Assembly: GCA_964562525.1 (NCBI GenBank)
Contig: CAZLTL010000006.1
Coordinates: 31,187 to 95,186, forward strand
Source: an uncultured bacterium
GTDB lineage: Bacteria > Omnitrophota > Omnitrophia > Omnitrophales > Aquincolibacteriaceae
Reading direction: 5' to 3'
Length of the DNA stretch: 64,000 nt
In this document: positions 1 through 64,000 of the stretch, one piece after another
How the letters are laid out: every line of letters starts with the position of its first letter
Position numbering within the stretch: the first letter of the stretch is position 1
Program-made: the position numbers and the translations under genes
The notes under the pieces: model-generated
What the model was told of the DNA's origin: nothing
Seen by the model: only the letters and a program-made list of their open reading frames with translations
The model's database searches: none

Positions 1-159
1 AGTCCTCGAATTGGAAAAACAGCTCTCTCGGGGTATTATGTAGCTAATGGTTATTATCGATGCGGTATTTTGGTTGCGGTGTATGTCGGGGAGCTTTTGG
101 CACAGCTGATGCTGTCAAAACGGGTTCCTCAAAAGTTAAGGCCTTTTGCAGTAAATTAA
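1..159 (+). CDS. 3' end of an upstream gene running off the left edge (C-terminus ...GILVAVYVGELLAQLMLSKRVPQKLRPFAVN*)
   Basis: Frame 1 is open from base 1 to TAA at 157-159, 10 nt before the next ATG. There is no start in the window, so function is unknown. Confidence 0.3.
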   Translation, partial: SPRIGKTALSGYYVANGYYRCGILVAVYVGELLAQLMLSKRVPQKLRPFAVN

Positions 160-169
160 AGGAGTTGGC

Positions 170-844
170 ATGAAAGTTTTGATTGTTGAAGACGAATTGA
201 AAATGTCGAGTTTTCTTGAACGTGGATTGAAAGAGGAAGGCTATGAAGTTACGGTCGCGGCCGATGGCGCGCGAGGCTGGCAGCTTGCCTCCGAATCGCA
301 TTATGACCTTTTTATTCTGGATTGGATGGTTCCGCAAATTTCCGGCGTGGAGCTTTGCCGTAAAATCCGTGAGTTGGGGGTCAAAGTTCCTATCATTGTT
401 CTTACCGCGAAAGATTCAACCGAAGACAAGGTTTCCGGATTGGATGCCGGTGCGGATGATTATGTGACCAAGCCTTTCAGCTTTGAAGAGTTGCTTGCGC
501 GTATCCGCGCTTTGATGCGTCGTCCCGCCAAAGTTCAGGAAGATACTCACTTGGAATCCGGTAAACTGAAGCTGGATCTTTTACGTCGGCATGTTTATAT
601 CGGTTCCGAGAAAGTCACGCTTTCTCAGAAAGAATTCAAGCTGCTTGAGTTTTTGCTGCGGAATAAAGAAAATCCGGTTTCACGAACCCAAATTGCGGAG
701 CAGGTTTGGGATCTGCAGTTTGATCCGATGAGCAACACCATCGATGTGTATGTTAACTTTTTGCGAAAGAAAGTGGATCCTGCCAAGTCGGGATGCCGGA
801 TTGAGACGGTACGCGGGATCGGCTACCGCCTGATTGATGCGTGA
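170..844 (+). CDS. OmpR-family response regulator (CusR/CopR-like)
   Basis: 224-aa ORF. Receiver domain (MKVLIVEDE..., LFILDWMVP, VLTAKDS, YVTKPF) plus a winged-helix output domain (TVRGIGYRL). AGGAG lies 5 nt upstream of the ATG. Confidence 0.93.
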   Translation: MKVLIVEDELKMSSFLERGLKEEGYEVTVAADGARGWQLASESHYDLFILDWMVPQISGVELCRKIRELGVKVPIIVLTAKDSTEDKVSGLDAGADDYVTKPFSFEELLARIRALMRRPAKVQEDTHLESGKLKLDLLRRHVYIGSEKVTLSQKEFKLLEFLLRNKENPVSRTQIAEQVWDLQFDPMSNTIDVYVNFLRKKVDPAKSGCRIETVRGIGYRLIDA

Positions 845-936
845 GCGGTATGCTAGCTGTTTTATTTTTCTCTGGGCTTGTAGCCCAACCGGCAATTGAA
901 TTAAGCCATTTATAAATTGATTGGGGCTAAAGCGGT

Positions 937-2433
937 ATGATCCGTCTTCAATCAGTTAAAGTTAGGCTGACGCTTTGGTATGCGCTTGTCTTAAGCGTTT
1001 TTCTCGCCATTTTTTCATTCATGATGTACGCGGAGCTGGCCCGCGCGCTTTATCATGATGCCGAGAAAAATTTAGCTTGGTCGGTTCAAAAAGCGGAAGA
1101 AGCCCTTCAAGCGAAACTGACGGCTCAGCCGAAACTGCTTTCATCTCTTGCAAGGACCTCCCAAGAAGCACTTAAACCTTTTTCGCCGGAAACAGATCAA
1201 GCTCTTCGAAATATCATTTTAGAATGGGAAAAGCAGTCTCTTTTTTTGGCGCGCAGTCAGCACATGTTGCGGATTGTGAATTTTGCGCACGAGGATATTG
1301 TTTCGAATCTCAAAGAATGGGAAAAGGAAATTATCTTTCCCAACTTTGAGCGCGATTCTTTCTTTATGGAATCCGGCGCTTCTTATCAGACCATTCATTT
1401 CAAGAACAAACCTTTCCGTTTGTATTACAAAATGCTGCGAGTTGCGGGGAATCCCGTTGCCGTCGTACAGTCCGCCTACGCGCTTTACGAAACTGAAAAA
1501 ACACTCAAACAGCTTGCGGGGATGATCGCGATTGGTATTCCCTTGGCGGTGCTTTGCGCTTGCTTTGCGGGTTGGTTTTTGGCGCGCCGATTTTTTAAAC
1601 CTGTTGATAGCATGACGAAAGAAGCGAAGCAAATTACCGCCGCGCATCTGGATAGCCGTTTGCCGCGAACCTACATGGGGGATGAAATTGACCGTCTGGC
1701 CGAAACGCTGAATGAGATGATCGACCGTCTTGAGCATTCGACGCGCGCCATGCGTGAATTCAGCTCGGACGTTTCGCATGAGCTTAAAACGCCGCTGGCG
1801 ATTATTCGCGGCGAACTTGATTTGGCGGCGCGCAAGACTCGATCGCGCGAAGAAATTGATAAAATGCTCTTGGTGATCAGTGAAGAAACCGACGAAATGA
1901 TCCGATTGGTCAACGACCTGATGATTTTGGTGCGCAGTGATGCCCGTCAGCTCCGCTTAGATAAGCAGAATCTTCATCTTTTAGAAGTTTTGGAGCCGCT
2001 CGTGGAGCGTTTTCAGGAAAGAGCCCGGCAAAAAGGGATTAAGCTTATTTGGAGTCCTTTGGGGGATGGGGTAATTGAGGCGGATGAAGGCCATTTTAAG
2101 CGGGTGATGAATAATTTAATCGATAATGCTTTAAAGTTTACCGATACCGGCGGAGAAGTGATCGTGGCTTTAGGGCTGCAGGATGATATGGCGATCATTG
2201 AAGTCAAAGACTCCGGTATTGGAATCAGCCCTGAAAATCAGCCAAAAATTTTTATGCGGTTTTTCCGTGACGAATTGGCAAGGTCACGTGAGGGGTCCGG
2301 ATTGGGGCTCAGTATTGTGAAGGCGATTTGCGATGCTCATTTATGGCAAATTGGTTTAGAGAGTGTTCCCGGGCAAGGGACGCTCATTCGTCTTTTTATA
2401 CCCGTGACCCAAACGGCCACTTCATTGAGCTAG
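937..2433 (+). CDS. Sensor histidine kinase (heavy-metal-sensor-like, CusS-type layout)
   Basis: 498 aa. N-terminal RLTLWYALVL TM segment, a second TM plus HAMP, H-box SHELKTPLA, N-box NLIDNALKF, G-boxes DSGIGI and GSGLGLSIV. Adjacent to the response regulator. Confidence 0.92.
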   Translation: MIRLQSVKVRLTLWYALVLSVFLAIFSFMMYAELARALYHDAEKNLAWSVQKAEEALQAKLTAQPKLLSSLARTSQEALKPFSPETDQALRNIILEWEKQSLFLARSQHMLRIVNFAHEDIVSNLKEWEKEIIFPNFERDSFFMESGASYQTIHFKNKPFRLYYKMLRVAGNPVAVVQSAYALYETEKTLKQLAGMIAIGIPLAVLCACFAGWFLARRFFKPVDSMTKEAKQITAAHLDSRLPRTYMGDEIDRLAETLNEMIDRLEHSTRAMREFSSDVSHELKTPLAIIRGELDLAARKTRSREEIDKMLLVISEETDEMIRLVNDLMILVRSDARQLRLDKQNLHLLEVLEPLVERFQERARQKGIKLIWSPLGDGVIEADEGHFKRVMNNLIDNALKFTDTGGEVIVALGLQDDMAIIEVKDSGIGISPENQPKIFMRFFRDELARSREGSGLGLSIVKAICDAHLWQIGLESVPGQGTLIRLFIPVTQTATSLS

Positions 2434-2473
2434 AATCCCTTTACTTTTTCGCTGGGAAGCCGATACTTGCCTT

Positions 2474-2830
2474 ATGGAAAACATACAGTCTCAGCTTATT
2501 AAGCCCTTCGTCGAGAAGATGGAAAAAGAGTGGCAAGCTCTTTACGACAAAATTAGCCAGGAAAAGTCGCAAGAGTCTGATAAGCTCCGCCCCGAAGTCG
2601 AAGACCATCTCGCCAAACTAAAAAAACTCCGCAGTAACGAAGAAATCTCCATGAAGTTATCCTCGACGGGAGAGGAAGCTATTCATGAATTTGTTCGGCA
2701 GTCTAAAATGGAATTTAGGGTGGCTGAGCGCCGCTGGCAACGACATATAGTGTCCCGTGAGCGAGTTAAAACCCGCGCTTCAAATCAATCCGCTAAGTTT
2801 TTGAGCCGCGAAACACCAACAAAAAAATAA
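2474..2830 (+). CDS. Hypothetical charged/helical protein (118 aa)
   Basis: ORF only. Lys/Glu-rich, no recognisable motif, weak RBS. Confidence 0.35.
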   Translation: MENIQSQLIKPFVEKMEKEWQALYDKISQEKSQESDKLRPEVEDHLAKLKKLRSNEEISMKLSSTGEEAIHEFVRQSKMEFRVAERRWQRHIVSRERVKTRASNQSAKFLSRETPTKK

Positions 2831-3012
2831 AAATCAAGCGGTTTTTTTTGTCGCCGCCTGGCTCGTCCTCTTTTTGCTTGCCAACGGAATACTTCATTGT
2901 AAGATAACGCCCAAGGTCGGCTGCTTTTTCTGTTATTTTCTATTTTTTTACATCTTTTTTACCGAGAGCCGTCCTCCCTTTATTACTTTTTTTGAGGGAA
3001 GGATTATCATTC

Positions 3013-4689
3013 ATGACGGTTTTAAACCGCGATCAAATTAGCGCTCGTTTGCTGAAGCGTGCTGAAGATTTTGGACGGGGATACCGCCAAAATTTGGCGT
3101 TGCTCGGACGGGTAGGGCTTGGCAAGACGAAGTTGATTGCCAAATTCACGGAAGCCGTCCGCGCGCGTGACTTTCCAATTCTCACAGTGCTCATTGATCT
3201 TGCGCCGGTTTCATCCAGCCAAATCACTTTTTATTGGATACGCTGCCTTTTATCTTCAGCGCTGCACTTACCGGACTCTTCTCTTGATGTTCTCTTGGAG
3301 ACTGCGGATGCCCAAGTTCCCAAAACGGCCAAAGCCGCGCGGCATATTTTAAAATTGTATAAGCAGGGCAATGCCGCTTTGGCCGTGCGCGAGTTGTTTG
3401 CTTTGAGCGGGCAATTAGCCGAAGAAACGGCTCGGAAAGTGGTTTTAATTCTGGATGAGTTTCTCGGTCTTGAGAAATTTGGGGTTCATGATGTTTATTC
3501 CATTTTCGGCAACCGGATGATGATGGAAAAAGAAGTTCTCTTTGTCGTGACCAGCTCGGAGTCCAAAAAATCCCGCGCTATTTTTTCAGAAAAACTCTCT
3601 TTGCTTTTCAGCAACTTTGAAACCATGGATTTACAGTCCTTCGGTTTTAAAGAAATGAATGTCCACATTGACGGACGAGCCTGCGCTTCTTACCTTTCTT
3701 TGCCGGCAAGGCGATTCTTGTTCCGTTTAACGGACGGGGAACCGCGTTATTTGGACGCGATGCTTCGCGCTTTAGATGATTTGGTTTGCACTGATCCGAA
3801 GCGTCAGCTGGGAATTGCCACTTTGTTTGAAACGGTTATGCGGGAAGTGCTTGAGTCGGATGGCCGTATTTCACTTTTGTTTCAAAAAAAAGTGGAGTCG
3901 CTTCCGCGGGGGCTTCGTGAGAGCGAGCATGTTTTGTCCGAAGCGGTGGCTTTGCTCAGCACGGGTCGTGTGAAGCCCGGTGCTTTAGCCGCTGCGCTGG
4001 GACTTAAAATTCCGGAAGCAAAGAAAATGATTACCCGCATGGAAGACGCAGGATGGCTGGTTTCAGGCGGAGCTTCTTATTCATTACGCGATCCGCTTTT
4101 CAGATTTTGGGCGCATGAAGTCTTGCTTCCAAACTGCCAGGGACAGCTTCTTGACGATAAAGCACGCCGCGGCCGCTGGATGCGTCTCTTAGGTTCTATT
4201 TATGAAATGGGATGTGAATCGGATTCCGCTAAAATTGTGACCCAGGTAGAGTCTTTGCTGAAGCAATTTCGCGCCGGAACAACGCAATTAGAAGGGCGCA
4301 AGGTTTACGGAGCCCATTTTCAGGAAATTGCCTGGTCGGTTGTGCAGGAGGGCTGCTGGAGTTTGCGGGCGATTTCGTCTAAAGAGAACCACTTTTATCT
4401 GGCTTCCTGCAGAGAGCTGACGGAAGCGGATATTGAGGAATTTAAAGCCTCCTCGGGCCGCCAAAAGAAGCGTGTTCGCCGGATTTTGGTCGTTGCGGGC
4501 GGGATTGAACAAAATGCCCGTCTTTTGGCCCAACAGTATAAAATGGATATCTGGGATTTGAGGTTCTTTAACCTCCTGCTTGATTTTTACGGCCTCTCTA
4601 AAATTATTGTGGAGAAACGTAATTCGTTGTGGGACAGCGACGGAGCGTGGGCAGGATCCGAAAGTTTGTTTAGTTCGGTTACACAATAA
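3013..4689 (+). CDS. AAA-type ATPase (archaeal-ATPase/ORC-like P-loop protein)
   Basis: Walker A GRVGLGKTKL and Walker B VVLILDEF. I prefer the ATG at 3013, which has GAGGGAAGGA just upstream, over the TTG at 2992 used by the ORF track. Confidence 0.75.
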   Translation: MTVLNRDQISARLLKRAEDFGRGYRQNLALLGRVGLGKTKLIAKFTEAVRARDFPILTVLIDLAPVSSSQITFYWIRCLLSSALHLPDSSLDVLLETADAQVPKTAKAARHILKLYKQGNAALAVRELFALSGQLAEETARKVVLILDEFLGLEKFGVHDVYSIFGNRMMMEKEVLFVVTSSESKKSRAIFSEKLSLLFSNFETMDLQSFGFKEMNVHIDGRACASYLSLPARRFLFRLTDGEPRYLDAMLRALDDLVCTDPKRQLGIATLFETVMREVLESDGRISLLFQKKVESLPRGLRESEHVLSEAVALLSTGRVKPGALAAALGLKIPEAKKMITRMEDAGWLVSGGASYSLRDPLFRFWAHEVLLPNCQGQLLDDKARRGRWMRLLGSIYEMGCESDSAKIVTQVESLLKQFRAGTTQLEGRKVYGAHFQEIAWSVVQEGCWSLRAISSKENHFYLASCRELTEADIEEFKASSGRQKKRVRRILVVAGGIEQNARLLAQQYKMDIWDLRFFNLLLDFYGLSKIIVEKRNSLWDSDGAWAGSESLFSSVTQ

Positions 4690-4707
4690 TGGGATGGTCT
4701 TCGTAAG

Positions 4708-6309
4708 ATGAGTCAGAAACTGGCCGCTGCGAAAAAAAATCAAAGTGTTATTGAGAAGTATTTACTGACCCACACCGACTGGAATGAAGGGTTCCGCGAG
4801 TTCAGCCGCTTGATGAAACGGCCTGATTTTTGGATTTATATTGCCCCTTCTACTTCCGAATCCAAATTAATTCCTCTCGACCGCAAAGGATCGGCCTCTT
4901 CGCTTTCTGTGCTTCAAAGCGATAAAGCTTCAACGGGTGCATTTTTAAAAAAATTCGCGGATCAATGGCTTGAAAGTTCAGAGATGCGTAAACCCTTGCC
5001 CGCATTTTTCAGGACAAACCGCAGCCGGATGGGGCTGATGCTGGGGCTAAGCCATTTGGGTAATTACAAAGGCTTTATTTTCTTAACGGAGTTTTCCTCC
5101 GGCAATGAAATGCGGGTTCGTGGTGAGCTTGAACCCTATCTCAAGCCGTTTCAGTTTTTTGCGCAGGCTCAACTGGAAATTGCTTATAAAAACTTTGAAT
5201 TGAATAATTTTTATGAAACAGTGCATCCGCGCGCGTTGGCTTTGTCGACGATGCATTCGGTGCATCGCGTTATCAGCGCGTCTTTGCGCTTAAAAGACTT
5301 GCTGCCGCGGATCGGCCGCTTAAGTGCGCAGATTTTAAAAGCCCAAGGCTGTTCCATTTTGTTAATGGACGAAGATGGTCAGCATTTGATCCCGTTCTTC
5401 GCTTTGGGCGCTCATAAACGGTATGTTCATCACCACCGCGTTCGCGTTGGAAGAGGCGTGGAGGGACGGATTGCGGATACCGGCGAGTTTCGTCTTTCTC
5501 CCAGCTGCATCGGCGTGCCTTTTATTGAGCATGATGTCGTTGGTGTGATTATGCTTTGGGATAAAGTGGACGGACAGGCCTTTACGGCAACGGACCTTGA
5601 AATTCTCAAGTCTCTTTCTGAACAAGCGGTGGTTGCCATTAAAAACGCCCAGCTTTATGAGCGCACGGAAGAGTTGACCATGGGCAGTATCCGCACCATT
5701 ACGGGCTTACTTGAGCGTCAATTCGGTAAAGACCGATCACATCTTGAGCTTGTTGCCGAAATTAGTTTGGAAGTAGGACGCCAAATGGGATTGAGAGGCA
5801 ACGATATTGTGAATTTAGAACGCGGTATTTTACTTTTGGACGCGGGGCAGTTGGTGCACCCTGAATTGACGCTGGAAAAGAAAGAGCGGCTCAGTAAGAA
5901 AGAGTTTCAGGCATTGCGTTCGCTTCCGATTAAAGCCGCGAATTTACTCAAATCGATTTCTTCTTTGAAACCGGCTTTGCCGATTATTTTGTACCGCCAC
6001 GAAAGGTTTGACGGACGGGGTTATCCGGAAGGGCTGAAGGGCGAGCAAATTCCGATCGGAGCGAGGATTGTGTCTGTTGTGGATTCGTTTACGGCCATGC
6101 TTTCAAAAAGGCATTATCGGAGGCCAAAATCGGTTTTGGAAGCTTTGCATGAGATCGAACTGCATAAACTATCTCAGTTTGACCCTCAGGTTGTGGACAC
6201 CTTCTTGAAAGTTGTCAAAAACGATGTTATTTTAGGCAAAATTCAAAACTTGGCTTTGCGGGCCGGCAGTGAAATTCGACTGCCGGTTGCCATGAAGTCT
6301 GCGGAGTAA
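4708..6309 (+). CDS. GAF domain / HD-GYP-type domain protein (HD residues degenerate)
   Basis: GAF-like core (GCSILLMDEDG...VGVIMLWDKVDG...AIKNAQLYE). C-terminal HERFDGRGYPEGLKGEQIPIGARIVSVVDSFTAM matches the HD-GYP signature, but LHDIGK is replaced by LLDAGQ and HHE by RHE. Confidence 0.8.
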   Translation: MSQKLAAAKKNQSVIEKYLLTHTDWNEGFREFSRLMKRPDFWIYIAPSTSESKLIPLDRKGSASSLSVLQSDKASTGAFLKKFADQWLESSEMRKPLPAFFRTNRSRMGLMLGLSHLGNYKGFIFLTEFSSGNEMRVRGELEPYLKPFQFFAQAQLEIAYKNFELNNFYETVHPRALALSTMHSVHRVISASLRLKDLLPRIGRLSAQILKAQGCSILLMDEDGQHLIPFFALGAHKRYVHHHRVRVGRGVEGRIADTGEFRLSPSCIGVPFIEHDVVGVIMLWDKVDGQAFTATDLEILKSLSEQAVVAIKNAQLYERTEELTMGSIRTITGLLERQFGKDRSHLELVAEISLEVGRQMGLRGNDIVNLERGILLLDAGQLVHPELTLEKKERLSKKEFQALRSLPIKAANLLKSISSLKPALPIILYRHERFDGRGYPEGLKGEQIPIGARIVSVVDSFTAMLSKRHYRRPKSVLEALHEIELHKLSQFDPQVVDTFLKVVKNDVILGKIQNLALRAGSEIRLPVAMKSAE

Positions 6310-6312
6310 AAA

Positions 6313-6492
6313 ATGGCAAAAGGCATTCAAATCAAAAAACCGGATCATGTGGCTGAAGCCAAGCCGATTTTGGAGCCCTTGGAACAAAATCAAGCACCGT
6401 TGATGTCGCCGCTCTTGTATTTGATGTTGATCGTTTCTTTTCCCGCTGCCCTTGTCGCGTTTTATTTTTTTATTCAGACTCGCTCCGCTTAA
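6313..6492 (+). CDS. Possible 59-aa small membrane protein (below the ORF-track length cutoff)
   Basis: ATG at 6313, 4 nt after the previous stop. Translation is MAKGIQIKKPDHVAEAKPILEPLEQNQAPLMSPLLYLMLIVSFPAALVAFYFFIQTRSA*, with one C-terminal TM helix. Confidence 0.3.
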   Translation: MAKGIQIKKPDHVAEAKPILEPLEQNQAPLMSPLLYLMLIVSFPAALVAFYFFIQTRSA

Positions 6493-6531
6493 ACGGCTGA
6501 GCGTGCTTCTGGTTTCTGACGTAATTGAAAA

Positions 6532-7002
6532 ATGATCCGCACTTTAAAGTTCCTTCTTATTTTTTTGTTGCTCGCCGTTTCTGCGTGGGTTGTTTTTATC
6601 AGCGCGTTACCCGTCCTTTTTATCCGGCAAATGGAGCATAAATACGCGATCATTTTGAAAGGGGAGCGCGATCTTGTGTTATTCACACCCCGGTTTAAAG
6701 TCAAAAATGCTTCTTTTGTTTGGAATGACAAAGTGGAATTGCTTCAGGGAAACTTTGACATTCAATTGGATCCGTTGGCGTGGATTCGTGACCGAGTTTG
6801 GGCCATGTCGCTTCAGGGGGACGGCTCCAAACTCCGCTTTTTAGGGGAGTGGCTAAAAAAAACGGGAGTCAGCGAAATTCAGACGACAAAGCTGCGGTTG
6901 GCGCTTGATTTTTACGACGGGGATATTCGTGAAATCCATCAGGTTGAAGTGGTCGCGCCGGATTATCAATTTCAAATTCAAAGCCGTGTCGTACCCCAAT
7001 GA
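6532..7002 (+). CDS. Hypothetical N-terminally membrane-anchored protein (156 aa), translationally coupled to murE
   Basis: TM helix (LKFLLIFLLLAVSAWVVFISALPVLF) followed by a beta-rich domain. Its stop overlaps the murE start (ATGA at 6999-7002). It occupies the slot where ftsL/ftsI usually lie. Confidence 0.55.
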   Translation: MIRTLKFLLIFLLLAVSAWVVFISALPVLFIRQMEHKYAIILKGERDLVLFTPRFKVKNASFVWNDKVELLQGNFDIQLDPLAWIRDRVWAMSLQGDGSKLRFLGEWLKKTGVSEIQTTKLRLALDFYDGDIREIHQVEVVAPDYQFQIQSRVVPQ

Positions 7003-8456
7003 TGAATTTAGAGGGTTTGTTTCAAGCGCTGAATTGCATAGAGAAAAAAAATTGGAATGGGCAAGTTTGTCTCGGAAAAATCACGAAGGATTCGCGTCAA
7101 GTTCAGCTCGGGGATCTTTTCGTGGCTTGCCGCGGACCCCAATCCGATGGGCATGATTTTATTTCTGAAGTTATCGCTAAGGGCGCGGCTGCGGTTGTTT
7201 ATGAAAACGCGAACGTGATACTTCCTACCTCGGTTGTTGGGGTTCGGGTTCAGGATTGCCAGCAAATTTTTCCCGAACTATTGAAACGTGTTTATGACTT
7301 TCATTCCGATTCGTTGAGCCTGATCGGTGTGACCGGCACAAACGGAAAAACTACGATTACCCAGCTTTTTTATAAACTTTTGACATCCCACTTTAAAGCC
7401 GGCACGATCGGAACTTTGTCGTATGAACTTCCTTCCGGAAGCCGTGAGTCTGGAAATACCACACCAGGGCCTGAGACCTTAATTCCTTTATTGGCTGAGA
7501 TGGCTGAGCAAGGAGCAAAGTATGTCTCGATGGAAGTGTCTTCTCACGCGTTGGACCAAAAAAGGGTTGTTGGGCTTGATTTTGAATTGGCTGTTTTTAC
7601 TCAGTTGACTCAAGACCATTTGGATTATCACAAGAATTTAGAAGATTACTTTCAAGCCAAGCGTCGGCTTTTCGAGGAATATCAACCGAAGCATATGCTG
7701 ATCAATCGCGACTGTCCTTTTGGCCGGCGTCTGCTGGCGGAATTTCCGCGCGCGAAATCATTCAGCACCGAAGCCAAAGCGGATTATCAAGCCGTGAATA
7801 TTCAAGAGTCGCTTCATGGCTGTGACTTTGAATTAGCTTTTCGCGGAAAAAATATTCCGGTGCATATCCGGCTCCCATTACATTACAACATTTCCAATTG
7901 CACGGCAGTTTTGGCAGGGTTAGATCTATTGGGGCTCAAACTAGAAGACTATCTGCCGGTTTTGGCAACCATTCCTTTTATTCCCGGCCGCATGGAACGG
8001 GTTCCGCATCCTTCGATTCATTTTTTTGTGGATTACGCGCATACTCCCGACGCATTTGTGCAGGTGTTGAAACATGTGCGTCTGCAGAAACCGAAAAAAA
8101 TTATCACTGTTTTCGGCTGTGGCGGCGATCGTGACCGGACCAAGCGCCCCAAAATGACGCGGGCCGCGGCGGATGACTCGGATGTGCTTGTGATGACTTC
8201 CGACAACCCTAGGACTGAAAATCCCCAAACTATTATGGATGAAATGAAAGCCGGATTAACCGCGCATGACCTCAATAAAATTCAAATTGTGGAAGAGTTA
8301 GATAGAAAGAAAGCAATTTACCGCGCGGTCCAGGCAGCTCAGCCCGGCGACGCAGTTTTGATTTTAGGTAAAGGGCATGAAGATTATCAAATCATCGGTA
8401 AAGAAAAGCATCATTTCAGCGACCGCGAAACTGTTTTAGAAGCGTTGGGACAATGA
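6999..8456 (+). CDS. murE: UDP-MurNAc-L-Ala-D-Glu--2,6-diaminopimelate ligase
   Basis: Mur ligase P-loop GVTGTNGKTT. The DNPR motif (TSDNPRTE) is typical of meso-DAP-adding MurE. Position in the dcw cluster. Confidence 0.95.
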   Translation: MMNLEGLFQALNCIEKKNWNGQVCLGKITKDSRQVQLGDLFVACRGPQSDGHDFISEVIAKGAAAVVYENANVILPTSVVGVRVQDCQQIFPELLKRVYDFHSDSLSLIGVTGTNGKTTITQLFYKLLTSHFKAGTIGTLSYELPSGSRESGNTTPGPETLIPLLAEMAEQGAKYVSMEVSSHALDQKRVVGLDFELAVFTQLTQDHLDYHKNLEDYFQAKRRLFEEYQPKHMLINRDCPFGRRLLAEFPRAKSFSTEAKADYQAVNIQESLHGCDFELAFRGKNIPVHIRLPLHYNISNCTAVLAGLDLLGLKLEDYLPVLATIPFIPGRMERVPHPSIHFFVDYAHTPDAFVQVLKHVRLQKPKKIITVFGCGGDRDRTKRPKMTRAAADDSDVLVMTSDNPRTENPQTIMDEMKAGLTAHDLNKIQIVEELDRKKAIYRAVQAAQPGDAVLILGKGHEDYQIIGKEKHHFSDRETVLEALGQ

Positions 8457-9751
8457 ATCCATTTTCGATTGATACACGCACGATTCAATCGGGTGATCTT
8501 TTTATTGCTTTGGATGGAACCCAACAAAAAGGGTATTCGTTTTTGCCCGAAGCTTTCAAAAAGGGCGCCGCTTCAGCTTTATGCGCGGAAAGCTATCGCG
8601 CGCAAGTCTCTCCTGAATGGATTCAGCGGGTGAGGTTTGTTCCGGATCCCGTTTTGGAAATGGCAAATTTAGCGCGGGAGCATCGCAAGCAATTCGATAT
8701 TCCCGTGATCGGGGTTGTCGGTAGCGTGGGTAAAACATCCACCAAGCAGTTTCTGTCCTATTTGCTTTCAAGACATTTTAGAGTTTTAGCCACCACGGGA
8801 AATTTAAATAATCAGCTCGGTCTTCCGATGATGCTGAGCCGACTCAATCCAGAGCACCAAAAGGCTGTTTTGGAAATGGGCGCGGATCATGTGGGAGATC
8901 TTGCTAACTTAGTCAGCATTGCAGCGCCCGACAAGGCTGTTTTGACTCCCATTGCACCCGAACATTTATTGGGGTTTGGTTCTTTAGCGGGAGTTTATGA
9001 CGGAGAACTTGAGATTTTACTTTCACCTCGACTTAAAACAATCGTCACCGTCGCGGGCGACAAGGAGCTTGACCGCCGTTTGAGTGGATGGTCCGGAAAA
9101 GTGATTCGCGTTGGATTTTCCAAAGAAGCGGATGTGGTGATATCTGATGTTTGTATCGAAAACGGAAAGACTCTTTTCAGAGTTCAGGGTCAGCAGGTGA
9201 CTTTACCAACTACGGCATCCTTTTTGGCGCTAAATGCGGGGCTTGCCGCGGCTATGGCAGTTGAGGCGGGACTTCAGTTGTCGGATATTGGCGGAGAATG
9301 GAATCCGGAATTGCCGAAGGGGCGTTATGCCGCGCGTAATATCGCTCGAGATATTACGGTGATTGACGATACATACAACTCAAGTCCCAAAGCTTTTTCC
9401 GCCGCGTTGGACGCGTTTAAAAAAATAAATTTTAAACGAAAATGGATTATTTTTTCTGATATGCTTGAGCTGGGAGCGGAATCGGCGCATTGGCATGATG
9501 TTTTGGCGGAGGATATCGCTCAATCGGGTGTTCACGCCGCTTGGGCTTTCGGCACTGAAGCTAAACGAACGATTCATCGATTAGAAAAGCGGGCCGGCAC
9601 TATCAATAGCCGTTGGTTCCAGAATGCTGAAAGCTTGGCGGAAGAATTGGTGCTGTGCGTTGAACCCGGAGATGGAATTTTGTTTAAGGGGTCGCGCGGT
9701 ATGCGGGTTGAAAAAGTTTTAGAGATTTTAGAGAAAAAGATCGCTGTTTAA
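8453..9751 (+). CDS. murF: UDP-MurNAc-tripeptide--D-Ala-D-Ala ligase
   Basis: Mur ligase P-loop GVVGSVGKTSTK. 4-nt overlap with murE. Order in the dcw cluster. Confidence 0.93.
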   Translation: MNPFSIDTRTIQSGDLFIALDGTQQKGYSFLPEAFKKGAASALCAESYRAQVSPEWIQRVRFVPDPVLEMANLAREHRKQFDIPVIGVVGSVGKTSTKQFLSYLLSRHFRVLATTGNLNNQLGLPMMLSRLNPEHQKAVLEMGADHVGDLANLVSIAAPDKAVLTPIAPEHLLGFGSLAGVYDGELEILLSPRLKTIVTVAGDKELDRRLSGWSGKVIRVGFSKEADVVISDVCIENGKTLFRVQGQQVTLPTTASFLALNAGLAAAMAVEAGLQLSDIGGEWNPELPKGRYAARNIARDITVIDDTYNSSPKAFSAALDAFKKINFKRKWIIFSDMLELGAESAHWHDVLAEDIAQSGVHAAWAFGTEAKRTIHRLEKRAGTINSRWFQNAESLAEELVLCVEPGDGILFKGSRGMRVEKVLEILEKKIAV

Positions 9752-9771
9752 GTTTTTTTACGGAGTCATCC

Positions 9772-10857
9772 ATGCTTTATTTTTTGCATCAATTTGCATC
9801 AGAATCGATTGTTTTTAACCTTTTTCGGTACATTACTTTCCGCGCTGCCGCTGCCGCGGTTTGCGCTTTTCTTTTCAGTTTGCTTTGGGGACCGCGCTTA
9901 ATTCAGGATTTAAAAGCCTTGAAAGCGATTGCTAATAACCAGCGCGAACACGCTGAGTCCATTCATCACCTTTATGCTGATAAGAAAAATATTCCGACCA
10001 TGGGTGGCGTGCTGATTGTGCTGAGTGTTCTGTTTTCTACTTTGTTTTGGGCGAATTTAACCAACCTTTATGTTTGGCTTTTGATCGCGGTTTTGATCGG
10101 ATTCGGCTTTGTAGGGTTTCTCGATGATTGGCTGAAACTGCGGTATCAGAATTCTAAGGGGTTGCATGGTCGGCTTAAACTTCTCGGACAAATTTTGACG
10201 GGGCTTTTAATTGCTTGGGTTTTGTATCACTCCGATACTTTTGGACGCATGCTTTACTTTCCATTTTTAAAGCAGCCGATTTTGAATCTTGGAATTTTGT
10301 TTATTCCTTTCGTGATTTTTGTTTTGGTCGGAACTTCCAACGCGCTCAATTTGACGGATGGTTTGGATGGCTTAGCGATTGGATGCGCGTTTTTTACGGC
10401 ATCGACATTCGCGGTATTAGCTTATGTGACAGGCCGCCAAGATTTTACGGCTTATCTTTCAATACCTTATTTACCGGGCGCGGGTGAAATCACCGTTTTT
10501 TGCGCCGCTTTGGCCGGAGCTTGCGCGGGGTTTCTTTGGTATAACGCTTATCCTTGTCAAATTATGATGGGCGATACTGGCTCCCTTTCGCTGGGCGGCG
10601 TCATCGGTACGGTGGCTGTCCTTTTGAAAAAAGAATTTGTACTTGTGATTGTCGGCGGTATTTTTGTTTGGGAAGCCCTTTCCGTGATTATTCAGGTGAC
10701 GAGCTTTAAGCTGACGGGGAAGCGAGTTTTTTTAATGTCGCCGTTTCATCATCATTTGCAGAAATTGGGATGGCCTGAGAATAAAATTGTAATTCGCTTC
10801 TGGATTATTGCTTTTATGCTCGCCATCGTCGGTCTCGCTACGCTGAAAGTCCGATAA
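9772..10857 (+). CDS. mraY: Phospho-N-acetylmuramoyl-pentapeptide transferase
   Basis: Polytopic membrane protein with NLTDGLDGLA and MGDTGSLSLGG motifs and a C-terminal HHHLQ. Confidence 0.96.
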   Translation: MLYFLHQFASESIVFNLFRYITFRAAAAAVCAFLFSLLWGPRLIQDLKALKAIANNQREHAESIHHLYADKKNIPTMGGVLIVLSVLFSTLFWANLTNLYVWLLIAVLIGFGFVGFLDDWLKLRYQNSKGLHGRLKLLGQILTGLLIAWVLYHSDTFGRMLYFPFLKQPILNLGILFIPFVIFVLVGTSNALNLTDGLDGLAIGCAFFTASTFAVLAYVTGRQDFTAYLSIPYLPGAGEITVFCAALAGACAGFLWYNAYPCQIMMGDTGSLSLGGVIGTVAVLLKKEFVLVIVGGIFVWEALSVIIQVTSFKLTGKRVFLMSPFHHHLQKLGWPENKIVIRFWIIAFMLAIVGLATLKVR

Positions 10858-10861
10858 AAAA

Positions 10862-10977
10862 ATCAGAAATCAGAAATCAAAAATCAGAAATCAAAGCCAT
10901 AACTTAGAATTCAAAGATGTTCGAGCATCTAAATGTATTTAATCTATGGTTCTGAGCTCTGATTTCTAAGCTCTAAA
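10862..10977. repeat. Intergenic heptanucleotide tandem-repeat element with an inverted distal arm (mraY-murD spacer)
   Basis: Five tandem heptamers, ATCAGAA ATCAGAA ATCAAAA ATCAGAA ATCAAAG, at 10862-10896. The distal arm TTCTGAGCTCTGAT TTCTAAGCTCTAAA at 10950-10977 has a reverse complement that again reads ...ATCAGAG CTCAGAA. The imperfect dyad is centred near 10920. Confidence 0.8.
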
Positions 10978-10983
10978 CTTATT

Positions 10984-12237
10984 ATGAATAATCTTCCTCC
11001 GGATATCGGAAAAAATGTGGTCGTTCTTGGTTTGGGTGAAAGCGGCTATCAAAGCGCGCTTGAGCTTCAAAAGCTGGGTTTTGATGTTTTTGCCACGGAT
11101 AAATCCGATACGCAAATTTTAAGAGAACGGGTCGATGCTTTGTCACGGAAAGGCGTTCAAGCGGAATGCGGAAAGCATACTTTTGACCGCGTCCAGTCAG
11201 CTGACTGGGTTTTAATTTCTCCCGGTATTCCGCCGCAATCAGAAATTTATCAGGCGCTTTTAAAATGGAAAAAGCCGGTTTACAGCGAAATTGAAGCAGC
11301 CAGTTGGTTTTGCCCTTCAAAAAATATTGTTGCGGTGACGGGCTCATGCGGAAAAACTACCACCGTGACCCTCATTCAAAGAATTTTAAAAGAAGCCGGC
11401 CGTGATGTGGTGTTATGCGGCAATATCGGCAATCCTTGGATCGGAGAATTGTCCAAAATCAAGCCTGAAACTTGGGTCGTTTTGGAAGTCAGTTCTTTTC
11501 AGCTTAAACATTGCCGCAAATTCAAACCCCATATCGGAGTCTTGCTTAATATTCATGCCAACCATCTTGATTGGCATCCTTCTCTTGAAGACTATGCTCA
11601 TTCAAAGTTGAAAATATTTGAAAATTTAGTCAAGCATGACTGGATGCTGCTTCAACAATCAGATGAAAAGCAATATGGTCCGATTCGTTCTTCCTCGACC
11701 AAGCATTATTTAAACCCGGTTGGGCAGGAGAGTTTGCTTGAAAATGCCGCGCGCCAAGTTGCTGAAATTGCGGATATTTCGTTTTCGGTGGTGGAGCATG
11801 TGTTTCGCAACTTTGAAGGGCTTGAGCATCGGCTTGAAAAGTTTTGGGAAAGTGACGGCGTTCAAGCCGTGAATGATTCCAAGTCCACGACACCCGCTTC
11901 GCTCATTTGGGCTTTAGGGCGTTATCCTGATCAGAGTGTGGTCTTGATTACGGGCGGCAGAGTTAAAACGCCCTCTTTCGTGGAGTGTTTGCCCGCGCTT
12001 AAGGCGAAAGCAAAAAAAATTGTTGTGATCGGTGAAGCACAGCCTATGATGCTTCAAGAGTGGGCCGAGCTGAATCCTCATTCCGCCGAGTCGCTTGCCG
12101 CTGCTTGCAAAACCGCATTGGCTTCTGCCCAAAAAGGGGATACGGTCCTTTTTTCACCCGCTTGCTCCAGCTTCGACATGTTCAAAAGCTACATCGACCG
12201 CGGTAATCAGTTTAAATCCCTCATTCGCCAAAGATAA
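10984..12237 (+). CDS. murD: UDP-MurNAc-L-alanine--D-glutamate ligase
   Basis: N-terminal Rossmann VVVLGLGESG and Mur ligase P-loop VTGSCGKTT. Order in the dcw cluster. Confidence 0.94.
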   Translation: MNNLPPDIGKNVVVLGLGESGYQSALELQKLGFDVFATDKSDTQILRERVDALSRKGVQAECGKHTFDRVQSADWVLISPGIPPQSEIYQALLKWKKPVYSEIEAASWFCPSKNIVAVTGSCGKTTTVTLIQRILKEAGRDVVLCGNIGNPWIGELSKIKPETWVVLEVSSFQLKHCRKFKPHIGVLLNIHANHLDWHPSLEDYAHSKLKIFENLVKHDWMLLQQSDEKQYGPIRSSSTKHYLNPVGQESLLENAARQVAEIADISFSVVEHVFRNFEGLEHRLEKFWESDGVQAVNDSKSTTPASLIWALGRYPDQSVVLITGGRVKTPSFVECLPALKAKAKKIVVIGEAQPMMLQEWAELNPHSAESLAAACKTALASAQKGDTVLFSPACSSFDMFKSYIDRGNQFKSLIRQR

Positions 12238-12434
12238 ACTGTTCCTTACTATTCTCAGACCTGTGATCTAGGATCTGAGCCTTCAATGCTATGATTTGCT
12301 ATAAATGCTAGCTGTTGCTATGCACAATGAATAAAAAGTCATTAAAGATAGCTGTAAATATTGTAATTATTTAATCTTCTAGGTAGCTTTCTATAGGAAG
12401 AACAGACTTTCTAATATGAAAAAAAACTAAATTC

Positions 12435-14013
12435 ATGAATAGAGTCCCGAGAATTTACAAGCTAATCGCAGTGTTTACCGCACTTTGCTTAGAGTGCACG
12501 TCCATCTCCATTCCCACTTTGCATGCTCAAACAGTTCCGCAAAATATTCTTTCTGTAAAAAAACTGAATCCTGAGATTCTTAAATTACCGGAAAAGTTTG
12601 GTGAGGTGGTGGAAAGCCATGCGGGAAATGGAAATGTGATTGTGGTGCAGGACGCGCACGCAATTCCGGATGCGCAGAAGAATATCGCGAATGTGATCAA
12701 GTATATGCAGCAAGAGTATGGCGTGGGAACCGTTGCACTTGAAGGTGCGAGCGGCGATCTCGATCCGCAAATCTTCCGCAGTTTTCCTGATAAGAAGCTG
12801 CTGCGAGAAGTGATGAACGGGTACATGAATTCGGGTGAAATCGCGGGCGGTACGGCTGCTGCGATTTTCGACGAAACCACAACGAAGTATGTCGGGGTAG
12901 AAGATTGGGATGTTTATGAAGAAGGTTTGGGGCTTTATCTCTCCGCGATGGATAAGACCGCAGCCATTGAAGCTCAGCTATCTGCTTTGCGTGAAAAGTT
13001 AAACAAGGAAAAAGAAGCGATTTATCCGCGGGCGTTACTTGAAGTTGATCACGAGATCGAAAAGTTTTATGAAAATGCCGCGCAGCTAACGGAACTGATT
13101 AAAGTGTTGGGAGCGATTCAAGCCCCTAAGGCAGGCAGTGAACTTGAAGCGGTGTGGAAGGAAGTTTCGAAAGCCCACAGTCCGGCGACCGGAGGCGAGA
13201 GAAAGGACATAGAGGTTCGTGCTTTAGCAGCGAAGGTCGAAAAGGTGTTAAAGAGCCCAGGGGCGGTGAAAGCGTTTAACAGCCGTAAACAAGAATGGAT
13301 GACAGGTCAGATCAGCGCAGAAGCCTTTGCACTCAATTTGAAAGAGTTTGCTGATCAAAGCGGACTTAATCTTGAGATGTCCTCCGATTTGCTCGGAATG
13401 GTACGAGACCAGCAAACGTTAAAGGGGCTTGAAGGAACCAAGCTGTTTCGGGACTTAGAGATTTATATCCGTGAAGTGAAGATGCAGTTAACGCAAAGAC
13501 AACAGACGGATGTTTCGGTTAGCGGTGTGAATGCTGAGATGTCAGCGATTCGGGCGTTGGATGAACGGACGAATTCACTGCGTGTATTAACGAAGCTATC
13601 AAAACTTGAGTTGTCCCGCCAAGAGTGGACGAATTTATCGGGGAATTTGGTGTTTGAGGCCTTTGCGGCATTGGGATTAAAACAAGAAGACTTTCTGTTC
13701 CACCTCGCTTTTTATCTGAATGCTGAAGAACGCGACCAAATCTTTTTCGATAATCTCAAAGCTTCGGTCACCGGCCTCCGGCCTTCCGTGATTGTGGCCG
13801 GTGGTTTTCACGCGGAAGGAATCACGAGCCGCCTCAAAGAGGCGGGAATGGGCTATGCGCTTGTGATGCCGAAGATCAATCACATTCCTGAAAATAACTC
13901 GTACAAAGCGCAGATGCGCGGGGAAGTGTCGTGGAAAGATTATTTTGAAGTTGAGAACGGTCGCATCCATCTTTACAAGGCGTTTGTGCGCGCAACGCGC
14001 GACAAGCTTGTCG
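12435..14013 (+). other. ORF A head module: signal peptide plus split TraB/TIKI/ChaN-like domain
   Basis: The signal-like N-terminus is [11 protein letters not shown]...[41 protein letters not shown] and [12 protein letters not shown] resemble the GTxH...VE and GxGHxxG motifs of TraB/GumN/TIKI-fold proteins. The same motifs occur in ORFs B and C. Confidence 0.5.
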
Positions 14014-17000
14014 CAGACCGGAGACCGGAGGTCGGAGGGCAGAGTGACTCAGAGCTCCGGACCCCGGACTTAGGCCTATTAAAAGCTTGGCGCGATCAAA
14101 TCATCCGTGATTTATCGGATATGGGGAAGGTGAATCGCGCGGCCTGGTACACACGGTTTATGGATGAAGTGGTGGACGAAAGCCTGAAGCACACCGATGC
14201 CGACAAGCTGATGATCAAAGTCGACAATTTTATCCGCGGTTTGCGCGGACTTGAGAAGAACAATCAAATTGATCAGGCAAATATAGCGGATTTACTCAAG
14301 GCAAGTATGGCGTCACCTGCTGTTACTTCCCCAGCTGTTGTCGGTACCCCGCTGTCGTTTCCGGTTAATCCCGCAAGTGAAGTTACCATGCAAGAAGCAT
14401 GGGCTAGCGTCCGGGAGTCTCTTCCTGTCGCCATAATTAATGCTTCTCCAGCAGATAATACGCAGTTGCAAGAGCAGGTGACGACGATTCAGGCAAATGA
14501 GCCAATTAATTACAGTGGACTCTCAGCTGAGTTTGATGCAGCAGCTATTAAGCAAACGGCCTTACTTAGCAATTTGGTTCGGCGGGTCTCAAGTATTACC
14601 GATGCAGATTTGGAGTATGAGTGGAATGAAATGGGACGACTTCTTCGTTTGGTGAACGGGATGAAAGGAGAGCCCGACCCGCGAGATCCGGAAGCAATTT
14701 TTGGTTCTGAAGAGCGCAATTTTAAACTACCGGTTGCAATGCGTTCCAAAATTGTGCGCAGTTTGAGTGAGCGAATTCAGTTTAAGTTGGCATGGACGCA
14801 TGCTGTAAATACATTTTTGAACGATGCTGAAGGTGTATCCAAGTTGGCAAGCCGGGCTGCCCCTGCATTAAGAGAGAGTAATGATGAGGGCGCGGCTGTT
14901 GAATTTGAAGTTTTGTCTCCTGGACAATTAACGGACGAAGAATTCTACCGTACTCTTTTGGGCGACAACGGAACCGTGAGCAATGGGTTGATTGGTTCGG
15001 GAAATTTAGTAGCAGCTTTTCGACTTGTTACTCAGAAAATGGCCGTCATGATCAAGGCCGGACCCGAAGGAGTTCCCGGTGGATCAAGAGAGCTAATCAA
15101 GCGCGTTCATGCCTTAGATGGAGTCGCTAAAATGATCCGCGATGAAATTACAACAATGCAGCGCTCCGAAGCGCGGGTTAATGAAAATGCGCCGACAGAT
15201 CAGGCGGCACGGGAGGAAGCGCTTGCAACTGATGAGAAGCTGAAAAGGCTTGATGTCACGACTTTCTTTAAAGAGATCCTTAAATCGGAATGGAAGTGGT
15301 TGTTGGTTGGTTTTGTTTTATTAATTTTGAGCACCATGCTCTACGACTTAGTCGCTGTTACTACGGTCGCGCAATTTTTTTTAAAATCTCTGGGGGTGGG
15401 TGTTGGTTTCTCTTGGGGTGCGATTTTGCTGTTCAATCCTTTGACAGTGCTTACCCATGAATTAGGGCATTTTCTAACCTACCGATTAGTTGGCGGTAAA
15501 TCCGATAACACGTTTGGTTTTAATAGGCACTCCTACTTTTTCAATGCAGATGACATATATAAACTCCCCATATGGAAAGTTCGGATTGTGGATATGGGTG
15601 GGCTTGTGATCAACACAGCTATTTTTGCCACAATTGGTCTTATTTCGTATCTTACTTTGGGCGCGACCCCTGTTCTTATTGCTCTCGCTGGACTTCAACT
15701 TGCTGAATTTATAATGGCTTCCGGTGATTATGAGAAATTCTTCAATGCCAGAGGGTATCAGGCTTTGAGCCTTGATATTGCAAAGTTTCAGGAAGAGATC
15801 AAAAATTACAAACCTGAATTTCATGCAGATGGCACGCGAATATCGGCTGAAGCTGATCGCCCTTTGGATGAGCAAACTCAACGCGAAGCACGGGTGGATA
15901 AAACAGAAGAGGCTTTGAGAAGTGGGGCGTTAACAGTTGAAGGGAAAACGGCGGTTTTTGGCCCTCAGGCGAATAAAGATTTTGCGATAGGAGTAAGCCC
16001 GGAAGTTTCATTTGTGGATTTAGATAAAGCCGATTTTGTAACGAAAGCAGAAACATTTCTCTTTCAATCGCTTTTCTTTGCGGCGGCTTTTTTAAAAATC
16101 CCTGTTGGGAAAGAGCAGAAATTAAATACTTACAAGGAAGTATTTGAAGCGCTTCAAAATGCCAAAGCCGCGGTCAAAAATGCCGGTGGCTTAAGCTTGT
16201 ATGCTGCCCAAGAAAAATTAAAAGAAGCCCAAGCTGAAAAAGATGAGTTTGTGGCTGAAGCTCAAAAGAGAGGTTTTGCCGAGTTTTTGCTTCCGGGTGG
16301 AATTCTAAGCCGCCGCATGGAGATTTTTGTTCCCAATGAAAATCAGCGCGAACGGCTTTTAAAGTATTTAACCTTAACTTTTGTAGGGCAAAGTAAGGAA
16401 TCGCTGCTCTCAGACATTCTGAAAGTGCAGCAAAAATTAGGAGTCACTTTTGATCCGGCGGTTCTTGAGCAGCTTTTAGCCGAGTTTGAATCAAAGCGCA
16501 GCTTCATGTTTCCCGGGGGAGTTTTTGCCGGGAAAATGGATGCAGAGATTCAAGATATTTTTGGTCAATTTATTCAGGTGAAAGTTTTAAGTCAAACCCA
16601 AAGTGTTTCAAGCCCCTCAGTTGGAAATATTCAGCTCAATCTTTCAGGTGCGTTGGTTATGGGGGCAGGCCAATCTGAAGTCGCTGTGGATTGGGATCAA
16701 GTTTTACAGTCAGGAGAATTGGCTCCGGCATGGTCTGAAGCTTTTACTGCACAGCTCAAGAAGGCGCTCATCTTTAAAGATGGGAAACTGCGTGTGTTTA
16801 ATCTCGGGACAGGCGACCCCACCCCGTTTAGCCAGAATCAAGATTACACACATATGGCATTTATTGTGAATGGGAAAATGATTGTTACCGATCCGTCCAT
16901 TCGCAGTATTCGTAATCTTGAGCGTTTGGGATTTTTGGAAAAAGTTGAGGCAATTCATCTGACCCATGTTCACTTTGACCATGTAGGTGGCATTTTAGAT

Positions 17001-20000
17001 ATAGCGCGCCGTAAACTCAAAAAATCGGAATCCTTGCCTAAGCTTAAGCTGGTTATGCCGACTGTTGTTGCGCTGCAACTCGAAAGAACTCTTGCTTATA
17101 ACTTTTCCACGATGGCTGATGATTCAAATTATGATTTCAGCCAGCTTGCGCTGGTCAGCGAACTTTTCGATTATCGGGGACCTGAGAAAATCAATAAAAC
17201 GATAGAAATTTCCCAATTACAAGAATCTGCAGAGTTTAAAGGTGTTCAAATTGAACTTGCACCAACGTTTGGACACCCGATTCCAACCTACGGAGTCAAA
17301 TTGATTACTCAAGAGGGTTTGAAGATAGCCTATTTGTCCGATTCAGTGATGCCAACCCCAACGATTAAAGCAGCGGATGGAAAGGCAATCCCTAATCCTC
17401 GATATTCGGAGTTTGTAAGTTACTATGCGGATTCAGATATATTGATTGCTGAAAATGGCGTGCCGGGCGTGCATATTACTCCCGAGCAGCTTGCCGAGGC
17501 TTTCCCTGAGCATATTAATAACGGAACTCTGTTTACTGTTCATTCGTCGGGTCCCCAAGCTCAAAAAGGGTTAATTCGATTTATGCCGGGCATGATCTTG
17601 TCTCCGCTTCAATCGAATCAAAGAAAGCAAGATGTTCAGCAAAGTGCAGCGACGCTCATTGAGAATGAAGCTATTCGAGATTTTTTAAAGTTAAATTTAG
17701 AGTTAGCCCAAGAACTTTCGAGTATGGGAACGAAGGTTTCATTTTCTGAGGGGGAAGTTCTTTTTCAGCAAGGCAACCCGGTTTATGACTTTGATCATGT
17801 TTATATTTCTTTATCCGGCGAAACAATCGTTGAGGGGCCCGGTGCAAAGCGGCTTCCTTCGATTGGAGCTGGGAGATTAATCGGTGAAATGGCGCTTTTG
17901 ACTAAGGCTTTGACGCAAGAACAATATGACCAGATCATGGTAGCCATCGGGAAGGGTAAGGATACGGCAGCGCTCGATTTTTTTGGGAGAGTGACTTACG
18001 ATTTGGTAATCGAAGGGCAGCCTCCTTATCGCATTGTGAATCCAAGTTTTGACTTAGAAATAGAAGCGAAGGAATTGACGGAGGATCAAAAATCAAAGTT
18101 AAAGCCTGTCTTTGATATTGCAAAGTCAGGTAAACCCATTCCGCGATCGGTAACGGTTCGGGCAGGTGCGGGAGCAACTTATTTAGCGATTCCCAAAGAT
18201 GCTTTTTTACAGTTTTTAACACGAATTGATGCGTCAAAAATCGATTCGAGTCGACAAGCATTCATTTCAGCTATTTACGCACAAATTGGCATCAATCTTG
18301 ATTCTCGAAAAAAGATGAGTGAGTTAGCCACTCCCACTCAGAACGAAACAGATGTGGTAAAGGCATCAGCTGATACGTCAGTTCGCTCCGAAGCGCGCGC
18401 GGATGTTGAATGGTTTAACTGGCGCGTGGACAAACAAGGCAATCCAGTTTCGAATGCCGGGCCTATGAGCGAGCTTGTCACTTTGAATGTTGGTGACAGT
18501 ATCTACTTTGAGGTTCCAAAAAATAAGCCGGGTTTGATCGACTATTACTACCAAGTCGGAATGGAGGGCGAGAATTTTACTTTTCAGCGCTATGAACAAA
18601 GCGGGTCTGTTGCTCAACCTGCTGGTAAGAAAATCGAAATTCCCCGATCACTGCAAACGGATAAGGCCGCTAAAAACAGTGATAACTATCTATTTAGTTT
18701 TCAAGTTAATAATGGAAAACTAATGGTGAGTTCAGGCCAGAAATATGGCTTGCTAAAAAGTAAGGTTAAAAAAGACGGAGCGATTGGTGATAGTAAACCG
18801 AGCGTGCGACGAAAAAAATTTGACGATGCCGCTCGGTCTTATCGTGAAGCATTATCAAAAACAGATTTCCCCAGGTTGAGAAGTTTGTCAGCTGAATTAG
18901 ATGAAAAAATGGACGAAATTTTGGGGGTGGCTACGAATGGTTTATTTCTAATACCGCTTGGTTGGCTTGAAGGACGAATCAAAGAAATGGATGCGGGGTT
19001 GCGTCGAATTGAGAGACATGAGTTATCGGGTCAGGGTAAAGAAGCTTTGGGCTGGGCGATGCAGGTGCTGACGGAACAAATCAATCATTTTCGAAATTCT
19101 GTTGTTGCTGTTAATTTAGAACTCAATCTTTTGACCCAAGGAGAGAAAATTAATTACGATGTTTTTAGTGAGTTGATAGAGAGCTTTCTTCAAACCAACA
19201 GCTTATTTGCATTATCTCAAGAGTTGAATGTTCGCATGCAGTCCTACCCTGAGACAATTGAGTTCAGTTTAAAAAATGTCGATGCCGATTCAAAGATTTC
19301 TGCGCTTAAAAGGCGAATTTTCGATTATGGGCAAGCAACGGCTACTTTGACGCGTCTTGAAGACGCTCGAATATTTTTTGAGAACAGCTGGAAATTGTAT
19401 GATGATCTTGTTGGGTTGATTCAGCAAATGGCATTAGAAATTCAAAGACGTGATGAAACCGAAATGACGATTGAAAGAGGTGCTGAGGCAGCAAAAGAAC
19501 AGCGCAATCAGCTTTGGCGGAGTATTGATTATTATGAAGTGCTAGGTGTTTCTCGAGATGCTTCTCTAGGGGACATAAAAAATGCTTATCGCAGTTTAGT
19601 TCGCGCGGGTAATCATCCGGATAAGGTCGCAGGCGACTCTGCTACGCTAAAAGCAGCTGAAGAGAGATTTAAAGAAATAGGACCGGCATATGAGGTCTTA
19701 AGTAATGAAGTAGACCGCGCTGAATATGACAAAATTCATTTTGCCCGTTCCGAAGCTCGTTCGGTAGACTCAGGGCAAGCGCGGGACTCGTATGAGCGCT
19801 ACAAGCTTTTATCAGGGACTTTGGCAGATTTACCTGACCCTGTATTTGTCAACGATGGGGAAACGATTACTTTGCGGATTCCGCATGATGAAGTCGAAGG
19901 TAGTCAGCCCGAGCTTGATCTTTTGGTTGTATTCAAAAAATTTAATGGGAAGGTGTTTTTTGCCCACCTAGATTCATTTTCAGACTTATCAATGCTTGAT

Positions 20001-23000
20001 GAATATTACCGTTCTGCTGATCCTCTTCAGGAAGGTTCTCGAATCAAATGGGAAGAGGTGAACGAGACTTCAGAAGTTGAGATTATAGGTCGTGAGGAGG
20101 AAATGGATAGTGAGGGTACCAAGGTCAAGATTGTTTTTAGTGAACAGGGTTTTACGATTGCCAATGCCTCGATCTCGGATGTTTATTATTTTGAGGGTAA
20201 GCCCGGTCCGGAAATTATTGCTTCCGCTCTTCGGGATAGTTATCTTTCAAGTGCGAGCACAGGTTTGCCCATAGCCACCGAGCCAATTTTTATTGCCGGG
20301 GAGGATGCAACTGAAATTTTTAACTTGGTCACTGAGTTTATTAATCAGGGTCCGTATGTTCCTGCTGCAGGCGAAACCGCTCTCTACACAAAGGTGAAAC
20401 AACAAATTAGGTTGATTACCGAAAGAACCGGCGAAAAGTATCGATTCAACCCGATGATTCAAATAAATGCCTTAAGTGATACTTATAGAGCTTTAAACAA
20501 TTTTCTCATGAATCGATTTACTGACCTGGAAGGCTTGGAAAAAGGTGTGGTCATTCTCAAGCGAATTCCTAATCTTGAGAAGCTGATCGAAGTTTTAAGA
20601 CATTTAATATCAGCTTACGAGCTGGCTTTTAATCACCTTGAGAATTCAACTATTGAGATCGAGGTGGATGAAAAAGAAAACCATCGGCGTCATGCCTTGC
20701 AAATGCTGGTTGAGTTAAAAAAGATTGTTAATTCATATGATTCAATTCCTCCTGCCGAACGACCGCGGGCTGAAATCCAAGGAGAAGTTCGAATGGCAAG
20801 GTTGCCCAGCCAAAAAAACTTTTCCGAGTTCATTTCTTACAATGGCGATAAAATTCCACTTTGGGCAATTAAAAGAATTTATCTGCCGGATAATAGGGTT
20901 ATTCAATTTGGTGAGATTTCTCAGGCTAATAACGAGGATGGTGTGTATGATCGGGAGGATCGCACGAGAGACGTTAGGAATGCCTTGTCACCATTTCCAG
21001 AGAGTGCGGAGATCGTTTTTGAGCTGCAAGATGGCGTTTTATTAAAGCGAATTTTGGAAGCGGAAGAGTATGAGACGATAACGGCAGTCTATCCGGTTGA
21101 TTTTGACCCCAAAGAATTTAGCAGGCTTCCGCACGGAATAGATTTACCGGAGCGGCGGTTTATAAATGCAGTTAACGTGAACGGGTTTATTACCACCCTT
21201 TATGAGTTGGAATCTCTTTTGCCTGAGACTGGGTTAGCCGGCAGGACAGTGACTTTTTTCTATTCCGCGAATAACCATCTTCAAGCCTTCAAAATCAGTG
21301 ATGAAGCTAAACCTCAGTCTGAGCAATATGTTTACTCTCAGTTTCGAAATTCAAGCAATGTTCAGCCTATGTCCGCGCCTTTTTCTGCTCAGGAAACTCA
21401 AGAAATTGCAAAAAAGGATTTGGTTGACCTATTTGCGGATCTCTTTAATCGCCGTGCGTTGACCTCCGCGCAGAGGGTGGTTCCGTTGAGCGCGCTTATT
21501 CTTCAATTTTTGGCTGTCTCGCTTAACGCTAAGGCTGTTTCAGATTGGGCTCAGGAAGGCAAAGTTCCGCTGTTTGAAGTTGAGTTGGCGAACGAACAAA
21601 CCATTTCATTCAGCGGGCTTAATCCTGCTTTACATCACGATGATGCCGTGCGGATTGAAAGACTGCTATCTCAGATTGACGGGGGATTGGATGCCGCTTC
21701 TTTTCGAATTGTTTTGGCGCCTGCTGGACCGGCTACCCAGTCGAATCAAGCGGGGCAATTTTTTGATCGACCCGGGCGTGGTTTGGATGAGTTCAATGCC
21801 TGGCATAAGTTATCTGATGTCTTGGAACTGTTTTTTCTGTCAGTGGGCGAAACTGGCAAAGACAAGAAATTGGATGCTGCGTCAAAACAAAAACTTTTAG
21901 ATAAACTCGCCGTGCTTGTTGAGGCGATAGCCATGATTCATCCTTCAGTAACAGGAAGTGAAATTTATCATACTTTATATGCTGTCATGGATGCTTCAAT
22001 GTTTAGGGCTAAAAAACTAGATACAGGCAGCAGAATCAATGTTTTGATTAATTTGGCGCGCCAAATCAGAGCCGCTGCGCCTCAAGATCCTCAACAGAGC
22101 ATTTATGTGCAAGGTGAGTTTGAATCAAAATTAAAGACCCCAAACTTAGATCTAAATGAATTGGCAAAAGAGACTGCCCGCTCCGAAGCCCGTTCGGCAG
22201 ACTCAGGGCAAGCGCGGGAGGCTGAGGCGGTTGCGGGAGATGTGTTTGGCTTTTTTAAATCGCCCGCGGATTATTCTGCAGACCAGATAAATACTTTGGC
22301 AGATGAAATTGATACATTGGCTGATAAACAAGGGCTTGATGTTTTTGTGAATCTCTTGCGATCGATAGCTCGAGACTTAGCTGTCGTTAGTGTTCAGGGG
22401 AGCGAAAATATTTTAAGCAAAGAAGCGACAAGTTTTGCCGTGAAACTTTTTGTTGGACGCATGATGGCAGCAAAGCGGCAGTCGACTTTAATAGATGTAA
22501 AAATCGAGAAGCCAACCATTGCTTTAGCATTAAAATTGAATGATGCCCAAAAAGCTTCTCTGGGAGATAAGTTGTCCAGCGAATTGGCTGAAATTCTGGG
22601 TGCGGTTCAGATTGAGGCCAAAGATTTTAAAGAATTAGGTGCGTTTTTTAAGAGCGTAGGGGTTTTAGTGACAACGATTGATCCCGATCTAGCAAACGCA
22701 GTTGTATTAGAAAGTTTTGGTGCGGATTGGAGTGGTTTACCTGCCGTGGGTGTCTTAGAAGAATCGCAGCAATTTGATTCGGAGTTAGAAGGGATGCGTA
22801 TTTATTTGCAGCTTTTGATCGCGGCTTATTTAGCTCGGAGCTTTCCGGATAAGAAAGTAATTTTGACACCCGAGATTGTTGGCGAGATTAATAAGCTGCT
22901 GTTTCAATCTGATGCAGGGCAAGAAGGAATTGTGCAGATACAAAATGGTCAGTTAGTTGTTAAACGAAGCAGTCTGCTGGCATATATTCAAACCTTATTC

Positions 23001-23033
23001 GCGGCGCAATCTGCCGTTGCAGTCGCCGCGTAA
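12435..23033 (+). CDS. Giant modular protein A (3,532 aa): signal peptide, head module, multi-enzyme cargo, tail module
   Basis: Uninterrupted 10.6-kb ORF. Recognisable in-frame motifs occur along its whole length (see the domain sub-features). Its N- and C-terminal modules are paralogous to the ORFs at 41847 and 45438. Confidence 0.85.
13179..13199 (+). repeat. In-frame heptamer triplet AGTCCGG CGACCGG AGGCGAG (encodes SPATGGE)
   Basis: Three 7-nt units (21 nt) inside the ORF A head module. Confidence 0.55.
14015..14070 (+). repeat. In-frame heptamer repeat with inverted arm (AGACCGG AGACCGG AGGTCGG ... CCGGACC CCGGACT)
   Basis: Direct reading of the sequence. The arms match as reverse complements at 11 of 14 positions. 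It encodes [18 protein letters not shown] at the end of the head module. Confidence 0.75.
15291..15755 (+). other. ORF A cargo: M50/S2P-like intramembrane metalloprotease-like module
   Basis: Several hydrophobic helices. HELGH (15456-15470) lies within a predicted TM segment ([18 protein letters not shown]), as in site-2 protease/M50 families. A downstream MASGDYEKF may supply the acidic ligand. Confidence 0.55.
16786..17560 (+). other. ORF A cargo: metallo-beta-lactamase-fold hydrolase domain
   Basis: The HxHxDH signature [10 protein letters not shown] is at 16965-16982. Downstream are His/Asp positions (TFGHP, YLSDS, TVHSS). Confidence 0.75.
17650..18230 (+). other. ORF A cargo: cyclic-nucleotide-binding (CAP_ED-like) domain with a large internal insertion
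   Basis: [30 protein letters not shown]...[12 protein letters not shown], then about 75 aa, then [26 protein letters not shown]. Confidence 0.65.
19527..19742 (+). other. ORF A cargo: J-domain (DnaJ N-terminal domain)
   Basis: [34 protein letters not shown]...[23 protein letters not shown], with the HPD tripeptide at 19614-19622. Confidence 0.85.
22179..23030 (+). other. ORF A tail module (shared with ORFs B and C)
   Basis: It starts at the last RSEAR motif and ends ...[38 protein letters not shown]. Compare B ...EDGIEKAGKNWRITKPSLSRLKDIWQRFQAALQVMQSA* and C ...EQEGVGRYKLTNNSLVLYLETILADIEALLATAQSA*. Confidence 0.6.
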
Positions 23034-23073
23034 TCTTTTCCTTATCAGCACCACAAGTCCCGGGTTGGTTTTG

Positions 23074-23108
23074 GTCGTTGGTCTCTAGTCGTTAGTCTTT
23101 AGTCTGTG
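23074..23108. repeat. Intergenic heptamer tandem array (GTCGTTG GTCTCTA GTCGTTA GTCTTTA GTCTGTG) between ORF A and ftsW
   Basis: Five 7-nt units. The reverse-complement units (TAACGAC, CAACGAC) are the same unit seen in frame at 42670 and 46658. Confidence 0.75.
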
Positions 23109-23122
23109 GTATTATCTGCTCC

Positions 23123-24229
23123 ATGTCACGCGAAGGCCGTCTTCTTTTTTGGGCTTCTTTTATCCTTGTCGGATTTGGTTTGGTCATGGTTTATAGCTCC
23201 AGCGCCGTTGTTGCTGCTGAGCAATACAAACATGCTTCCTATTATCTGACACGCCAGGCTTTATTTGCCGGTTTGGGAGTAATGGCTTTCTTTCTCGTTG
23301 CCTCCATTCCGCTGAGTTTTTATAAAGATCACGCGCGCACAATTATGTTTTGCGCCATCGGACTGACTTTGCTTGTCTTCGTTCCTGGTTTGGGCCGTTC
23401 AGCGGGTGGTGCGCGCCGCTGGATTACTTTGGGCGGATTTAATATTCAGCCCGCTGAGTTTGTAAAGCTGGCTGCTTGTATTTATTTAGCCAACTACTTA
23501 TCCCGAAAAGTAACCGTCGTTCAAAAGGGAACTTTAAGTGTTTATATTCCACCCGCAATTTTGATCGGATTGGTGTGCCTCTTGGTTTTGGTTCAGCCCG
23601 ACTTGGGTTCTTTCGCTTTTCTTGTGATTTTGACCAGTTTGGCATTTTTCGTGACTGGTCTTCCGGTCCGCTTCGTTGCTATTGCTTTGGGTGTTTTGAT
23701 TCCTGCGTTTTATTTCCTGATTGTGCGTGTGCCTTATCGTATGAAGCGCCTCGAAGCCTATCTTAATCCTTGGGATGATCCGCAAGGCAAAGGTTTCCAG
23801 ATTATTCAGTCTTTGCTTTCTTTTGCTTTGGGCGGAACCACCGGTGCGGGGCTTGGGCAGGGAACTCAGAAACTTTATTATCTGCCGTCAGGGCACAATG
23901 ACTTTATCTTTGCTGTAATCGGCGAAGAGTTGGGGCTTTTCGGGACTTGTTTTGTTTTGGCCGCTTTTTTGGTGATTTTTTACGCCGTCGTGAAGATCGC
24001 TTCCCGGCGTCAGCAGATTTTTGAAAAACTTCTCGTTTTGCTTTTAGGCTATTACCTCGTTATTCAAGCGATGATTCATATGATGGTGTGCACCGGTTTA
24101 GTCCCTACAAAAGGCTTGCCGCTTCCTTTCATTAGTTATGGTGGCAGTGCTTTAATTGCGAATATGGTGGCGGTGGGGTTGATTATTGCGTGTGACAGAC
24201 ATACCCGAGTCGAATGGAAACCGCAATAA
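23123..24229 (+). CDS. ftsW: SEDS-family lipid II flippase/peptidoglycan glycosyltransferase
   Basis: Polytopic membrane protein with the FtsW/RodA signature (...GLVPTKGLPLPFISYGGSA). Located in the dcw cluster upstream of murG. Confidence 0.92.
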   Translation: MSREGRLLFWASFILVGFGLVMVYSSSAVVAAEQYKHASYYLTRQALFAGLGVMAFFLVASIPLSFYKDHARTIMFCAIGLTLLVFVPGLGRSAGGARRWITLGGFNIQPAEFVKLAACIYLANYLSRKVTVVQKGTLSVYIPPAILIGLVCLLVLVQPDLGSFAFLVILTSLAFFVTGLPVRFVAIALGVLIPAFYFLIVRVPYRMKRLEAYLNPWDDPQGKGFQIIQSLLSFALGGTTGAGLGQGTQKLYYLPSGHNDFIFAVIGEELGLFGTCFVLAAFLVIFYAVVKIASRRQQIFEKLLVLLLGYYLVIQAMIHMMVCTGLVPTKGLPLPFISYGGSALIANMVAVGLIIACDRHTRVEWKPQ

Positions 24230-24233
24230 CCCG

Positions 24234-25340
24234 ATGAAGACGATTGTTGTTTTTTCTGGTCCGTCGGGGGGGCATTTATTTCCGGCGCAGGCATTTGCGG
24301 AAGTTGCTCATGCGGAATCTGCTGATTTTAAAATTATTTTGGTGACCAGCGTTCGGGCTCGGGGACTTTGCGCAAAATTTCCTGCGGATATTTTTTCTGA
24401 AATTATTTATCTCCCGGAATTCGGCTCGCCGATTGGCTTTTCCTGGGCCGGCTTCAAGGCGCTGCTCAATATTCCCGTTGCGATGGTTCAAAGCTGGATT
24501 TTGCTTTCTCGTTTAAAACCGGATTTGTGCGTTGGCTTTGGCAGTTTCGTTTCGTATTTTGGGATGCTTTTCGCTGCATGGCGGGGAATTCCGACTTTAA
24601 TTCATGAACAAAATCAAATGCCTGGCAAAGCAACGCGCATGCTGCAAGGGTGGGTCAAAACCGTCGCAGTTTCATTTCCTGAAACGCATTTTCGTAAAAA
24701 ACCACACGAAGTGATTGTGACCGGGTTGCCAATTAGGCGTGCAATTCGAGAAAACCGCATTGATTTTGACAAAAAACAAGGGCATCCGTTCACGGTTTTG
24801 GTTTGTGGCGGCTCGCAAGGTTCGGCTTTTTTAAACCGGGCGGTTCTATCCGCATTTTCTGGTTTTTCCGCTGAAGAACGTGCGAAATTTGCCGTTATAC
24901 ATATCACGGGAAATTCGGCTGAAAATTTGGTTCGCGAAACTTACGCGAAGTTAGGGATTTCCGCCGAAGTTTATTCCTTCTTTGAAAAAATGCACGTTTT
25001 GTACAACCGGGCGAATATGGCTGTTTCAAGGGCAGGAGCCAATAGCTCGTTTGAACAGGCTTTGTACGGTATTCCAACGGTGTTCATTCCGTATCCTTTC
25101 GCGGAAGGGCATCAAAATGATAATGCAAAGTACTTTGTTGATCATGGTGCAGCAATCATAGTGCCTCAGGATGAGCAGGCTGGTAAGCAAGTCGGGGCTT
25201 TGATTCAGGCTTGGTCTGAGCGGTCGGCTGAATACCATGAGGCGGTCAAAAAAATGATCTCGGTGAGCTTTGAAAATGGGGACATTCGTCTCTGGAATAT
25301 TGCCAAAAATATGTTAAAACTTAACACATGCAATTCTTAA
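24234..25340 (+). CDS. murG: UDP-GlcNAc:lipid I N-acetylglucosaminyltransferase
   Basis: N-terminal GPSGGHLFPA, a GGSQGS motif and the C-terminal GT28 region. I prefer the ATG at 24234 (MKTIVVFSG...) to the ORF-track start at 24186, which overlaps ftsW. Confidence 0.92.
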   Translation: MKTIVVFSGPSGGHLFPAQAFAEVAHAESADFKIILVTSVRARGLCAKFPADIFSEIIYLPEFGSPIGFSWAGFKALLNIPVAMVQSWILLSRLKPDLCVGFGSFVSYFGMLFAAWRGIPTLIHEQNQMPGKATRMLQGWVKTVAVSFPETHFRKKPHEVIVTGLPIRRAIRENRIDFDKKQGHPFTVLVCGGSQGSAFLNRAVLSAFSGFSAEERAKFAVIHITGNSAENLVRETYAKLGISAEVYSFFEKMHVLYNRANMAVSRAGANSSFEQALYGIPTVFIPYPFAEGHQNDNAKYFVDHGAAIIVPQDEQAGKQVGALIQAWSERSAEYHEAVKKMISVSFENGDIRLWNIAKNMLKLNTCNS

Positions 25341-26740
25341 ATTCGGAATATCAAAATTTGTTCGGAAAAGTCCGCTCAGTTTACCTTGTCGGTATTGGCG
25401 GAGCGGGTATGAGCGGGTTAGCACGCATCTTAAAAACACAGGGTTTTGATGTTTCAGGCTCTGACCGCAAAGCGACTCCCATTCTTGAGCAATTACAGGC
25501 CGAAGGCATTCAGATTCATGTCGGTCAGCAATCTCCTGGATTTACGCAAACAGACTTGGTGATTTATTCGACGGCCATTGCTCCCGACCATATTGAAATG
25601 AAGCAGGCCCGTGAAAAGGGAATTCGCACCTGTCATCGCGCTGAAGCTTTAGCCGCAGTGTTCAACCAAGCTGAAACGTCGATTGCGATTACCGGAACGC
25701 ATGGCAAAACAACCACTTCCGCGATGGTTTCATTTTTACTCGCCAAGCTGGGTAAGTCCCCAACGAGTTTTGTCGGCAGTGAAATGCTGAATTTTGGAAG
25801 CAATGTTTTATCCGGTTCCGCGAATAATTATTTTGTTGCGGAAGTGGATGAAAGCGATCGGACGCATGAGCTTTTTTCTCCGAATTACGCGATTATTACC
25901 AATCTGGAAATGGATCACCACGAGAGTTATGAATCGATGGAAGTGCTTGGCGATTCATTCCGAAAATTTTTAAGCCGTTTTCATTTTCCGGGGCTCGCAG
26001 TGCATTGCGGTGATGACGCTTTTCTGCATCAGGTGGTTAAAAGCTCCGGTAAACCCAGCCTGAGTTACGGCCTTCAGCCGCAAAATGATTTTTCGGCCCG
26101 TAATATTGAGTTTCGCTCTTTCGGATCCGAGTTTGACTGGTATGAGGGAGATTTCTTTCTGACGCGTGTTCGGCTTTCAATACCGGGCGTTCATAATATT
26201 TATAACTCGATGGGTGCGCTGATTGTGTGCCTACAGCTGGGATTTGATCTCGAAGCTTTAAAAGCCGCCATTTTTGAATTCCGCGGAACTCGCCGCCGCC
26301 TCGAAATAAAATATGACTGTGATGCGATGACGGTTGTGGATGATTATGCGCATCACCCGACGGAAATTACGGCTTCATTGCGGGCGCTTCAGTCTTCGGG
26401 CCGGAAAGTTTTGACAGTGTTTCAGCCGCATCGTTATTCGCGTGTTCGGCATCTCTTTAAAGAATTTGCCGGCGCTTTGGGTGAAGCGCAGGAAGTGTAT
26501 CTGACTGATATTTATGCCGCGGGCGAGCAGAATCCTGATAACGTCAGTATTCAAATGATTTACGAAGAAGCGCAGAAACACGGCATTCATCGAATTACGA
26601 TGGTGAAAAAACAAGATTTGGTTCCAACCTTGCTTCGGCGGCGTGTTGCCAACGAAGTGATTGCTTTTTTAGGCGCGGGAGATATTGGAGAAGTAGCGGA
26701 TGAATTTGTCAGCAGTTACCGATCTCAAAATCAGGCGTAA
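25328..26740 (+). CDS. murC: UDP-N-acetylmuramate--L-alanine ligase
   Basis: VGIGGAGMSGLARIL...VSGSD and P-loop GTHGKTTTS. Confidence 0.95.
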   Translation: MQFLNSEYQNLFGKVRSVYLVGIGGAGMSGLARILKTQGFDVSGSDRKATPILEQLQAEGIQIHVGQQSPGFTQTDLVIYSTAIAPDHIEMKQAREKGIRTCHRAEALAAVFNQAETSIAITGTHGKTTTSAMVSFLLAKLGKSPTSFVGSEMLNFGSNVLSGSANNYFVAEVDESDRTHELFSPNYAIITNLEMDHHESYESMEVLGDSFRKFLSRFHFPGLAVHCGDDAFLHQVVKSSGKPSLSYGLQPQNDFSARNIEFRSFGSEFDWYEGDFFLTRVRLSIPGVHNIYNSMGALIVCLQLGFDLEALKAAIFEFRGTRRRLEIKYDCDAMTVVDDYAHHPTEITASLRALQSSGRKVLTVFQPHRYSRVRHLFKEFAGALGEAQEVYLTDIYAAGEQNPDNVSIQMIYEEAQKHGIHRITMVKKQDLVPTLLRRRVANEVIAFLGAGDIGEVADEFVSSYRSQNQA

Positions 26741-27611
26741 TGTCGCTCTTTCCGGTTTTGTAACCATGCAAACCGGGGGACGCGCGAATTATTTCGCGGA
26801 ACCGACCGCGACAGAGGATTTGTCTGCCGTTTTGAGCTGGGCGCAGGAGGAAAAGATTCCTTACTTTATTTTGGGTAAGGGATCTAATGTTGTTTTTGAT
26901 GACGAGGGTTTTGACGGCTTGATTATTTCGATGCTGCGTTTCCGCAGTGAAGACCTCCGGCGCGAAGGTAATGAAGTGATCGCGGGCGCGGGTGTTCATC
27001 TTTACCGCTTGGCGAAGTATTGCTGTAATCAGGGACTTGCCGGGGGCGAGTTTTTTGCGAATATTCCGGGCACGGTGGGCGGAGCGGTTTATATGAACGC
27101 GGGATTTAGCCGTATTGCCGGTAAGAAAAATGAAACCGCTGATGTTTTAAAAGAAGTTCGTCTTCTTGACGCGCACGGTAAGGAAAAGCTGTATAAGCGT
27201 GATGAATTGGTTTTTGAATACCGCAAGTCGAAGCTTCCGCCCAAATCGTTTGTTGTTGAAGCGCGCTTTGGCTTTCAGCCCGGAACTCAGGCGGAAATCA
27301 CCGCTGAGATGCAGGCTAATTTTGATTACCGCAACACCAAACAAGATTTAAAGTTTCCGAGCTCCGGATCCATTTTTAAAAACCCTTCGCCGCCTTCGCC
27401 TTCCGCAGGTTTATTGATTGATCGAAACGGTTTAAAGGGCAAGCGTGTCGGCGGTATGATGGTTTCTGAAAAGCATGGAAATTATTTCATCAATGTGGGA
27501 AAGGGGACATGCCGCGATTTAAAAACCCTCATTGAAGAAGTTCAGACTGTCATTTTTGTTTCTGAAGGAATTCGGCTCGAACCCGAAGTCCGTATTATCG
27601 CTTCCAAGTAA
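26700..27611 (+). CDS. murB: UDP-N-acetylenolpyruvoylglucosamine reductase
   Basis: FAD-binding N-terminus (MQTGGRANYF, GKGSNVVF) and SGSIFKNP in the C-terminal domain. Confidence 0.92.
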   Translation: MNLSAVTDLKIRRNVALSGFVTMQTGGRANYFAEPTATEDLSAVLSWAQEEKIPYFILGKGSNVVFDDEGFDGLIISMLRFRSEDLRREGNEVIAGAGVHLYRLAKYCCNQGLAGGEFFANIPGTVGGAVYMNAGFSRIAGKKNETADVLKEVRLLDAHGKEKLYKRDELVFEYRKSKLPPKSFVVEARFGFQPGTQAEITAEMQANFDYRNTKQDLKFPSSGSIFKNPSPPSPSAGLLIDRNGLKGKRVGGMMVSEKHGNYFINVGKGTCRDLKTLIEEVQTVIFVSEGIRLEPEVRIIASK

Positions 27612-27621
27612 TTTATTTTTT

Positions 27622-28542
27622 GTGAATTTATCCTCTTATAAGATTGGCGTACTCATGGGCGGTTTTTCATCCGAGCGCCCGATTTCGATTAAATCCGGAA
27701 CGGCTGTTCTTGAATCTATGAAACGCAGCGGTCTTCGGGCCGTTGCGATTGATCCCCGCGCAAAAAACTTCGATAAAAAATTAGCCCAGGTGGACGCTGT
27801 TTTTATCGCGCTTCACGGCGAATTCGGTGAAGACGGACAAATCCAGCAAATTCTTGAAAAGAAAAAAATTCCTTACGCGGGCTCGCAGACGGTGGGTATG
27901 CGAATCAGCTTTGATAAGCTCAAAACGAAGCAGATTTTAAAGCGCAAAGGGTTGCCGACACCGCCTTTTTGGATTCTCACCAAGTCGAATTGGAAGCGAA
28001 TTGCTTCAAAAATTCAGGGTTCTTTTTTTATTAAACCTCTTACGGAAGGTTCCAGTGTCGGAGTTGAACTGATTGAAAGTTTTGAAAAAAATGCCGATAT
28101 TATCCGGAAGTCGGTAGCGCGCTATGGAAAAATTCTGGCGGAAGCGAAGGTCACGGGGCGGGAAGTGACAGCGGGAATTTTGGGCAGTAAAAAGCTTCCC
28201 GTTGTTGAGATTCGGACATCCCGGGCTTTTTATGATTACACGGCTAAGTACACTCCCGGGCACACAGAATATGTGACGGAACATGGGCTTCCGGAGAAAC
28301 AGGTTAAACGCATTCAGAATACCGCGCTGAAAGTCTTTAAAGCTTTGAAGATGCGGGATTTTGGCCGCGTCGATATGATGTTGGATGAGCAGGGGCGGCC
28401 TTTTGTTTTGGAAGCGAACAGCATTCCGGGCTTAACCGCCATGAGCTTGCTGCCGAAAGCCGCTCAAAAGGCGGGCATTTCGTTTGATGAACTTATTTTG
28501 ACAATTATTGGCATGGCCGCGAAACGGCTTAAGAAAAAATAA
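27622..28542 (+). CDS. ddl: D-alanine--D-alanine ligase
   Basis: IGVLMGGFSSERPISIKSG, an ATP-grasp core and EANSIPGLT. A GTG at 27622 avoids overlap with murB. The ORF-track start at 27532 lies inside murB. Confidence 0.92.
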   Translation: MNLSSYKIGVLMGGFSSERPISIKSGTAVLESMKRSGLRAVAIDPRAKNFDKKLAQVDAVFIALHGEFGEDGQIQQILEKKKIPYAGSQTVGMRISFDKLKTKQILKRKGLPTPPFWILTKSNWKRIASKIQGSFFIKPLTEGSSVGVELIESFEKNADIIRKSVARYGKILAEAKVTGREVTAGILGSKKLPVVEIRTSRAFYDYTAKYTPGHTEYVTEHGLPEKQVKRIQNTALKVFKALKMRDFGRVDMMLDEQGRPFVLEANSIPGLTAMSLLPKAAQKAGISFDELILTIIGMAAKRLKKK

Positions 28543-28586
28543 ATACGAGGAGCTCCGACTGCGGTTTGCGGGAGTGGGATTGAAAA

Positions 28587-29429
28587 ATGGCTAAACGAAA
28601 AAACAATGTTTCAACTCGAAAAAAGTTTAAATGGGGTTCGCTTTATGACTGGGTGCCCAGCGCGCTTGTGCAATCCTTCGCATGGGTTGTCTTAATTTTG
28701 TTTTTGGCGGGCTCAGGGATGGGCGTTCGCGAAATGCTTTATGCTGACCCTGCTTTGCAATTGCGCCAAATCAAGGTTTATCCTCCTGACGCGATGTCGA
28801 TGGCGAAATTGGAATCTTTGCAGAAGAAATACTTCGGTCAAAACACGGCTGAAATTGATTTAAAAGCCATATCGAAAGATTTGGAAACCGACCATCAAAT
28901 ACTCAAAGCGGAAGTCCGCCGCGATTTACCCAATCAGCTTGAAATTCATGTTGAGCGCCGCGTACCTTTTGCCTCGGTTCATTTCGGTCGCAACGGTAAA
29001 TGGGCCCTGGTTTCGCGCGACGCGGTTGTGATTGATTTGATCCAACAGCCGTCCGAAGGGTTGTACGTAGTTGAAGATGATTTGCTGGCGAGCCAAAAAC
29101 CTAAAGTGGGATTGAGATTGTCGCGCGACATTTTAGATTTAGTCCGCACGACGGACGCATTTAAGAAACATCCCGCGGTGCAGAATGAGAAGATCAATTC
29201 AATTCAAATGCTGCCGAATGACGCGGCCATTTTGAACCTGAGTGATCTGTATTTAAAAGTCAGCTTGAATGATCCGGATCCGTCGGAAGCTTTCAGTAAA
29301 TTTCAATATTTACTTGAAACGGAGAGCCGTGCCGTGATCGAATATGTCGATTTGAGATTTAACCGCGTTATTTTAAAGCGCAAAGCAGAAAAAAAAGAAG
29401 ATGAACCCCGGCGAAATAAGAAAAGGTAA
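28587..29429 (+). CDS. ftsQ: Cell division protein FtsQ/DivIB (TM plus POTRA)
   Basis: Basic N-terminus, one TM (FAWVVLILFLAGSG), a POTRA-like segment (LRQIKVYPP...EIHVERRVPFA). Positioned between ddl and ftsA. Confidence 0.8.
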   Translation: MAKRKNNVSTRKKFKWGSLYDWVPSALVQSFAWVVLILFLAGSGMGVREMLYADPALQLRQIKVYPPDAMSMAKLESLQKKYFGQNTAEIDLKAISKDLETDHQILKAEVRRDLPNQLEIHVERRVPFASVHFGRNGKWALVSRDAVVIDLIQQPSEGLYVVEDDLLASQKPKVGLRLSRDILDLVRTTDAFKKHPAVQNEKINSIQMLPNDAAILNLSDLYLKVSLNDPDPSEAFSKFQYLLETESRAVIEYVDLRFNRVILKRKAEKKEDEPRRNKKR

Positions 29430-30645
29430 GTCGATTGTCGTTTATATTGGCGGCAGGCGCATTGTCGCAATTTTAGGTTCGACTGATGCTGCGGTACCCA
29501 GTGTTTTACGTTTTCAGGAGCGCAAATTTCCCGACGGCTTAACGAACGGTCTCGTTACTAACTTACAAAACGCAACCAACTCCATTGAAAAGGTGCTGAG
29601 CGATTTAGCACCTCTTTCTGAATTGGAAAAGACGCCCGTTTACGTTGTTTTGGGAAACGCGTCTTTGCGCCAGCATCGCTTTGAAAGTTCCCAATATTAT
29701 TCTGCAACACGCACGATTACTGCGGAGGATGTGCGCGCGGTGATTCAGCAAACTCGCAGCGTCGCGACTTTGCCCTTAGCGGAGACTGTTCTTACCGCGT
29801 TGCCGGAATCATTCGTGGTAAATGATATGGGGGGCGTTAAAAATCCGATTGATTTGGAAGCCCAAAGACTGGGCGCTCAGGTGCAATTGTTTTCCATGGA
29901 TTATCAAAGTCTCCGCAATATTGTCAAAATATTCGAAGGCTTGGACCTTGAGGTGAAAGGTTTTTTTCCTAAGACTCTGACTGTTTCTGAAGCGGTTCTG
30001 AAGCCGGAACATAAACAGAATGGGTCGGTTGTGATCGATATTTCCGACCGTTCCACCGAGGTGATGGTTTGGAAAGATCAAAAGCTGGTTGTCTCTAAAT
30101 TTATTCCCGTCGGAGGAAGCTGGCTGACTGAAAAGATATCCTCCCGCTATAAGCTTGACCCCGCGGCCGCGGAAAGTTTGAAAGAGAAATATGGTTCTGT
30201 CGACAGCGATATCAAGGCAGATGAACTTATTCCGCTTTGGTCAAAGTCGGAGCAGTCGCGTGAGATGATCCGCCGGGGCGATTTTCAAGCTGTTTGGCTT
30301 GAGCTTGTTAAAGAGTGGATGACTTTGATTCATAAAGAAGTGGAACAAGTACTCAACGAAGCGAATGTTTTTCATCCGGAGACTTTCTTTACGGGAGGCC
30401 CGGTTCAAATGGACGGTTTTTTAGAGTGGATGCAGCGTGAGTTTAAAATAGAGGGGAAGATAGGCCTTTCTCATCAGCTGGATACGACGCCTGAAATTCT
30501 TCGCAGCCCGGTTTTGGTGCCTGCCTTAGGAATGCTGCATTGGATTGATTATTTTAAGCGGGAACTCGAACCGCTTTATGTTCCGCGCGGCGTTCTTGAA
30601 AAATCTATTTTGACAGCGAAGACTTGGTTCGCGAATTACTTTTAG
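29401..30645 (+). CDS. ftsA: Cell division protein FtsA (actin-like ATPase)
   Basis: FtsA-like blocks: ITAEDVRAVIQQ, PESFVVNDMGGVKNPIDLEAQRLG, SVVIDISDRSTEVMVW, IPVGGSWLTEKI. The phosphate-1 motif is divergent (VVYIGGRRIV). Confidence 0.82.
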   Translation: MNPGEIRKGKSIVVYIGGRRIVAILGSTDAAVPSVLRFQERKFPDGLTNGLVTNLQNATNSIEKVLSDLAPLSELEKTPVYVVLGNASLRQHRFESSQYYSATRTITAEDVRAVIQQTRSVATLPLAETVLTALPESFVVNDMGGVKNPIDLEAQRLGAQVQLFSMDYQSLRNIVKIFEGLDLEVKGFFPKTLTVSEAVLKPEHKQNGSVVIDISDRSTEVMVWKDQKLVVSKFIPVGGSWLTEKISSRYKLDPAAAESLKEKYGSVDSDIKADELIPLWSKSEQSREMIRRGDFQAVWLELVKEWMTLIHKEVEQVLNEANVFHPETFFTGGPVQMDGFLEWMQREFKIEGKIGLSHQLDTTPEILRSPVLVPALGMLHWIDYFKRELEPLYVPRGVLEKSILTAKTWFANYF

Positions 30646-30667
30646 AGTCTACTTTTTTGGAGCTTTC

Positions 30668-31285
30668 ATGAAAAAAAATATCATAGCTTTAAATTCATTA
30701 CTTTTAATCATTGCCATGTCTTTTTCGATGCCGGGATCGGCGCAGGAGCTTTCAGCCCAGCAAGGGGTCGAAGCCTTTTTGAACACGATTCGTTCAATGG
30801 ATTTTCCCGTTAAAGATGCCGCGCTGCATGATCAGAAAACTCAGCAGGCCGCGGCCTTTCTCGATCTTCAGGCTATGGGGCAGAAAGCTCTCGGCGCGAA
30901 TTGGACCGCAATGACCGCGGATCAGCAGAAGCAATTTATGGAATTGCTTTGGAAGCTGATTGAAAACATTGCTTATCCGCGCACCAAGAGTTTTTTAGGC
31001 GAGCAGAAAATTACTTATACCGATACAAAACAAGTTGAGCAGGGCGCCGAAGTGTCCAGCTTGGTGCATGATAGTGAAGCCGCGCTGGATGTTCCGATTG
31101 TTTATCATCTCTACCAAGACGGCACGCAATGGAAAATCAAAGATATTTTTATGGACGGTGTTTCCATGACAGAAGATTTGCAGTATCAATTCGATAAAAT
31201 GATCCAAGATGGATCCATCCAAACGCTGCTGGACCGCATGAGTGAACGTTTAGTTCAGGCTCAAAAAGAAACAACGGGCGCTTAA
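30668..31285 (+). CDS. MlaC/Ttg2D-family periplasmic lipid-binding protein (HpnM-like)
   Basis: Signal peptide (...MPGSAQE). Family-typical blocks: FLDLQAMGQKALGANW, QQKQFMELLWKLIENIAYP, WKIKDIFMDGVSM. Confidence 0.75.
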   Translation: MKKNIIALNSLLLIIAMSFSMPGSAQELSAQQGVEAFLNTIRSMDFPVKDAALHDQKTQQAAAFLDLQAMGQKALGANWTAMTADQQKQFMELLWKLIENIAYPRTKSFLGEQKITYTDTKQVEQGAEVSSLVHDSEAALDVPIVYHLYQDGTQWKIKDIFMDGVSMTEDLQYQFDKMIQDGSIQTLLDRMSERLVQAQKETTGA

Positions 31286-31287
31286 TT

Positions 31288-33684
31288 TTGTCCCGCCGCT
31301 TTAGTTTTGTTCATAGTCAGGCGCGGTTAATCAACCGCTATGCTTTCGGAATTTTATTGGCGCTCACGCTCGTCACGGTTCTTTTGTTCCCGGCTGCCGC
31401 TCAATTAAAAATCAAAGCCAATTTTCTGTCTCTTCTTCCTTCCTCAGCGGCTAGTGTCAAAAGTCTCGAAAAACTCATCGATAAAATCGGCGGAACGAGC
31501 TACATCATCGTCGCTGTCGAATCGGAAGATGAAGAAAGCGCGCGGATTGCGGCGGAAAAGCTGGCGGCTGCGGCGAAGTCTTTTGATCAGGTTGAGTCAG
31601 CTGACAACCGAAGCAGTATTCCCGAATATGCCAAGCGGCATATGCTTTTTTTTAGCCTGGAAAGTTTAAAAAAATTTGAGAAAGAGATTCAGAGCTTTAT
31701 TGATTTTCAGCGCCGTAAAAACAGCCCTTTTTCATTGGACTTGATTCAGGAAGATGAGCCGAAAGTTGATGCGGACGCGCTCGATTTTGAAGAAAAAGTT
31801 TACAGTATCGGTGCCTTTCCAAAAAATGAGAGCGGAACGGCGATGCGGATTGTTTTGATTAAGCCGCATTTTCAAGTCGGAGACTTTGTTCCTTCCAAAC
31901 AAATGTTTGACCGGATTGATACTGCTTTTGCCGAAATCGCGCGGATGGTTCCGGAACCGGTGACCTATGGAATCACGGGGCCTTACAAGACCCGTTACGA
32001 TGAATACCATACCATTACTCAAGATTTGAAACTGACAACCGGCGTGACTTTGTTTTTAATCGGCGTTTGCCTTATTTTAGGGTTTCGGACTTTGCGGTCG
32101 CTTTTATTGGGATTTTTGCCTTTGGGCATTGGGATGGTTTGGATGTGCGCGTTTGCCACTTTTGCCGTGGGGTATCTCAACTTGATTTCCGGTTTTCTGC
32201 TCGGAATTATGACAGGGATGGGGATTGACTATAGTTTGCATATGTTGGTCGATTTGGAAGAGGAGCGTTCCAAGACGAAAAGCACATATAAAGCCGTTGA
32301 GCGCACCATCCGCTCTCTCGGAATGCCGCTTTTTACAAGTGTTTTAACTACGGTTATCGCTTTTTTGACGCTGACGATAAGTGGTTTTGAGGGTTATCGC
32401 CATTTTGGATTGATTGCGGGGGTGGGGTTGGTACTTTGCGCTGTTACCATTTTTTATGGATTACCCAGTCTTTTGGTGGTGGGCGAAAAATTCAAATTAT
32501 TCCGCTGGAACGGAACTCCTTCGAGCATGCATTTGCGCGAACCGCGTCGTGGGCCCGTGTTAGTCATTGCCGGAGCGGGAATTCTTTTCTCTATTATTTG
32601 CTTTTTCCAATTACCTCGGGTTCAATTCGAGTTTGACTTTACCAAACTTCAAGAGCGCGATGCGCCCGCTATGGATCTCGCGCAAAGAATCGGTGATCAT
32701 TTCGGAGTAGTCCTTAATCCGGTTGCTATTCTGACGCCCAATCTTGAGCGTGCGGGAGAGGTTTCAAAGCGGATCAATGAACACGTTGCCGCGAATTCTA
32801 ACAGCCATATCGATTTTTCGGCCTCGCTCATGACCCAGGTTCCTAAGCAGCAGGAAGAAAAAATCGTAGTTCTGCAGTCCATCCGTTCGAAATTGGATCG
32901 CTATAACCGGCTGATTCAGTCCTTGGATGCGGATACCCGAAAAAAAATATCGGATTTGCGTGAACAGCTTGAACCGGAAATTTTGACTTTGGACCGTTTG
33001 CCGGAGACCGTGAAAGAACAGTATGAAGGCAAAACAGGCGAGCTTTCCGCCGTTTTTGTTTATCCGAATCAGAGCATTATGGATGGACGATTCGCGCAAA
33101 AATTTGTCAAAGAAGTGGAAAGCTTGAATTTACCGTCCGATGTCGAGCTTGCCGGAGAGCCCATGATTTATGTCGAAATTTTGTCGATGCTCGAGCGTGA
33201 CACACCACGCGCGGTGGGGCTGAGCTTGATCGTGATCATTGTATTGCTTTTTATTCACTTCCGAAATCCTTTGGACGTGATGTGGGTTTTGCTTCCGATT
33301 TTAACCGGGTTTCTCTGGATGTGCGGCACCGCGGCCATTTTAGGAGTGAACTTCAACTATATGAATATGTCGATTTTGCCCTGCATTTTGGGTGTGGGTA
33401 TTGATAGCGGTGTTTATATTTTTCACCGCTATAAAAAAGAGAAAAAATCAACGATGGCTCAAATTCTGGATAAAACCGGAAAAGCCGTCATTTTGTCTTC
33501 ACTAACCACGATGTGCGCGTTCGGCAGTTTGTTCTTGGCGAAGCATCAGGGGATGTCGTCCATGGGGGCGCTGGGGTTTATTGGATTTGGCTGCTGTATG
33601 CTGGCATCGGTGGCTTTTGTCCCGGCGCTGATGGAAATATTAGCGATGAAATATTGGCGCCCTTTCGGACATTCCGTGAAATAG
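31288..33684 (+). CDS. MMPL/RND-superfamily exporter (HpnN-like)
   Basis: 798 aa with two 6-TM bundles, each preceded by a large loop. Contains MMPL-type motifs (GMGIDYSLHM; GVGIDSGVYIFHRY). TTG start. Confidence 0.85.
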   Translation: MSRRFSFVHSQARLINRYAFGILLALTLVTVLLFPAAAQLKIKANFLSLLPSSAASVKSLEKLIDKIGGTSYIIVAVESEDEESARIAAEKLAAAAKSFDQVESADNRSSIPEYAKRHMLFFSLESLKKFEKEIQSFIDFQRRKNSPFSLDLIQEDEPKVDADALDFEEKVYSIGAFPKNESGTAMRIVLIKPHFQVGDFVPSKQMFDRIDTAFAEIARMVPEPVTYGITGPYKTRYDEYHTITQDLKLTTGVTLFLIGVCLILGFRTLRSLLLGFLPLGIGMVWMCAFATFAVGYLNLISGFLLGIMTGMGIDYSLHMLVDLEEERSKTKSTYKAVERTIRSLGMPLFTSVLTTVIAFLTLTISGFEGYRHFGLIAGVGLVLCAVTIFYGLPSLLVVGEKFKLFRWNGTPSSMHLREPRRGPVLVIAGAGILFSIICFFQLPRVQFEFDFTKLQERDAPAMDLAQRIGDHFGVVLNPVAILTPNLERAGEVSKRINEHVAANSNSHIDFSASLMTQVPKQQEEKIVVLQSIRSKLDRYNRLIQSLDADTRKKISDLREQLEPEILTLDRLPETVKEQYEGKTGELSAVFVYPNQSIMDGRFAQKFVKEVESLNLPSDVELAGEPMIYVEILSMLERDTPRAVGLSLIVIIVLLFIHFRNPLDVMWVLLPILTGFLWMCGTAAILGVNFNYMNMSILPCILGVGIDSGVYIFHRYKKEKKSTMAQILDKTGKAVILSSLTTMCAFGSLFLAKHQGMSSMGALGFIGFGCCMLASVAFVPALMEILAMKYWRPFGHSVK

Positions 33685-33700
33685 CTGTTTAAGAAACAGC
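33684..33700. terminator. Hairpin between convergent genes (GCTGTTT-AAG-AAACAGC)
   Basis: Perfect 7-bp inverted repeat with a 3-nt loop, spanning both stop codons. The stem is AT-rich and the U-tracts are weak. Confidence 0.35.
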
Positions 33701-34165
33701 CTTCATTTTCTCTTCTAGCAAGTCGAGCTCATTCAGTAAAACATTATAAGCAACCTGCACGGAACCATCGGGATACTTGACCAAAAGCAGTTCTTTTTTA
33801 CCTTCCGATCTTAGAACGTATTTTTTAAGAAAAGTGCGCGTGTCCTGACCTTTTTCATAACGGTTCCGGACAAGCCACATTCCGCCGCGATACGCTTCAA
33901 CCCAGCTATACCAGTTACCATCGTAGTAATACTGTAAATCTTTCGGGGCCTCTTTAAGACGTTGAAAGAAGTATTGCTGCTCCTGCACCGGACCTCGTTG
34001 GCTTTGGGCGAAGGTTTTAAACGCTTCGGTGTTTTCAATCGGGACCGGTCCTAAATAGACTTTGCTGCCTTCCGGGGTGACACCCTTGAGGTAAGGAGTT
34101 GTGGCGCAAGCGGTCAGTCCCGCAATAAAGATCAAAGTTAAAATGGAACGTATTGAAAGTTTCAT
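33689..34165 (-). CDS. Hypothetical lipoprotein (158 aa)
   Basis: Signal peptide with lipobox (IAGLTAC). No recognisable domain. Confidence 0.7.
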   Translation of the reverse strand: MKLSIRSILTLIFIAGLTACATTPYLKGVTPEGSKVYLGPVPIENTEAFKTFAQSQRGPVQEQQYFFQRLKEAPKDLQYYYDGNWYSWVEAYRGGMWLVRNRYEKGQDTRTFLKKYVLRSEGKKELLLVKYPDGSVQVAYNVLLNELDLLEEKMKAVS

Positions 34166-34259
34166 GATTAAAGCCCTCAGGGTTGATATTCGGCATTATA
34201 AAAGAGGACAACAGCAGCACCAAGCCCAAAAAAGAAATAGAAAAAGCTGCGGTGACTGC

Positions 34260-34288
34260 TTGTCCGTGTTGGATTGTCCCGATATAAT
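34260..34288 (+). promoter_or_regulatory. Candidate sigma70-type promoter for the gcv operon
   Basis: TTGTCC (34260-34265), a 17-nt spacer, then TATAAT (34283-34288), about 36 nt upstream of the gcvT ATG. Confidence 0.4.
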
Positions 34289-34324
34289 CACGGCTCATTC
34301 TTCTAATTTGAAAGGGCTTTTTTT

Positions 34325-35416
34325 ATGTCATCCACTTCCGCTGCTGTTCGTCGGTTACCTTTACACGCCCGTCATGTAGAGAAAAACGCCCGTATCGGCC
34401 AATTCGGTAATTGGGAAGTTCCGCTTTATTACACCAGCATTCTTCAAGAGCATCATGCCGTCCGTCAAAAGGCGGGGGTGTTTGATATTTCGCATATGGG
34501 CGAGTTTTTTGTTTCCGGCCCCGCGGCTTGCGAGTATCTCAATAAAATTTTACCGCGTTCGATTGAAAAAATGCTGCCGGGTCAGGCATGGTATGTGCCA
34601 CTTTTAAATGATCAGGGTGGTTTGGTTGACGACATCATTGTTTACGCCAAAGCTCATAATGATTATTTAGTGATTGTGAACGCGGGCAATGTAGATAAAG
34701 ATCGCGCTTGGTTTGAAAAAAATTTGATCCCCGGTGTTACTTTTAAAGATCGTTCGGATGAATTTGGGTTGCTCGCGATTCAGGGGCCTGCCAGTGTTGC
34801 CGTGCTTCAAGATGCGTTCGGGCAATTTTATATCGGCTTAAAAAATTATTCTTTTGCTTCTTTCGGCGGAGGCATGATTGCGCGCACGGGCTACACGGGG
34901 GAAGACGGCTTTGAAATTATGGTGCCCACGGCGAAGCTGGATGAAATCTGGCAAACTCTCATGCGTGCCGGCGCAAAACATGGATTGGTACCGGTCGGGT
35001 TCGGCGCACGCGATACTTTGCGTCTTGAAGCCGCCATGCCGCTTTATGGGCATGAATTGAACGATGAAATCTCACCCGTTGAAGCCGGGCTTTCGATGTT
35101 TATTGATTGGATGAAAACGGGCGATACGGCTCGCGCTCAAATGAATGCGATTAAGCAGGCCGGCCCTAAGCGTAAACGGGTTGGGTTTGAGTTAGTTGGG
35201 CGTGGTATTGCGCGCGAAGGAGCCGAAGTGACCGTCAACGGCCAAAAAGTGGGCTGGGTGACGAGCGGAGCCCCTTCGCCGACGCTTGGGAAGACGATTG
35301 GCATGGCTTATGTCTCGGCGGATTTAGCGGTTTTAGATGGAGTTATAGATATTATGATTCGTGGCTCGGCCGTGCCAGCTAAAATCGTAAAACTTCCATT
35401 TTACAAACGCAAGTAA
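34325..35416 (+). CDS. gcvT: Glycine cleavage system aminomethyltransferase (T protein)
   Basis: VFDISHMGEF and RTGYTGEDGFEI motifs. 363 aa. Operon context. Confidence 0.95.
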   Translation: MSSTSAAVRRLPLHARHVEKNARIGQFGNWEVPLYYTSILQEHHAVRQKAGVFDISHMGEFFVSGPAACEYLNKILPRSIEKMLPGQAWYVPLLNDQGGLVDDIIVYAKAHNDYLVIVNAGNVDKDRAWFEKNLIPGVTFKDRSDEFGLLAIQGPASVAVLQDAFGQFYIGLKNYSFASFGGGMIARTGYTGEDGFEIMVPTAKLDEIWQTLMRAGAKHGLVPVGFGARDTLRLEAAMPLYGHELNDEISPVEAGLSMFIDWMKTGDTARAQMNAIKQAGPKRKRVGFELVGRGIAREGAEVTVNGQKVGWVTSGAPSPTLGKTIGMAYVSADLAVLDGVIDIMIRGSAVPAKIVKLPFYKRK

Positions 35417-35435
35417 TGGAATATAATCTGCGTCT

Positions 35436-35458
35436 CTGCGCTACCCGTAGCGCGGTTT
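35436..35458 (+). terminator. Intra-operon stem-loop followed by a T-rich stretch (gcvT-gcvH spacer)
   Basis: CTGCGCTA-CCCG-TAGCGCGG (8 bp including one G-U pair), followed by TTTACTCGTTTTAATTCCTTTTGTTTTTT. Confidence 0.4.
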
Positions 35459-35504
35459 ACTCGTTTTAATTCCTTTTGTTTTTTACGGCTTATAAGGAGC
35501 TTTC

Positions 35505-35894
35505 ATGAACTTTCCTGAAAATTTGAAATACACCAAAACGCATGAATGGATTTCCGTGAACGGCTCTACGGCCAAAGTCGGAATTACCGAGTACGCACAA
35601 AAAGAAATTTCAGACGTGGTGTTTGTGGAGTTGCCTAAAGTTGCTTTCGGAGCCATCAAAGAAAAAGGCGCTGCGGTAGTTGAGTCCGTGAAAGCAGCTT
35701 TTGATATTTATGCTCCCGTGTCAGGCACGGTGACCTCGATCAATAAAGAACTCGAATCGAACCCCGGACTTGTTAATCAAGATTGCTATGGCACGGGCTG
35801 GTTCTTTGAAATGCAGTTGTCGGATCCCGCTCAAGTCAACACTTTGATGTCTGCCAAAGATTACGCCGCGCATATTCAAAGCGCTGCGCATTAA
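35505..35894 (+). CDS. gcvH: Glycine cleavage system H protein (lipoyl carrier)
   Basis: 129 aa. Lipoyl-lysine motif VVESVKAAFDIYAPVSG. Confidence 0.96.
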   Translation: MNFPENLKYTKTHEWISVNGSTAKVGITEYAQKEISDVVFVELPKVAFGAIKEKGAAVVESVKAAFDIYAPVSGTVTSINKELESNPGLVNQDCYGTGWFFEMQLSDPAQVNTLMSAKDYAAHIQSAAH

Positions 35895-35906
35895 TCGGGC
35901 GGGTTT

Positions 35907-37244
35907 ATGCAATACCATCCGATTACTGCCGACGACGAAGCAAAAATTCTTGAGGCCGCAGGCGTTGCTTCTTTCGATGATTTAGTCAAAGGCATTCCTG
36001 CATCTCTGCGCAATCCCAAGTTGAATTTGCCTGCGGGCATGAACGAGATGGATGTTCAAAATCTCATCCGCTCATTTGGCACTAAAAATCAATCCACTAA
36101 AACTGTTTCTTCGTTTTTAGGCGCAGGCAGTTATGAGCATTTTGTACCTTCTGTGGTTTTTGAAATTCTCGCGCGCAGCGAATTTTTAACCGCGTATACG
36201 CCTTATCAGCCGGAAGCTTCACAGGGAACTTTGCAGGCTGTTTTTGAGTACCAAAGTTTGATTGCTGAATTGACCGGCTTGGATGTTTCCAACGCGTCGC
36301 ATTATGACGGAGCGACGTCGCTCGCCGAAGCCTGCATTTTAGCCGCGCGCCATACAGGGAAGAGCCGCATTGTTGCCGCGTCTTCTCTTCATCCGGATTA
36401 CCGCGAAGTCTTGGAAACTTATCTTTTATCCGCTTCATTTCAACTTGATTCTTTTGCTTATCAAGCCAATTTGTCTTTGGATCGTGCCGCGCTTTTAAAA
36501 TCGCTTACGCCGGATACTGCAGCTGTTGTGATTCAAACTCCGAATTATTTTGGAATTGTTGAAGATCTGACCGGTCTTGCGGATGAATTACACGCGAAAG
36601 GGATTTTGCTGATTCTTGCTTCTAACCCGATTTCCATGGGCGTCTTGAAAACTCCGGGCGAATGGGGCGCGGATATTGCGGTGGGCGAAGGTCAGCCTTT
36701 GGGTGTGCCAATGAGCTATGGCGGACCGTACTTGGGTTATTTTGCCGTAACGAAAGAATTGATGCGTAAAATTCCGGGACGCATCGCAGGTTTAACCGAA
36801 GACTCCAACGGCAACCGTGCCTTTGTTTTGACGCTTCAGGCGCGCGAGCAGCATATTCGCCGTGAAAAAGCGATGTCCAATATTTGTACAAACCAAGCTT
36901 TGATCGCACTTGCGGCCACGGTTTATATGACATTGATGGGTAAGGCCGGTATTCGCGAAGTAGGCGAACTTAATTTGGACCGCGCAAATTATTTGCGCGA
37001 ACAAATTTCGAAAATTAAAGGCTTCCGTGTTGATTTGACACAGCCCATTTTCAATGAATTTGTGGTGACAGCTGATAAACCGTTTGCCGAGATCGAAGCA
37101 ACCATGCTTAAAAAAGGATTTTTTGTCGGTGTTCCCCTTGAGAAACATTTTCCGCAGCTGAAAAACTCTTTTTTGGTTTGCGCGACGGAAACGAAATCGA
37201 AAGCTGATTTGGACGCTTTTGTGGAAGGGTTGAAACAATGTTAA
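35907..37244 (+). CDS. gcvPA: Glycine dehydrogenase (decarboxylating) subunit 1
   Basis: 445 aa. Split-type P-protein alpha subunit (YTPYQPEASQGTLQ). Operon context. Confidence 0.94.
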   Translation: MQYHPITADDEAKILEAAGVASFDDLVKGIPASLRNPKLNLPAGMNEMDVQNLIRSFGTKNQSTKTVSSFLGAGSYEHFVPSVVFEILARSEFLTAYTPYQPEASQGTLQAVFEYQSLIAELTGLDVSNASHYDGATSLAEACILAARHTGKSRIVAASSLHPDYREVLETYLLSASFQLDSFAYQANLSLDRAALLKSLTPDTAAVVIQTPNYFGIVEDLTGLADELHAKGILLILASNPISMGVLKTPGEWGADIAVGEGQPLGVPMSYGGPYLGYFAVTKELMRKIPGRIAGLTEDSNGNRAFVLTLQAREQHIRREKAMSNICTNQALIALAATVYMTLMGKAGIREVGELNLDRANYLREQISKIKGFRVDLTQPIFNEFVVTADKPFAEIEATMLKKGFFVGVPLEKHFPQLKNSFLVCATETKSKADLDAFVEGLKQC

Positions 37245-38734
37245 TCTCAAATGACTCCCGTCTCAGTTTTGAAAAAAGCCGTCCCGGCCGTCGCGGAGCT
37301 TTGTTGCCGACCGACCGATTAACGCAAAGCAAATTACCGCAGAATTTGAAGCGAGCCACACCGCTCGCTTTTCCTGAAATCTCTGAACCCGAAGCGATGC
37401 GCCATTTTGTTAATTTGTCGCGCAAGAACTTTTCTATCGATACTCATTTTTATCCGCTTGGAAGCTGTACGATGAAGTACAACCCTAAGGTGAATGAATG
37501 GGCGGCACGCCACCGTAAATTTGCATCATTGCATCCGCTTCAGCCGATTTCCACTGTGCAGGGCATGCTTCGTACCATGGTTGAACTTGAAGAAGGTTTG
37601 ATGACCATTGCCGGCATGGACCGTTTTACTCTTCAGCCTGCGGCTGGTGCGCACGGTGAATTAACCGGTTTGATGATTGTGCATGCATACCACAAAGCTC
37701 GCGGCGATAATCATCGCCGTAAAGTTTTGGTTCCTGACTCCAGTCACGGCACGAATCCAGCGACTGCGGCTTTAGTGGGTTATGAAGTGGTGCAAATGAA
37801 ATCCAATGAACGCGGCCGTTTGTCGGTAGCCGAACTCGAAAAACATTTGGATGATAATGTTGCGTGTTTAATGCTTACTAACCCTAATACGCTAGGGCTT
37901 TTTGAAGAAGATATTTTGGAAGTCGCCAAACGCGTGCATGCCAAGGGTGGTTTGCTGTATTACGACGGAGCGAATTTAAACGCTCTTCTTGGTTTGGCGC
38001 GTCCCGGCGATATGGGTTTTGATATCGTGCATATCAATTTGCATAAAACTTTTTCCACTCCGCATGGCGGCGGCGGTCCCGGTTCAGGTCCTGTCGGTGT
38101 AAAAAAGCATTTGATTCCATTTTTGCCGCATCCTTTGGTTGAGAAAAAAGGGGATTCGTATGTTTTTTCCGAAAAGTCACCGCAATCAATCGGCCGCGTG
38201 AAAGCGTTTCATGGCAATGCCGGAACTTTATTACGCGCTTTTGTTTATCTCCGTTCGCTTGGCTTGGAAGGAATCAAAAAAACCGGCCGTGACGCGGTTT
38301 TGAACGCGAATTATGTGCGTGTGAAACTGCGCGATTCTTTTAAACCCGCGGTGGATGAGCCTTGTATGCATGAATTTGTTTTGACCTTGAAGCCCGAACA
38401 AGCCGCTCAGCATCTGCATGCGTCTGATATCGGTAAGCGCCTTTTGGACTATGGGTTTCACGCGCCGACGGTTCATTTTCCGCTCGTGGTTCCGGATTCA
38501 ATTATGATTGAGCCGACGGAATCGGAAAGCTTAGAAACTTTGGATAATTTCATCACGGCTATGAAAGAGATTGCCGATGAAATTGCAAATGAACCGGATA
38601 AGGTTCGTTTGGCGCCGCATCATTTGCCGATTCGCCGTCCCAATGAAGTTCTCGCGGCTCGCAAGCCGATTTTGACCTACAAGGATTATCTGCGCGAGAA
38701 CGCTCCGGCGGAGCCCGCTGTTTTAGCGAAGTGA
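37238..38734 (+). CDS. gcvPB: Glycine dehydrogenase (decarboxylating) subunit 2
   Basis: 498 aa. PLP-lysine region NLHKTFSTPHGGGGPG. Overlaps gcvPA by 7 nt. Confidence 0.95.
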   Translation: MLISNDSRLSFEKSRPGRRGALLPTDRLTQSKLPQNLKRATPLAFPEISEPEAMRHFVNLSRKNFSIDTHFYPLGSCTMKYNPKVNEWAARHRKFASLHPLQPISTVQGMLRTMVELEEGLMTIAGMDRFTLQPAAGAHGELTGLMIVHAYHKARGDNHRRKVLVPDSSHGTNPATAALVGYEVVQMKSNERGRLSVAELEKHLDDNVACLMLTNPNTLGLFEEDILEVAKRVHAKGGLLYYDGANLNALLGLARPGDMGFDIVHINLHKTFSTPHGGGGPGSGPVGVKKHLIPFLPHPLVEKKGDSYVFSEKSPQSIGRVKAFHGNAGTLLRAFVYLRSLGLEGIKKTGRDAVLNANYVRVKLRDSFKPAVDEPCMHEFVLTLKPEQAAQHLHASDIGKRLLDYGFHAPTVHFPLVVPDSIMIEPTESESLETLDNFITAMKEIADEIANEPDKVRLAPHHLPIRRPNEVLAARKPILTYKDYLRENAPAEPAVLAK

Positions 38735-39462
38735 CGACTTGGAATCTTTTTCCAACTTTGTCGGCGCCAATGCCGCTGCAAATGGCGATCGACCGTCTTC
38801 TATTTGAGCAACATCATCGTGGTTGCGCCGACGGCGCAGAGCCAAGACCCATACTGCGTATTTTTTATTCGTCTGAGCCTTGGTGCTCGGTGGGATATGC
38901 CGCTGAAAAGAAATCAGGTTATTTTTTAGAATCTTCCCGGCATGCGCTTCAAACTTTGCCGGTTTGCCGAAGAGTGACGGGAGGCGGAACCGTGATACAC
39001 GGACAAGATCTCATTTTTGCTCTTTGCGCACGCAAAGAAGACGACCCGGTCAAATTTGAAAGTGTTGAAACCAGCTACCGCCATTTGCATGAAGCCGTCA
39101 AAATTGCTTTTGAAAAGCTGGGCATGAAGCCTGAGTTTTATCGCGATCAGCGTCTACAAACGGGCCGCGATTGTTTCTTGTTTCCTGTCGAAACTGATTT
39201 GCGTTTGGAGGGAAAAAAGATTGCCGGTGGTGCTCAGAAACGATCGGGGACAGTGTTTTTACATGAAGAGTCGATTCAGCCGCCCGAGGAAATTTCGCTC
39301 GTCAAACTGGAAGCGGAAATTCTCAATGCTTTTGAAAATTATTTTAACATTAAAATGGAACGAATTTTGATTGATCCCGAGCTCATCGCGGAAGCGGAAA
39401 AAATTGCACCCGATTCTGTACTTAAGGTCTCCGAGCTCAATATTTGGAATTCCGCGGTATAA
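38731..39462 (+). CDS. Lipoate-protein ligase / octanoyltransferase-like protein (BPL_LplA_LipB fold)
   Basis: RRVTGGGTVIHGQDL and GKKIAGGAQKR motifs. 4-nt overlap with gcvPB, which fits lipoylation of GcvH. Confidence 0.75.
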   Translation: MTTWNLFPTLSAPMPLQMAIDRLLFEQHHRGCADGAEPRPILRIFYSSEPWCSVGYAAEKKSGYFLESSRHALQTLPVCRRVTGGGTVIHGQDLIFALCARKEDDPVKFESVETSYRHLHEAVKIAFEKLGMKPEFYRDQRLQTGRDCFLFPVETDLRLEGKKIAGGAQKRSGTVFLHEESIQPPEEISLVKLEAEILNAFENYFNIKMERILIDPELIAEAEKIAPDSVLKVSELNIWNSAV

Positions 39463-39467
39463 ATTCC

Positions 39468-41564
39468 ATGAGTGATTTGCTTAAGAACTTAAATCCGGCT
39501 CAGTTTGAGGCCGTGACTTGGCCTAAAGACAAACCGCTTTTGATTGTCGCCGGCGCCGGCAGCGGCAAAACCCGTATTTTGACTCATCGCATTGCTTGGC
39601 TTATCCAACAGGGGGTTCCGGCTTACAGTATTTTGGGTGTTACTTTTACCAATAAAGCTGCCAAAGAAATGCAAAGCCGCATTGAACGGCTCGTTTCCCA
39701 ACGGGTTTGGATCAGCACTTTCCACAGTACTTGCCTTAAAATTTTACGTATGGATGGTGCGGCTATTGGAATAGACCCACTCTTTACGATTTTGGATGAA
39801 CAAGATCAGCTTTCGAATATCAAGGAATGTCTGGCAGCTTTGCAAATGAATGAAAAGCAAGTTCATCCCAAAGCCGTGCGCGAGCGCATTCAGCGTGCTA
39901 AAGATTATGTGATTGGTCCGGCGCAATATCGTGCGGATGCCCAAGAGTATTTTGAAGAGCAAGTTGCCAAAGTCTACGCGCTGTATGAGCAACGCCTTGA
40001 AAAACAAAAAGCACTCGATTTTGGTGATTTGATTATGCGTACGGTGCTTTTGTTTCAGCAGGCACCGCAAGTTTTGGAAGCATGGCGTTCCCGTTTCCGC
40101 ACGGTGTTGATTGATGAGTATCAGGACACGAACCATGCGCAGTATAAGCTGATTCACTTGATCGCTTCGGCAACCAATCAAATTACTGCGGTGGGTGACC
40201 CGGATCAATCGATTTACTCTTGGCGAGGGGCGGATATTCAAAATATTTTACGATTTGAACATGATTATCCGGGCGCGGGTCATATCCGCATGGAACAAAA
40301 TTATCGCTCGAGCCCCGTTATTTTGGATTCGGCGAACACTTTGATTCGAAACAATGTGAATCGTAAGCCGAAAGAACTTTGGACGGAGCGGAAAGATAAT
40401 GATCCGATTGAAGTTTATCAGGCATCGGATGAAATGGATGAGGCGCAGTTTGTCGCGGGAAGGGTACAAGCTTATCGCCGTGAGGGAATTGAGCTTGCGC
40501 ATCAGGTTATTTTCTATCGTACGCATGCCCAGTCGCGTGCGATTGAAGACGTGCTGATGAAAATGAATATTCCGTACAAGATTGTGGGCGGTGTACGTTT
40601 TTATGACCGTAAAGAAATCAAAGATATTGTGGCTTATCTCAAAGTGATTGCGAATGCCGCCGATGAAACGAGTCTTAAACGCATTATCAATGTGCCCGCG
40701 CGCGGCATTAGCAAAAAAACCGTCGAAGAAATTGAAGAGTTGGCTCGTATTTCGAATGTGAGTTGGGATGCCGCTTTGCGCCGAGTGAATTCGATTCCGG
40801 ATTTAATGCCTAAAGCTAAAAAAGCTGTAACGAGTTTGGTTTATTGGCTTGATAGCATGCGCTCGAAGCATCAGCTGATCACCTTACGAGCTTTGGTTGA
40901 AAAGATGTTGCAGGACACGGGCTACTTATCCGCTCTGGAAGCCGAAAAAACGTCCGAGTCTTTGGCTCGCATTGAAAATATCGAAGAATTTTTTAGTGTT
41001 ATTGACCACTTTGAAGAATCTTACATCGCATCCGGCGGTGCTTCCGAGCTTGATAAGAATATGCCGATGAATAATCCTGCTGAACAAAAAGAACTGTTGC
41101 CGCCTCCTTCCAAGCTGCACGCTTTTTTGGAACAAATTTCTTTGGTGACGGATTTAGACAAATGGGAAGCCGGCACCAATGCCTTAACTATGATGACTTT
41201 GCATACCGCGAAAGGTTTGGAGTTTCCGGTGGTGTATATGGTTGGTTTGGAAGAGGGGATTTTTCCGCATAATAATTCGATGGGTGCTGACACCGAAGAA
41301 CTCGAAGAAGAACGCCGTCTTTGCTATGTCGGCATGACGCGCGCGGAGAAAAAACTGCATTTGTCATTTGCGAATTGCCGCCGTCTGTTTGGTTCGATTC
41401 AGCACAATTTGCCTTCCCGCTTTCTAACAGAAATTCCAACCGAGCATATTCATTCCGCATCCGGTATGCGTTCCACTTACGGCTCTAAATCATCCTCTTT
41501 TCGCGATGAACTTGTCGCCGAAGATATTTTCGACGATCTCCAAATTCCCGACTTCGACAACTAA
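39468..41564 (+). CDS. pcrA: ATP-dependent DNA helicase, UvrD/PcrA family
   Basis: Motifs AGAGSGKTR, TFTNKAA, DEYQDTN, GDPDQSIYSWRGA, QNYRS, VGMTRAEKKL. I prefer the ATG at 39468 over the TTG at 39444, which overlaps the upstream gene. Confidence 0.93.
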   Translation: MSDLLKNLNPAQFEAVTWPKDKPLLIVAGAGSGKTRILTHRIAWLIQQGVPAYSILGVTFTNKAAKEMQSRIERLVSQRVWISTFHSTCLKILRMDGAAIGIDPLFTILDEQDQLSNIKECLAALQMNEKQVHPKAVRERIQRAKDYVIGPAQYRADAQEYFEEQVAKVYALYEQRLEKQKALDFGDLIMRTVLLFQQAPQVLEAWRSRFRTVLIDEYQDTNHAQYKLIHLIASATNQITAVGDPDQSIYSWRGADIQNILRFEHDYPGAGHIRMEQNYRSSPVILDSANTLIRNNVNRKPKELWTERKDNDPIEVYQASDEMDEAQFVAGRVQAYRREGIELAHQVIFYRTHAQSRAIEDVLMKMNIPYKIVGGVRFYDRKEIKDIVAYLKVIANAADETSLKRIINVPARGISKKTVEEIEELARISNVSWDAALRRVNSIPDLMPKAKKAVTSLVYWLDSMRSKHQLITLRALVEKMLQDTGYLSALEAEKTSESLARIENIEEFFSVIDHFEESYIASGGASELDKNMPMNNPAEQKELLPPPSKLHAFLEQISLVTDLDKWEAGTNALTMMTLHTAKGLEFPVVYMVGLEEGIFPHNNSMGADTEELEEERRLCYVGMTRAEKKLHLSFANCRRLFGSIQHNLPSRFLTEIPTEHIHSASGMRSTYGSKSSSFRDELVAEDIFDDLQIPDFDN

Positions 41565-41846
41565 CCACACTTGGCTACGGGTGGTGGGACCAATTTAATT
41601 CTGCATTAGTTTATTTATTTTTACCCGGAATTGGTTTAAATAATAAATATATTATTTAAATGCATATCTCTTCCTCAGAATGCCTTCGATCTTCGCAATC
41701 ATGTACGCAAAAAATACTCCTGACCTGATTTGTAAGATCGAGACTGTCTTTATATAGCAAAAACTATCATTTATGACTTTAAAATTGCTTTAAAAAACTT
41801 TAATGTTAAATTTATTTTAGGTGAGGAGTGTATAGAGAAAAAAACT

Positions 41847-44800
41847 ATGAGATCAGTTAAGCACAAAAGTAAACGGTGGGTAGCGCTTGGAGCGTGTATT
41901 TGCTTTGTTGCCACGCTCTTTCCCGACGCTCATGCCGCGCTGCCTTCGATTGACATGGCGGTTAAGGCCGAAACTCCTCGTGTTCTTAATATTGACATTC
42001 CCACTGAATTAGCCACAGTCGATGAGTGGTATCAGGCTCCTTCAAAATCCAAGCCGAAACTGATTGTGCATATTCAGGATGCTCACGCGAATTATGAAGC
42101 TCAAACCAAGATTCGTGATGTGATTAAGTATCTCAATACGAATTACGGTTTTAAAACAATTCTCGTTGAAGGCGCGGCAAGTGAGCTGGACCCGAATATT
42201 CTTAAGCTTTTTCCGGATCAAGACCGCAATTTAAAACTTGTCGACGAGCTTGCCAAAATCGGTGAGGTCACCGGCGCGGAAATGTTTTTGGTTGAAAACA
42301 GTGATGCCGCAAAAGGGATGGGGATTGAGAAGCCGGAGCTTTATCGCAAGAATTTTGACGCGCTTCAAAAAGTTTATTCCGAAGATGAGTTTGTCAGCGG
42401 ATTTTTCGAAGCTTATGAAAAAAAATTAGGACAAATTTCATCGCGAAGTTTTGGCCCGCGCATGATCCAAGCTTTGGCCGAATGGCGTAAATTTGAGAGC
42501 GGGCATCGTGATTTTTTACCATTTGTATCTAAGCTGGCGGAGCTTTCCAAGAAAGTTTTAGAGATGGATCTCGGTGTTCTTTACTCGCAGATTGAGTGGC
42601 CGCAATTAACACGTTTGTTGGTTCTGCAGCGTGTTGAAAAAGAATTAGAGCAGACTCATGACAGACGACCAACGACTGACGTCGAAGAAGGTGCTCAGCG
42701 TTCAGCCCTTAGTGTCAAACAACAAGCGGAACTGGAAAAACAGAACATCATCGATTTGATGAAAGTTGCTCAGTCGCCGGAAGGATTGATTCGAGGACTG
42801 GAGAACTTTAATGAGAAATCAGCTAATCTCAACCGCATTGGATCTTCCGAAGTTCGCCAGGCAAGTGCGCCGCGCGCTTTGATGGAGGCGTTGGTGGAAG
42901 AGGGTGCTAAGTTCGGTTTGAACATTCGCGATTATCCTGCTTTTGCCAAATACGCTGGCTATTTGATTCTTCGCGGCGAAATTGTGCCCGCAGAGTTATT
43001 TGAAGAAATTAAAAAGCTATTTGACCTCATTCTTGAATCTCTCGTGAAAGAAGCACCTTCTGCAGCAATGGAGTCAACGGATGATTTAGCCGCTCGCAAA
43101 CGTCTGCTTTTACTGCATCGTGATGAAATGCTGGCGCGCAAACTCCTTAAGCTTGAATTAACCCACGACGAGTGGCTGGCGGTGCTGAATAGACAAGATC
43201 GCTTTTATCCTGATGATTTGAATCGCCGTATGCTTGAACAACTGGGACAAAATACCCGAGTTAAAGAAACCGGCGGGGAAGAAGCCTCGCAAATGAAAAA
43301 ACTCAATGAAGCCTTTCGTGCCGCATTCACTTTCTATTCCGCTGCGGTGAATCGTGACACTTTCTTCTTTCAGCGTACGCAAGAAGTTTTAGCGCAAACC
43401 GACAAAGCCATTTTGATTACCGGAGGTTTTCACGCGGAGGGAATGAAGTATTTCTTTAGAAAATATGACATCAATTACGGAACTCTCACTCCACGCATTA
43501 CCCAAGAGTTCACCAACGAACAATACCGTAAGGTGATGATGACCGGCGTCGAGAAAAACAAAGCGGAGATTACGCAGCAGCTACAGGAAGGATCTTCAGC
43601 GGTGGAGGAGAGCGACACTCCAAAGTCTAAAAAAGCTGCGAAAGAAAACTATCTTGGTGCGGAAAGTCTTATTGATCCTCTAAGTGATGGTTTAGTTGGT
43701 GGGACAAGATCTGAAGTGCGGAGAAATATAGTTCAAATGTTAGCGGTTTCATTGGGCTTACCGAAAATTCAACAAGAAACCTCTTTAGCTGCGCCCGCGC
43801 AGGTGGCCGTTTCACGTCAGCCGAGATCGATCGCAGTACGATTCGAAAGTGTTTCTGCTCCTCAGGGCTTTTTATCTGTCCTAGAGGGGCAGCGAGCTTT
43901 AATTGGTGCGGGTATTGGGATTTTTGGTCTGGTTGCAGCGTATTTAGCCGCGTTATCCTCTCCAATTTTGTTGATTCTGGCGATTCCTTTTACTGCCAGT
44001 GGAATGATTTATGGATTCGATCAATATTTTAAAGCGCAATATTTGATTTCGAATGCCACCAAAGCCGGAAGTGTTGAATTAACCGATAGGCTTGCTACTT
44101 CTAGTCAAACAGAGGTTCCAGTTGTTGTGCAGCGAACGGAGGTTGCGCAAGTGGATGCGGAGCCGCTCACTTTCACTTCTGTTTTAACAGAGTTGGAAGT
44201 TGAAAGAGCGAAGTCTGAGCCAGATGCAGCGCGTTTGGCTGATTTGGTTGCCCAGTTGGTTGATTTAGCCGGTGACATTGAAGAGGCTAAACAAGCTCAG
44301 AATGTACTACGAGATTTAAGAGTTAAATACAAGAATCAGTTGAATCCGTCGCAATCAACCAACCTGATCATGAAAGTAGCACAACTCGCTGTGAAGTTGA
44401 ATCAATTCCAACAAGCTCAAAAATTATATGAGAGGGAGGAGATTGTTGTAACAGCGAAAGCTCCGCGCGAAGCTATTTTTGCAGCTCTTTCTCCGGAGGA
44501 CAGAGGGATTTTAAAGAGGATGGCGTTTGATGATTTAGAGAATCAAATTATTGACGCAAAAGACTTGTCCGCATCGCAAGCTGTGGCTATTTTGATTACT
44601 TACGGATTTATTTCCGATAAGGACCGCAATGCCGCCAAAAACTTAGCGATATTGGCTTCACTGGCTGTCACCAAGATTGCGCCTCAAAGGGTTTCGGAAT
44701 TGGCGGAAATGGTACGAGCCTTTTTCCCGGAAATGGTCTCATCGGACTTGGGTTATTTAGGCCGAATTATTGATGCGAATGGCATCGGAAACAAGTTAGA

Positions 44801-45272
44801 TACGATGCGGATGCAAGCTGTTTTAAATCCAAAAATGGAATTTGAAGTTGTTGTGTTTGGAGAGCGCGGCCCGATGGTTGAAGATAAGGCTCTTTCTAAT
44901 TTGCGTATTCGTTATGCCAAAGATTTTAATTCAGCTGCTAGTTTAGTTACCAGCAAAGGCGCTATGGAGAAATTTAAAATAGGCACCAAAGTATTGATGG
45001 TTGTGCCGGAAGGTAAAGATTTTAGAAAACTAGCTTCTCAGCTCAACTTGCAAATTGTTCAGGAAGAAAATAACCATGAGAAAAATTTAGAGGCGAGTGT
45101 TGCTATGGTTGTTGGAGCTCAGAATCTTGCCAGAAATGTTGAGGCATCCGTTGATGAGGACGGTATTGAAAAAGCAGGCAAGAACTGGCGCATTACAAAG
45201 CCCTCTTTATCAAGGCTAAAGGATATTTGGCAAAGGTTTCAAGCTGCTTTGCAGGTTATGCAATCAGCGTAA
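41847..45272 (+). CDS. Modular protein B (1,141 aa): head module, RSEVR, TM hairpin, tail module (cargo-less family member)
   Basis: Signal peptide (...FPDAHA/ALP). The head aligns closely with ORF C (HIQDAHANYEAQTKIRDVIKYLNTNYGFKTILVEGA; EWRKFESGHRDFLPFV; LLVLQRVEKEL; AILITGGFHAEGM). The tail ends ...ALQVMQSA*. Confidence 0.85.
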   Translation: MRSVKHKSKRWVALGACICFVATLFPDAHAALPSIDMAVKAETPRVLNIDIPTELATVDEWYQAPSKSKPKLIVHIQDAHANYEAQTKIRDVIKYLNTNYGFKTILVEGAASELDPNILKLFPDQDRNLKLVDELAKIGEVTGAEMFLVENSDAAKGMGIEKPELYRKNFDALQKVYSEDEFVSGFFEAYEKKLGQISSRSFGPRMIQALAEWRKFESGHRDFLPFVSKLAELSKKVLEMDLGVLYSQIEWPQLTRLLVLQRVEKELEQTHDRRPTTDVEEGAQRSALSVKQQAELEKQNIIDLMKVAQSPEGLIRGLENFNEKSANLNRIGSSEVRQASAPRALMEALVEEGAKFGLNIRDYPAFAKYAGYLILRGEIVPAELFEEIKKLFDLILESLVKEAPSAAMESTDDLAARKRLLLLHRDEMLARKLLKLELTHDEWLAVLNRQDRFYPDDLNRRMLEQLGQNTRVKETGGEEASQMKKLNEAFRAAFTFYSAAVNRDTFFFQRTQEVLAQTDKAILITGGFHAEGMKYFFRKYDINYGTLTPRITQEFTNEQYRKVMMTGVEKNKAEITQQLQEGSSAVEESDTPKSKKAAKENYLGAESLIDPLSDGLVGGTRSEVRRNIVQMLAVSLGLPKIQQETSLAAPAQVAVSRQPRSIAVRFESVSAPQGFLSVLEGQRALIGAGIGIFGLVAAYLAALSSPILLILAIPFTASGMIYGFDQYFKAQYLISNATKAGSVELTDRLATSSQTEVPVVVQRTEVAQVDAEPLTFTSVLTELEVERAKSEPDAARLADLVAQLVDLAGDIEEAKQAQNVLRDLRVKYKNQLNPSQSTNLIMKVAQLAVKLNQFQQAQKLYEREEIVVTAKAPREAIFAALSPEDRGILKRMAFDDLENQIIDAKDLSASQAVAILITYGFISDKDRNAAKNLAILASLAVTKIAPQRVSELAEMVRAFFPEMVSSDLGYLGRIIDANGIGNKLDTMRMQAVLNPKMEFEVVVFGERGPMVEDKALSNLRIRYAKDFNSAASLVTSKGAMEKFKIGTKVLMVVPEGKDFRKLASQLNLQIVQEENNHEKNLEASVAMVVGAQNLARNVEASVDEDGIEKAGKNWRITKPSLSRLKDIWQRFQAALQVMQSA
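42663..42718 (+). repeat. In-frame heptamer triplet AGACGAC CAACGAC TGACGTC plus an imperfect inverted arm
   Basis: Directly follows the codons for LLVLQRVEKEL(EQTH). Encodes DRRPTTDVEEGAQRSALSV. Confidence 0.65.
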
Positions 45273-45283
45273 TGTTGTTACCC

Positions 45284-45310
45284 CCATCCCGGATCCCGTA
45301 TCTGGGATGG
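45284..45310 (+). terminator. Stem-loop after ORF B (CCATCCCGGAT-CCCGT-ATCTGGGATGG)
   Basis: 11-bp stem with one G-U pair, 12 nt after the ORF B stop. No clear U-tract follows, so it may be an RNA-stability or processing hairpin rather than an intrinsic terminator. Confidence 0.4.
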
Positions 45311-45437
45311 AGGGAGCATTGGCGAGCAGAATATAACAGAGGGAAGCGTTTCTAATGGCTGTAGGAATGTTTGTTTGATTTACAAATTTTAATAATGTAT
45401 TGTTCTCAGAAAATTATAGAGGTTTATAAAGGTTTTA

Positions 45438-48400
45438 ATGCGTAACTCGTCCTGGCTTAAATTCACCGCTGGTGTATTTACGTTTCTTTTCGTTTTAAAC
45501 GACATTGGGCAAGCTGCGCCTGCGCTTGACTTTGCGGCGTCGTTGCGTTCAGAAATTCCGCGCGTATCCCATATTGAAATTCCACCTGAAATGGCAACTC
45601 TGGAAGATTGGTATGAATCGCCGAACGTAGGAGATACGCGGCTTATGCTTCACATTCAAGATGCTCACGCTCAGCCTGAAGCGCAAGCACGAATCCGTGA
45701 TCTCATCCACTATTTAAATAAACAGTATGGTTTTAAAACAGTTTTTGTTGAAGGTGCAGCGGAACAACTTGATGTGAAGTGGCTGCATCCATTTAAAAAT
45801 TCTGAACAAAACAAAAAGTGGATTGAAGAAAAAACATCTTCAGGCGAAATGTCGGGCGTTGATTTGGCATTGCTTGATGGCGTTGCCGGGCTCAAGGCTT
45901 TGCCAATTGAAACAATTGAAGGCTATCGGGATGGTTATCAAAAACTGCACGCGGTTTATACCGCTGAACCAGAGGTGAACGAGTTTATTAATTTTTTTGA
46001 CTCCAAGCTCGATTCAGCGGCATCCAAGATTTTGAATGAAAAAACAAGACGTATTCTTTCTGAGTGGAAAAAGTTTGAGTCTGGACATCGTGATTTTCTG
46101 CCTTTTGTTGAAAAATTAGCCGCGCTTGCGAAAGAGGATCTCAAGCTTGATTTAGACGCTCTCTACTCCCAAATCGAATGGCCACAACTGAGTCGGCTAC
46201 TTGTTCTTCAGCGAGTTGAGAAAGAACTCGCTGAAGCGGTGCCGACAGGGCAAAGGTCAAAAGTCAAAGGTCAAAGCCATAACTCAAAGCCGGTTAGCTG
46301 GAGAGAACAAGCGCTCGATGAAAAGGAAATAGTTCTCAATTTGCTAAAAGACGAACAAGCTAGCTCGGGATTGATCCATGGTCTCGAGCGGTTTGACGAG
46401 AAACATCTCAACTTAAACCGTATTACTGTCGGCGATGGAAGGCAATTTTCGAGCCCGCGCGCTTTAGTTGAGCAGTTAGTTGAAGAAACTCGCAAATTTG
46501 AGATTGATTTGCGAGATTATCTCGCTTTTTTGAAATACGCCGGATATTTGATTTTACGCGGCGAACTTCAGCCTTCTTTGCTTTTCAAGGAAATAGAGCG
46601 CCTTTTTGAGAAATTCCTCGAGAAGACTAACGACCCTTCGGCTGAGCTCAGGGCAAGCCAACGACTAACGACTAACGCCGGAGAAGATGTTCAGCGTGAA
46701 GCGCAGAGCGTTAAGCTGATCGAGATCTACCGCGATTCATTTCTTTTAAAAAAGTTGCTTAATCTTGAGCTTTCTCGCGAGGAGTGGCGAAAAGCGCTTG
46801 CGAAGCGGGAGGAGCTTGAACCGCAAAAGATTTTAGGGAGACTAAAGAATCTTGGAGCCGCGGTCCACGGTCCACGAGCCACGGCAAACGAAAAAAAGAT
46901 CACGAATCTTGAACCTCGAACTACGGAAAATCAGGACGTGGAGCGCACGTTTGAGAATGCCTTTGATTTTTATGATGCCGCGTTAGCGCGTGAAGATATT
47001 TTCTTTGAGAAAATTAGTTCGTCTTTGGCTCAAAACGATAAAGCGATTTTGATAACGGGCGGTTTTCATAGCGAAGGAATGAATGCGTTTTTTCGTGAAA
47101 AAGAAATTTCTTACGGAACCTTAACGCCGCGTATTACCAATCTTGCGCCCACTTCTTTGTACCGCAGCGCGATGATGCAAGCGACAAATTTGTCTAAAGT
47201 TTCGTCTCAGCCCACCCCAGCCTTGGCACAGCCGCTCGAGACTATTGCCGCCATGACTGCTTTGAGCGTGGTTGCAGTTCGTTCTGAAAGCCGACTTCAG
47301 ACTGAAGCTGCCGATTTTGTTCAATGGGTTGAGGATTTGAAATTAGTTCGGGATCCAAATAATGCCGCTGAAATCGAAACTGTTTTGCTTCGCCATCGAG
47401 ATCTTTTTAAGCATAGACCCGATGAATTTCCTGAAGAGTCGGTTAGCTTTCGCGGAAGAAATTTGCAGAAGATTCCTTCTCGTTTGATTCATCAGCTTGA
47501 TCTTACTTGGCTTAATGGCCGAAATTCTGATGCCAAACCGATTACAAGAAATGACTTGTTTCAGTTGGTATTTGACCGGCCTTTGGATGAAAACGAAGCT
47601 AAGGGGTTTGCCGGGTATGACAACATACAAAGTTTGCGTGATTTGTTCTATTTTTTGATTACTAAAGAGCATGGCAGAAGTTTGCAGCTTTTTGCAGAGC
47701 AGTATTTTGCTTTGGACTCCGGACAACGAGAGCTTTTTTTGGAGCAAGCATTTGATATTCATCAAATTACTCAGTATTTGATGGGGCAGATGGCTCGTAA
47801 CGATGATTATGAAGTTTCTGATGAGATTTTAACGGCTTACGCGAAAGCATGGCCAATTGTCATTCAATTTGGAGAGGCAGAGCTTCAATCGGGCGGGATA
47901 TTAAAGCGGTTAAAGACCGTTCCGGATTTGCCGGTTGACATCGATTTGCGCTCAAATCAGGATTCGGGGCAAGAAGTAATTTTAGAAGATTGGGAGCGAG
48001 CCCTTTTGCTGCTTGAGAACTATGTTGAGATCGGAGATGAGTCGATTGATACTCAAATCGGAGTGGTTTCATTGGGATTAAGGAGTTTGGCGGGGGATCA
48101 GGCAACGGAGGTTCGCTGGTCTCGTGCATCATCACTGGAACGGGCTGTGGCAGTTCGTCTGGAAGGAACTTTGCCTCTATCTCGCGAGGAAGCGAATCGA
48201 TATTTGCGATGGCTTGAAGTTGCGGATAGCGATTTGAATGGATTGGATCAAGCCAAACTTTTTGAGCCGAATCGTCTGGTCTTGATCGGCAAAATTGCCA
48301 GTTTGCGTGAACAGATAGTTGCTCGTCAGCTGCAGTCTGAATCTCGAGAGGATGAGCGTGATAGGGGAATGGCTCGATCAGAATTACGTACCGTTGAAAT

Positions 48401-51400
48401 TGACGGAGTCACTGCGAACTGGGAAATTGTGGAAAACCTGCTGCTGGGAGACCCCGGAAAATTTGATGCGGCATTCGAGTTTGAAAAAGACGAAGAGGTT
48501 TACTTAAAAATAAAACCCGCCAACTTCAAACAGCAGCAAGATTTGACTGAAGCGGGTTTTGAGTCTGAAAATCCGAATTGGGTTAAGAGTTTAGTGGATG
48601 ATGCGCAGCTGCTTACTTATGTGGTTGGAGCTCAGCCCAAGATCCGTGCTTATCTTGTCCAAGATAAATCAAGAAATACGACCGGCTTAAATCAAATCGA
48701 GTTTGATGCGGGCGGAGTTGTTCGGCCGAAGGGTGATAAGGGTATTTCTGCAAGCCGGTTGAATGAAGCTGGCCAACTAATTACTTTTATACCGCAGGTT
48801 TTTGTTTTAACGAAAGCCGGAGTTTTGCCCGGCAGATTTAAAACTTTATCAGAAAAAGATGAAATAGAACGTGTTGCGGCTGAAAGATTGGCTGCTGAGC
48901 AAGAAAATCTGCGGGCAGTTCAGCGTTCAACTGCCGCATTAAAAGAAATTCAAGACCGCATGAGTGCGCTCGCGGCATCGATGGAAAGTGAGTCTGCGTG
49001 GTCTTTTGTTCCTCAAAGCATTCCTAATATTGATCGTGAGGAAATTGCGGATAGCGATGACCTTAAGTTGATTCGAGCGCGCAGTCAGATGATTTCTGAA
49101 GATTTGAATTCTTTACGAATAGCTTGGCAGCAGGCGACGGATACACAAAAGAAATGGGACAGGCTGCTCCGAGATTGGGCTTCTGCTTACGATAAAATCA
49201 ACAAAGAAAGCAGTAAGCTTGCCGGCTTAAATTTTCAATCGATTGCGGTGAATCTGCAAAGCCGCCGTGAGGCATTGAATAAAATAGAAACGTATCTTGA
49301 AAGTTTGGTCAGAATAATGGGCTCGTTTCAAGCCAAAAAAGCTGAATTTGAAAGCAAATTACAGGCTGAGAAAGAAAGAAAAAGAGCGGAAATAGAGCGA
49401 GTTCGGTTCGAATCTTCTCAGAGGCGTGGTGCTTTTTGGGATAGGGTTAACCGTTGGGGGCCGTTTGGTTTGATCGCTTTTGCTGCAATGGCTCTGATTT
49501 GGTTTTTGGGGATACGCGAAAAAACTGTCGCACCTGAAGTTCGTTTGTCGCAACCGGAAATGATGGATTATTCTTTACAGGGCTTGCCCCAAGGGATTTT
49601 GGACGCAATGCAGCGAAATCGGCAGAATTTGAAATGGACCCCGCAAGAGGTTCTTTTACAGCTGCAGACTCTTATATCAAAGCATGTCACAGATGAGCTG
49701 GATTTGGGGCCAATGACAATTGCTGGTTTTCCAAAAGATTTCGATCAGCTTGAAGTTGTAAACCCGCCCAAGGATGCTTACTCGATTGTTATTCCGGGAG
49801 TGCAATTTTACCAAGCCGAGTTCATTCCGAAGCTGAATAACAAACCGATTAAGCAATTTCAGCAAATGGTTGTTTCAGTAGAAACAGTTCGCGGTGCGAA
49901 AGTATTTTATGCACAAGATACGATTGTGCAGGTGGGCGAATGGCTGCTTTCTTTAGCGGGCGATTCGATTTCTTCAGCGGAGAGTTTGCGGATGGGTGCC
50001 TACATTGCCCAGGAGTTTGCCGGCACCACCTTTGGTTTAGAGCAAATTGATCATTGGCTTGCGAAAAACGGTGCCTCGCAGGCTCCGAGTCCATTGCTGC
50101 GAGGGCAAGTCGATTTGCCGGTAACGTATTTTATCGCTAAAGAACTTGAGGGATTGCTGTCATCAGACTCTCCGTTTGTTGAGCCGTTTCGGGAGCTGGA
50201 GAAGCAATTAAACGGAGGGCAGGGGAATGTTTCCGCTTCCGGTAAGATTTTGACAGCACTCATAATCAGCGTTTACGCAGACTCTAAGCTCTATCTTGAA
50301 AAAATTAGCGTGGATGAGCAAAAGAAAATATTTGATGCATTATCAAGAGAGCTTGTCCCGCTGGTAAATCAGAATGGCGTTGGCGTTGAGGTTGCGGCGC
50401 TTGAGCGCCTGCGCGGTTCGATCACTTTTCGAATGGCGTCGCAAACTCAAATGCTTTCGGCAGGTTTAAGAAATGGTTCAATTACCTCCGAACAAGCAGT
50501 CTTGCTGTGGAATCAGCTGATGGGGTTGGAGGAGGAAAACATTTTAGCGATTGTTGGATATTTAAATCAGAAAAATATTCCTCAGGCCGCCAAGCTTTCT
50601 GGGTTTGTCAAAAGTTACTTTGAGAATGCCCGTGCTCTTAGCCAAGACCCTGATGGGGTAAGGTATATTCGCGAGCAAGTTGAATTAAGAATGAGAATGG
50701 GAACAGAGCTACTGCACAAATCTGAGCAGACAAAACCGGCCGGTCGTTCTGAAATGCGGGAGTTTGGTGAGCTGGTTGAACGTGTTATTTCGCACACTCA
50801 TTCGGATGGTGCGAACAAAGATCAACGGAAAAACCTTGTTGATTTTTTTAGGATGATGTCGCGAGGATATCAGCAAGAGTTTCTTGCGGAGCTTCAGCAT
50901 CAAGCGCAAGGACAGCCTGCAAGGAAAAAAATAAAAATTGTTTTAAGTCATGAAAATCCTGACCCCGACGCGATCATTAGCGTGATCGGCGAAGCATACG
51001 CTCAGTGGGCGGCATTAAGCGATCAAGAAAAAGATAAAACCTTGGTGATGCCTTTGCTTTACGGCGAGGTTCCGGCAAACACCTTGTATTTGATTCAAAT
51101 GCTGGAACGTCTGCTTAAGAATGATACGGTTCCGGATGAACAGGAATATGGCGGAATGCTCATGCTTCGTGGTCCACCTGCAATTTCTGGAAAGACGGCT
51201 CCCGGAACGATTCTAGATTTATTACTTATAATTAGCACTAACGCTTCTCAGCAGGACTTATTTCAGCCGTCCGGAGCGATAGAGCTAACCTTGATCGATT
51301 TTAACCCTTCTATTGCTCCAAAAGATTTGGATCCTCTTATGCCTGCGATTGTCCGAACCCTGGATCATCACATCCAAAATGTTGAAAAAGCACCGAATAT

Positions 51401-54400
51401 GACTGCGGAGGAAACTTTTATTTTTAAGAATGGCTCAGCCTCAACATTAGCCGCATTGCGCGCCGCAGGCTTAGGGACATACTTAAGTCGCTCAGATTTA
51501 TTTACGCAGCAAAATGTTTCGGCCAATTCTTTTGCAGAGGAACGCGAAAAAATGGAATCAGCTATGTCGGCAATTCCACTGCCGTTACGCCTTTTGTTCT
51601 TGCTGGCAATCATGATTGATACCGATAACTTTAAAAACGACAGTACGGTTAAACCTGTTGATATTTTGGTTTATGAGAGTTTACAGAAGTCTTTATCCGC
51701 CGGGCTGGTTTCCTTTTCTGAATTGATTCCTTACCGTGATCTTATTAAAGATTTTTTGTCGAATTATCACCTCAAAAAAGATTTTTTGCAGGATGATTCC
51801 GCTCGTTCAGTCGCAGAGGTCGATGCTCACAATCGCAAGGCCCTCGTGGACTTAATTTTAAAAGGGGATAAGAAGAAATTTCTCACAGCGGATGGGCAGC
51901 CTTTTCTTTTTTCGAGCATTGATCTTTCTTCTGTTTCTGACCTTCCGAGGATTCGTACTGTGCTTGAACTTGCCCTTCAGGATGTGTTTAACCAAGTTAT
52001 TCGTAATTATGGAACAGGTCAAGATGGCAGCTCAGCTGGGGCGGAGCAATATGCTTTTGTCGTAGTTCGTTTTGCTTTTTGGGGCGATCAAAAGGTTGAA
52101 ATTCACACCATGCGAAAAAACTTAACCGCAAATCAACCGGGGATAGATGGGCAGGCTTTGGCAAACTTTATGCAGGCCGCGATGACGACGAATGGCCAAC
52201 CACCCCTTTCAGGCACTTCGCACAAACATGGTTTTGTTTTGCTCCCGGCGACATGGATGCAGCGTAAGCAACTTTCCGGTTTATTGGAAAATTATAAAAA
52301 CCCTGAAAAAGAGACTCGCCGTTCTGAAAGCCGCGCCGGTTATATTTCGAGAAGAACTGCGATTTTTGGGGGATTGATGGCATTGTCCTCTTATTTTGTT
52401 CCTTCGTCATTAGTGGCAGAGCAAAATGCGCAAAAATGGCGTGATGGCGAAAGGCTCATGCACGGTTTAGGCGCTTGGGGTGTTGTCGCGGGCGAGTACG
52501 GCGACACCGATGCTAGTCACATGATTTATCGCGGCCAATCTTTATCTGAAATTAAAATTAGTTTTGATACAAGACGAGGACATGCTCCGCAGGCCGTAAG
52601 CATCAATGCGAATGGCGCCATTCGCGGGCATGCGGTGCAACCAGGAAGAAACGACGGTCTTGCCTCTACTTTTTATCTTCTTCGGTATCACGATGAAAAG
52701 GGCGTTTTACATGACAGCGCTTTGATTCAGAAATTGTTAGGAGTTAAAACACAAGAAGGAAAGCTTGTGTTGGATGTTGAGTTAGGCGACCGCGAAAAGG
52801 GTGCCTCCCGTTGGAAGACTATGAATGCCCAAATTGTTATTTATCCTCCCGATCGTGTTGATGGGACGTTGCGGATGGATATCCACCGCTCTGCTCCTCA
52901 GGGTTTGAAAGTGTCTCAAGAAAAATTAGGTTTAATGGAAGGTCTCATGACGGAATTTATCGCTACGAACCATAGCGGTGCGGATTCTGACTTTGATGGC
53001 AGAGAGTATTCAGATGCTCAGGCAGCTCAATTTTATGATGACAAAGGAAAACTTGTTCTCGATCGAGATTTGAAAAAGGCGCGTGATGAGGTTCCTTCTG
53101 ATTCGGGTTTCAGACTTATAACCGCGGAAGGGGATGATTGGATGCCGAAGAAAATAGGGGGTATAGCGGCTTTTGCGGTGGTAAGTGAAAAACATTCACC
53201 GGCGCACCAATTTAAGCGCATGCCTATTCCTCCGACGATGTTGGTTGTGCCGCATCAAGGATTTTATTTGGCATCAGGTGCGGTGACTTATCGGAAAGGC
53301 GAAACCAATTTTAATTCGGATAATGTGAATGTTACGGTTCAACCCGAAGATGTTGAGGCGGCTTTAAGTAAACCATCATCGGTTTCGGTTTTCTTTATGC
53401 CCGGCGCGACACCTGAATCAGAGAAGCGTATTCCGGCTATGATTCAGTCTGTGCGTCGCTCCGAAGTTCGAGGGGATCAGGACAGGCAATTGGGTGGAGC
53501 AATTTCATTTCCGATTATTATTGGTTTGCTAGGTTCGTTCACCGCCGGCGTTTATGTTTCGATGCTTACACCCGCAATCGCCGGACTCGCTGCGGCGGCC
53601 CTATTCTTTTTACCGATTTATGCTGGCGCACGCTTTTTTTGGCGGACGGTTGTGGAGGGAAAGAATTTTCCATTTCAAAATCTTCAAGACGCCTTTTTGT
53701 GGGAATCGAAACTATTGGCACGCGTTTTATCAAAGAATTGGTCTGAGATTAAACTTTGGATTTTTATGCGAAAAACGCTTTCCGCCGAAGAGATGAGGAA
53801 TCAATTTGATGAGCTCAGCTCTTGGGGGTTAATCCAATCGGACGTGGATGCTTCCTTTTCGGATTCTAAAGATTCTCTCAAGATTCGATTTAAGCTTTTA
53901 AGCTTAGATTCGGAAGAATCGGCCGCAACATCGTCTCATAGCTTGAGTATATCGCGCATTTTTGCCGATGGTGAGCGCGTTTATTTTGAATATTACGATG
54001 ATTCACAATCTCCGGCACGCTACCGCTATCGTATTTTTGATCAAAGCAATTTAAAGAGTGCTGCCGAAGATTTAAGCGCAAACGACTATCGCGCCCAATA
54101 TCGTTCAATTGCCGCACTACATCGATCTGTTCCAACAAGTTTTCTGGATGTCATGAATGATCATAATGAGAGCCCGAGACGCTGGAGCCTTTTGTTTTAT
54201 CCGCTTGTGATTGCGTTTGCAGTATTTGCAGGCTATCAGTATGTGGGAGCTGATGTGATGGACTGGATTTCGCTCTGGCATGATGTGCGATCATCTTATG
54301 TGAAGTTGTTATCGCCGCTTTCCGTTGAAGCGGTGATGGGTATTGGGGTTTTATCTTTGGCAGGTATTGTTCTAGCTTTATTCATTGTTGATCGGGTTTT

Positions 54401-57400
54401 TCTTTTTCTTCAAACATTGATATTTATGATTGCCTCGCTTCCGGCAACTTTGGTCTATGCACTTATTTATTATTCGCGCGTTCCCGATTTAATTTATTTT
54501 GCGTTTTCAAAAAGTGGCAAGCTCAAGCCGACACTTCTGAATAAGCTGGTTAATTTATCGGTTGGTTTGGATGAAATGGAACCCGAGGAACCTGAGTTCG
54601 GAGAAGAGGAAAAATCTGCCCTGATTCGTGAGCAAATAACTCAAACACTTTCAAGTTACGAGATTGGCGTTGATGATCAAATTACTTATTTTGGGAATGA
54701 TCGCCGCTTGGCAAATGAGTTGGCAGCATTTCAGCCCGATACCTATGTTGTTATTTCTCCTGAAAGTGAAAATCTCTCCCAAATTGAAATTGATTTAACG
54801 GCCCCATTTGATGGCGAGGGCATTTGGGAAAGAGCGACCGATAAAACAATTGTTTTTTTTGATGATCACGCCCAAGAAACATTTACCTTTGTGAATGAAT
54901 TGGATTTTAGCCGCGACCAGGTTGTGATTATCGACCCGGACGTTGAAGTGACTTGGGATGAACTGAATGCCTTTTTAACTCAGACGACAGGGACTGGTCT
55001 GATCGTTGGTCATCGCAGTTCCTTTCCGGAAAACTGGGAAAATTTGCTGGGGGATGACGAGCGTTTTGAGGTGCTTGAGGCTGATGATATTGTCACTATT
55101 CACATGAACGATATCAATCGTTCTGAAACACGTTTACAAAAAGCATCATTGCAAATCGTTGACGCGCTTCAAGGCTACGCAAATTGGCTTTCAACATCAG
55201 AGTATGATTTAAGCGCTTCCGCGGTGCGCAAGCAACCTCAACGACTGCGTGAAATAGGTGCTTTTATGGTTTTAGGCAATCCGGATGCTAAAACATTTAT
55301 TGAGTTTGCTAAAGGCTGGTATGAGATTGCTCAAAAAGTTCAGCGCCAAATTCCGATTGTCATAGCCGGAGGCATTGGCAGGGGAACAATAGGTTTGATT
55401 GATACGACGCTTGAGCACTATAGGCAATTAGGACGTTTGAATCCCGCAGAGGAAAAACTTTTGCTCAAAATGCGTTCTCAGGTTGAAAGTTATCTTGAAG
55501 CGAAGGCGTCTGCCGCGATTGCCCGATCAAAACAGCCTGAACATCCCGGTGTGACGGAAAAAAATGTCATCATGTTTATTTTTGCCAAAGAAGGTGTTGG
55601 GCGTTTTGCGTCTCAGCCAGGCAAAGTCGAAGCTTTTGACCCCAGACAGAATTACACCGGGGCTCCGGTGTATTTTGAAAATGGAAACTCGACAAACACT
55701 CCTGAGAACTTTGAGTTTTCCAAGCCTGTTTTTGAATCATTGGTTCAAGAGGGTTTGATTCTGCCTAATCAGAAAACTGTCATTGTGACCGAACCCGCGC
55801 TTTTGGCGAGAATTAAACCTACTTTGCTTTATGTTGCAAAGGAAAAGGGCTGGCAAGGAGATATGAATTGGCCGCGCGCGCGGGTTTATCCGCTTGATTT
55901 AAAAAAGCTGTTTAAGCCGAATAGCATGACTGCGGAAAACGCACAGCGGTTGCTGGATAAAATTCTTTATTGGGCCGGGCCCTCTAAGCGCATGATCGAA
56001 ATGTTTCCCGACTCCGCAAAGAATGTGAGTGAGCTTAAAAAATATGCAGACCAGTATTGGGGGGCTATTTCTGATGGCGGGCTTGACTTTAAAGTGCCCG
56101 TAGAAAAGCTGCGTGAGCGCGTGCCTGAGTACTCAGCTGCGGAAGGCTTGATTCAATCCACATTGATGGCAACCGATGAGTTTCTAGATGCTTTGAGTGA
56201 AGCCAGTTACAAAATTGAATTCGATACGTTGAACCGCACTTTTACGGTCACCGCCCGATCTGAGTCGCGAATGCTTGGAAAAGATAGTTTAATCACCACC
56301 GCAAAAATGACTTTTGAGAATGCTTTGGCCATGGTGAAGCGACGCGGTTCGGATGCGATTACAGATGAGACAGTGAGATTAGCCGAAAACTATCATCGTA
56401 CCCCAGAAGCATGGATCATTGCGAATGAAGAGGAACGCCGCTATGCCGAGCGGCTCTCTTCGATGACTTTGGCGGAAATGAAGGAACATGCTGAAGACAA
56501 AACAAATCCGATTTACGGAGAATTAAACAAATACCGAGGCTTCGATTCAATTGTCAATTATCTCAGTAACGTTCAGGCCCGTCGCGGCGGACAATCGCTT
56601 TCCATTGCGCAACGCTGGATCGATATCCTTACCCAAAGTAACCCGGAAGTTATGGCACAATTTTTTGAGGGTGACCCCGATAATAAGGCGTTGCAAAACT
56701 TGCGTTTTTACCGAGCGTTTTTGCGTGAAATGATTTACCGTTGGGACACCAATGAGAAACCGCGTTCCGCAGAATTGTTTAATGCTCGTTCCGAAATGCG
56801 TTTAGCGGACGAAGATCGCGCTGCCCTTGAGCAATCACTTTCGGAGCTGATGAAATATTTGTCGCAAGGACGCGTTTACCGCATGACACCGGGAATGAAA
56901 GCCTTTGAAATGGACGAGTCATCACGGCCAATGGCTTGGGATGAAATCGCTAATTTGCCTGAGGACTATTTGCCGGATGCAGTTTTATATTTTGGCAGCC
57001 GTGATGATCAGGTTCCGCAGCTTTCGATACCGGTTTTACAAAAAATGATCGCGCGTAAACCTGATTTGAAGATTGTGACCACCGGCAAATGGAGTGATAC
57101 GCATACGGAACTGGCCGGAAACTTCAAAGATGAGTCCGGCGCGCGGATTTCCGAGGCTGAGCATTTTGCCCGCATTCTCGAAAGAGAGTTGGCAATTCAA
57201 GTCGAGCGCGAATCCAATTCAACCAATACCGGACAAAATATTTCGATGGGGCGGGAAAAGTTGACCCAAGCCGGAGTTGATACAAAAAATATTAAACTAT
57301 TGGTTGTCGCTCAGCCGGCGCATCAGCGCCGTGTCGGCGCTTCGGTGTTGAAGCAATGGCTGAAGCCCGAAGAGCTTGCGGGAGGAGACTATCAATTGCA

Positions 57401-59639
57401 TGTGATTTCGGCAACACCGCGAGAGTTAGAGAAAAAAGATATCGAGATGCTCACGGATGATGAGCTTTTGGCGTTAACTGAGATTGCTTTGGGGGAAATC
57501 AAGCGAATTTATAATTATCCCGCTTCCGGATTTACGGTGCCTGTGGATGTTCCTGCGGAAGTGAATGGGGCTGAAACCAATTTAAATCTGCTGGTGGCAA
57601 AAGTCGGAAGACTGAGTCAGCGTGCTGAGCTGCCCAAGCCGACGCTTGATTTTGAATCTTTAAAGACCGAGGTTAATCAAGGCACTTATAACGCGCTTTC
57701 CGATATTCGTGACGCAATTCAAACGACGAATCTGCCTCTCGAAATGATTCTTTTTGGGTCTTATGCGGATGGGTATCAAATATCCGGCAGCGATTTAGAT
57801 TTAATGTTTAATGCCTCCATCCGCGGGTATGAGTCACAGGCAGAATCTGTCAGTCGTCGAATCATAGATCATTTGATGCAGCTTGGTTATCGGTTTGATT
57901 TGAAGCATCATGCTGCGGGCGGTGTGCTGCCATCCGTTATGCATACGACGCCCGCTGATTTTGTTGAGGCGCGCGGTCCCGGAAAATTTTTCCGTAAGGA
58001 AGAAAATAAAACCGCGTGGATTGTTTCTGCTTCTTCCGTCCGCCGCATTAATTTATTGAACGGCGATGTTCAGATTTATCAGTTTGCCCGCTCCGAAATG
58101 CGGGATGTGCCCAATTGGAAGGCGCTCGGTGCGGCGGAACAAGTTAAAACGCTTTTGTATCCCGGCAGCGGAGTTGATTTTTCCGCGGGATTGAGTTTAG
58201 CGCTGCAGCTGCCGAACCTGACTGATATTTATTATGTTGATCCCGCGTATTCAAGCCAGCAATTGCCTGAACGAAAGGCTGAAAAAGGTTATCACTATTA
58301 TCTTTATGATATTTTGGCGAATGTGGATTCGCGATATTTCTTTTCTGCCCGTGAACCGTTCTCAATGGAGGAAATTATAGCGTTTCAAAAGCAATTTGCT
58401 CAAACCGGTAAGGTCGCTATACCTATTATCTTGCCTGATTCGGGCGGACGAACGATCAATATTCATCTTGTCGCAAGTCTGTTTGAGACGGGATTTCAGT
58501 CCAAAATAGGTATTCCGGAGCAGGTTGATTTTATTCTTGTGAAAAACCCGGGTACGAATCGTCGATTGAGCCAAGAGCCTTCTTATTGGAATCAAGTTGT
58601 TGAATCTGTGCAGCCGAATGGAATTGTGGCGGTGACTTTTGCCGAGATTCCGGGTCAGGGAGTTGATTTTAAGCCGGTTCGTGATGCTCTTGGCGAGCCT
58701 CTTTTTAAATCAAGTGAATTTTCGGGACAAGGTTTGGTTTGGGCGGGACAGTGGGTTGTTTATCAGAAAAAAGACACCCGGACTGAGATTCGACGGTCAG
58801 AATTAACATTGGGAACTCGGATACAGGTACCAACTCCTGAGTTATCCCCAGCTTTTGAGAAGGTGTATGAAGCGTTGATGCTGAAGTTGAATGAACTGAC
58901 TACTGTCGAAGAAACGGCGGCGGTGATTGCTTATGGCTTTACAAACTCATCCCTCGGCCGCGAAAAGCAAGTTGCTATGTTAACTGCCCTCGTAGGACTT
59001 ATCGGCGTGAGCCGTTTCGAGATAATACAGAAGGTGATGCGTGAAAAGCATGCCGATGCTTGGGGCCGCCTGCAATCCATGGTTCGCTCGCCATCTAAAA
59101 ACCGTGTCATCTATCGAACGATTGATGCGGCGCAATTATCCGATGCGAAACTTCGTGAAGCATTGTTGAACGGAATGAAAGCCGTGTGGCTTGTGAACCC
59201 CAATCAAAAATTTCATTTACTTGCGGATGCCGATGTTTCGCAAGACGTTTTGAATCGGTTGGATTCAGATGTTAAGTCTTGGAAGTCTCAACTCGAAATC
59301 AAAGCGGATAATTTTGGTATTCAAGCTCGCGCTGATTTTGCTCTAAAGGCGAATGCGGATAGTTTTGTTTTTAGTACGACACGAGAAGAATTGCTCAATG
59401 ACCGCATGGCTTTGCCGGTGCATGAGTCTTTTTCGCAAAATGAACCTGATTATCTTGAAGCCGCGATTTTAGCTTTGGCAAATCTAGCTCAACAAGGTTC
59501 GCTGGTTGATCGCTTACTGCCCGGATTTGAGCAAGAGGGGGTAGGGCGTTATAAGTTAACCAATAATAGTCTTGTTCTTTATCTTGAAACAATTTTGGCT
59601 GATATCGAAGCGCTTCTGGCAACAGCCCAATCCGCTTAG
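45438..59639 (+). CDS. Giant modular protein C (4,733 aa): signal peptide, head module, long multi-enzyme cargo, tail module
   Basis: Uninterrupted 14.2-kb ORF with in-frame domain motifs throughout. The head is paralogous to ORFs A and B. The tail ends ...LLATAQSA*. Confidence 0.85.
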   Translation: MRNSSWLKFTAGVFTFLFVLNDIGQAAPALDFAASLRSEIPRVSHIEIPPEMATLEDWYESPNVGDTRLMLHIQDAHAQPEAQARIRDLIHYLNKQYGFKTVFVEGAAEQLDVKWLHPFKNSEQNKKWIEEKTSSGEMSGVDLALLDGVAGLKALPIETIEGYRDGYQKLHAVYTAEPEVNEFINFFDSKLDSAASKILNEKTRRILSEWKKFESGHRDFLPFVEKLAALAKEDLKLDLDALYSQIEWPQLSRLLVLQRVEKELAEAVPTGQRSKVKGQSHNSKPVSWREQALDEKEIVLNLLKDEQASSGLIHGLERFDEKHLNLNRITVGDGRQFSSPRALVEQLVEETRKFEIDLRDYLAFLKYAGYLILRGELQPSLLFKEIERLFEKFLEKTNDPSAELRASQRLTTNAGEDVQREAQSVKLIEIYRDSFLLKKLLNLELSREEWRKALAKREELEPQKILGRLKNLGAAVHGPRATANEKKITNLEPRTTENQDVERTFENAFDFYDAALAREDIFFEKISSSLAQNDKAILITGGFHSEGMNAFFREKEISYGTLTPRITNLAPTSLYRSAMMQATNLSKVSSQPTPALAQPLETIAAMTALSVVAVRSESRLQTEAADFVQWVEDLKLVRDPNNAAEIETVLLRHRDLFKHRPDEFPEESVSFRGRNLQKIPSRLIHQLDLTWLNGRNSDAKPITRNDLFQLVFDRPLDENEAKGFAGYDNIQSLRDLFYFLITKEHGRSLQLFAEQYFALDSGQRELFLEQAFDIHQITQYLMGQMARNDDYEVSDEILTAYAKAWPIVIQFGEAELQSGGILKRLKTVPDLPVDIDLRSNQDSGQEVILEDWERALLLLENYVEIGDESIDTQIGVVSLGLRSLAGDQATEVRWSRASSLERAVAVRLEGTLPLSREEANRYLRWLEVADSDLNGLDQAKLFEPNRLVLIGKIASLREQIVARQLQSESREDERDRGMARSELRTVEIDGVTANWEIVENLLLGDPGKFDAAFEFEKDEEVYLKIKPANFKQQQDLTEAGFESENPNWVKSLVDDAQLLTYVVGAQPKIRAYLVQDKSRNTTGLNQIEFDAGGVVRPKGDKGISASRLNEAGQLITFIPQVFVLTKAGVLPGRFKTLSEKDEIERVAAERLAAEQENLRAVQRSTAALKEIQDRMSALAASMESESAWSFVPQSIPNIDREEIADSDDLKLIRARSQMISEDLNSLRIAWQQATDTQKKWDRLLRDWASAYDKINKESSKLAGLNFQSIAVNLQSRREALNKIETYLESLVRIMGSFQAKKAEFESKLQAEKERKRAEIERVRFESSQRRGAFWDRVNRWGPFGLIAFAAMALIWFLGIREKTVAPEVRLSQPEMMDYSLQGLPQGILDAMQRNRQNLKWTPQEVLLQLQTLISKHVTDELDLGPMTIAGFPKDFDQLEVVNPPKDAYSIVIPGVQFYQAEFIPKLNNKPIKQFQQMVVSVETVRGAKVFYAQDTIVQVGEWLLSLAGDSISSAESLRMGAYIAQEFAGTTFGLEQIDHWLAKNGASQAPSPLLRGQVDLPVTYFIAKELEGLLSSDSPFVEPFRELEKQLNGGQGNVSASGKILTALIISVYADSKLYLEKISVDEQKKIFDALSRELVPLVNQNGVGVEVAALERLRGSITFRMASQTQMLSAGLRNGSITSEQAVLLWNQLMGLEEENILAIVGYLNQKNIPQAAKLSGFVKSYFENARALSQDPDGVRYIREQVELRMRMGTELLHKSEQTKPAGRSEMREFGELVERVISHTHSDGANKDQRKNLVDFFRMMSRGYQQEFLAELQHQAQGQPARKKIKIVLSHENPDPDAIISVIGEAYAQWAALSDQEKDKTLVMPLLYGEVPANTLYLIQMLERLLKNDTVPDEQEYGGMLMLRGPPAISGKTAPGTILDLLLIISTNASQQDLFQPSGAIELTLIDFNPSIAPKDLDPLMPAIVRTLDHHIQNVEKAPNMTAEETFIFKNGSASTLAALRAAGLGTYLSRSDLFTQQNVSANSFAEEREKMESAMSAIPLPLRLLFLLAIMIDTDNFKNDSTVKPVDILVYESLQKSLSAGLVSFSELIPYRDLIKDFLSNYHLKKDFLQDDSARSVAEVDAHNRKALVDLILKGDKKKFLTADGQPFLFSSIDLSSVSDLPRIRTVLELALQDVFNQVIRNYGTGQDGSSAGAEQYAFVVVRFAFWGDQKVEIHTMRKNLTANQPGIDGQALANFMQAAMTTNGQPPLSGTSHKHGFVLLPATWMQRKQLSGLLENYKNPEKETRRSESRAGYISRRTAIFGGLMALSSYFVPSSLVAEQNAQKWRDGERLMHGLGAWGVVAGEYGDTDASHMIYRGQSLSEIKISFDTRRGHAPQAVSINANGAIRGHAVQPGRNDGLASTFYLLRYHDEKGVLHDSALIQKLLGVKTQEGKLVLDVELGDREKGASRWKTMNAQIVIYPPDRVDGTLRMDIHRSAPQGLKVSQEKLGLMEGLMTEFIATNHSGADSDFDGREYSDAQAAQFYDDKGKLVLDRDLKKARDEVPSDSGFRLITAEGDDWMPKKIGGIAAFAVVSEKHSPAHQFKRMPIPPTMLVVPHQGFYLASGAVTYRKGETNFNSDNVNVTVQPEDVEAALSKPSSVSVFFMPGATPESEKRIPAMIQSVRRSEVRGDQDRQLGGAISFPIIIGLLGSFTAGVYVSMLTPAIAGLAAAALFFLPIYAGARFFWRTVVEGKNFPFQNLQDAFLWESKLLARVLSKNWSEIKLWIFMRKTLSAEEMRNQFDELSSWGLIQSDVDASFSDSKDSLKIRFKLLSLDSEESAATSSHSLSISRIFADGERVYFEYYDDSQSPARYRYRIFDQSNLKSAAEDLSANDYRAQYRSIAALHRSVPTSFLDVMNDHNESPRRWSLLFYPLVIAFAVFAGYQYVGADVMDWISLWHDVRSSYVKLLSPLSVEAVMGIGVLSLAGIVLALFIVDRVFLFLQTLIFMIASLPATLVYALIYYSRVPDLIYFAFSKSGKLKPTLLNKLVNLSVGLDEMEPEEPEFGEEEKSALIREQITQTLSSYEIGVDDQITYFGNDRRLANELAAFQPDTYVVISPESENLSQIEIDLTAPFDGEGIWERATDKTIVFFDDHAQETFTFVNELDFSRDQVVIIDPDVEVTWDELNAFLTQTTGTGLIVGHRSSFPENWENLLGDDERFEVLEADDIVTIHMNDINRSETRLQKASLQIVDALQGYANWLSTSEYDLSASAVRKQPQRLREIGAFMVLGNPDAKTFIEFAKGWYEIAQKVQRQIPIVIAGGIGRGTIGLIDTTLEHYRQLGRLNPAEEKLLLKMRSQVESYLEAKASAAIARSKQPEHPGVTEKNVIMFIFAKEGVGRFASQPGKVEAFDPRQNYTGAPVYFENGNSTNTPENFEFSKPVFESLVQEGLILPNQKTVIVTEPALLARIKPTLLYVAKEKGWQGDMNWPRARVYPLDLKKLFKPNSMTAENAQRLLDKILYWAGPSKRMIEMFPDSAKNVSELKKYADQYWGAISDGGLDFKVPVEKLRERVPEYSAAEGLIQSTLMATDEFLDALSEASYKIEFDTLNRTFTVTARSESRMLGKDSLITTAKMTFENALAMVKRRGSDAITDETVRLAENYHRTPEAWIIANEEERRYAERLSSMTLAEMKEHAEDKTNPIYGELNKYRGFDSIVNYLSNVQARRGGQSLSIAQRWIDILTQSNPEVMAQFFEGDPDNKALQNLRFYRAFLREMIYRWDTNEKPRSAELFNARSEMRLADEDRAALEQSLSELMKYLSQGRVYRMTPGMKAFEMDESSRPMAWDEIANLPEDYLPDAVLYFGSRDDQVPQLSIPVLQKMIARKPDLKIVTTGKWSDTHTELAGNFKDESGARISEAEHFARILERELAIQVERESNSTNTGQNISMGREKLTQAGVDTKNIKLLVVAQPAHQRRVGASVLKQWLKPEELAGGDYQLHVISATPRELEKKDIEMLTDDELLALTEIALGEIKRIYNYPASGFTVPVDVPAEVNGAETNLNLLVAKVGRLSQRAELPKPTLDFESLKTEVNQGTYNALSDIRDAIQTTNLPLEMILFGSYADGYQISGSDLDLMFNASIRGYESQAESVSRRIIDHLMQLGYRFDLKHHAAGGVLPSVMHTTPADFVEARGPGKFFRKEENKTAWIVSASSVRRINLLNGDVQIYQFARSEMRDVPNWKALGAAEQVKTLLYPGSGVDFSAGLSLALQLPNLTDIYYVDPAYSSQQLPERKAEKGYHYYLYDILANVDSRYFFSAREPFSMEEIIAFQKQFAQTGKVAIPIILPDSGGRTINIHLVASLFETGFQSKIGIPEQVDFILVKNPGTNRRLSQEPSYWNQVVESVQPNGIVAVTFAEIPGQGVDFKPVRDALGEPLFKSSEFSGQGLVWAGQWVVYQKKDTRTEIRRSELTLGTRIQVPTPELSPAFEKVYEALMLKLNELTTVEETAAVIAYGFTNSSLGREKQVAMLTALVGLIGVSRFEIIQKVMREKHADAWGRLQSMVRSPSKNRVIYRTIDAAQLSDAKLREALLNGMKAVWLVNPNQKFHLLADADVSQDVLNRLDSDVKSWKSQLEIKADNFGIQARADFALKANADSFVFSTTREELLNDRMALPVHESFSQNEPDYLEAAILALANLAQQGSLVDRLLPGFEQEGVGRYKLTNNSLVLYLETILADIEALLATAQSA
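46255..46284 (+). repeat. In-frame heptamer triplet GGTCAAA AGTCAAA GGTCAAA followed by GCCATAACT
   Basis: Directly follows LLVLQRVEKEL(AEAVPTGQ). TCAAAGCCATAACT (46271-46284) is identical to 10891-10904 in the mraY-murD spacer element. Confidence 0.75.
46658..46678 (+). repeat. In-frame heptamer triplet CCAACGA CTAACGA CTAACGC
   Basis: Encodes QRLTTNA. It lies in a segment absent from the ORF B head at the equivalent position. Confidence 0.7.
46862..46882 (+). repeat. In-frame heptamer triplet GGTCCAC GGTCCAC GAGCCAC
   Basis: Encodes VHGPRAT. It lies in a segment absent from the ORF B head at the equivalent position. Confidence 0.7.
50925..51665 (+). other. ORF C cargo: DHH-family [15 protein letters not shown] domain
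   Basis: Motif I SHENPDPDAI, motif II LIDFNPS, motif III LDHH (DHH at 51363-51371), motif IV MIDTDNF. Confidence 0.75.
55260..55820 (+). other. ORF C cargo: DUF218/YdcF-like module 1
   Basis: FMVLGNPD...IVIAGGIGRG...ENGNSTNTPENF...VIVTEPALLARI follows the DUF218 pattern (VLG...sGG...E..S.nT.eN...lVT..H..R). The final His is not conserved. Confidence 0.45.
56979..57355 (+). other. ORF C cargo: DUF218/YdcF-like module 2
   Basis: VLYFGSRDD...IVTTGKW...SEAEHFARIL...ERESNSTNTGQNI...LLVVAQPAHQRRV closely follows the DUF218 signature. Confidence 0.6.
57738..57818 (+). other. ORF C cargo: Pol-beta-superfamily nucleotidyltransferase core motif
   Basis: LEMILFGSYADGYQISGSDLDLMFNAS matches hG[GS]x9-13 D-h-[DE]-h. 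Confidence 0.65.
58794..59636 (+). other. ORF C tail module (shared with A and B)
   Basis: It starts at the degenerate motif RRSELT. AAVIAYGFTNSS...MLTALVGL parallels B AVAILITYGFISD...LAILASLAV. The C-terminal approximately 40 aa follow the pattern EGhx...SL...QSA*. Confidence 0.6.
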
Positions 59640-59651
59640 TCTTATCGCGAC

Positions 59652-60320
59652 TTAAGCTTTCAGAGTTCTGAGACGGGCTTCCATTTTGCGTTGGGTCATC
59701 ATGTCGCCTTTTTTATCCGCGACCGCGATACCTTGCTTGTAAATTTCGACAGCTTTTTCTTGATTGCCCAAAGCTTCCCACGCTTGTCCTAAACCATAAT
59801 AGGAAGAGGAGTGATCGGGGTCTACTTGAACCGCCTTCTCAAACGTTTGGCGGGCGAGATCTTTTTTATAGGCGTCAAGGTAAGCGTTTCCCAAACTGAA
59901 ATAACCCAATACATCATTAGGATCGAGCTCAATCACTTTTTTGAAACGCTCAATTTTTTCGAAATTATCGTTGGCAGCCGGTTCAACCTGAGGTTTTAAC
60001 CCTGCGGCTTGGCGCCAGCCCAGCGTAGCGGCCTTGGCTTGGGCTTCCTCAGCCTCAGGAATCTTACCCTGGCGCATGAGGCAGCGAGAGAGGTTGGTAT
60101 AAGCCATGACGGCATTGGGATTGATTTTGAGCCATTCGGCGATGATTTGAACGGCTTCGCTGATTTTGTCTTGATTGATTAAAATAACTGCAAGCGCTTC
60201 GTACCCGTTTTCAAACTTGGAATCAATTTCAATTGTATGCGAAAGTTTTTTACAGGCTTCTTCGGTTTGACCATTTTTGAAGTGGAGAAGTGCTTGCTTG
60301 AATAATTCTTCTGGTTTCAT
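59652..60320 (-). CDS. Tetratricopeptide-repeat protein (222 aa)
   Basis: Several 34-aa TPR units (e.g. AYTNLSRCLMRQGKIPEAEEAQAKA; GYFSLGNAYLDAYKKDLARQTFEKAVQVDP; YYGLGQAWEALGNQEKAVEIYKQGI). Confidence 0.85.
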   Translation of the reverse strand: MKPEELFKQALLHFKNGQTEEACKKLSHTIEIDSKFENGYEALAVILINQDKISEAVQIIAEWLKINPNAVMAYTNLSRCLMRQGKIPEAEEAQAKAATLGWRQAAGLKPQVEPAANDNFEKIERFKKVIELDPNDVLGYFSLGNAYLDAYKKDLARQTFEKAVQVDPDHSSSYYGLGQAWEALGNQEKAVEIYKQGIAVADKKGDMMTQRKMEARLRTLKA

Positions 60321-60388
60321 GGCGTAAGTATAACAGCTGTGTCTATGGGATGTTATTTAAGGGGGATTCTCTGATATAATTCTCGCTT

Positions 60389-61162
60389 ATGAAATCAGCC
60401 AAAAAAGACGCTTCAGCTTGGGTTGCTATTCCGATTTCTTGCATCACTTGGGCGGGGGCGGTTATTTTTACCATCCTCTATGTTTTGATCGGATTTATTG
60501 TTTTTTTTCCGATCACGCTCATTCAGCGTGATTTGTCGCGCCGGTTAATTCATTGGAGTGCAATTCTTTGGGCGCGATCTATTATTGCTATCACGCCGGT
60601 TTGGAAAATGCAGGCAGAGGGGATTACGAATATCGATCCCAAAAAAACCTATTTGATTGTCTGCAATCACCAAAGCATGCTCGATATTTTGATTGTCGCA
60701 GCGAAATTACCGGTATTGTTTAAGTTTTTGGCGAAGAAGGAGTTGTTCGATATTCCGGTTTTGGGCTGGCATATGAAGCTGGCAAAATATATTCCTGTCG
60801 ATCGCTCCAACCGCACCAGCCGCCATCAAGCTTTAGTTGATTTATCGGATTGGCTGAAAAAAGGTGCCAGCGTACTCTTTTTTCCCGAAGGAACGCGCAG
60901 TTTAGACGGCGAGATTCACGAGTTTCGCGCAGCCGCTTTTAAAATTGCGCGCGATGCCGGTGTGGAAATTTTACCCGTGGTGGTGGACGGAACAGGCGAT
61001 GCTTTACCGAAACATTCTTGGCTTTTGAAAAAGCACGTTGAGTTTCAATTAAGTGTGCTGCCGTCGATTGATATGAAGGCTGTTTCCGACGATGAAATGG
61101 ATGCTGTGAAGGATCGCGTGCGCGAAAGCATGATCGCAAAACTGAAAGAACTCCGTGCTTAG
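60389..61162 (+). CDS. plsC: 1-acyl-sn-glycerol-3-phosphate acyltransferase
   Basis: HX4D motif NHQSMLDI, FPEGTRS, and an N-terminal TM segment. Confidence 0.88.
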   Translation: MKSAKKDASAWVAIPISCITWAGAVIFTILYVLIGFIVFFPITLIQRDLSRRLIHWSAILWARSIIAITPVWKMQAEGITNIDPKKTYLIVCNHQSMLDILIVAAKLPVLFKFLAKKELFDIPVLGWHMKLAKYIPVDRSNRTSRHQALVDLSDWLKKGASVLFFPEGTRSLDGEIHEFRAAAFKIARDAGVEILPVVVDGTGDALPKHSWLLKKHVEFQLSVLPSIDMKAVSDDEMDAVKDRVRESMIAKLKELRA

Positions 61163-61907
61163 ACTGTTGACGCTCAACACTTGGCAGGAGCGCGGTCCCT
61201 GGCGCGAACGTTGGGAATTAATTTTTGCCGGACTCAAATTTTATTTGCCTGATATTGTCGCTTTTCAGGAAGTCTTTAACATGGATTGGGCGGATGAAAT
61301 TCAGAAACGTAGCGGATTTCCTTATTTATCCAAGAGTGGACAAAACTCCGGGCTCATTTTTCTATCCAAGCATCCCATATTAAAATCTGAGTGTCTGACT
61401 TATAAAACAAAATCACCGAATGAAGACTACAACCGCTACGCGCATTTCGTGCTGTTCCAAGTCGGGCGTCAAAGGATTGCAGTGTTCAACACCCACCTTT
61501 CATGGCTTTTGCCCGAAGATGATATTCGATTAGGGCAAACGCGCGAATTACTTGGGTTTATGCGTCAAAAATCACGGCGTTGGCTTGGTTTAGGGGGCAG
61601 TTACCCTTCCTTTCTCACGGGAGATTTGAATTCTGACCCGAATAAGCCTTCCGTGGAAGCCGTCAAAAAGATAATGACAGACACTTATGCGGAACTTAAC
61701 CCAGGGCAGCCGGGTATCACTTGGGATTATAAGAATCCCTTTGCTGAACGCGCGCGCGATCGCATGCCTGAGCGCAGGCTGGATTACATTTTTACCCGCG
61801 GCATGAAAGGGAAGACCAAAAGCTCGGAAATCGTCTTTAATCAGCCGGACGCGAATGGCACTTTTCCGTCCGATCATTTGGGCGTGATGACGGAGATACA
61901 GTTATGA
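61155..61907 (+). CDS. Endonuclease/exonuclease/phosphatase (EEP) family protein
   Basis: LLTLNTW...DIVAFQEV at the N-terminus, GDLNSDP, and C-terminal PSDHLGV. Confidence 0.82.
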   Translation: MLRLLTLNTWQERGPWRERWELIFAGLKFYLPDIVAFQEVFNMDWADEIQKRSGFPYLSKSGQNSGLIFLSKHPILKSECLTYKTKSPNEDYNRYAHFVLFQVGRQRIAVFNTHLSWLLPEDDIRLGQTRELLGFMRQKSRRWLGLGGSYPSFLTGDLNSDPNKPSVEAVKKIMTDTYAELNPGQPGITWDYKNPFAERARDRMPERRLDYIFTRGMKGKTKSSEIVFNQPDANGTFPSDHLGVMTEIQL

Positions 61908-63028
61908 CAGACCGGAGACCGGAGGCCGTAAGATCGGGCGGCGCTAAAGAGTATCAGCGGATTAAAAAAACGCTTTCGCTAGTTCATTTATTTTTAACGC
62001 CCGCGTTATTGGCTTTGTGGATTTTTACTCCGCTCTCCATCATGGTACAAGAGTTCGCAGTGTCAGCTTCGGATATTGCTTTCTTGCAAGTTGCTTTGTT
62101 TTTTCTTCTTTTTTCTTTGTTCTTTTTTATTATTGATTTGCCTTTGTCGTTTTATTCTGGGTTTGTAATTGAGCACCGCTTTCAGGTTTCTAATTTAACT
62201 TTCTTAGGTTGGCTGCGCGAAAATGGGAAACGCTCCTTACTTTCATTTGTTTTCTCGCTGGTGTTAATTCAGGGATTGTATTTTTTGATTGAGCGCCGTA
62301 CTTCAGATTGGTGGTTATGGGCTTGGGCGGCTTATGCCGGCGTGAGTTTTATTATGGGCAAGCTTTTTCCGGTATTTATCGTGCCGCTTTTTTATAAATA
62401 TCAGCCTTTGCCCGAAGGTGAGTTAAAAGACAGAATCTTGGCGTTGCTTAAACGGTTTGGGTTGCCGGCTGCGAATCTTTTTTCAATTAATTTAAGCAAG
62501 ACAACTAAAAAAGCGAATGCGGCTTTTATGGGGTTAGGGAAAACGAAGCGTGTTGTGTTGAGCGATACTTTACTTGAGAATTTTACTCCCGCCGAAATCG
62601 AGCAAGTAGTCGCGCATGAGCTTGGACATTTTAAACATCAGGACATCTGGAAACAGCTTGGGTTGGGACTTTCTATTTCTTTGATTTGTTTTTATCTTGG
62701 GTACCAGGGTGTTGAAAATATGCTTTCGGTTGCCGGGCTTGAGACAGCGGCGGATGTGGCGGGGTTACCGCTTTTGATGCTGATTTTTTTGGGTGTGTCT
62801 TATGTCAGTATGCCAATTACGAATGGCTTTTCGCGGAGCTGTGAATTCGCGGCGGATCGGTTTGCCTTGGATGCTTGTCGCGATCGCGATACGTTTATTT
62901 CAATGATGAATAAGCTGGGAAAACTCAATTTGTCGGACCCCGATCCTGCGCCATGGTATGAGTTTATTTTTTACAGTCATCCTTCGAATAAGAAAAGAAT
63001 CGCTGCTGCGCAGAGTTGGAAATCATGA
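61904..63028 (+). CDS. M48-family (Ste24/HtpX-like) membrane zinc metallopeptidase
   Basis: Multiple TM helices, HELGHFKH, and a downstream EFAADRFA. The N-terminus (MTDRRPEAVRSG) is encoded by a heptamer repeat. Confidence 0.85.
   Translation: MTDRRPEAVRSGGAKEYQRIKKTLSLVHLFLTPALLALWIFTPLSIMVQEFAVSASDIAFLQVALFFLLFSLFFFIIDLPLSFYSGFVIEHRFQVSNLTFLGWLRENGKRSLLSFVFSLVLIQGLYFLIERRTSDWWLWAWAAYAGVSFIMGKLFPVFIVPLFYKYQPLPEGELKDRILALLKRFGLPAANLFSINLSKTTKKANAAFMGLGKTKRVVLSDTLLENFTPAEIEQVVAHELGHFKHQDIWKQLGLGLSISLICFYLGYQGVENMLSVAGLETAADVAGLPLLMLIFLGVSYVSMPITNGFSRSCEFAADRFALDACRDRDTFISMMNKLGKLNLSDPDPAPWYEFIFYSHPSNKKRIAAAQSWKS
61909..61929 (+). repeat. In-frame heptamer triplet AGACCGG AGACCGG AGGCCGT at the 5' end of the M48 peptidase gene
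   Basis: CAGACCGGAGACCGGAGG (61908-61925) is identical over 18 nt to 14014-14031 inside ORF A. Confidence 0.8.
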
Positions 63029-64000
63029 AATTAAAACGAAGTAGATGCAATAATCTTTTGAGTGCATGGACAGTCTTGGGTCTATTGTCTTTGGTCTGTT
63101 GTCCCGCGCTTTGCGCTGCGGAACAAAGTTTTGCCGAGAAACGTGAGCAAACCCAATATGAACGCCGTCTCCAGATGCTGGCTCAGCGTTATCAGCGTGC
63201 GCCTGCCGGAACCGTGGACTTTCCGCAAGAGCTGATGGCTGTTGATTACATCAATGAAGGTTATAAGCTTTTTGAAAAAAATCAATATGACTTAGCGCTC
63301 AAAGCCGCACAAGAAGCTCTGAAATATGACAAAAAAAGCCCCGTTGCGCATGAGTTGAGCGGAGATGTTTATTATTTGCGGCAAGATCTCACCAAAGCGA
63401 ATGAGCATTACCGCGAAGCGTTTAAATTGGAACCTGTTTCCCGGCTTAAAGATAAGCTTGAAAAATTAGGCAGGGAAACAAATGTTGAACAAAGTTTTGA
63501 AACGGTGGAAGAAGAGCATTTTCTAATTAAATATAACGGTAACCAAAGCGATTATGAGGGCTTTGAGCTCAAAACGATGCTGCGTGAAACCTACTTAGCC
63601 ATCGCCAAAGAAATTGCGCATTATTTGAATCATAAAACGACCGTCCTTTTTTATGACGCGGGAAACTTTCATTCTGTTGCGAATTTATCGCATTGGATTG
63701 GCGGGCTTTACGACGGAAAAGTCAGGCTCCCGGTTCATCCGCGGGGATTCGGGGAAAAGCAATTGCGCGCGGTGGCGCGGCACGAATTAACCCATGTGTT
63801 TTTGGATGACTTGGGTAAAAAGAAAACTCCGGTTTGGCTGCATGAAGGATTCGCCGTGTATCAGCAGAATAAAGTCGAGCCTTTGCCTGCGTCGTCGCTT
63901 TTTGTTTTACGGGATGAGAAAAACCTCATTCCTCTGCATAGTCTTTTCAATTCAGCGACATTTGAAAGCCACAAAAATGATGAGGCCTGGATGAGTTTGT
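63025..64000 (+). CDS. Secreted TPR plus MA-clan zinc-peptidase-like protein (partial, runs off the right edge)
   Basis: The ATG at 63025 overlaps the M48 stop (ATGA). The frame stays open to base 64000, so the ORF is absent from the track. Signal peptide MKLKRSRCNNLLSAWTVLGLLSLVCCPALCAAEQ, TPR-like segment, then ARHELTHVF...WLHEGFAVY (HExxH plus E). Confidence 0.7.
   Translation, partial: MKLKRSRCNNLLSAWTVLGLLSLVCCPALCAAEQSFAEKREQTQYERRLQMLAQRYQRAPAGTVDFPQELMAVDYINEGYKLFEKNQYDLALKAAQEALKYDKKSPVAHELSGDVYYLRQDLTKANEHYREAFKLEPVSRLKDKLEKLGRETNVEQSFETVEEEHFLIKYNGNQSDYEGFELKTMLRETYLAIAKEIAHYLNHKTTVLFYDAGNFHSVANLSHWIGGLYDGKVRLPVHPRGFGEKQLRAVARHELTHVFLDDLGKKKTPVWLHEGFAVYQQNKVEPLPASSLFVLRDEKNLIPLHSLFNSATFESHKNDEAWMSL

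Follow-up and report, generated by a model that had tools for sequence, protein, structure and literature searches.

The window, by which we mean the whole 64-kb stretch of DNA analysed here, comes from an uncultivated bacterium of Candidatus Omnitrophota and is its cell-wall and division (dcw) gene cluster. Its mraY and murD genes are separated by a non-coding spacer of 126 nt, which has a G+C content of 29–30% versus 45.7% for the whole window and directly abuts the mraY stop codon (TAA, 10855–10857). The features of this junction, including those of the consensus RNA structure predicted together with the homologous spacer of a related genome (L003), are the following.

9772–10857, + strand: mraY, 361 aa (NCBIfam TIGR00445, 404 bits; from the ORF list)
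10858–10983, + strand: spacer element, 126 nt, non-coding, between mraY and murD
10862–10896, + strand: five tandem ATCARAR heptamers (from the sequence and TRF)
10881–10908, + strand: 5′ arm of the conserved long stem (RNAalifold on window and L003, alignment columns 24–51), containing the conserved core TCAAAGCCATAACTTA
10915–10930, + strand: apical hairpin AGAUG-loop-CAUCU with a 5-bp helix (helix 2, columns 58–62 with 69–73), invariant in both species
10938–10965, + strand: 3′ arm of the conserved long stem (columns 81–108), including UAUGGUUCUGA and CUCUGAUUU
10950–10977, + strand: two tandem 14-mers, TTCTGAGCTCTGAT (10950–10963) and TTCTAAGCTCTAAA (10964–10977)
10966–10983, + strand: unpaired A/U-rich murD leader, 18 nt, directly 5′ of the ATG
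10984–12237, + strand: murD, 417 aa (NCBIfam TIGR01087, 347 bits; ATG at 10984–10986)

An earlier note had described the spacer from its letters as five heptamers, a core and two 14-mers that are followed after six nucleotides by the murD ATG, and every one of these statements about the sequence holds. The heptamers are ATCAGAA (10862–10868), ATCAGAA (10869–10875), ATCAAAA (10876–10882), ATCAGAA (10883–10889) and ATCAAAG (10890–10896), and TRF reports the array with a period of 7, 4.9 copies, 92% matches and a score of 61. The core GCCATAACTTAGAATTCAAAG occupies 10896–10916. The pair of 14-mers amounts to four inverted heptamer units, YTCTRAK, and the six bases CTTATT separate the second 14-mer from the murD ATG. 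AGAAATCAGA is exactly complemented by TCTGATTTCT at 10958–10967. The surrounding genes lie on the same strand, with overlapping or tight neighbours. The note's figure of 0–20 nt or an overlap for the other dcw junctions does not apply to all of them: 197 nt lie between murD and the giant ORF, 89 nt between the giant ORF and ftsW, and 44 nt at a later junction.

Fold and signal content of the spacer

The palindrome in the spacer exceeds chance. On the + strand the spacer folds with −26.6 kcal/mol (z = −3.66), and none of 200 shuffles folds as well, so the imperfect palindrome and the stable fold that had been proposed withstand comparison with shuffled controls. The − strand gives −34.2 kcal/mol (z = −3.69). 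The fold z-score of the spacer is the most negative among the 11 intergenic spacers of the window, and the two longest inverted repeats of the 64 kb (arms at most 150 nt apart) are both located in it. Their arms are 10854–10889/10950–10985, which are 72% complementary over 36 nt, and 10872–10906/10940–10974. Inner arms of the palindrome reach 71–88%. Terminal inverted repeats are present at both ends, and the whole element forms one palindrome, as in the ERIC elements of enterobacteria discussed below.

In the consensus fold of the window and L003, the long stem comprises 23 pairs broken by small internal loops. Heptamers 1–3 (to approximately 10880) are unpaired, and the last two form the outer part of the 5′ arm. 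The single structure of minimum free energy makes up only 1.3% of the + strand ensemble, and the offset inverted-repeat pairs I1, I2, I8 and I12 represent alternative registers with the 5′ heptamers. Because the 3′ arm is built from the same heptamer in inverted form, several pairing registers are possible.

Coding, promoter and terminator signals are absent from the spacer. No ORF of at least 20 aa is found within it on either strand, and a small peptide was rejected as a candidate since the short 12-codon ATG reading MFEHLNVFNLWF is destroyed by an indel in L003. A scan for sigma-70 promoters with at least 9/12 matches finds none in the spacer on either strand, and the best pair found by hand reaches only 7/12. 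The window and eight related loci give no Rfam match at the gathering score; at E ≤5 only eukaryotic miRNA and snoRNA models appear below threshold, as generic matches to A/U-rich hairpins. An integron attC site was also considered and discarded, given that CCATAAC and GTTATGG violate the RYYYAAC ... GTTRRRY consensus and that murD is a core gene and not a cassette.

Attenuation or termination of transcription at this junction, the former being among the roles suggested in the earlier note, would fit a stable hairpin between two genes of one operon. However, the stem is long and mostly A-U with few G-C pairs, it is not followed by a U-tract (the 3′ flank is CUAAGCUCUAAACUUAUU), and the scan for intrinsic terminators finds no site in 10858–10983 on either strand. 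In addition, murD is essential and no promoter of its own is detectable. We therefore regard attenuation as very improbable.

Conservation in a second species and the strand of pairing

The spacer of L003 (123 nt) is homologous to the element in the window, and we refer to the two as type A. They are identical at 74% of positions overall and at 85% over a 75-nt core, as compared with 46.7% and 46.9% at the third codon positions of mraY and murD, respectively. Type A is conserved well above neutral divergence in this second species. In a sliding comparison of the two loci, the spacer core is as conserved as well-conserved coding stretches. Within type A, conservation is highest in the stem core, in the apical helix and over the 18 nt that precede the ATG, and lowest in the heptamer tail. 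The sequence TAAACTT of the murD leader is common to the window, L003 and L005, with the shorter AAACTT in L010; no Shine-Dalgarno motif is found in the leader (10966–10983).

Fold energy alone was rejected as a criterion for the transcribed strand, because the two genomes contradict each other: for the spacer of the window the − strand has the lower fold energy (−34.2 versus −26.6), and in L003 the + strand folds equally well or better than the − strand. RNAalifold on the + strand yields 28 pairs, all of which are formed in both sequences, with a consensus energy of −24.7 versus −15.95 on the − strand. Six of the 28 pairs are changed, each on one side only, and all of these changes are of the A-U/G-U, C-G/U-G or U-A/U-G type. 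A consensus structure drops broken pairs by construction, and the count was repeated with each single-sequence minimum free energy structure as the reference. Changed pairs are then kept or broken at 7:2 and 6:3 on the + strand and at 6:8 and 6:7 on the − strand. Pairing in the sense-strand RNA is thus modestly favoured over the − strand, on two sequences with small counts and no double compensatory change in the consensus.

These counts also bear on the possibility that the − strand yields an antisense transcript or a small RNA gene of its own. The greater stability of the − strand in the window (−34.2 kcal/mol) speaks for such a transcript. Against it are the weaker − strand consensus with its 7–8 broken pairs, the + strand of L003 that folds as well or better, the lack of promoter-like and terminator-like sites on both strands, and the lack of an Rfam match. 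Like the attenuator, it has little support, and we consider it hardly probable at all.

A role at the DNA level is a further alternative, in which the heptamer arrays would bind a regulator in an iteron-like manner and/or the spacer would contain an internal promoter, so that murD and the giant gene form a separate transcription unit. In favour of such a site, one heptamer is present five times in direct and four times in inverted orientation, in A/T-rich DNA of about 30% G+C, and the window and L003 both have a conserved TTCTGA-N18-TAAACT shortly before the ATG. Promoters of Omnitrophota are uncharacterised. Moreover, the dcw cluster is broken immediately downstream of murD, where the window has a 3532-aa gene and L005 and L012 have a toxin-antitoxin pair, which makes a sub-operon boundary plausible. 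However, the promoter scores given above are low, and the 7-bp period would place successive sites off one face of the helix. The heptamer array is also the least conserved part of type A and the stem core the most conserved, and the G-U-type substitutions in the stem keep pairing in RNA but not pairing in DNA or a motif. These last two points make a DNA-level role less likely, and we judge it distinctly improbable.

The mraY-murD junction among relatives

A search with MurD recovers a tight clade of about 12 proteins at 72–91% identity, followed by a gap to approximately 54%; the nearest named genomes by MurD are UBA2337 (89%) and GFS_12873 (77%), the latter being the source of L003. An identical contig to that of the window is present in SRR13355622, and SRR22388275 is the data set of a type C relative. 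The junctions of the related loci, with the MurD identity to the window, are the following.

L020–L022 (outgroup), MurD 54%: junction of 1 nt
L014, MurD 74%: junction of 1 nt
L008/L009, MurD 71–72%: junction of 2 nt
L018/L019, MurD 74%: junction of 20 nt
Window (identical in L001): type A junction, 126 nt
L003, MurD 76–77%: type A junction, 123 nt
L005, MurD 76%: type A′ junction, 140 nt
L012, MurD 77%: type A′ junction, at least 157 nt
L006/L007, MurD 74%: type B junction, 166 nt
L011, MurD 86%: type B junction, 188 nt
L013, MurD 74%: type B junction, 304 nt
L004, MurD 91%: type C junction, 175 nt
L010, MurD 88%: type C junction, partial at a contig end

The orthologous site therefore differs by presence and absence, with 1–20 nt in L008, L014, L018 and L020 versus 123–304 nt in nine others. 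Since the outgroup as well as L014, L008 and L018 have 1–20 nt, the tight junction is ancestral and the spacers are derived insertions. The comparison across relatives, which the earlier note had called for, yields a single type A homologue (L003), and the remaining junctions are tight or carry other spacers. The note's term of a structured insert is borne out by the tight ancestral junction, the significant fold and the conservation in a second species.

The fillers of L004, L010, L011, L006 and L013 are unrelated to type A. Type B spacers have the core TGCTCRGRCAGT...AACTCGCA in common, within long stems of differing sequence, together with a 3′ hairpin. Type C has a higher G+C content and several hairpins. 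Type A′ (L005 and L012) is of other sequence but again a heptamer-built palindrome. A possible homology of A′ to type A is not borne out by MAFFT, with which the two could not be aligned. The matches of A′ to the type A model are weak and composition-biased (E = 0.4–1.2 over all loci), with large deletions in the alignments, and the short strings CTAAGCTCTAAA, AATTCAAAG and AACTCTGATTT are common to both types, with TAAACTT in L005 only, along with the heptamer habit.

The spacer type is discordant with the MurD and MraY relationships. L004 is the nearest relative of the window, with MraY identical at 99% of amino acids and 88% of nucleotides, and its spacer is unrelated. Between the same two genomes the next spacer, from murD to the giant ORF, can still be aligned at 64–78%, which points to replacement and not drift at mraY-murD. 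Likewise, L005 is the nearest relative of L003 (81%), and the spacers of this pair cannot be aligned. Absent or replaced in the nearest relatives L004, L010 and L011, the element is dispensable for the dcw cluster, and any function it has would be accessory or generic to hairpins.

Type C is dispersed. The mraY-murD element of L010 and L004 recurs at the ftsW-murG junction of L003 with 89% identity over 66 nt, and the L003 and L004 copies differ by six pairs that are changed on both sides. The closing stem of the L004 copy includes the last mraY codons. The ftsW-murG spacer of L006 is also palindromic. With the dispersal of type C, this indicates that dcw junctions of the clade are repeatedly occupied by hairpin-forming elements.

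For type A, a blastn-short comparison of all nine spacers with all loci reveals no second copy. A covariance model (R1) built from the two type A copies, when run over 163 kb (the window and 13 related loci, with approximately 100 kb of related contigs), retrieves only the two junction copies in the window and L003. In the JGI metagenomes, the pattern AAAGCCATAACTT-N30-50-TGGTTCTGA gives 3 matches, all in unrelated coding DNA and close to the number estimated for chance. Among viral contigs, the 16-mer core gives 19 matches, none of which fits R1, and the type C pattern gives none. As far as these limited data reach, type A is unique, a result that the earlier note had named as counting against its proposal; the negative is a weak one, because the clade is rare in the collections and the window covers a few per cent of a genome. 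A target-site duplication is likewise absent, since no direct repeat abuts both ends (left flank CCGATAA|AAAAATC, right flank CTTATT|ATGAAT), and excision of a TA-flanked unit would delete the mraY stop codon.

The main rival to a host function is a selfish or neutral mobile insert, MITE-like or carried by recombination, in which case recent horizontal spread, and not selection, would explain why the spacers of the window and L003 resemble each other, and the palindrome would be the insert's own terminal inverted repeats. The discordance argues for it, with type A in the window and in L003 (76%), type C in L004 (91%) and L010 (88%) and type B in L011 (86%), as do the unalignable spacer of L005 and the contrast with the next spacer of L004. 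So do the occurrence of type C at two different dcw junctions in different genomes and the size and A/T richness, which resemble those of ERIC and Correia elements (PMC3184786). However, neither the covariance model nor blastn finds a second copy in the 64-kb window or the approximately 100 kb of related contigs, the metagenome and viral pattern matches are at chance level and in coding DNA, and the ends lack a target-site duplication and TA flanks. The two known copies occupy one and the same junction and are oriented alike. Between the window and L003, identity in the adjoining coding DNA is no higher than elsewhere and shows no local peak of the kind expected from a block transferred recently, so that any such transfer would need base-exact ends. 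Mobility or allele replacement explains the patchy distribution no less well than selection does, and on balance we consider a mobile insert without host function rather unlikely. The REP/MITE-like insertion suggested in the earlier note is accordingly upheld in part: the polymorphism of presence, absence and replacement and the type C copy at a second dcw junction agree with it, but neither a second type A copy in the data searched nor a target-site duplication was found.

The same note had pointed to a recurrence of the 14-mer TCAAAGCCATAACT in frame in ORF C, and the match is indeed present at 46271–46284. As a sign of dispersal it was rejected, because 18% of dinucleotide-shuffled spacers likewise match the rest of the window over at least 14 nt. 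A longer match, the 17-mer AGGTCAAAGCCATAACT, is common to the L003 spacer and the same ORF C site, which follows four AGGTCAA heptamers; none of 400 shuffles reaches 17. It is probably also a chance match, since nine spacers were examined and both contexts are of the TCAAAG-type low complexity.

Known elements and a possible role in the dcw transcript

One further species retains the element, and close relatives either lack it or have unrelated hairpin inserts in its place. It thus resembles known small palindromic intergenic elements and does not look like a new system. The closest parallels are ERIC, Correia and BOX. Wilson and Sharp are said to have found in 2006 that the ERICs of E. coli are few and largely immobile, with substitutions that preserve RNA structure. 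ERICs are approximately 127 bp long, as compared with 126 nt here, and are non-coding imperfect palindromes that fill transcribed intergenic space in operons. Delihas 2011 (PMC3184786) describes them as co-transcribed and as changing, via RNase E, how stable the flanking mRNA is. In contrast to ERIC, the Omnitrophota element belongs to another phylum, has no sequence similarity to it, and carries arms of tandem heptamers; it also lacks TA flanks and a target duplication, with one copy per genome fragment so far.

The Correia elements of Neisseria (CREE or nemis) are similar in being intergenic inverted-repeat elements of 104–157 bp that differ in presence and absence among close relatives. The Neisseria dcw cluster itself reportedly carries such inserts with transcriptional effects, a finding attributed to Snyder in 2003. 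CREE differ in having terminal repeats of 26 bp that are conserved, a TA target duplication and copy numbers in the hundreds, and no such feature is shown for the element here, and the 9-mer AAAAATCAG that the two have in common is taken as a coincidence. According to PMC3184786, which cites De Gregorio 2002, Correia elements are transcribed together with adjacent genes and form hairpins that serve as substrates of RNase III.

BOX elements of Streptococcus pneumoniae consist of boxA, boxB and boxC modules of approximately 45–60 bp and are present in more than 100 copies. They share with the spacer a modular build with a variable number of tandem sub-units and stable hairpins, and differ in unit length (7 or 14 nt here) and in copy number, a single copy being known here. 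BOX elements are located in transcribed intergenic regions (Croucher 2011, PMC3049150). REP/BIME sequences are also intergenic palindromes inside operons, where they protect the upstream mRNA from 3′ exonucleases (PMC3184786). As an assignment, however, REP/BIME was rejected, because REPs are G+C-rich palindromes of 20–40 nt that are mobilised by RAYT transposases and reach copy numbers in the hundreds, as compared with a length of 126 nt, 29–30% G+C and a single copy so far for the element here.

We tentatively favour, without holding it for certain, that the spacer is a lineage-specific non-coding insertion which forms a co-transcribed intercistronic hairpin of the ERIC/Correia/BOX class and acts post-transcriptionally. 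The insertion entered an ancestrally tight mraY-murD junction of 1–2 nt, which would have coupled the translation of the two genes, and would be read through within the dcw mRNA, as its operon context suggests. The sense RNA is predicted to form one imperfect hairpin of approximately 85 nt (the 23 stem pairs and the 5-bp apical helix), preceded by an unpaired A-rich heptamer tail of approximately 20 nt and followed by the 18-nt unpaired A/U-rich murD leader. Such a stem-loop could serve as a processing or stability determinant, through cleavage by a double-strand-specific or RNase E-type nuclease or as a barrier to 3′ exonucleases. The insert would also separate murD translation from that of mraY, so that murD may start from its own unstructured leader without a Shine-Dalgarno sequence. 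Since 19 nt separate the end of the stable stem from the AUG, control of murD initiation by the element is not obvious. By analogy with the known elements, a post-transcriptional role as a processing or stability determinant, or as an insulator for independent murD initiation, is the most likely function.

A bolder version of the hairpin reading, which we think improbable, is that the mraY-murD junction and other dcw junctions of the clade are under selection for some long intercistronic hairpin. The unrelated sequences of types A, A′, B and C would, on this view, repeatedly have been recruited or exchanged for one structural role, possibly that of a processing site which uncouples murD and the inserted giant or toxin-antitoxin genes from the upstream cell-wall genes. 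The element would be one allele and not a parasite, and its heptamer arms might constitute a register-shifting hairpin whose length changes by slippage.

To our knowledge, Omnitrophota has no cultured members, its non-coding repertoire is unstudied and no small palindromic intergenic element has been described from it, so that the spacer would be the first. The two giant-gene preprints on Omnitrophota make no mention of dcw, murD, intergenic repeats or palindromes, and none of the papers found on the phylum mentions the element. The element opens no new mechanism and settles no long-standing question. It may aid the annotation of Omnitrophota genomes, in which such spacers are neither genes nor assembly errors, and may help in thinking about the rewiring of essential operons in ultra-small, possibly predatory bacteria. 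The murD flanks mark a spot in the normally rigid dcw cluster where the clade tolerates and exchanges foreign DNA. They are a hot spot: structured spacers of at least three unrelated families occur upstream of murD, and the insert found downstream of it is a giant gene (about 3,500 aa) or a toxin-antitoxin pair.

Structured spacer families of types B and C

Two structured spacer families, each unrelated to the type A hairpin element that fills the mraY-murD spacer of the window, are found in other loci of related organisms (designated L003 to L019). The second family, type C, has three copies:

L004 2344-2466, type C element, mraY-murD junction
L010 1-80, type C element, mraY-murD junction
L003 8072-8190, type C element, ftsW-murG junction

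Type C is bounded by a terminal inverted repeat, CCGTTGAAAAAAG...CTTTTTTGAACGG, with a G+C-rich hairpin in its interior. It lies between mraY and murD in L004 and L010, whereas the L003 copy, with 89% identity across 66 nt, is located between ftsW and murG. Two-sided changes are present in 6 pairs between the L003 and L004 copies, and in L004 the last codons and the stop codon of mraY form part of the closing stem.

The third family, type B, occupies the mraY-murD junction in three loci:

L006 5460-5625, type B element
L011 985-1172, type B element
L013 34-337, type B element

Type B contains a conserved core, TGCTCRGRCAGT ... AACTCGCA, the interior of which accommodates an insert of variable length (16-110 nt). 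The core is flanked by enclosing stems of 23-27 nt, whose sequence varies by genome while complementarity is kept. A conserved hairpin, GAGAAACG..CGTTTCC, is located close to the murD start. Type B has no match in Rfam.

Insertions and altered gene calls in the dcw cluster

The cell-wall and division (dcw) gene cluster also differs among the relatives in its coding regions:

Window 12435-23033, 3532-aa ORF inserted between murD and ftsW
L003 1506-4355 and L005 5889-8756, murE-murF fusion, a single ORF of ~950 aa
L018 610-1368 and L019 548-1306, short murD call of 252 aa

The counterpart of the giant ORF in L004 encodes 3501 aa, with Pfam matches to Lactamase_B, Anti-Pycsar Apyc1 and, faintly, cNMP_binding. 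The giant ORF is absent from L003, L006 and the outgroup, in which ftsW directly follows murD. L005 and L012 carry a PIN/PhdYeFM toxin-antitoxin pair at this position, and in L005 a large ORF comes after the pair.

murE and murF are two ORFs with a 4-nt overlap in the window (6999-9751), L006 and L008. Immediately upstream of the fused gene in L003 lies a G+C-rich palindrome with 39-nt arms (1379-1458). The short murD call covers only the N-terminal 58% of the protein and is followed by ~290 nt of uncalled DNA on both L018 and L019, two independent contigs of one relative; murD may be frameshifted, split or a pseudogene there.

Heptamer arrays and other structured stretches

About one third of the TRF rows in the window are arrays with a period of 7 or 14. 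Tandem heptamers (GGTCGTT GGTCTCT AGTCGTT AGTCTTT AGTCTGT) at 23070-23105 have no inverted partner and sit within the 89-nt spacer from the giant ORF to ftsW, which gives a fold z-score of +0.8. Four AGGTCAA heptamers followed by AGCCATAACT are located at 46247-46284, inside a 4733-aa ORF (45438-59639). A 17-mer at this site, AGGTCAAAGCCATAACT, exactly matches part of the L003 mraY-murD spacer, probably by chance; this match length was reached by 0 of 400 shuffles. The 14-mer that the earlier note found common to this site and the window's own mraY-murD spacer is at chance level.

Directly 3´ of a 1141-aa ORF, a G+C-rich 14-bp hairpin (window 45273-45320) is terminator-like but lacks a U-tract. 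The L006 ftsW-murG spacer (8022-8088) contains a long palindrome with 29-nt arms made of GATCA/CTGA motifs. A divergent region of the window (34166-34324) has a fold z of -2.1 over the entire spacer and -3.4 for its 126-nt structured tile (34166-34291).

Follow-up and report, generated by a model that had tools for sequence, protein, structure and literature searches.

The window (the whole stretch of 64,000 nucleotides that was analysed) is a piece of the chromosome of an Omnitrophota bacterium, and all features described here are given on its forward strand. ORFs A, B and C each open with a shared N-terminal domain of ~630 aa, located at 12435-14385 in ORF A (by alignments, with the motifs QDAH..EGA..GGFH), at 41847-43700 in ORF B and at 45438-47290 in ORF C; a Pfam search with this domain gave no match. 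It hosts most of the coding members of a class of short tandem arrays with a 7-nt unit. Such heptamer arrays are unusually common in the window's bacterium and in some of its relatives, and the class is confined to certain lineages of Omnitrophota, that of the window being one.

Two arrays lie between genes. In the mraY-murD spacer, the array at 10858-10895 ((AAATCAG) x5.4, by X-drop extent; TRF period 7, 4.9 copies, score 61) is the left arm of a hairpin, whose right, inverted arm (10950-10977; TTCTGAG CTCTGAT TTCTAAG CTCTAAA) stops 6 nt short of the murD ATG. The arms are 36 nt long and 72% complementary with a spacing of 60 nt, their best 14-mer pairing is 12/14 (only 2% of random segments score so), and the fold of 10852-10987 has -26.7 kcal/mol (z = -2.6). 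The inverted arm was absent from the original prediction. The mraY-murD spacer of a relative (L093) is unrelated to the window's, though MraY is 99% identical. Upstream of ftsW, a single array at 23074-23108 (GTCGTTG GTCTCTA GTCGTTA GTCTTTA GTCTGTG; TRF period 14 score 48, period 7 score 37) recurs without change in another sample of the species (L001); the ftsW ATG starts 14 nt past its end. Its reverse complement is a member of the YAACGAC/AGAC family, and a search for its inverted partner was negative.

ORF A carries two AGACCGG-family arrays in loops. At 14015-14070, a hairpin insert (left AGACCGG AGACCGG AGGTCGG; right CCGGACC CCGGACT; arms 23 nt, 78% complementary, 10 nt spacing; -29.7 kcal/mol, z = -1.6) fills the loop of aa 527-546, which is flanked by two conserved blocks, the second being LLKAWRDQ, and contains an AF2 segment (528-544) with pLDDT below 50. 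A decayed copy at 13179-13199, in the loop of aa 249-255, matches the AGACCGG dimer at 14/16 positions (0.00 expected); it lies inside an indel-rich alignment block and falls in AF2 segment 248-253, again with pLDDT below 50. The same family is found in the M48 peptidase gene (61909-61930; AGACCGG AGACCGG AGGCCGT), immediately 3' of the start codon, where it belongs to a ~9-aa N-terminal insertion relative to the L084 orthologue. Sites 14015 and 61909 share the sequence AGACCGGAGACCGGAG exactly, and 16-21 nt are shared by ORF A and the M48 gene. The ORF that begins at 63025 has, in its signal-peptide region, a five-unit GTCTNNN array (63073-63103; GTCTTGG GTCTATT GTCTTTG GTCTGTT GTCC...; TRF period 14, 2.2 copies, score 48), a coding array that had also been missed earlier.

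In ORF B, the loop after VLQRVEKEL holds a decayed palindromic element at 42651-42720 (left CATGACA GACGACC AACGACT GACG; right CTCAGCGTTCAGCC), which matches a copy in the related locus L082 (nhmmer E = 4.5e-10). Codon alignment of orthologues and paralogues pairs its decayed array at 42663 with a clear orthologous array in a relative; the unit count is equal in the window and L082, at ~80% aa identity, and the UBA2337 orthologue of ORF B has other heptamer arrays at the equivalent position. The homologous loop of ORF C has an array at 46247-46276 (AGGGCAA AGGTCAA AAGTCAA AGGTCAA AG; TRF 4.3 copies, score 46), and a second loop a palindromic element at 46623-46716 (nhmmer E = 7.7e-8; L082 codon alignment; TRF 2.6 perfect copies), the left arm of which (AAGACT AACGAC[24-nt insert]C AACGACT AACGACT AACGCC) is interrupted by a nested palindromic insert of 24 nt (46635-46658), with the right arm TTCAGCG..GCGTTAAGC. 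A third loop contains the array 46861-46883 (CGGTCCA CGGTCCA CGAGCCA CG; TRF 3.4 copies), which adjoins a 9-10 aa indel and has a weak inverted partner at 46937-46946.

The original prediction had listed nine of these stretches, and its quotation of them matches the letters exactly; a check against chance, run with a shuffled window, places period-7 arrays far above expectation. Counting arrays of period 7 with at least 3 units and at most 2 mismatches, we found 8 loci in the window versus 0.36 +/- 0.69 in 100 dinucleotide shuffles (0/100 reached 8), while periods 8-15 gave 0 loci by the same criterion and period 6 gave 8, versus 2.75 in shuffles. Array density is 125 per Mb in the window versus 10 per Mb in unrelated bacteria (1.47 Mb of loci); in 79 related metagenome loci (1.12 Mb) there are 120 arrays of period 7 and 2 of periods 8-11 together, array counts being inflated by paralogy, shared ancestry and a few duplicated contigs. 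By periodicity alone 7/9 of the listed sites pass; the two failing sites, 13179 (8/14 lag-7 matches) and 42663 (9/14), each fit their own unit family at 2 mismatches, a level at which the expected numbers of matches are 0.00 and 0.06 respectively.

A heptamer run of 3-6 units is frequently paired with an inverted run 2-70 nt away, and DNA that carries such an inverted copy can therefore fold back on itself. An inverted partner (at least 12/14, within 150 nt) accompanies 40% of coding and 75% of intergenic arrays, against a null of 2%. The resulting hairpins range from that at L084 14232-14380 (-65.6 kcal/mol, z = -9) and that at L082 4583-4662 (z = -4) to the window's coding copies, whose folds are weak (z from -1.6 to +1.5).

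Arrays are concentrated in one domain: in array-positive contigs, with genes called by a greedy ORF approximation, there are 107 per 100 kb in the N-terminal domain, 6.8 in the rest of the same ORFs, 3.9 in ordinary ORFs and 44.5 in non-ORF DNA. The domain's density is ~15-25 times that of other coding DNA in the same contigs and exceeds even the intergenic value, so that tolerance alone is an insufficient explanation. Within the domain, hairpins fill entire insertions in variable, predicted-disordered loops. The loop before LLKxWRDQ is either 24-27 nt long and without structure, or 48-165 nt long with an insert that is wholly hairpin (-24 to -62 kcal/mol), and it holds at least 10 unrelated hairpin sequences in different lineages. 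In a test independent of array calling, 147 long loop inserts had a lag-7 identity of 0.342 versus 0.250 in controls, with other lags equal, and hairpin z was below -2 in 36% of loop inserts versus 9% of controls (Mann-Whitney p = 8e-10).

The idea that these are DNA-level repeats, placed within coding sequence in a way that preserves the reading frame, is borne out, as are the proposed links between sites: AGACCGG is shared by 14015 and 61909, and YAACGAC occurs at both 42664 and 46660, with a reversed occurrence at 23076-23107. Family members lie in differing codon phases (phase 0 for 13179, phase 2 for 14015 and 61909), and in the YAACGAC arrays the Y of the in-frame YAA unit is C, giving CAA and not the stop codon TAA. 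Array length is unchanged between relatives, being equal for instance in L093 and L094 (98% identical), and substitutions are the only differences among five related hairpins. No frameshifted orthologue was seen among those compared; all are in frame.

We propose, with a confidence that we would put at about even, that the arrays are the arms of short imperfect DNA palindromes, which are kept in tolerant loops and spacers and decay by substitution, and that they are not switches. Slipped-strand duplication of 7-nt units would make the arms at the DNA level, and template switching across the hairpin could give both arms a common unit. Blocks of ~20-100 nt might sometimes be copied elsewhere, whether through gene conversion among paralogous loops or through ectopic templated insertion. 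In favour of such copying, ORF A and the M48 gene share their 16-21 nt, the L082 paralogues have ~87% identity in the element versus ~63% in the flanking conserved block (counted by eye), and the relative L166 repeats its own element at least 12 times. Against the proposal, neither a high-copy family nor an over-represented word was found in the window, the folds of the window's coding copies are weak, and 48 of the 79 domain-bearing loci are free of arrays. Copies would survive where added sequence is tolerated or favoured, that is in operon spacers and chiefly in about five surface loops of the N-terminal domain. Orthologous spacers of relatives have an element present in one and absent in the other, which we count in favour of this explanation. 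Loop copies would be translated as disordered loop peptides, and therefore only in-frame, stop-free versions would persist. Once formed, they would decay via point substitution, not via gain or loss of units, and would therefore supply slow novelty of loop length and sequence over evolution rather than a rapid switch.

Alternatively, the repeats could be mobile: small palindromic elements of the non-autonomous kind, comparable to MITEs or Rickettsia palindromic elements (RPEs), with the enzyme encoded elsewhere and only in-frame insertions in permissive loops kept; heptamer arrays would then merely happen to form their inverted ends. We consider this unlikely, though it draws on several observations: two giant ORFs of L166 carry one element of 100-200 nt in at least 12 copies, up to 98% identical (over 117 nt) and always in the same frame; AGACCGG appears in such unrelated contexts as ORF A and the M48 gene, and YAACGAC in ORFs B and C, ahead of ftsW and in a spacer of L082; gcvPB and lplA, which overlap in the window, are separated in L082 by an element; and arrays are interrupted by nested palindromes of 21 and 24 nt. 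RPEs also give a precedent for in-frame palindromic elements (PMC10969869). However, at least 6 different unit sequences are spread over the window's eleven sites, the many unrelated hairpins of the single loop before LLKxWRDQ are not what one element family predicts, a target preference would have to be assumed for the marked bias to one domain, and no transposase, RAYT or reverse transcriptase was found in the window.

Selection for functional nucleic-acid structures is, in our judgement, more doubtful still: either DNA hairpins or cruciforms that promote recombination or replication slippage and so diversify the loops of a surface-exposed domain, or mRNA structures, pacing translation or protecting very long transcripts. 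The extreme concentration in one domain, above intergenic density, would fit, as would the wholly different loops of L142 and L152 on a scaffold ~95% identical, and the two intergenic arrays that end 6 and 14 nt before start codons, like TAACTGA repeats (PMC4679880). The better conservation of hairpin arms than of hairpin loops within families also speaks for it, the near absence of compensatory changes against it, and the two together are compatible with structural selection as well as with its absence. Folds are equally stable in sense and antisense (22 vs 25, p = 0.83), and G-U pairs number 148 vs 151; this lack of asymmetry and of any sense-strand G-U excess argues against an RNA role. Further against such selection, the window copies are decayed with weak folds, 48/79 domain-bearing loci have zero arrays, and close relatives showed no length polymorphism.

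The original prediction was of contingency loci, in which unit gain or loss by slippage would frameshift the giant genes on or off while selection keeps three coding units. Seven is indeed indivisible by three, phase variation through heptanucleotides is known, for example in the Haemophilus influenzae HMW adhesin promoter repeats (PMC8262952), and coding arrays within the window have ~3 units versus ~5 in the longest intergenic one. The proposed rule of exactly three units in ORFs and five between genes fails all the same: TRF and X-drop give 2.3-4.3 units per listed coding site, 46247-46276 has 4.3 and the coding array 63073-63103 has five. When the window is pooled with related Omnitrophota contigs, the unit number of 129 coding arrays is 3 (43), 4 (65), 5 (17), 6 (3) or 9 (1), with a mode of 4, and 12 intergenic arrays range from 3 to 6. 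An array of three units grown from one native unit would, moreover, have gained 14 nt, a length that does not preserve the frame. The arrays are imperfect as well as short (longest perfect run 2.6 units), and the switch is unsupported because array length is constant between relatives, whether strains, species or paralogues, and all orthologues are in frame; we regard it as very improbable. That chance, composition or assembly artefact makes the repeats can be dismissed almost with certainty, for although two of nine sites are at noise level by periodicity alone, the shuffles and other periods in the window, the low density in unrelated genomes and the 79-locus period comparison refute it, and independent assemblies share identical arrays (L001, L086 and L087 with the window; L084 with L085; L134 with L163).

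Returning to palindromes with heptamer arms, several known systems are comparable. The unit sequences of STRR differ from those found here. As reported from Mrazek et al. 2007 in PMC4679880 and PMC4692102, prokaryotic heptanucleotide long simple sequence repeats include the cyanobacterial STRR and the Xanthomonas GGGAATC repeat, and are proposed to arise by polymerase slippage. In those accounts 7-nt units are likewise over-represented versus other lengths, in patchy lineages and with several families per genome, and some Xanthomonas heptamers form inverted pairs capable of stem-loops (PMC4692102); they are described as mainly intergenic, however, whereas ours are arrays of 3-6 imperfect units, in Omnitrophota, mostly coding and in one domain's loops. 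The TAACTGA direct repeats of Beggiatoaceae, Cyanobacteria and Bacteroidetes (PMC4679880) are also heptamers, in 2-6 copies, many just 5' of start codons, with a minority in ORFs, at the protein periphery outside conserved domains; the novelty claimed for in-frame heptamer repeats was thus overstated, but a single-domain association is unreported there. Theirs is one fixed unit genome-wide, where we see many, and inverted pairing, common here, is rare there (one case).

RPEs and in-frame MITEs share with our elements the insertion of palindromic repeats in frame, translated at fold-compatible positions, but form ~150-bp families of conserved sequence scattered over unrelated genes (PMC10969869). 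Ours vary in sequence between sites and have heptamer-array arms, in inserts of 48-165 nt and in one main host domain family. In Borgs, repeat units within ORFs are typically multiples of 3 nt. The Borg repeats, as far as PMC9879509 describes them, resemble ours in being DNA-level, of local origin, fast evolving and a source of added disordered protein segments, though they are tandem direct repeats where ours are 7-nt units in inverted arrays. With phase-variable loci such as H. influenzae HMW (PMC8262952) our arrays share a unit that is not a multiple of three and a place in or beside genes for probably surface-exposed proteins, but without a long perfect tract, unit-number variation or an off-frame allele. 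The best reading is of a palindromic repeat akin in kind both to the known heptamer repeats and to the in-frame palindromic elements.

Period-7 arrays, counted as at least three units at a given period with no more than two mismatches, occupy eight loci of the window, against 0.36 in dinucleotide shuffles, none of 100 of which reached eight. Periods 8-15 gave no locus at all, and the surplus at period 6 (eight loci against 2.75 in the shuffles) is expected because this is coding DNA. The window thus holds 125 period-7 arrays per Mb, compared with 10 per Mb across 1.47 Mb of unrelated bacterial loci; two of these unrelated controls, L068 (Flexilinea sp.) and L077 (a Rickettsiales MAG), contain three such arrays in 6.6 kb and two in 13 kb, respectively. 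Scanning metagenome contigs with a profile of the N-terminal domain common to the large ORFs A, B and C yielded 79 related loci (1.12 Mb), with 120 arrays at period 7 and only two at periods 8-11 together, counts which are of non-independent events, many of the loci being from few metagenomes and including paralogues and a few duplicate contigs. Arrays are present in 31 of these 79 loci and absent from 48; gene calls in them are a greedy ORF approximation. ORF B, used as query in another metagenome scan, found no relatives.

Every stretch quoted in the original prediction is present as written, and seven of its nine sites stand on periodicity; 13179 and 42663 do not, yet each differs from its own unit family by no more than two mismatches, where the expectation is essentially zero matches, and 42663 is orthologous, in decayed form, to a clear array in the comparison contig L082. 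Two further arrays had been overlooked: 10950-10977, which pairs in inverted orientation with the first site, and an array of five GTCTNNN units in the signal peptide encoded by the ORF that begins at 63025. A T-rich period-7/14 match in the M48 peptidase gene (62094-62138) was left out, being of low complexity and coding for a Phe/Leu-rich membrane helix. Rfam and tRNA searches gave no matches at or near the array sites, and in the window no word is over-represented in the manner of HIP1.

The arrays lie in a 64-kb piece of bacterial chromosome with nearly all of its genes on the + strand. The listed gene order starts with a two-component system and a dcw cell-wall/division cluster (murE, murF, mraY, murD, ftsW, murG, murC, murB, ddl, ftsQ and ftsA), otherwise canonical but split between murD and ftsW by ORF A (12435-23033; 3532 aa), which contains metallo-beta-lactamase, cNMP-binding and DnaJ domains. 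After the cluster are genes for glycine cleavage, lplA and a UvrD-type helicase, then ORF B (1141 aa) and ORF C (4733 aa), and finally an acyltransferase, an EEP-family (endonuclease/exonuclease/phosphatase) protein and the M48 peptidase. Among named genomes, Candidatus Omnitrophica bacterium UBA2337 is the nearest (helicase 96% identical in amino acids). Exact look-ups with the window proteins found no contigs other than ones identical, or almost so, to the window; Logan contigs L086 and L087 (run SRR13355622), which are consensus assemblies, are 100% identical to it. Of the 82 mismatches to L001, a near-identical contig from a different sample, 75 are packed into about 400 nt of the ftsQ region (28883-29291), which looks like a recombination tract. 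The three large ORFs also share a short motif, R-[S/T]-E-[A/L/V/M/I]-R, found four times in ORF A (aa 910, 1984, 2438 and 3249), once in ORF B (aa 621) and six times in ORF C (aa 980, 1770, 2674, 3784, 4218 and 4448), and nowhere in the window's other 10,391 encoded amino acids. It recurs in homologues and may be a module-boundary mark or a processing site; as RSEAR, it lies inside both copies of a 45-nt internal repeat of ORF A (19742-19786 and 22175-22219, 93% identical).

The shared N-terminal domain, of about 630 aa (ORF A 12435-14385, ORF B 41847-43700, ORF C 45438-47290), begins like a signal peptide and bears QDAH..EGA..GGFH motifs, which may resemble the pattern of the Tiki/TraB superfamily. 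Pfam has no family for it, profile searching gave no PDB relative, and Foldseek gave nothing significant; its AF2 model has pLDDT 70-90 over aa 45-620. Six of the seven coding sites of the original prediction are within this domain, and four of the eight strong window arrays fall inside the 5.65 kb (8.8% of the window) which encode its three copies (binomial p ~0.003). Across the 79 related loci, array density per 100 kb is 46 in the domain, 4.0 downstream and 3.6 upstream of it; on array-positive contigs it is 107 in the domain, 6.8 in the rest of those ORFs, 13 in other large ORFs, 3.9 in ordinary ORFs and 44.5 in non-ORF DNA.

Within the domain, about five hot spots of the profile take the arrays, each site lying in an indel-rich loop flanked by conserved blocks. 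The ORF A sites correspond to segments 248-253 and 528-544 of the AF2 model, where pLDDT is below 50 and the model elsewhere is confident. Different units share the loop after VLQRVEKEL: those of the ORF B site, of the first of the ORF C sites and of a pair of arrays in the UBA2337 orthologue. The loop before LLKxWRDQ is 24-27 nt long and unstructured in eight of the sequences listed; in the remaining listed sequences it is 48-165 nt long and the entire insert is a hairpin (-24 to -62 kcal/mol), of which there are at least ten unrelated sequences, with heptamer-periodic arms. A test which needs no array calling agrees with this array-based picture: in 147 long loop inserts of the domain, identity at lag 7 was 0.342 against 0.250 in matched controls, identity at lags 5, 6, 8, 9 and 10 was equal to that of the controls, and 36% of the inserts against 9% of controls folded with z < -2 (p = 8e-10). 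The M48 site is part of an insertion of about 9 aa directly after the start codon. Between L142 and L152, two contigs about 89% identical, the domain scaffolds are about 95% identical in amino acids and some seven loops are wholly different in length and sequence.

Many arrays form one arm of an inverted pair. In the mraY-murD spacer, five AAATCAG units are followed, after 54 nt, by the inverted array TTCTGAG CTCTGAT TTCTAAG CTCTAAA, which stops 6 nt 5' of the murD start, and in ORF A the 14015 site makes up the left arm of a hairpin 56 nt long. The design is clearer in relatives than in the window, where the palindromic structure has decayed in several copies: L084 carries paired five-unit arrays with a gap of 70 nt (14238-14374; -65.6 kcal/mol, z = -9), and the same design occurs at 22013-22134 of that contig and at 4587-4655 of L082 (z = -4). 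Among 143 arrays pooled from the window and its relatives, an inverted partner (a 14-mer match of at least 12/14 within 150 nt) accompanies 40% of the coding arrays and 75% of the intergenic ones, compared with 2% of random segments. Sense and antisense RNA folding did not differ over 48 pairs (22 versus 25, p = 0.83), G-U pairs being equal; the symmetry therefore belongs to the DNA and is no evidence for a selected RNA structure. Covariation, in two hairpin families only, amounted to 0-1 compensatory pairs. The perfect hairpin GGGGACAGAGCTC..GAGCTCTGTCCCC, present at the ORF A loop of the contigs L093-L095, does not form a dispersed family. At the ORF A loop, three lineages (L093 11584-11613, L094 1679-1708 and L095 2025-2054), one of them only about 50% identical to the window in amino acids, have conserved a near-perfect hairpin with a 12-bp stem, GGGGACAGAGCT..AGCTCTGTCCCC; conservation is higher in this stem than in the conserved coding DNA on either side.

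How such arrays arise can be approached from their units. The window's eleven sites contain at least six unit families (its units being AAATCAG, AGACCGG, YAACGAC, GGTCAAA, CGGTCCA and GTCTNNN), and the pooled set, in which we examined the 40 commonest, has dozens of distinct canonical units; this diversity favours local birth. A GAC/GTC core is present in 63 of 138 units, against 23 expected, in arrays that are non-independent. The main rival explanation is that the arrays are a true mobile element. Copying does occur: ORF A and the M48 gene share 16-21 identical bases; the YAACGAC element is found in three loops of the ORF B/ORF C family, in a spacer of L082 and, reversed, upstream of ftsW, and in the L082 paralogues it is more alike than the flanking conserved block; and in L166 a single element is present at least 12 times in two giant ORFs, with identity between copies as high as 98%. 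The window has no high-copy dispersed repeat, and in these 64 kb of the genome there are no transposase-like proteins and no Pfam domains of the transposase kind. Spacers also differ between relatives, an element being present between gcvPB and lplA in L082 where the genes overlap in the window, and the mraY-murD spacer of L093 being unrelated to that of the window even though MraY is 99% identical in amino acids. We therefore favour, from the unit diversity, the copying, the spacer differences and the lack of a transposase-like protein in the window, an origin by slippage and template switching with short-patch copying over a mobile element; arrays would form by the first two processes and then be copied occasionally as short patches. 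Identities on either side of the mraY-murD spacer (window 9772-12237 versus L093 7239-9740; MraY 99%, MurD 88%, ORF A 76%) suggest a mosaic or recombination boundary there. Nested palindromic inserts break YAACGAC arrays at 46635-46658 (24 nt) and at about 8471-8491 of L082 (21 nt), a size range resembling that of the 'small dispersed repeats' of Nostoc.

Tolerance of insertions alone fails to explain an array density in the domain above that of intergenic DNA, and the surplus may reflect positive retention of loop insertions, or exchange between paralogues. A stronger proposal, which we think improbable, is that the heptamer-armed hairpins are not passengers but a built-in loop-diversification device of this N-terminal domain of Omnitrophota giant proteins, hairpin or cruciform DNA in the loops promoting local slippage, template switching and paralogue exchange. 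Were this so, a conserved scaffold would bear rapidly renewing loops, in a manner similar to cassette-based antigenic variation but with palindromes and 7-nt repeats as the drive.

The original prediction had read three units inside ORFs and five between genes as a repeat under frame selection and a potential contingency switch. The count of exactly three arose because 21-nt windows were chosen; by TRF and X-drop extents the coding sites span 2.3-4.3 units, and the pooled coding arrays (129) have 3 (43), 4 (65), 5 (17), 6 (3) or 9 (1) units, with 12 intergenic arrays having 3-6. Lengths that are multiples of 3 nt are in excess (58 of the 129 coding arrays), but this figure depends too strongly on the setting of array ends to be relied on. 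Reading frame across the arrays is indeed under selection, so that this part of the interpretation holds: all orthologues and paralogues examined read the arrays in frame, with no off (frameshifted) alleles, copies of the AGACCGG family are translated in two different phases, and YAACGAC arrays have C, not T, where the unit reads as YAA. The switch is not supported, given stable unit numbers and imperfect arrays. The long uninterrupted tract of identical units which it needs is lacking, the longest perfect run in the window being 2.6 units (46660-46677) and the others 2.3, and in the few comparisons available unit number did not change: the 23074 array is identical in L001, L093 and L094 (98% identical) align gap-free, five related hairpins have the same length, and the ORF B array has equal unit counts in the window and L082, aside from the nested 21-nt insert. 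In annotation, array segments should be taken neither for phase-variation switches nor for errors of assembly.

Among the long simple repeats of prokaryotes, heptamers are the most frequent, and their origin and role are unsettled. Here they have a defined anatomy, as inverted-array hairpins, and a defined habitat, in operon spacers and a few loops of one domain, which belongs to large and giant, probably secreted, Omnitrophota proteins. This provides a concrete system for asking how 7-nt repeats and palindromes are generated, how giant genes acquire new loop sequence, and whether a scaffold-plus-variable-loop design is under diversifying selection.

Several known systems share parts of this picture. 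The STRR of cyanobacteria are, like the window arrays, dispersed tandem heptamers of several families; their units CCCCAGT, TTGGTCA and CAACAGT, however, match no window unit and none of the 40 commonest pooled units, and they are mainly intergenic and from heterocystous cyanobacteria, whereas 129 of our 143 pooled arrays are in ORFs, and in Omnitrophota. The arrays do belong to the heptanucleotide LSSR class (arrays of 5-11 nt units beyond chance, period 7 predominant) of Mrazek et al. 2007, who, as relayed in PMC4679880 and PMC4692102, found heptamers over-represented among long simple repeats, with polymerase slippage as the idea. TAACTGA heptamer repeats lie in some cases inside ORFs, at protein peripheries (PMC4679880), but TAACTGA is not among the window's units; inverted heptamer arrays have been noted in Xanthomonas (PMC4692102). 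REP/REPIN elements with RAYT are extragenic, with one REP sequence per family, whereas ours are mostly intragenic and diverse, and a Y1 transposase is absent from the window. Palindromic elements inserted in frame have been described in Rickettsia (PMC10969869), and the arrays resemble such RPE-like MITEs in their inverted-repeat structure and in their in-frame, fold-compatible insertion (indel-rich columns, low-pLDDT loops, ORFs that continue); near-identical copies are absent from the window, apart from the short ORF A/M48 blocks, but present in L166. Heptamers and hairpins go unmentioned in two papers on Omnitrophota giant genes, one of which gives only 'short, locally stable tandems'. What is new here, as a variation on these known kinds, is the combination: hairpins with heptamer arms which lie mostly inside genes and cluster in the loops of a single domain of large and giant Omnitrophota proteins.

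Follow-up and report, generated by a model that had tools for sequence, protein, structure and literature searches.

The 64,000-nucleotide stretch of DNA analysed here (the window) holds an open reading frame of 3,532 aa between murD and ftsW (12435-23033, + strand, ATG start). The frame is a real gene, carried by a Candidatus Omnitrophota bacterium, and belongs to a large, paralogous and previously undescribed family of modular, cassette-swapping giant proteins sharing a QDAH domain. Comparison with related genomes shows that this giant gene, together with its own conserved 5' region, sits inside the ancestral murD-ftsW spacer, and that it is a clade-level resident rather than a recent insertion. 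Taken as a whole, an explanation in which a family giant occupied the ancestral spacer, exchanged modules between alleles and has a product that would be processed is considered probable on balance. Coordinates within the giant gene, its flanking spacers and the mraY-murD spacer are given on the + strand.

NCBIfam equivalog models identified the surrounding genes as murE (6999-8456, 500 bits), murF (8453-9751), mraY (9772-10857, 404 bits), murG (24186-25340), murC (25328-26740), murB (26700-27611) and ddl (27532-28542), with murD (10984-12237, + strand; TIGR01087, 346.6 bits) and ftsW (23123-24229, + strand; TIGR02614, 396.4 bits) bordering the giant gene and an ftsQ-like gene (28587-29429) and ftsA (29401-30645) at the end. 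The canonical dcw cluster described in the earlier note holds from murE to ftsA only: within the window, no mraZ, rsmH, ftsL or ftsI lies upstream, where a two-component system, an AAA ATPase and an HD-GYP-type response regulator are found in their place, and ftsZ is absent after ftsA, where MlaC and MMPL genes are located instead. Similarly, neighbouring genes do overlap or lie 20 nt apart, but the 126-nt spacer between mraY and murD departs from the tight packing. That the giant gene interrupts murD-ftsW was borne out by the relative GFS_12873 (L003; MurD 77%), in which murD is followed by a 107-nt spacer and then ftsW, without a giant gene.

The arrangement recurs elsewhere. An independent SRR13355622 contig matches the murD-giant junction at 100% identity, the SRR22388275 data (L088) yield a 36.6-kb contig with both junctions and the full murD-giant-ftsW arrangement, and UBA2337 / ERZ761609 NODE-100 (L002/L008) shows the murD-giant junction with a homologous giant after murD; the last two place a homologue at the same spot in two other genomes. 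ERZ761602 NODE-10211 probably carries one at this position likewise, no murD being visible there because the contig begins just upstream of the giant ORF. Reproduction of the junctions in three independent assemblies largely rules out the mis-join at either spacer that had been envisaged, and the homologues in related genomes dispose of a recent or private insertion. Nor is the composition of 12435-23033 foreign, as its GC3 of 0.42 is close to the 0.44-0.50 of the host and its codon usage (RSCU) correlates with that of the dcw genes at 0.83, as it does for the two other resident paralogues. A recently acquired mobile element, phage-derived island or mis-join is thus extremely unlikely: although GC3 in the cargo modules (0.36-0.40) falls below the dcw range, and a marginal 14-nt similarity (p about 0.05) occurs just after the murD and giant-gene stops, no integrase, transposase or tRNA was found, and there were no relatives among 2.9 million viral contigs.

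The L003 murD-ftsW spacer can still be made out in the window, one half before the giant gene and the other after it. The upstream spacer (12238-12434, 197 nt) is AT-rich (31% GC), as first noted, and contains a left remnant of the ancestral spacer hairpin (12254-12279, with GATCTAGGATCT at 12265-12276) which aligns to GATCCCGGATCTAGGATCTCCAGATCCGGGATC in the L003 spacer; the hairpin arm GATCTAGGATCT is kept after murD not only in the window but also in L088 and UBA2337. In the downstream spacer (23034-23122, 89 nt, 46% GC), which is identical to that of L088 at 84 of 89 nt, the right remnant (23058-23122) comprises TCCCGGGTTGGTTTTGG, a heptamer array and TATTAT (23110-23115, 7 nt before the ftsW ATG), so that the second hairpin arm, heptamer array, TATAAT-like box and identical ftsW start of L003 persist before ftsW. 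The right remnant is the native upstream element of ftsW, retained by that gene. Both heptamer elements reported earlier were recovered by Tandem Repeats Finder, the one before ftsW at 23070-23105 (period 7, 5.1 copies) and the one upstream of murD at 10860-10893 (AAATCAG, 4.9 copies). The latter, with an inverted partner, lies in the mraY-murD spacer (10858-10983), the RNA fold of which has a z of -3.66 (0 of 200 shuffles fold as well) and the sequence of which is conserved in L003; it is a native structured spacer outside the insertion. The heptamer arrays were also considered as insertion scars, which was rejected since they are native spacer elements common to the giant-less genome.

Directly upstream of the giant ORF, 12355-12434, which contains TTTCTAATATG and an A-run, is near-invariant in three alleles, the N-terminal coding regions of which are only 72-75% identical. 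This conserved 5' region is a putative promoter or short leader, though no sigma-70 consensus was matched on its + strand. Parsimony, with one outgroup genome, favours insertion over a deletion in L003. A family member with its own 5' region probably lodged in the hairpin-bearing murD-ftsW spacer in the common ancestor of the source genome, UBA2337 and the SRR22388275 genome, which make up a small clade; its interior has since been remade one module at a time through recombination between alleles, with the two ends staying conserved.

The L003 murD-ftsW junction carries a 12-bp perfect hairpin followed by a T-run, and three terminator-like sites where 0.6 are expected. The earlier note had left two options, co-transcription with the cell-wall and division genes or a cluster split into two transcription units. 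The latter seems more likely, because the junction is boundary-like in the giant-less genome and ftsW keeps its upstream element. Neither spacer flanking the giant gene contains a promoter or terminator consensus, and read-through from murD via the giant gene into ftsW is possible. Insertion was probably tolerated at this spacer as an apparent pre-existing transcription boundary, since it is already boundary-like in the relative without the giant gene.

A functional tie to cell-wall synthesis and division, in which the giant gene would be co-transcribed with the dcw genes and act on the envelope, could draw on the shared strand, the lack of a terminator consensus in both spacers, the retention of the position in three or four related genomes, and the N-terminal signal anchor and polytopic membrane segment of the protein. 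Nevertheless, dcw neighbours were recorded at only 1 of 80 metagenomic family loci and 78 lie elsewhere, with family members sitting after an rRNA methylase, uvrC, gcv/UvrD and other housekeeping genes. Moreover, the cargo at the murD-ftsW locus varies between alleles, Pfam reveals no peptidoglycan-related domain in the protein, whose recognisable domains are of nucleotide-signalling and chaperone types, and the close relative L003 divides without the gene. With ftsW also retaining its own upstream element after an ancestral spacer bearing terminator-like hairpins, the envelope link raised earlier is unsupported and very unlikely, and the murD-ftsW position is incidental and uninformative on function.

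Searching with the N-terminal domain returned 19 protein matches and at least 441 loci. The window alone contains three family members, as the giant gene is accompanied by two paralogues with the N-domain, one of 1,141 aa (41847-45272, + strand; one RSEVR, tail ...MQSA) and one of 4,733 aa (45438-59639, + strand; six R-S-E-x-R motifs, tail ...AQSA). At the other end of the giant protein, C-terminal alignment and an HMM showed that its last ~65 aa, ending ...AVAVAA-COOH, are the conserved tail of the family; of the 48 stop-terminated ORFs with 1,000 aa or more, 32 end in AA or SA, compared to about 1% of small ORFs ending in AA.

The giant protein begins with a hydrophobic helix (12435-12530, hydropathy scan; residues 6-22 in the AF2 model) which is present in family members and is predicted to be a signal peptide or signal anchor. 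The conserved N-domain that follows (12582-14354, aa ~50-640, ~600 aa) has an alpha/beta core with an invariant QDAH (72-75), E103 and E156, a near-invariant R433, a family-wide GGFH motif (~aa 458) and a helical insert of ~290 aa (~158-444). Its best structural matches were ChaN (2g5g), BcR135/136 (2rad and 2qgm), HopBA1 (5t09), TraB (8bqs) and EreC (6xcq), by which the modelled fold weakly suggests similarity to Tiki/TraB/ChaN/EreA, while no sequence-profile match to the Tiki/TraB-PrgY/ChaN superfamily was obtained. The N-domain shares the conserved His...Glu...Arg...GxxH pattern of that superfamily and, like Tiki and PrgY, would be membrane-tethered via its N-terminal helix, but it differs in the helical insert and in having QDAH, not GxxH, as its first motif.

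Beyond this domain, the protein consists of unrelated modules with R-S-E-A-R between them: a membrane zincin-like module, a metallo-beta-lactamase (MBL) plus cNMP sensor, a J-domain and a further two whose fold was not recognised, before a tail ending Ala-Ala. The polytopic membrane segment with HELGH (15282-15734, aa ~950-1100, hydropathy scan) is a putative DUF3267 / M50-like zincin, matched in Pfam by DUF3267 (E = 6e-4) and by Peptidase_M50 (E = 0.022), neither of which reached the curated cut-off. The MBL-cNMP module (15933-18356, aa 1167-1974) matches Lactamase_B_2, Lactamase_B, Apyc1 and cNMP_binding in Pfam; it combines a metallo-beta-lactamase fold bearing HVHFDH, to which the Apyc1-like match is partial, with a cyclic-nucleotide-binding domain, and is probably regulated by cNMP. 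The module recurs in giants (2,285-7,620 aa), where its place in the protein varies, as well as in proteins of only 867-1,699 aa. The J-domain with its HPD tripeptide (19527-19730, aa 2365-2432; Pfam DnaJ, 63.4 bits, E = 2e-17) has counterparts in L050, L073, L081 and L083, where they likewise follow the N-domain, and the C-terminal module spans 22194-23030 (aa 3254-3532).

The variable modules are separated by a conserved pentapeptide, R-[SA]-E-Φ-R. In the giant protein it occurs as RSEAR at aa 910-914 (15162-15176), 1984-1988 (18384-18398), 2438-2442 and 3249-3253, and as a degenerate QREAR (15879-15893, aa 1149-1153), which precedes the MBL-cNMP module by 18 aa; a canonical motif or near variant occupies the equivalent position in P0022, P0024 and P0027 (aligned) and in P0021 (read from sequence). 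Family ORFs contain 321 motifs in 210,000 aa, with RSEVR as the commonest pentamer (67 observed, 0.29 expected), and 45 of the 50 long ones have at least two copies. Outside them the motif is found almost only in other giant-ORF fragments, and a scan of all six frames of the window located R-S-E-x-R only in the three family ORFs. It was never found inside the N-domain, and some N-domain proteins (P0031, L038 and L084) have few copies. It lies 5 aa after the J-domain and 10-20 aa upstream of the MBL-cNMP module in several unrelated giants, and a module shared with L009 begins 7 aa past the RSEMR of that protein. Both the enrichment of the motif and its placement at module boundaries are thereby demonstrated. 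Its Arg positions use all six Arg codons and its flanks are unconserved, and therefore selection acts on the peptide; as codon use is nonetheless biased (CGY-TCC-GAA-GTG-CGG) and longer DNA repeats flank one cassette, the motif may have a role at the DNA level too.

This cassette (19761-22178, aa 2443-3248, 2.4 kb) lies between two 93% identical copies of a 45-nt direct repeat of family D1 (19742-19786 and 22175-22219), which encode the third and fourth RSEAR. Over the block 19746-22219, identity to the L088 allele reaches 98.3% in nucleotides and 97.4% in amino acids, whereas the housekeeping DNA on its flanks is 86% identical over 12 kb and the adjoining modules share 41-72% of their amino acids. 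Such a pattern indicates exchange of the cassette between alleles, bounded by the motif-encoding repeats. The cassette has no recognisable domains and no match in a 5.8-billion-protein database, and the L009 module shares 42% identity with the second half of it.

A possible explanation for these features, advanced tentatively and rated somewhat short of even, is that R-S-E-A-R marks precursor cut sites and the small-residue C-terminus a recognition handle. A precursor of ~390 kDa, the size of the uncleaved product, would be cut at the pentapeptides into separate proteins in the manner of a polyprotein, either by its own hydrolase-like N-domain or by a protease from another gene, and the Ala-Ala tail would serve a tail-recognising protease, unfoldase or exporter. 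If the N-terminal helix is a Sec signal, it would place the N-domain outside the cytoplasm, whereas the modules beyond the polytopic segment (J-domain and cNMP) look cytoplasmic, and a single cis-acting protease could then not reach all sites. The low motif number in some N-domain proteins and the possible DNA-level role of the motif also count against cleavage. For these giant proteins, R-S-E-x-R supplies candidate cut sites. Alternatively, though this is rather doubtful, the giant may stay uncut as a membrane-anchored multi-enzyme scaffold, with the pentapeptides as structural linkers or DNA-level recombination junctions. The biased codon choice and the presence of the motif in the repeats bounding the exchanged cassette are in line with this, as are published descriptions of Omnitrophota giants as inner-membrane-anchored multi-enzyme proteins, which report no cleavage sites. 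However, 15 nt with variable third positions is too short for homologous recombination, the use of all six Arg codons speaks against a DNA-level junction, allele breakpoints are not always at the motif (e.g. aa ~646 and ~800), and three invariant charged positions between free flanks would be unusual for a passive linker.

The tentative cleavage model has a parallel in the MARTX toxins of Vibrio and related bacteria, in which a changing series of effector modules is framed by conserved ends, recombination between strains reshuffles the repertoire, and cleavage at short inter-domain sites frees the modules. The likeness is one of working, not of membership: the giant shares conserved ends and recombining modules, but Pfam detects no glycine-rich A/B/C repeats or CPD cysteine protease domain in it, no RTX or T1SS genes lie near its gene, and its putative cleavage site is R-S-E-x-R where that of MARTX is Leu-X. 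Polymorphic toxins (Rhs, CDI and MuF-type) similarly keep their N-terminal part conserved while the cargo after it can be replaced, and resemble the giant in allelic mosaicism between close relatives and in cargo that evolves faster than flanking genes. Unlike them, the giant has no adjacent immunity gene, being followed directly by ftsW, lacks Rhs/YD or PT-type pre-toxin domains, and carries several serial cargo modules with a conserved tail instead of a single C-terminal toxin.

The closest comparison lies within the phylum, in the 'multi-enzyme' giants of Omnitrophota (West-Roberts et al. 2023, bioRxiv 10.1101/2023.11.21.568195; Nielsen & Lui 2026, bioRxiv 10.64898/2026.06.07.730766). Those studies deal with proteins of at least 10,000-30,000 aa, compared to 3,532 aa here, which carry Nudix, HAD, HD, kinase and methyltransferase domains among others and are flanked by T2SS/pilus and glycoside hydrolase genes, where housekeeping genes are found here; term searches and the sections consulted of both preprints gave no shared N-terminal QDAH domain, inter-module pentapeptide, conserved Ala-Ala tail or dcw location. 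Post-translational cleavage has been suspected for these published giants, its points being stated as unknown by West-Roberts et al. The published giants and the present one have in common the phylum, very long ORFs encoding TM helices or a signal peptide, a single polypeptide made up of numerous unrelated enzyme domains, and mostly unique sequences.

The genes murE-murF-mraY-murD-ftsW-murG-murC-murB-ddl-ftsQ-ftsA were found to be collinear on one strand when assigned gene by gene with NCBIfam equivalogs and Pfam, ddl being followed by a gene for an FtsQ-type POTRA protein and then by an FtsA gene. The sole interruption of this order is an unbroken open reading frame (ORF) of 3,532 aa (12435-23033, +), located between murD (10984-12237, +) and ftsW (23123-24229, +), both of which match NCBIfam equivalogs. 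This giant gene is preceded by a spacer of 197 nt (31% GC) and followed by one of 89 nt, and Tandem Repeats Finder located heptamer arrays at 10860-10893 and 23070-23105; ORF calling, equivalogs and repeat finding bear out the description of these features in the earlier note. The note had also regarded the dcw cluster as otherwise canonical, which holds from murE to ftsA and fails at both ends, as neither mraZ, rsmH, ftsL and ftsI upstream nor ftsZ downstream were found in the window. The region 5' of murE (1-7002) encodes a two-component system, an AAA-type ATPase, an HD-GYP-like response regulator (4708-6309) and a 156-aa ORF without a match, and MlaC and MMPL transporter genes (30668-33684) lie 3' of ftsA where ftsZ would be expected, the dcw cluster being cut off at both ends. 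Misassembly does not account for this order, since a Logan contig of SRR13355622 has the murD-giant junction at 100% identity and both the murD-giant and the giant-ftsW junctions are present in a 36.6-kb contig from SRR22388275 (L088).

A scan for MurD among species-representative genomes led to two relatives, both Candidatus Omnitrophota. In GFS_12873 (L003; MurD 77%), murD is followed by 107 nt and then by ftsW, whereas in UBA2337 (L002; MurD 89%), which is identical to metagenome contig L008, murD precedes a giant ORF with a length of at least 3,963 aa. The L088 contig carries the complete series murF-mraY-murD-[3,501-aa ORF]-ftsW-murG-murC-murB-ddl-ftsQ-ftsA-MlaC-MMPL. Contiguity of murD and ftsW, which the earlier note had asked about, is thus seen in one relative, while UBA2337 and L088 have homologous giants at the same place; the giant gene is a resident of a small clade, missing in the next relative, and not a private recent acquisition. 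Its composition, which the earlier note had proposed to compare, agrees with this: the relative synonymous codon usage (RSCU) correlates at 0.83 with that of the dcw genes, and GC3 is 0.42 compared to 0.44-0.50, close to that of the window's other two giant ORFs. No integrase and no tRNA (ARAGORN) were found in the window, an Rfam scan of it gave no match, and a scan of viral contigs revealed no relative of the QDAH family, the group of modular giant proteins defined here by a shared N-terminal domain. Separately, L003 has a single 949-aa ORF (1506-4355) that joins murE to murF, which in the window are separate genes with a 4-nt overlap.

The spacer of L003, the relative without the giant gene, begins with a perfect 12-bp inverted repeat, GATCCCGGATCT/AGATCCGGGATC, then TTTT, followed by an array of TTCTYGG heptamers and finally TATAAT 7 nt before the ftsW ATG; a terminator scan found 3 terminator-like sites in it compared to 0.6 expected. 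Both halves of this spacer can be recognised in the window. The left remnant, GATCTAGGATCT, lies after murD at 12265-12276, and this arm is also kept in L088 and UBA2337. The right remnant comprises TCCCGGG..TTTTGG, the heptamer array and TATTAT (23110-23115), directly before an ftsW start identical to that of L003, and 84 of the 89 nt of the right spacer are kept in L088. As the two halves flank the giant gene, the gene and its own 5' region sit inside the ancestral spacer. The heptamer arrays were considered as insertion scars, an interpretation rejected because both occur in L003; they are native elements, as is the structured mraY-murD spacer. That spacer (10858-10983) is AT-rich and 126 nt long, with an AAATCAG array that pairs with an inverted partner as a long hairpin (z = -3.66; 0 of 200 shuffles fold as well), kept in L003 and replaced in UBA2337. 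A target-site duplication was likewise dropped as an explanation, the only candidate being a 14-nt similarity near two stop codons: 12235-12248 and 23031-23044, starting from the murD and giant-gene stops, are alike (TAAACTGTTCCTTA and TAATCTTTTCCTTA; p ~0.05 against shuffles), possibly a relic of the insertion and possibly a coincidence.

Over the ~80 nt leading up to the giant ATG, three alleles hardly vary, which suggests that the giant gene has a regulatory region of its own. Predicted sigma-70 promoters and intrinsic terminators in both window spacers were at or below the counts for shuffled sequence. The earlier note had offered two readings of the locus, of which a functional link of the giant gene to the envelope received no support, and two transcription units around the gene are plausible. 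The comparison with L003 shows a lineage-specific insertion whose target spacer already looked like a transcription boundary, and the boundary at murD-ftsW is probably older than the insertion. TATAAT-like boxes lie 7 nt before the ftsW start codon and ~19 nt before that of the giant gene, with no Shine-Dalgarno sequence (23110-23122; 12405-12434; L003 6951-6963), a hint that mRNAs of this lineage may have no leader or a very short one.

In the giant protein, an N-terminal hydrophobic helix is followed by a conserved domain, the two together making up the first ~640 aa. Alignments and pentamer counts showed the features of the family N-domain, namely the helix, a length of ~600 aa, invariant QDAH, Glu103 and Glu156, near-invariant Arg433 and GGFH, with 20-78% identity to 19 database proteins, 80 loci and two window paralogues. 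The 19 protein-database matches were all from Omnitrophota or unnamed bacteria, and matches in metagenome contigs numbered at least 441, from which the 80 loci were fetched. Pfam TraB, ChaN and Erythro_esteras gave no match to the N-domain, its profile found none among PDB sequences, and Foldseek against the PDB was dominated by helical bundles. Structural matches were obtained to ChaN (2g5g, 7.8), the EreA-like proteins BcR135 (2rad, 7.6) and BcR136 (2qgm, 7.3), HopBA1 (5t09, 7.1), TraB (8bqs, 6.7) and EreC (6xcq, 6.4), and the domain core holds a helical insert of ~290 aa. These structures belong to the Tiki/TraB/ChaN/EreA superfamily, which is marked by paired GxxH motifs together with a conserved Glu and Arg. 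The structural matches make an alpha/beta fold of this superfamily probable for the N-domain, with no support from Foldseek or sequence profiles; QDAH, E103, near-invariant R433 and GGFH, conserved in the family, may be the counterparts of its catalytic residues.

The two window paralogues lie in tandem after glycine-cleavage genes, lipoate ligase and UvrD. They encode 1,141 aa (41847-45272; one copy of the inter-module pentapeptide R-[SA]-E-[VLAMTI]-R, hereafter the motif) and 4,733 aa (45438-59639; six copies), both with a QDAH N-domain and a tail ending in QSA. A gene for an M48 (HtpX/Ste24-like) membrane metalloprotease (61904-63028) lies 2.3 kb 3' of the larger paralogue, with no sign of a link to the family. 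ORFs that open with the N-domain are nearly all giant, with lengths between 2,000 and over 4,000 aa; many of them overrun the 10-kb flank. At two loci (L004, 10001-22613; L005, 10001-15368) the N-domain forms a separate ORF of 870 or 562 aa, followed or overlapped by a long motif-rich ORF, in L004 of at least 3,378 aa with 12 motifs; unless these are frameshifts, the sequences suggest that head and cargo of the family can be split. All-against-all clustering of neighbouring genes found no conserved partner such as a protease or transporter, and this possibility was dropped; one lineage-specific synteny was seen, in 8 loci. These comparisons demonstrate that the giant gene belongs to a large family of paralogues, which are scattered among housekeeping genes.

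Pfam recognised four elements in the giant protein and left ~70% of it without a match. One is a J-domain (aa 2365-2432; PF00226, 63.4 bits, cut-off 27.8) with HPD in ...RAGNHPDKV..., and Pfam also identified a cNMP-binding domain at aa ~1768-1827. A metallo-beta-lactamase (MBL) fold at aa 1479-1644 carries HVHFDH, in agreement with the HxHxDH metal-binding motif, and the isolated segment scored above the cut-offs of Lactamase_B_2 (32.9 bits) and Lactamase_B (29.5 bits); its score for Apyc1 (PF23023) was 23.8 bits compared to a curated 50, covering profile positions 19-92 of 250. Running Pfam on ten sub-segments added only weak DUF3267/M50-like zincin matches, with HELGH in a polytopic segment at aa ~950-1100. 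The cassette at aa 2443-3249 had no match among 5.8 billion proteins, and the UBA2337 allele no Pfam match whatever. Relatives carry SMODS-associated NUDIX, HD, RelA/SpoT and HAD domains as cargo, as well as more J-domains. A defence system was rejected, as PADLOC gave generic cNMP-sensor matches to Pycsar effectors and nothing more.

The cargo modules are punctuated by the motif, which occurs four times in the giant protein (aa 910, 1984, 2438 and 3249), with a degenerate QREAR at aa 1149, as expected of a family member. RSEVR is the commonest pentamer of family ORFs (67 observed, 0.29 expected) and outranks every pentamer of the N-domain; 321 motifs were counted in 210,000 aa of family ORFs, and elsewhere the motif was found essentially just in other giant-ORF fragments. 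Of 50 long family members, 45 have the generalised motif two or more times, and across the six frames of the window it is confined to the three family ORFs (4, 1 and 6 copies). It is absent inside the N-domain and often first seen just past its end. The J-domain ends 5 aa before RSEAR-2438, and the MBL-cNMP module (aa 1167-1974), which recurs at other positions in giants and in proteins of 867-1,699 aa, has a motif 10-20 aa upstream in several proteins, the degenerate QREAR at aa 1149 being its counterpart here. The flanks of the motif are unconserved. Its codons are biased to CGY-TCC-GAA-GTG-CGG, and a purely nucleotide-level signal was rejected as the main explanation, as all six Arg and both Glu codons occur.

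Complete family ORFs, including the giant gene, also have a common tail of ~60 aa ending in [AS]-A (E = 1.4e-12 for the giant protein, whose sequence was in the training set). AA or SA ends 32 of 48 stop-terminated ORFs of at least 1,000 aa, several of them outside the set that defined the tail, and AA ends just ~1% of small ORFs. In about a third of tails the motif lies 9-11 residues from the end (e.g. ...YRSEARIKAAA). Tail-specific proteases and ClpX prefer small-residue C-termini, which the Ala-Ala/Ser-Ala tail resembles. The 7,620-aa protein P0023 has the MBL-cNMP module and no QDAH domain; it contains 19 copies of [GA]-A-R-[LI]-[AS] and ends in AARLSRQADIAA, and represents a different linker 'dialect' of the same overall grammar. 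This protein without the N-domain has no R-x-E-x-R at all, in line with a near-exclusive association of the motif with that domain.

Alleles at the murD-ftsW locus share N-domains of 72-81% identity and differ in cargo. The window and UBA2337 proteins are unrelated past aa ~646, and a third contig (L009, ERZ761602 NODE-10211) shares a single module with the window, 42% identical and starting 7 aa after an RSEMR in L009. In L009 an in-frame TAG (~8093) falls in a region that matches window aa 2783-3239 in one and the same frame throughout; a sequencing error (coverage ~5x), recoding or decay to a pseudogene could account for it. Compared to L088, the housekeeping flanks are 86% identical at the nucleotide level, and the proteins MraY 98.9%, MurD 91.1% and FtsW 98.6%, while the N-domain reaches 72%, the MBL-cNMP module 50% and the C-terminal module 41%. 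Amid this divergence, the block 19746-22219 is 98.3% identical in nucleotides and 97.4% in amino acids, and is edged exactly by 45-nt direct repeats (19742-19786 and 22175-22219; 93% identical) that encode ARSEARS(V/A)DSGQAR. This block between repeats is direct evidence of a recent cassette exchange between lineages, and the rest of the gene interior diverges far faster than the adjoining essential genes.

These comparisons establish that the ends are conserved, that the motif delimits modules and that cassettes are exchanged; the role of the motif can be addressed more tentatively. We infer, at somewhat less than even confidence, that it may be a processing site of a polyprotein, because three invariant charged positions stand within unconserved flanks, because it lies at domain boundaries with one site per ~620 aa, and because it is near-exclusive to proteins with one N-terminal hydrolase-like domain. 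Against processing count the modest fold assignment of that domain, the small number of motifs in some family members, and the likely topology: an exported N-domain would lie opposite the cytoplasmic-type J and cNMP modules across the polytopic segment, so that a single cis-acting protease could hardly reach all copies. Somewhat less probably, the giant protein is an uncut scaffold in which the motif has a linker or recombination role. A bolder and quite improbable extension of processing is that Omnitrophota with an episymbiotic or predatory way of life use QDAH giants as effector polyproteins that process themselves. Cutting at R-S-E-x-R, by the membrane-tethered Tiki/TraB-like N-domain or by a dedicated protease, would then release nucleotide-signalling enzymes, J-domain co-chaperones and other modules, in a mixture particular to each strain, that act on or in a host cell; the Ala-Ala tail would be a handle for export or processing, and cassette exchange between strains would drive an arms race. 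If true, bacteria would have a new kind of polyprotein system, one whose cleavage sites can be predicted from sequence in hundreds of giant genes.

Giant genes of Omnitrophota, including a multi-enzyme class, have been described by West-Roberts et al. 2023 (bioRxiv 10.1101/2023.11.21.568195), who state that the cleavage points are unknown, and by Nielsen & Lui 2026 (bioRxiv 10.64898/2026.06.07.730766); the dcw location was not found in the parts of these two preprints consulted, and neither were the N-domain, the pentapeptide and the tail. Literature searches on the pentapeptide and on Omnitrophota with 'polyprotein' returned nothing relevant. The giant protein resembles the class 1 multi-enzyme giants of Nielsen & Lui 2026 in its distinct non-repeated domains (DUF3267-like, MBL, cNMP-binding and DnaJ), N-terminal helix and polytopic segment, and at 3,532 aa falls short of the at least 10,000 aa that define them. 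For this recent puzzle, in which whether and where the products are cut is explicitly open, the QDAH family offers three handles: a boundary-marking pentapeptide in hundreds of giant ORFs, a conserved candidate hydrolase domain at the N-terminal end and a conserved Ala-Ala C-terminus. The polyprotein hypothesis thereby becomes testable, and giant ORFs can be divided into modules for structure prediction. The murD-ftsW locus shows that giant genes evolve by cassette exchange (a 98% cassette within 86% flanks) and that a highly conserved bacterial gene junction can host a hypervariable gene where it already separates transcription units. More than the dcw position, it is the widespread cassette-swapping giant family, with its sequence-predictable module boundaries, that makes the gene of interest.

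Such a conserved head with variable cargo is also the logic of polymorphic toxin loci, in which immunity genes accompany a single toxin, features that belong to those loci and not to the giant gene. MARTX toxins keep their ends conserved, exchange the effector modules in between and are cleaved from module to module. The giant protein lacks their CPD cysteine protease and glycine-rich repeats (Pfam, E up to 1, all segments), and the window has no genes for the dedicated T1SS; by analogy of design, MARTX would nevertheless be its nearest functional analogue.

Follow-up and report, generated by a model that had tools for sequence, protein, structure and literature searches.

The three giant proteins encoded in the window (the whole stretch of 64,000 nucleotides of Omnitrophota DNA analysed here) all begin with a domain, hereafter the head, that structural modelling supports as a divergent member of the TIKI / TraB-PrgY / [20 protein letters not shown] / ChaN superfamily and that founds an unannotated Omnitrophota family. 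The fold, the conservation of a pentad of residues (D73, H75, E103, R433 and H459 in ORF A) and the N-terminal position of the head can be stated with confidence, as can the enrichment of a recurring RSExR motif in these proteins and its placement in predicted linkers and at module boundaries. A further proposition, the chances of which appear to us evenly balanced, is that the head is a catalytically competent member of the superfamily and, moreover, the resident endopeptidase of the polyprotein to which it belongs, cutting it at R-[S/A]-E-x-R motifs. The ORFs and their heads are laid out as follows.

12435..23033, + strand: ORF A, 3532 aa; head followed by cargo delimited by RSEAR
12435..12527, + strand: signal peptide of ORF A (aa 1-31), with a basic N-terminus and a hydrophobic core followed by LHA/Q
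12564..12905, + strand: N-lobe of the ORF A head, aa ~44-157, from the AF2 model and conservation
12645-12749, + strand: ORF A block 1, aa 71-105, [35 protein letters not shown] (VQDAHA...EGA)
12906..13766, + strand: all-helical insertion between the lobes of the ORF A head, aa 158-444, from the AF2 model and alignment
13767..14294, + strand: C-lobe (aa 445-526) and extension (aa 527-620) of the ORF A head
13794-13820, + strand: ORF A block 2, aa 454-462, VAGGFHAEG
41847..45272, + strand: ORF B, 1141 aa; head at ~aa 1-600
42072-42176, + strand: ORF B block 1, aa 76-110, IQDAHANYEAQ...EGA
43416-43442, + strand: ORF B block 2, aa 524-532, ITGGFHAEG
45438..59639, + strand: ORF C, 4733 aa; head at ~aa 1-600
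45654-45758, + strand: ORF C block 1, aa 73-107, IQDAHAQPEAQ...EGA
47052-47078, + strand: ORF C block 2, aa 539-547, ITGGFHSEG

ORF A lies in the dcw cluster, with murD and ftsW on either side, and is identical to the database protein P0028. Each of the three ORFs begins with a signal peptide, and a signal-peptide-like segment is present in 114 of 125 complete N-termini of the family. The heads of ORFs B and C share only 27% and 21% identity with that of ORF A; nevertheless, comparison of their sequences shows that the three are homologous and that the match between their motifs is beyond chance. Both motif blocks occur in all three heads, in frame and where the initial annotation had put them, although the separation of 350-400 aa that it had assigned to them has to be revised, the distance from the Glu to the second His being 356 in ORF A, 421 in ORF B and 439 in ORF C. 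The head had been delimited as 12435-14013, which does span aa 1-526 of ORF A, but conservation in the family reaches ~aa 620 (nt ~14294), taking in a conserved helical C-terminal extension (WRDQII...DE, aa 527-620).

The TraB/TIKI/ChaN-type fold that had been proposed for the head is borne out by structure search, a hit-or-no-hit test in which members of the superfamily are the closest neighbours. In a library of 48,164 chains, two independent high-confidence models rank the same 7-8 superfamily members highest; the model of a second family member, P0009 (head pLDDT >90), repeats the result, with TraB, 2rad, ChaN, EreC, RRSP, 2qgm and HopBA1 all in the top 14, and the superfamily matches are ~155-178 residues long compared to ~110 for methylases. 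Defining features of the superfamily are a parallel beta-sheet core, a 2His/2Glu set and a conserved basic residue (PMC6254334), and the head is predicted to possess such a core, with helices on either side of a central parallel sheet (N-lobe strands 56-62, 65-73, 99-102 and 151-155 in the AF2 model of ORF A, with D73, H75, E103, E135 and E156 in this lobe). The first catalytic His, H75 (nt 12657-12659), follows the core strand 65-73, in the variant form QDAH rather than the canonical GxxH. The Glu, E103 (nt 12741-12743), comes directly after strand 99-102, 28 residues past the His in all three window heads, where about 26-28 are expected. Two positions ahead of H75 stands an acidic residue, Asp here (D73) and Glu in RRSP (E3900). 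The second His, in the GxxH-type motif GGFH459 (nt 13809-13811), follows strand 451-456 in the C-terminal half and is preceded, 26 residues upstream, by the basic R433 (compare R4001 of RRSP and R228 of YbaP). The full RRSP site consists of E3900, H3902, E3930, R4001 and H4030 (PMC6254334).

In a sample of 157 heads from the family (about 9,650 clusters), conservation of the motif residues is 96-99%. H75, E103, R433 and H459 are each kept in 156, D73 is D in 154 and N in 2, and G456, G457, F458 and H459 are 99% conserved. The three ligands nominated originally, the His of QDAH, the Glu of EGA and the His of GGFH, thus stand, each in 156 of the 157 and each at the end of a beta-strand, unlike the Glu of GGFHxEG, which had been counted as a motif residue and is E in only 99 of the 157. 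Two superfamily residues beyond those nominated, the basic R433 and the acidic D73, are conserved as well.

Every sequence-based test, by contrast, falls below significance. Neither sequence nor profile comparison matches the heads significantly to PF01963, PF04187 or PF05139; the full heads yield no TIKI-clan or above-cut-off match in Pfam (only unrelated ones, E 0.012-0.2) and no match in NCBIfam, and the family HMM, with and without the helical insertion, retrieves noise only from PDB sequences. Alignment of the insertion-deleted head with YbaP or the YbaP-family alignment by hhalign gives a TraB alignment probability of 2.4%, against a low-diversity alignment with homologues from Enterobacteriaceae only, and the sole local match pairs VALEGA with IELEGA in the wrong register. 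In a Foldseek search of the PDB, where the insertion dominates the match, the best E is 0.1, with Ere, TraB and HopBA1 entries among those at E 0.2-3. When the insertion is deleted from 29 heads, all Pfam matches still remain below the curated cut-offs, but 7 of the 29 have sub-threshold superfamily matches (E 0.0028-0.03): Cofac_haem_bdg, with the most of any family, in 4 (E 0.0028), TraB_PrgY_gumN in 2 (E 0.03) and Erythro_esteras, the Ere model, in only 1 (E 0.013), no other Pfam family matching more than 2 members. This deficit of sequence similarity speaks for the view that the resemblance arose by convergence or is artefactual, that is, an unrelated alpha/beta Rossmann-like domain, a misleading AlphaFold model or a chance similarity of motifs. 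We nonetheless consider such an explanation highly improbable, given the agreement between the two models, the greater length of the superfamily matches, the location of the conserved residues at the superfamily catalytic positions with identical His-to-Glu spacing, and the fact that the sub-threshold Pfam families are three of the same superfamily.

Even if the superfamily assignment is accepted, protease activity does not follow from the fold, because the superfamily includes esterases (Ere) and non-enzymes (ChaN, PMT C1/C2). Its peptide-cutting members include RRSP, which acts on Ras, and Tiki, a Wnt protease (PMC6254334), and Tiki/TraB peptidases are predicted to take part in graspetide maturation (PMC8939145). 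Metal dependence, which the initial annotation had assumed, need not apply to the head, a candidate hydrolase: RRSP is reported to be metal-independent and Tiki metal-dependent, and in EreB and Bcr136 the metal reportedly serves structure, not activity (PMC6254334). Could the head then be a non-catalytic TIKI-fold module, involved in binding, as a chaperone or in export priming, that aids secretion or anchoring in the manner of ChaN or PMT C1/C2? Its structural neighbours include ChaN and PMT, the ChaN family is the best of those matched below threshold in Pfam, and the large helical insertion might offer a surface for binding. However, the inactive PMT has lost the 2His/2Glu set (PMC6254334), whereas the head lineages are only ~20% identical to one another and yet ~99% of the heads keep the pentad, as would an active site under purifying selection, and we accordingly hold a non-catalytic head to be improbable.

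The head family is large, with about 9,650 clusters at 50% identity in Omnitrophota, and in all of the best 150 matches, on proteins reaching ~8,000 aa, it occupies the N-terminus. An apparent stand-alone head, the 562-aa P0005, proved to result from a frameshift at a C-run that splits the gene, whose reading frame goes on into extension and cargo. What follows the head is punctuated by a short motif, found in the window at these positions.

14370..14387, + strand: PASEVT, ORF A aa 646-651, at the alignment position of the usual first R[SA]ExR
15162..15176, + strand: RSEAR, ORF A aa 910
18384..18398, + strand: RSEAR, ORF A aa 1984, at the end of a cargo block common to P0053
19746..19760, + strand: RSEAR, ORF A aa 2438, six residues past a DnaJ domain (aa 2365-2432)
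22179..22193, + strand: RSEAR, ORF A aa 3249
43707-43721, + strand: RSEVR, ORF B aa 621, its sole site
47280-47294: first of nine RSExR of ORF C, at aa 615, 980, 1770, 2295, 2674, 3228, 3607, 3784 and 4218
ORF C aa 4448: RTEIR

In 142 family proteins, R[SAT]ExR occurs 894 times compared to 34 expected from composition, a 26-fold excess, and 137 of the 142 have at least one. Longer proteins have more sites (r = 0.75, 2.2 per 1,000 aa), the median spacing is 305 aa, and the first site is at median aa 667, just past the head. This canonical first site is missing from ORF A and its closest relative L001; judging from the alignment, PASEVT looks like its decayed remnant. The motif tends to mark module boundaries, in that 37.6% of the starts of cargo homology blocks lie no more than 15 aa from a site, as opposed to 4.7% for randomised positions, and in the AlphaFold model of P0009 both sites fall in a stretch of pLDDT 29-46 and therefore in a predicted flexible linker. 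The sites use several synonymous codons, so selection appears to act on the protein; on the same variation, together with flanking DNA that is not conserved, we reject RSExR as a DNA-level recombination site.

These observations (N-terminal head, enriched motif, low-pLDDT linkers, module starts) make up the architecture from which self-processing by the head suggests itself as the best mechanism; in particular, we infer that the head hydrolyses peptide bonds, that cleavage does take place at the motif, and that it is the head that carries it out. [quoted passage not shown] Of these cuts, the first, about 50 residues past the head, may occur in cis, and later ones would be made locally in trans by a released or membrane-tethered head. 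Membrane topology complicates this scheme: ORF B has a predicted membrane segment after RSEVR (aa 695-713; ~aa 672-718 by eye), ORF A has about 4 at aa 950-1095, and in several head proteins membrane segments are followed by cytoplasm-type domains (MBL, cNMP-binding, DnaJ), so that some sites may lie across the membrane from the head.

The principal competing scenario, which we deem rather unlikely although not negligible, retains the same fold and catalytic pentad and has the head as a genuine TIKI hydrolase with a foreign substrate (prey or host envelope, or a small molecule), RSExR being cut by another protease or never cut. Such a scenario would accommodate the AlphaFold model of the P0009 head with its first sites, in which both sites are disordered and neither is docked in the active centre, although with such disorder the model says nothing either way on cis cleavage. 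There are, furthermore, candidates for the other protease, namely the C39 and S8 peptidases that have been proposed as possible processing enzymes of Omnitrophota giants (10.1101/2023.11.21.568195), and a HELGH membrane module in ORF A with weak zincin and M50 similarity. Against this, the link between head and motif is strict and one-to-one, with an N-terminal head on every motif-bearing protein: the three head ORFs of the window carry 14 motifs in 9,406 aa, and the other 22 window ORFs (9,537 aa) carry none. No conserved upstream neighbour, protease or transporter, was found in 43 family loci, and therefore no dedicated partner protease is evident upstream; nor do the three window proteins contain a C39 or S8 domain detectable with Pfam. 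Self-processing extended to the phylum as a whole is a more tentative proposal, to which we assign somewhat less than an even chance: Omnitrophota would produce polyproteins phylum-wide (~10^4 clusters, several copies per genome), exported head-first, 1-8 kaa long in the sampled members and diced by a new TIKI-superfamily R-S-E-x-R endopeptidase, with the cargo reshuffled between strains behind the conserved head. If so, the independent cargo proteins cut from each giant protein would number between a few and a few dozen, and the strain-to-strain reshuffling would resemble that of polymorphic toxin systems.

Among known systems, a close analogy is offered by RRSP (the Ras/Rap1-specific endopeptidase, a MARTX effector; PDB 5w6l), which shares with the head the acidic-x-His motif, the Glu at +28, the basic residue and the second His, and is a sequence-specific endopeptidase inside a giant multi-domain secreted protein. 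It differs, however, in being a cargo effector of the toxin that cuts host Ras at Y32/D33 and performs no self-processing, whereas the head is N-terminal, after a Sec signal peptide; RRSP also lacks the 290-aa helical insertion between the half-sites, and sequence identity is about 10-13%. MARTX toxins themselves are, like the head proteins, giant and secreted, with several effector modules and a built-in protease proposed to cut the linkers between them. In MARTX this protease, the CPD, is an InsP6-activated cysteine protease that is located downstream of the effectors and cuts after Leu, and export is by type I secretion. The head proteins instead have a TIKI-fold His/Glu candidate protease at the N-terminus, the RSExR motif and a Sec-type signal, and Pfam domains for CPD, RTX-type repeats or type I secretion features are absent from the three window proteins.

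Proteins of the TraB/PrgY/GumN group (PF01963; E. coli YbaP; PDB 8bqs_DQ) have the same succession of strand-xxH, strand-E, R-[N/D] helix and GxxH-xx-G, in YbaP as GSIH41, IVE67, R228-N229 and VGALH252LYGEG, but are only ~260-400 aa long, without a large helical insertion, and their first motif is GxxH where the head has QDAH. PrgY presumably acts on an exported peptide pheromone at the outer face of the membrane. The Ere/Bcr135/Bcr136 proteins (PDB 6xcq, 2qgm/3b55, 2rad; PF05139), in contrast to the head, are cytoplasmic macrolide ester hydrolases of ~400 aa. In the Ere structures, too, a helical lid is inserted between the core halves. H85 and E113 of Bcr135 are, like the His and Glu of the head, 28 residues apart (PMC6254334).

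The giants already described from the same phylum ('Archaeovorins' and multi-enzyme proteins; West-Roberts et al. 2023, Nielsen & Lui 2026) share with the head proteins a signal-peptide-plus-transmembrane architecture and mostly Pfam-dark cargo with scattered enzyme domains. Whether the products of such genes are single chains or are cut up is a current puzzle in the published descriptions. Cleavage into smaller products is already hypothesised there, but the searched text of the two papers mentions no conserved N-terminal head family, TIKI-like domain or cleavage motif, and one of them states that information on cleavage points is absent. The head provides a defined candidate enzyme with five mutable residues, and RSExR a defined candidate site, with ORF B (1141 aa, one site) as a small natural test case. 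The finding would also make it possible to divide giant proteins computationally into modules when predicting their structures and annotating them. The TIKI/TraB/Ere superfamily, for its part, would gain a very large unannotated family, possibly with a new role, and a new architecture split by an all-helical insertion of ~300 aa.

This insertion, which separates the two half-sites by 290-370 aa, includes in ORF A a variable, low-confidence loop at aa ~248-258 (nt 13179-13208) and a conserved helix, FYxNAExRD, that carries R433 (nt 13731-13733). The initial annotation had described the variable loop as heptamer-encoded, which applies to ORF C but not to ORFs A and B, the insertions of which are free of 7-nt tandem arrays; in the ORF C insertion such arrays are found at 46247-46276, 46660-46677 and 46861-46884.

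The window encodes three long proteins that share an N-terminal head (the first ~600 residues), with two motif blocks, motif 1 ([VI]QDAHAxxxAQxxIxxxIxYxxxxYGxxTxxxEGA) and motif 2 ([VI]xGGFH[AS]EG):

12435-23033, forward strand: ORF A, 3532 aa; motif 1 at aa 71-105, motif 2 at aa 454-462
41847-45272, forward strand: ORF B, 1141 aa; motif 1 at aa 76-110, motif 2 at aa 524-532
45438-59639, forward strand: ORF C, 4733 aa; motif 1 at aa 73-107, motif 2 at aa 539-547

Judging by their sequences, the three heads are homologous, those of ORFs B and C (27% and 21% identical to the ORF A head, respectively) being far closer to each other, and all three N-termini show a basic, hydrophobic, signal-peptide-like segment that ends in an AxA-type site. 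The remaining window genes are ordinary bacterial housekeeping genes. Lying between murD and ftsW on the same strand, the 10.6-kb ORF A interrupts a dcw cell-wall and division cluster that is canonical in other respects (flanks 6999-12237 and 23123-30645; order murE, murF, mraY, murD, ORF A, ftsW, murG, murC, murB, ddl, ftsQ, ftsA), and a UvrD-like helicase gene precedes ORFs B and C.

The heads yielded no relevant match in Pfam or NCBIfam. A word-indexed search produced 19 relatives, all named ones from Candidatus Omnitrophota, and a second search gave the same taxonomy. When 1.84 billion 50%-identity representatives, a library that includes ORF A itself (as P0028), were searched exhaustively with a profile, 9,650 proteins were recovered at E <= 1e-3, 6,636 of them at E <= 1e-30; among the best 150 of the 9,650 matches, the head lies at the extreme N-terminus in nearly all, and lengths run from ~500 aa (contig fragments) to ~8,000 aa. 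A one-genome-per-species scan detected 326 head coding stretches, with several copies per metagenome-assembled genome, and its named records were all from Omnitrophota except one labelled 'uncultured Planctomycetales'.

What, then, is the fold of the head? AlphaFold2 modelling of ORF A aa 1-526 from a 22-sequence alignment (pLDDT 85.4, pTM 0.75) predicts two lobes separated by an insertion:

aa 56-62 and 65-73 (strands), 78-95 (helix), 99-102 and 151-155 (strands): N-lobe
aa 158-444: all-helical insertion with one low-confidence loop at aa 248-251
aa 451-456 (strand), 457-469 (helix), 472-479 (strand): C-lobe

A helical extension beyond the C-lobe is also conserved, to aa ~620. In a second, independent model, of the database protein P0009 (~38% identical to ORF A; 42-sequence alignment; head pLDDT mostly >90), the head matched exactly the TraB/TIKI/ChaN superfamily that the initial annotation had named, with scores against known structures of 9.4 for TraB, 9.1 for 2rad, 8.5 for ChaN, 8.2 for EreC, 8.0 for both RRSP and 2qgm, and 7.6 for HopBA1. 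The Foldseek check proposed in the same annotation returned no significant match (best E 0.1), with Ere, TraB and HopBA1 entries in its weak tail; the Foldseek alignment is global and spans the insertion.

The TIKI superfamily is characterized by a parallel beta-sheet core, a set of two His and two Glu residues, and a conserved basic residue, namely E3900, H3902, E3930, H4030 and R4001 in RRSP, with H85 and E113 in Bcr135 (PMC6254334). The head chain has an acidic-x-His at a strand end, a Glu 28 residues on, where the next strand ends, and an Arg 26 residues before a second His that sits in a post-strand G-G-x-H turn. All three heads (ORFs A, B and C) have the same spacing of 28, as do RRSP and Bcr135, and E. 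coli YbaP, an established member of the TraB family, follows the same order (GSIH41, IVE67, R228-N229, GALH252). The nominated residues H75, E103 and H459 proved to be retained in 156/157 aligned heads each, as is R433; position 73 is D in 154/157 and N in two, and the few apparent exceptions at the conserved residues are frameshifted fragments. The Glu of GGFHxEG is poorly kept (99/157), and the Glu-to-His distance, put at 350-400 aa in advance, holds for ORF A (356) and is exceeded in ORFs B (421) and C (439). Further near-invariant residues (Q72, Q81, E135, E156, Y161, K193, D205, Y427, P479, Y490, M494 and W500), which have no known counterpart, may form a substrate site.

Sequence comparison was repeated with the insertion deleted in silico (ORF A aa 44-170 plus 418-530 and equivalents, 29 members). 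A PDB HMM search with these heads found nothing. In Pfam, Cofac_haem_bdg, the ChaN family labelled 'Tiki superfamily', matched the most members of any family (4 of 29, best E 0.0028), followed by TraB_PrgY_gumN in two (0.03) and Erythro_esteras in one (0.013), and no family outside these three matched more than two; all these matches fall below the curated cut-offs. An hhalign comparison with a YbaP-family alignment gave a probability of 2.4%, a weak test because that alignment is low in diversity. Given the weakness of the sequence-level tests, homology therefore rests on structure and catalytic-site congruence, not on sequence statistics. By modelled fold and active site, the head very probably belongs to the TIKI/TraB/Ere/ChaN superfamily, and it is likely, with somewhat less assurance, to be an active hydrolase. 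It resembles that superfamily in structure and active site but not in sequence profile, and differs from it in having QDAH in place of GxxH, in a domain split by a helical insertion of 290-370 aa, and in fusion to the N-terminus of giant multi-module proteins.

The second recurrent element of these proteins is the motif RSExR, a candidate cleavage site:

ORF A, forward strand: RSEAR at aa 910, 1984, 2438 and 3249
ORF B, forward strand: RSEVR at aa 621
ORF C, forward strand: nine RSExR sites and one RTEIR

In 142 family representatives, composition predicts 34 occurrences of R[SAT]ExR and 894 are observed; 137 of these proteins carry it, and three of the five that do not are fragments of <=663 aa. 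None occurs in the 9,537 aa of the window's other 22 ORFs. In the related loci, occurrences outside head-bearing frames fall almost wholly in long same-strand frames that resemble the tails of upstream giant genes. The motif reads R, S (83%) or A (16%), E, x (L, V, A or M), R, with small residues before and acidic residues after. Site number rises with protein length (r = 0.75), at a median spacing of 305 aa, and the first site lies at median aa 667, ~50 residues past the head. The synonymous variation of the site codons shows that it is the peptide that is under selection. The Ser codon is always TCN (AGY in 0/14 sites in the window and 0/131 in related loci, versus a 30% AGY background), which fits old sites under purifying selection with Ser/Ala exchange through single T/G changes; the first Arg is mostly CGY. 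Two ORF A segments, 19746-19790 and 22179-22223, share an extended site sequence ([14 protein letters not shown] and [14 protein letters not shown]), suggesting that a site was copied along with the linker downstream of it.

The sites mark module boundaries. In BLAST among the cargo parts (everything after the head) of 140 proteins, 37.6% of homology-block starts lie within 15 residues of a site, against 4.7% for shifted control positions; the effect is weaker for block ends (18.7% against 8.2%). Both P0009 sites (aa 597 and 628) fall in a single long low-confidence AlphaFold stretch (575-645, pLDDT 29-46) that separates the head from the next helical or membrane module. L001 (DDUN01000073.1, Omnitrophica UBA2337), the closest relative of ORF A, is 75% identical to it over aa 1-650 and unrelated beyond. 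The database protein P0053 shares cargo blocks with ORF A at aa 1168-1988 (48% identity) and 2370-3522 (78%), and the end of one of these blocks coincides exactly with the site at aa 1984. Heads can stay conserved while cargo is replaced, a mosaic, polymorphic-toxin-like architecture. The cargo of ORF A includes:

15282-15719 (aa ~950-1095), forward strand: membrane module of ~4 helices, first after RSEAR(910), with HELGH (HExxH) at 15456-15470
16845-17366, forward strand: metallo-beta-lactamase-fold domain
17736-17915, forward strand: cyclic-nucleotide-binding domain
19527-19730, forward strand: DnaJ J-domain, with a site six residues on

The last three are typical of cytoplasmic proteins, yet stand after a signal peptide. 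The membrane module, weakly similar to the DUF3267 putative zincin (E 0.004) and Peptidase_M50 (E 0.025), could be an additional protease carried within the polyprotein. The remaining cargo of ORFs A-C and four sampled relatives is mostly Pfam-dark.

The analysis shows the fold, how the motif is arranged and that the catalytic site is conserved; proteolysis, and the pairing of this enzyme with this substrate, we infer. The most economical reading is self-processing, in which the N-terminus would pass through Sec on its signal peptide, the head would fold before the rest, its His/Glu site would hydrolyse exposed RSExR linkers, possibly first in cis and later necessarily in trans or by a membrane-tethered head, and cargo modules would be released; we give the full model an even chance. 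In 43 loci, no neighbour gene upstream of the head is conserved. Several points weigh against self-processing: the closest neighbours in structure are esterases, and non-enzymes too belong to the superfamily; AlphaFold shows no docking signal, the P0009 sites lying in a low-confidence stretch; the predicted topology is mixed, in that 114/125 complete N-termini are signal-like and 49 of the 125 proteins have no later hydrophobic segment, while the rest do, among them ORF A, in which ~4 such segments (aa 950-1095) precede cytoplasm-type domains; and the canonical first site has evidently been lost in ORF A, which has PASEVT (aa 646-651) at that position, and in L001. As a system, the closest analogue is the MARTX toxin with its built-in protease, from which the head proteins differ in protease class, protease position, signal and site. 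The searchable text of published descriptions of Omnitrophota giant genes (West-Roberts et al., 2023; Nielsen & Lui, 2026) contains neither the head family nor a cleavage motif, and one of these papers states explicitly that cleavage points are unknown; further literature searches returned nothing. The head makes the processing of Omnitrophota giant proteins, an open question, directly testable by experiment.

Short tandem repeats of 7-nt units lie in or near the heads:

14015-14030: AGACCGG x2.3, ORF A aa 527-532
46247-46276: AGGTCAA x4.3, ORF C head insertion
46660-46677: AACGACT x2.6, ORF C head insertion
46861-46884: CGGTCCA x3.4, ORF C head insertion

All four arrays are coding, and those of ORF C lie in or near stretches where ORF C exceeds ORF B in length; the units are not multiples of three, and slippage could shift the frame. 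At the same junction as the ORF A repeat, right after the head C-lobe, a C-run at ~5647-5657 of the related locus L020 (JAHFHF010000028.1) breaks the gene in two, leaving a 'head-only' ORF of 571 aa and, in a different frame, a remainder of 1270 aa; this may reflect either a sequencing error or a phase-variable switch uncoupling head from cargo. The database proteins P0003 and P0015 carry tandem 10-aa repeats (KQDDSRAGLN) in the variable loop that corresponds to ORF A aa ~248-258, and this loop of the helical insertion appears to be a family-wide hotspot of simple-repeat expansion.
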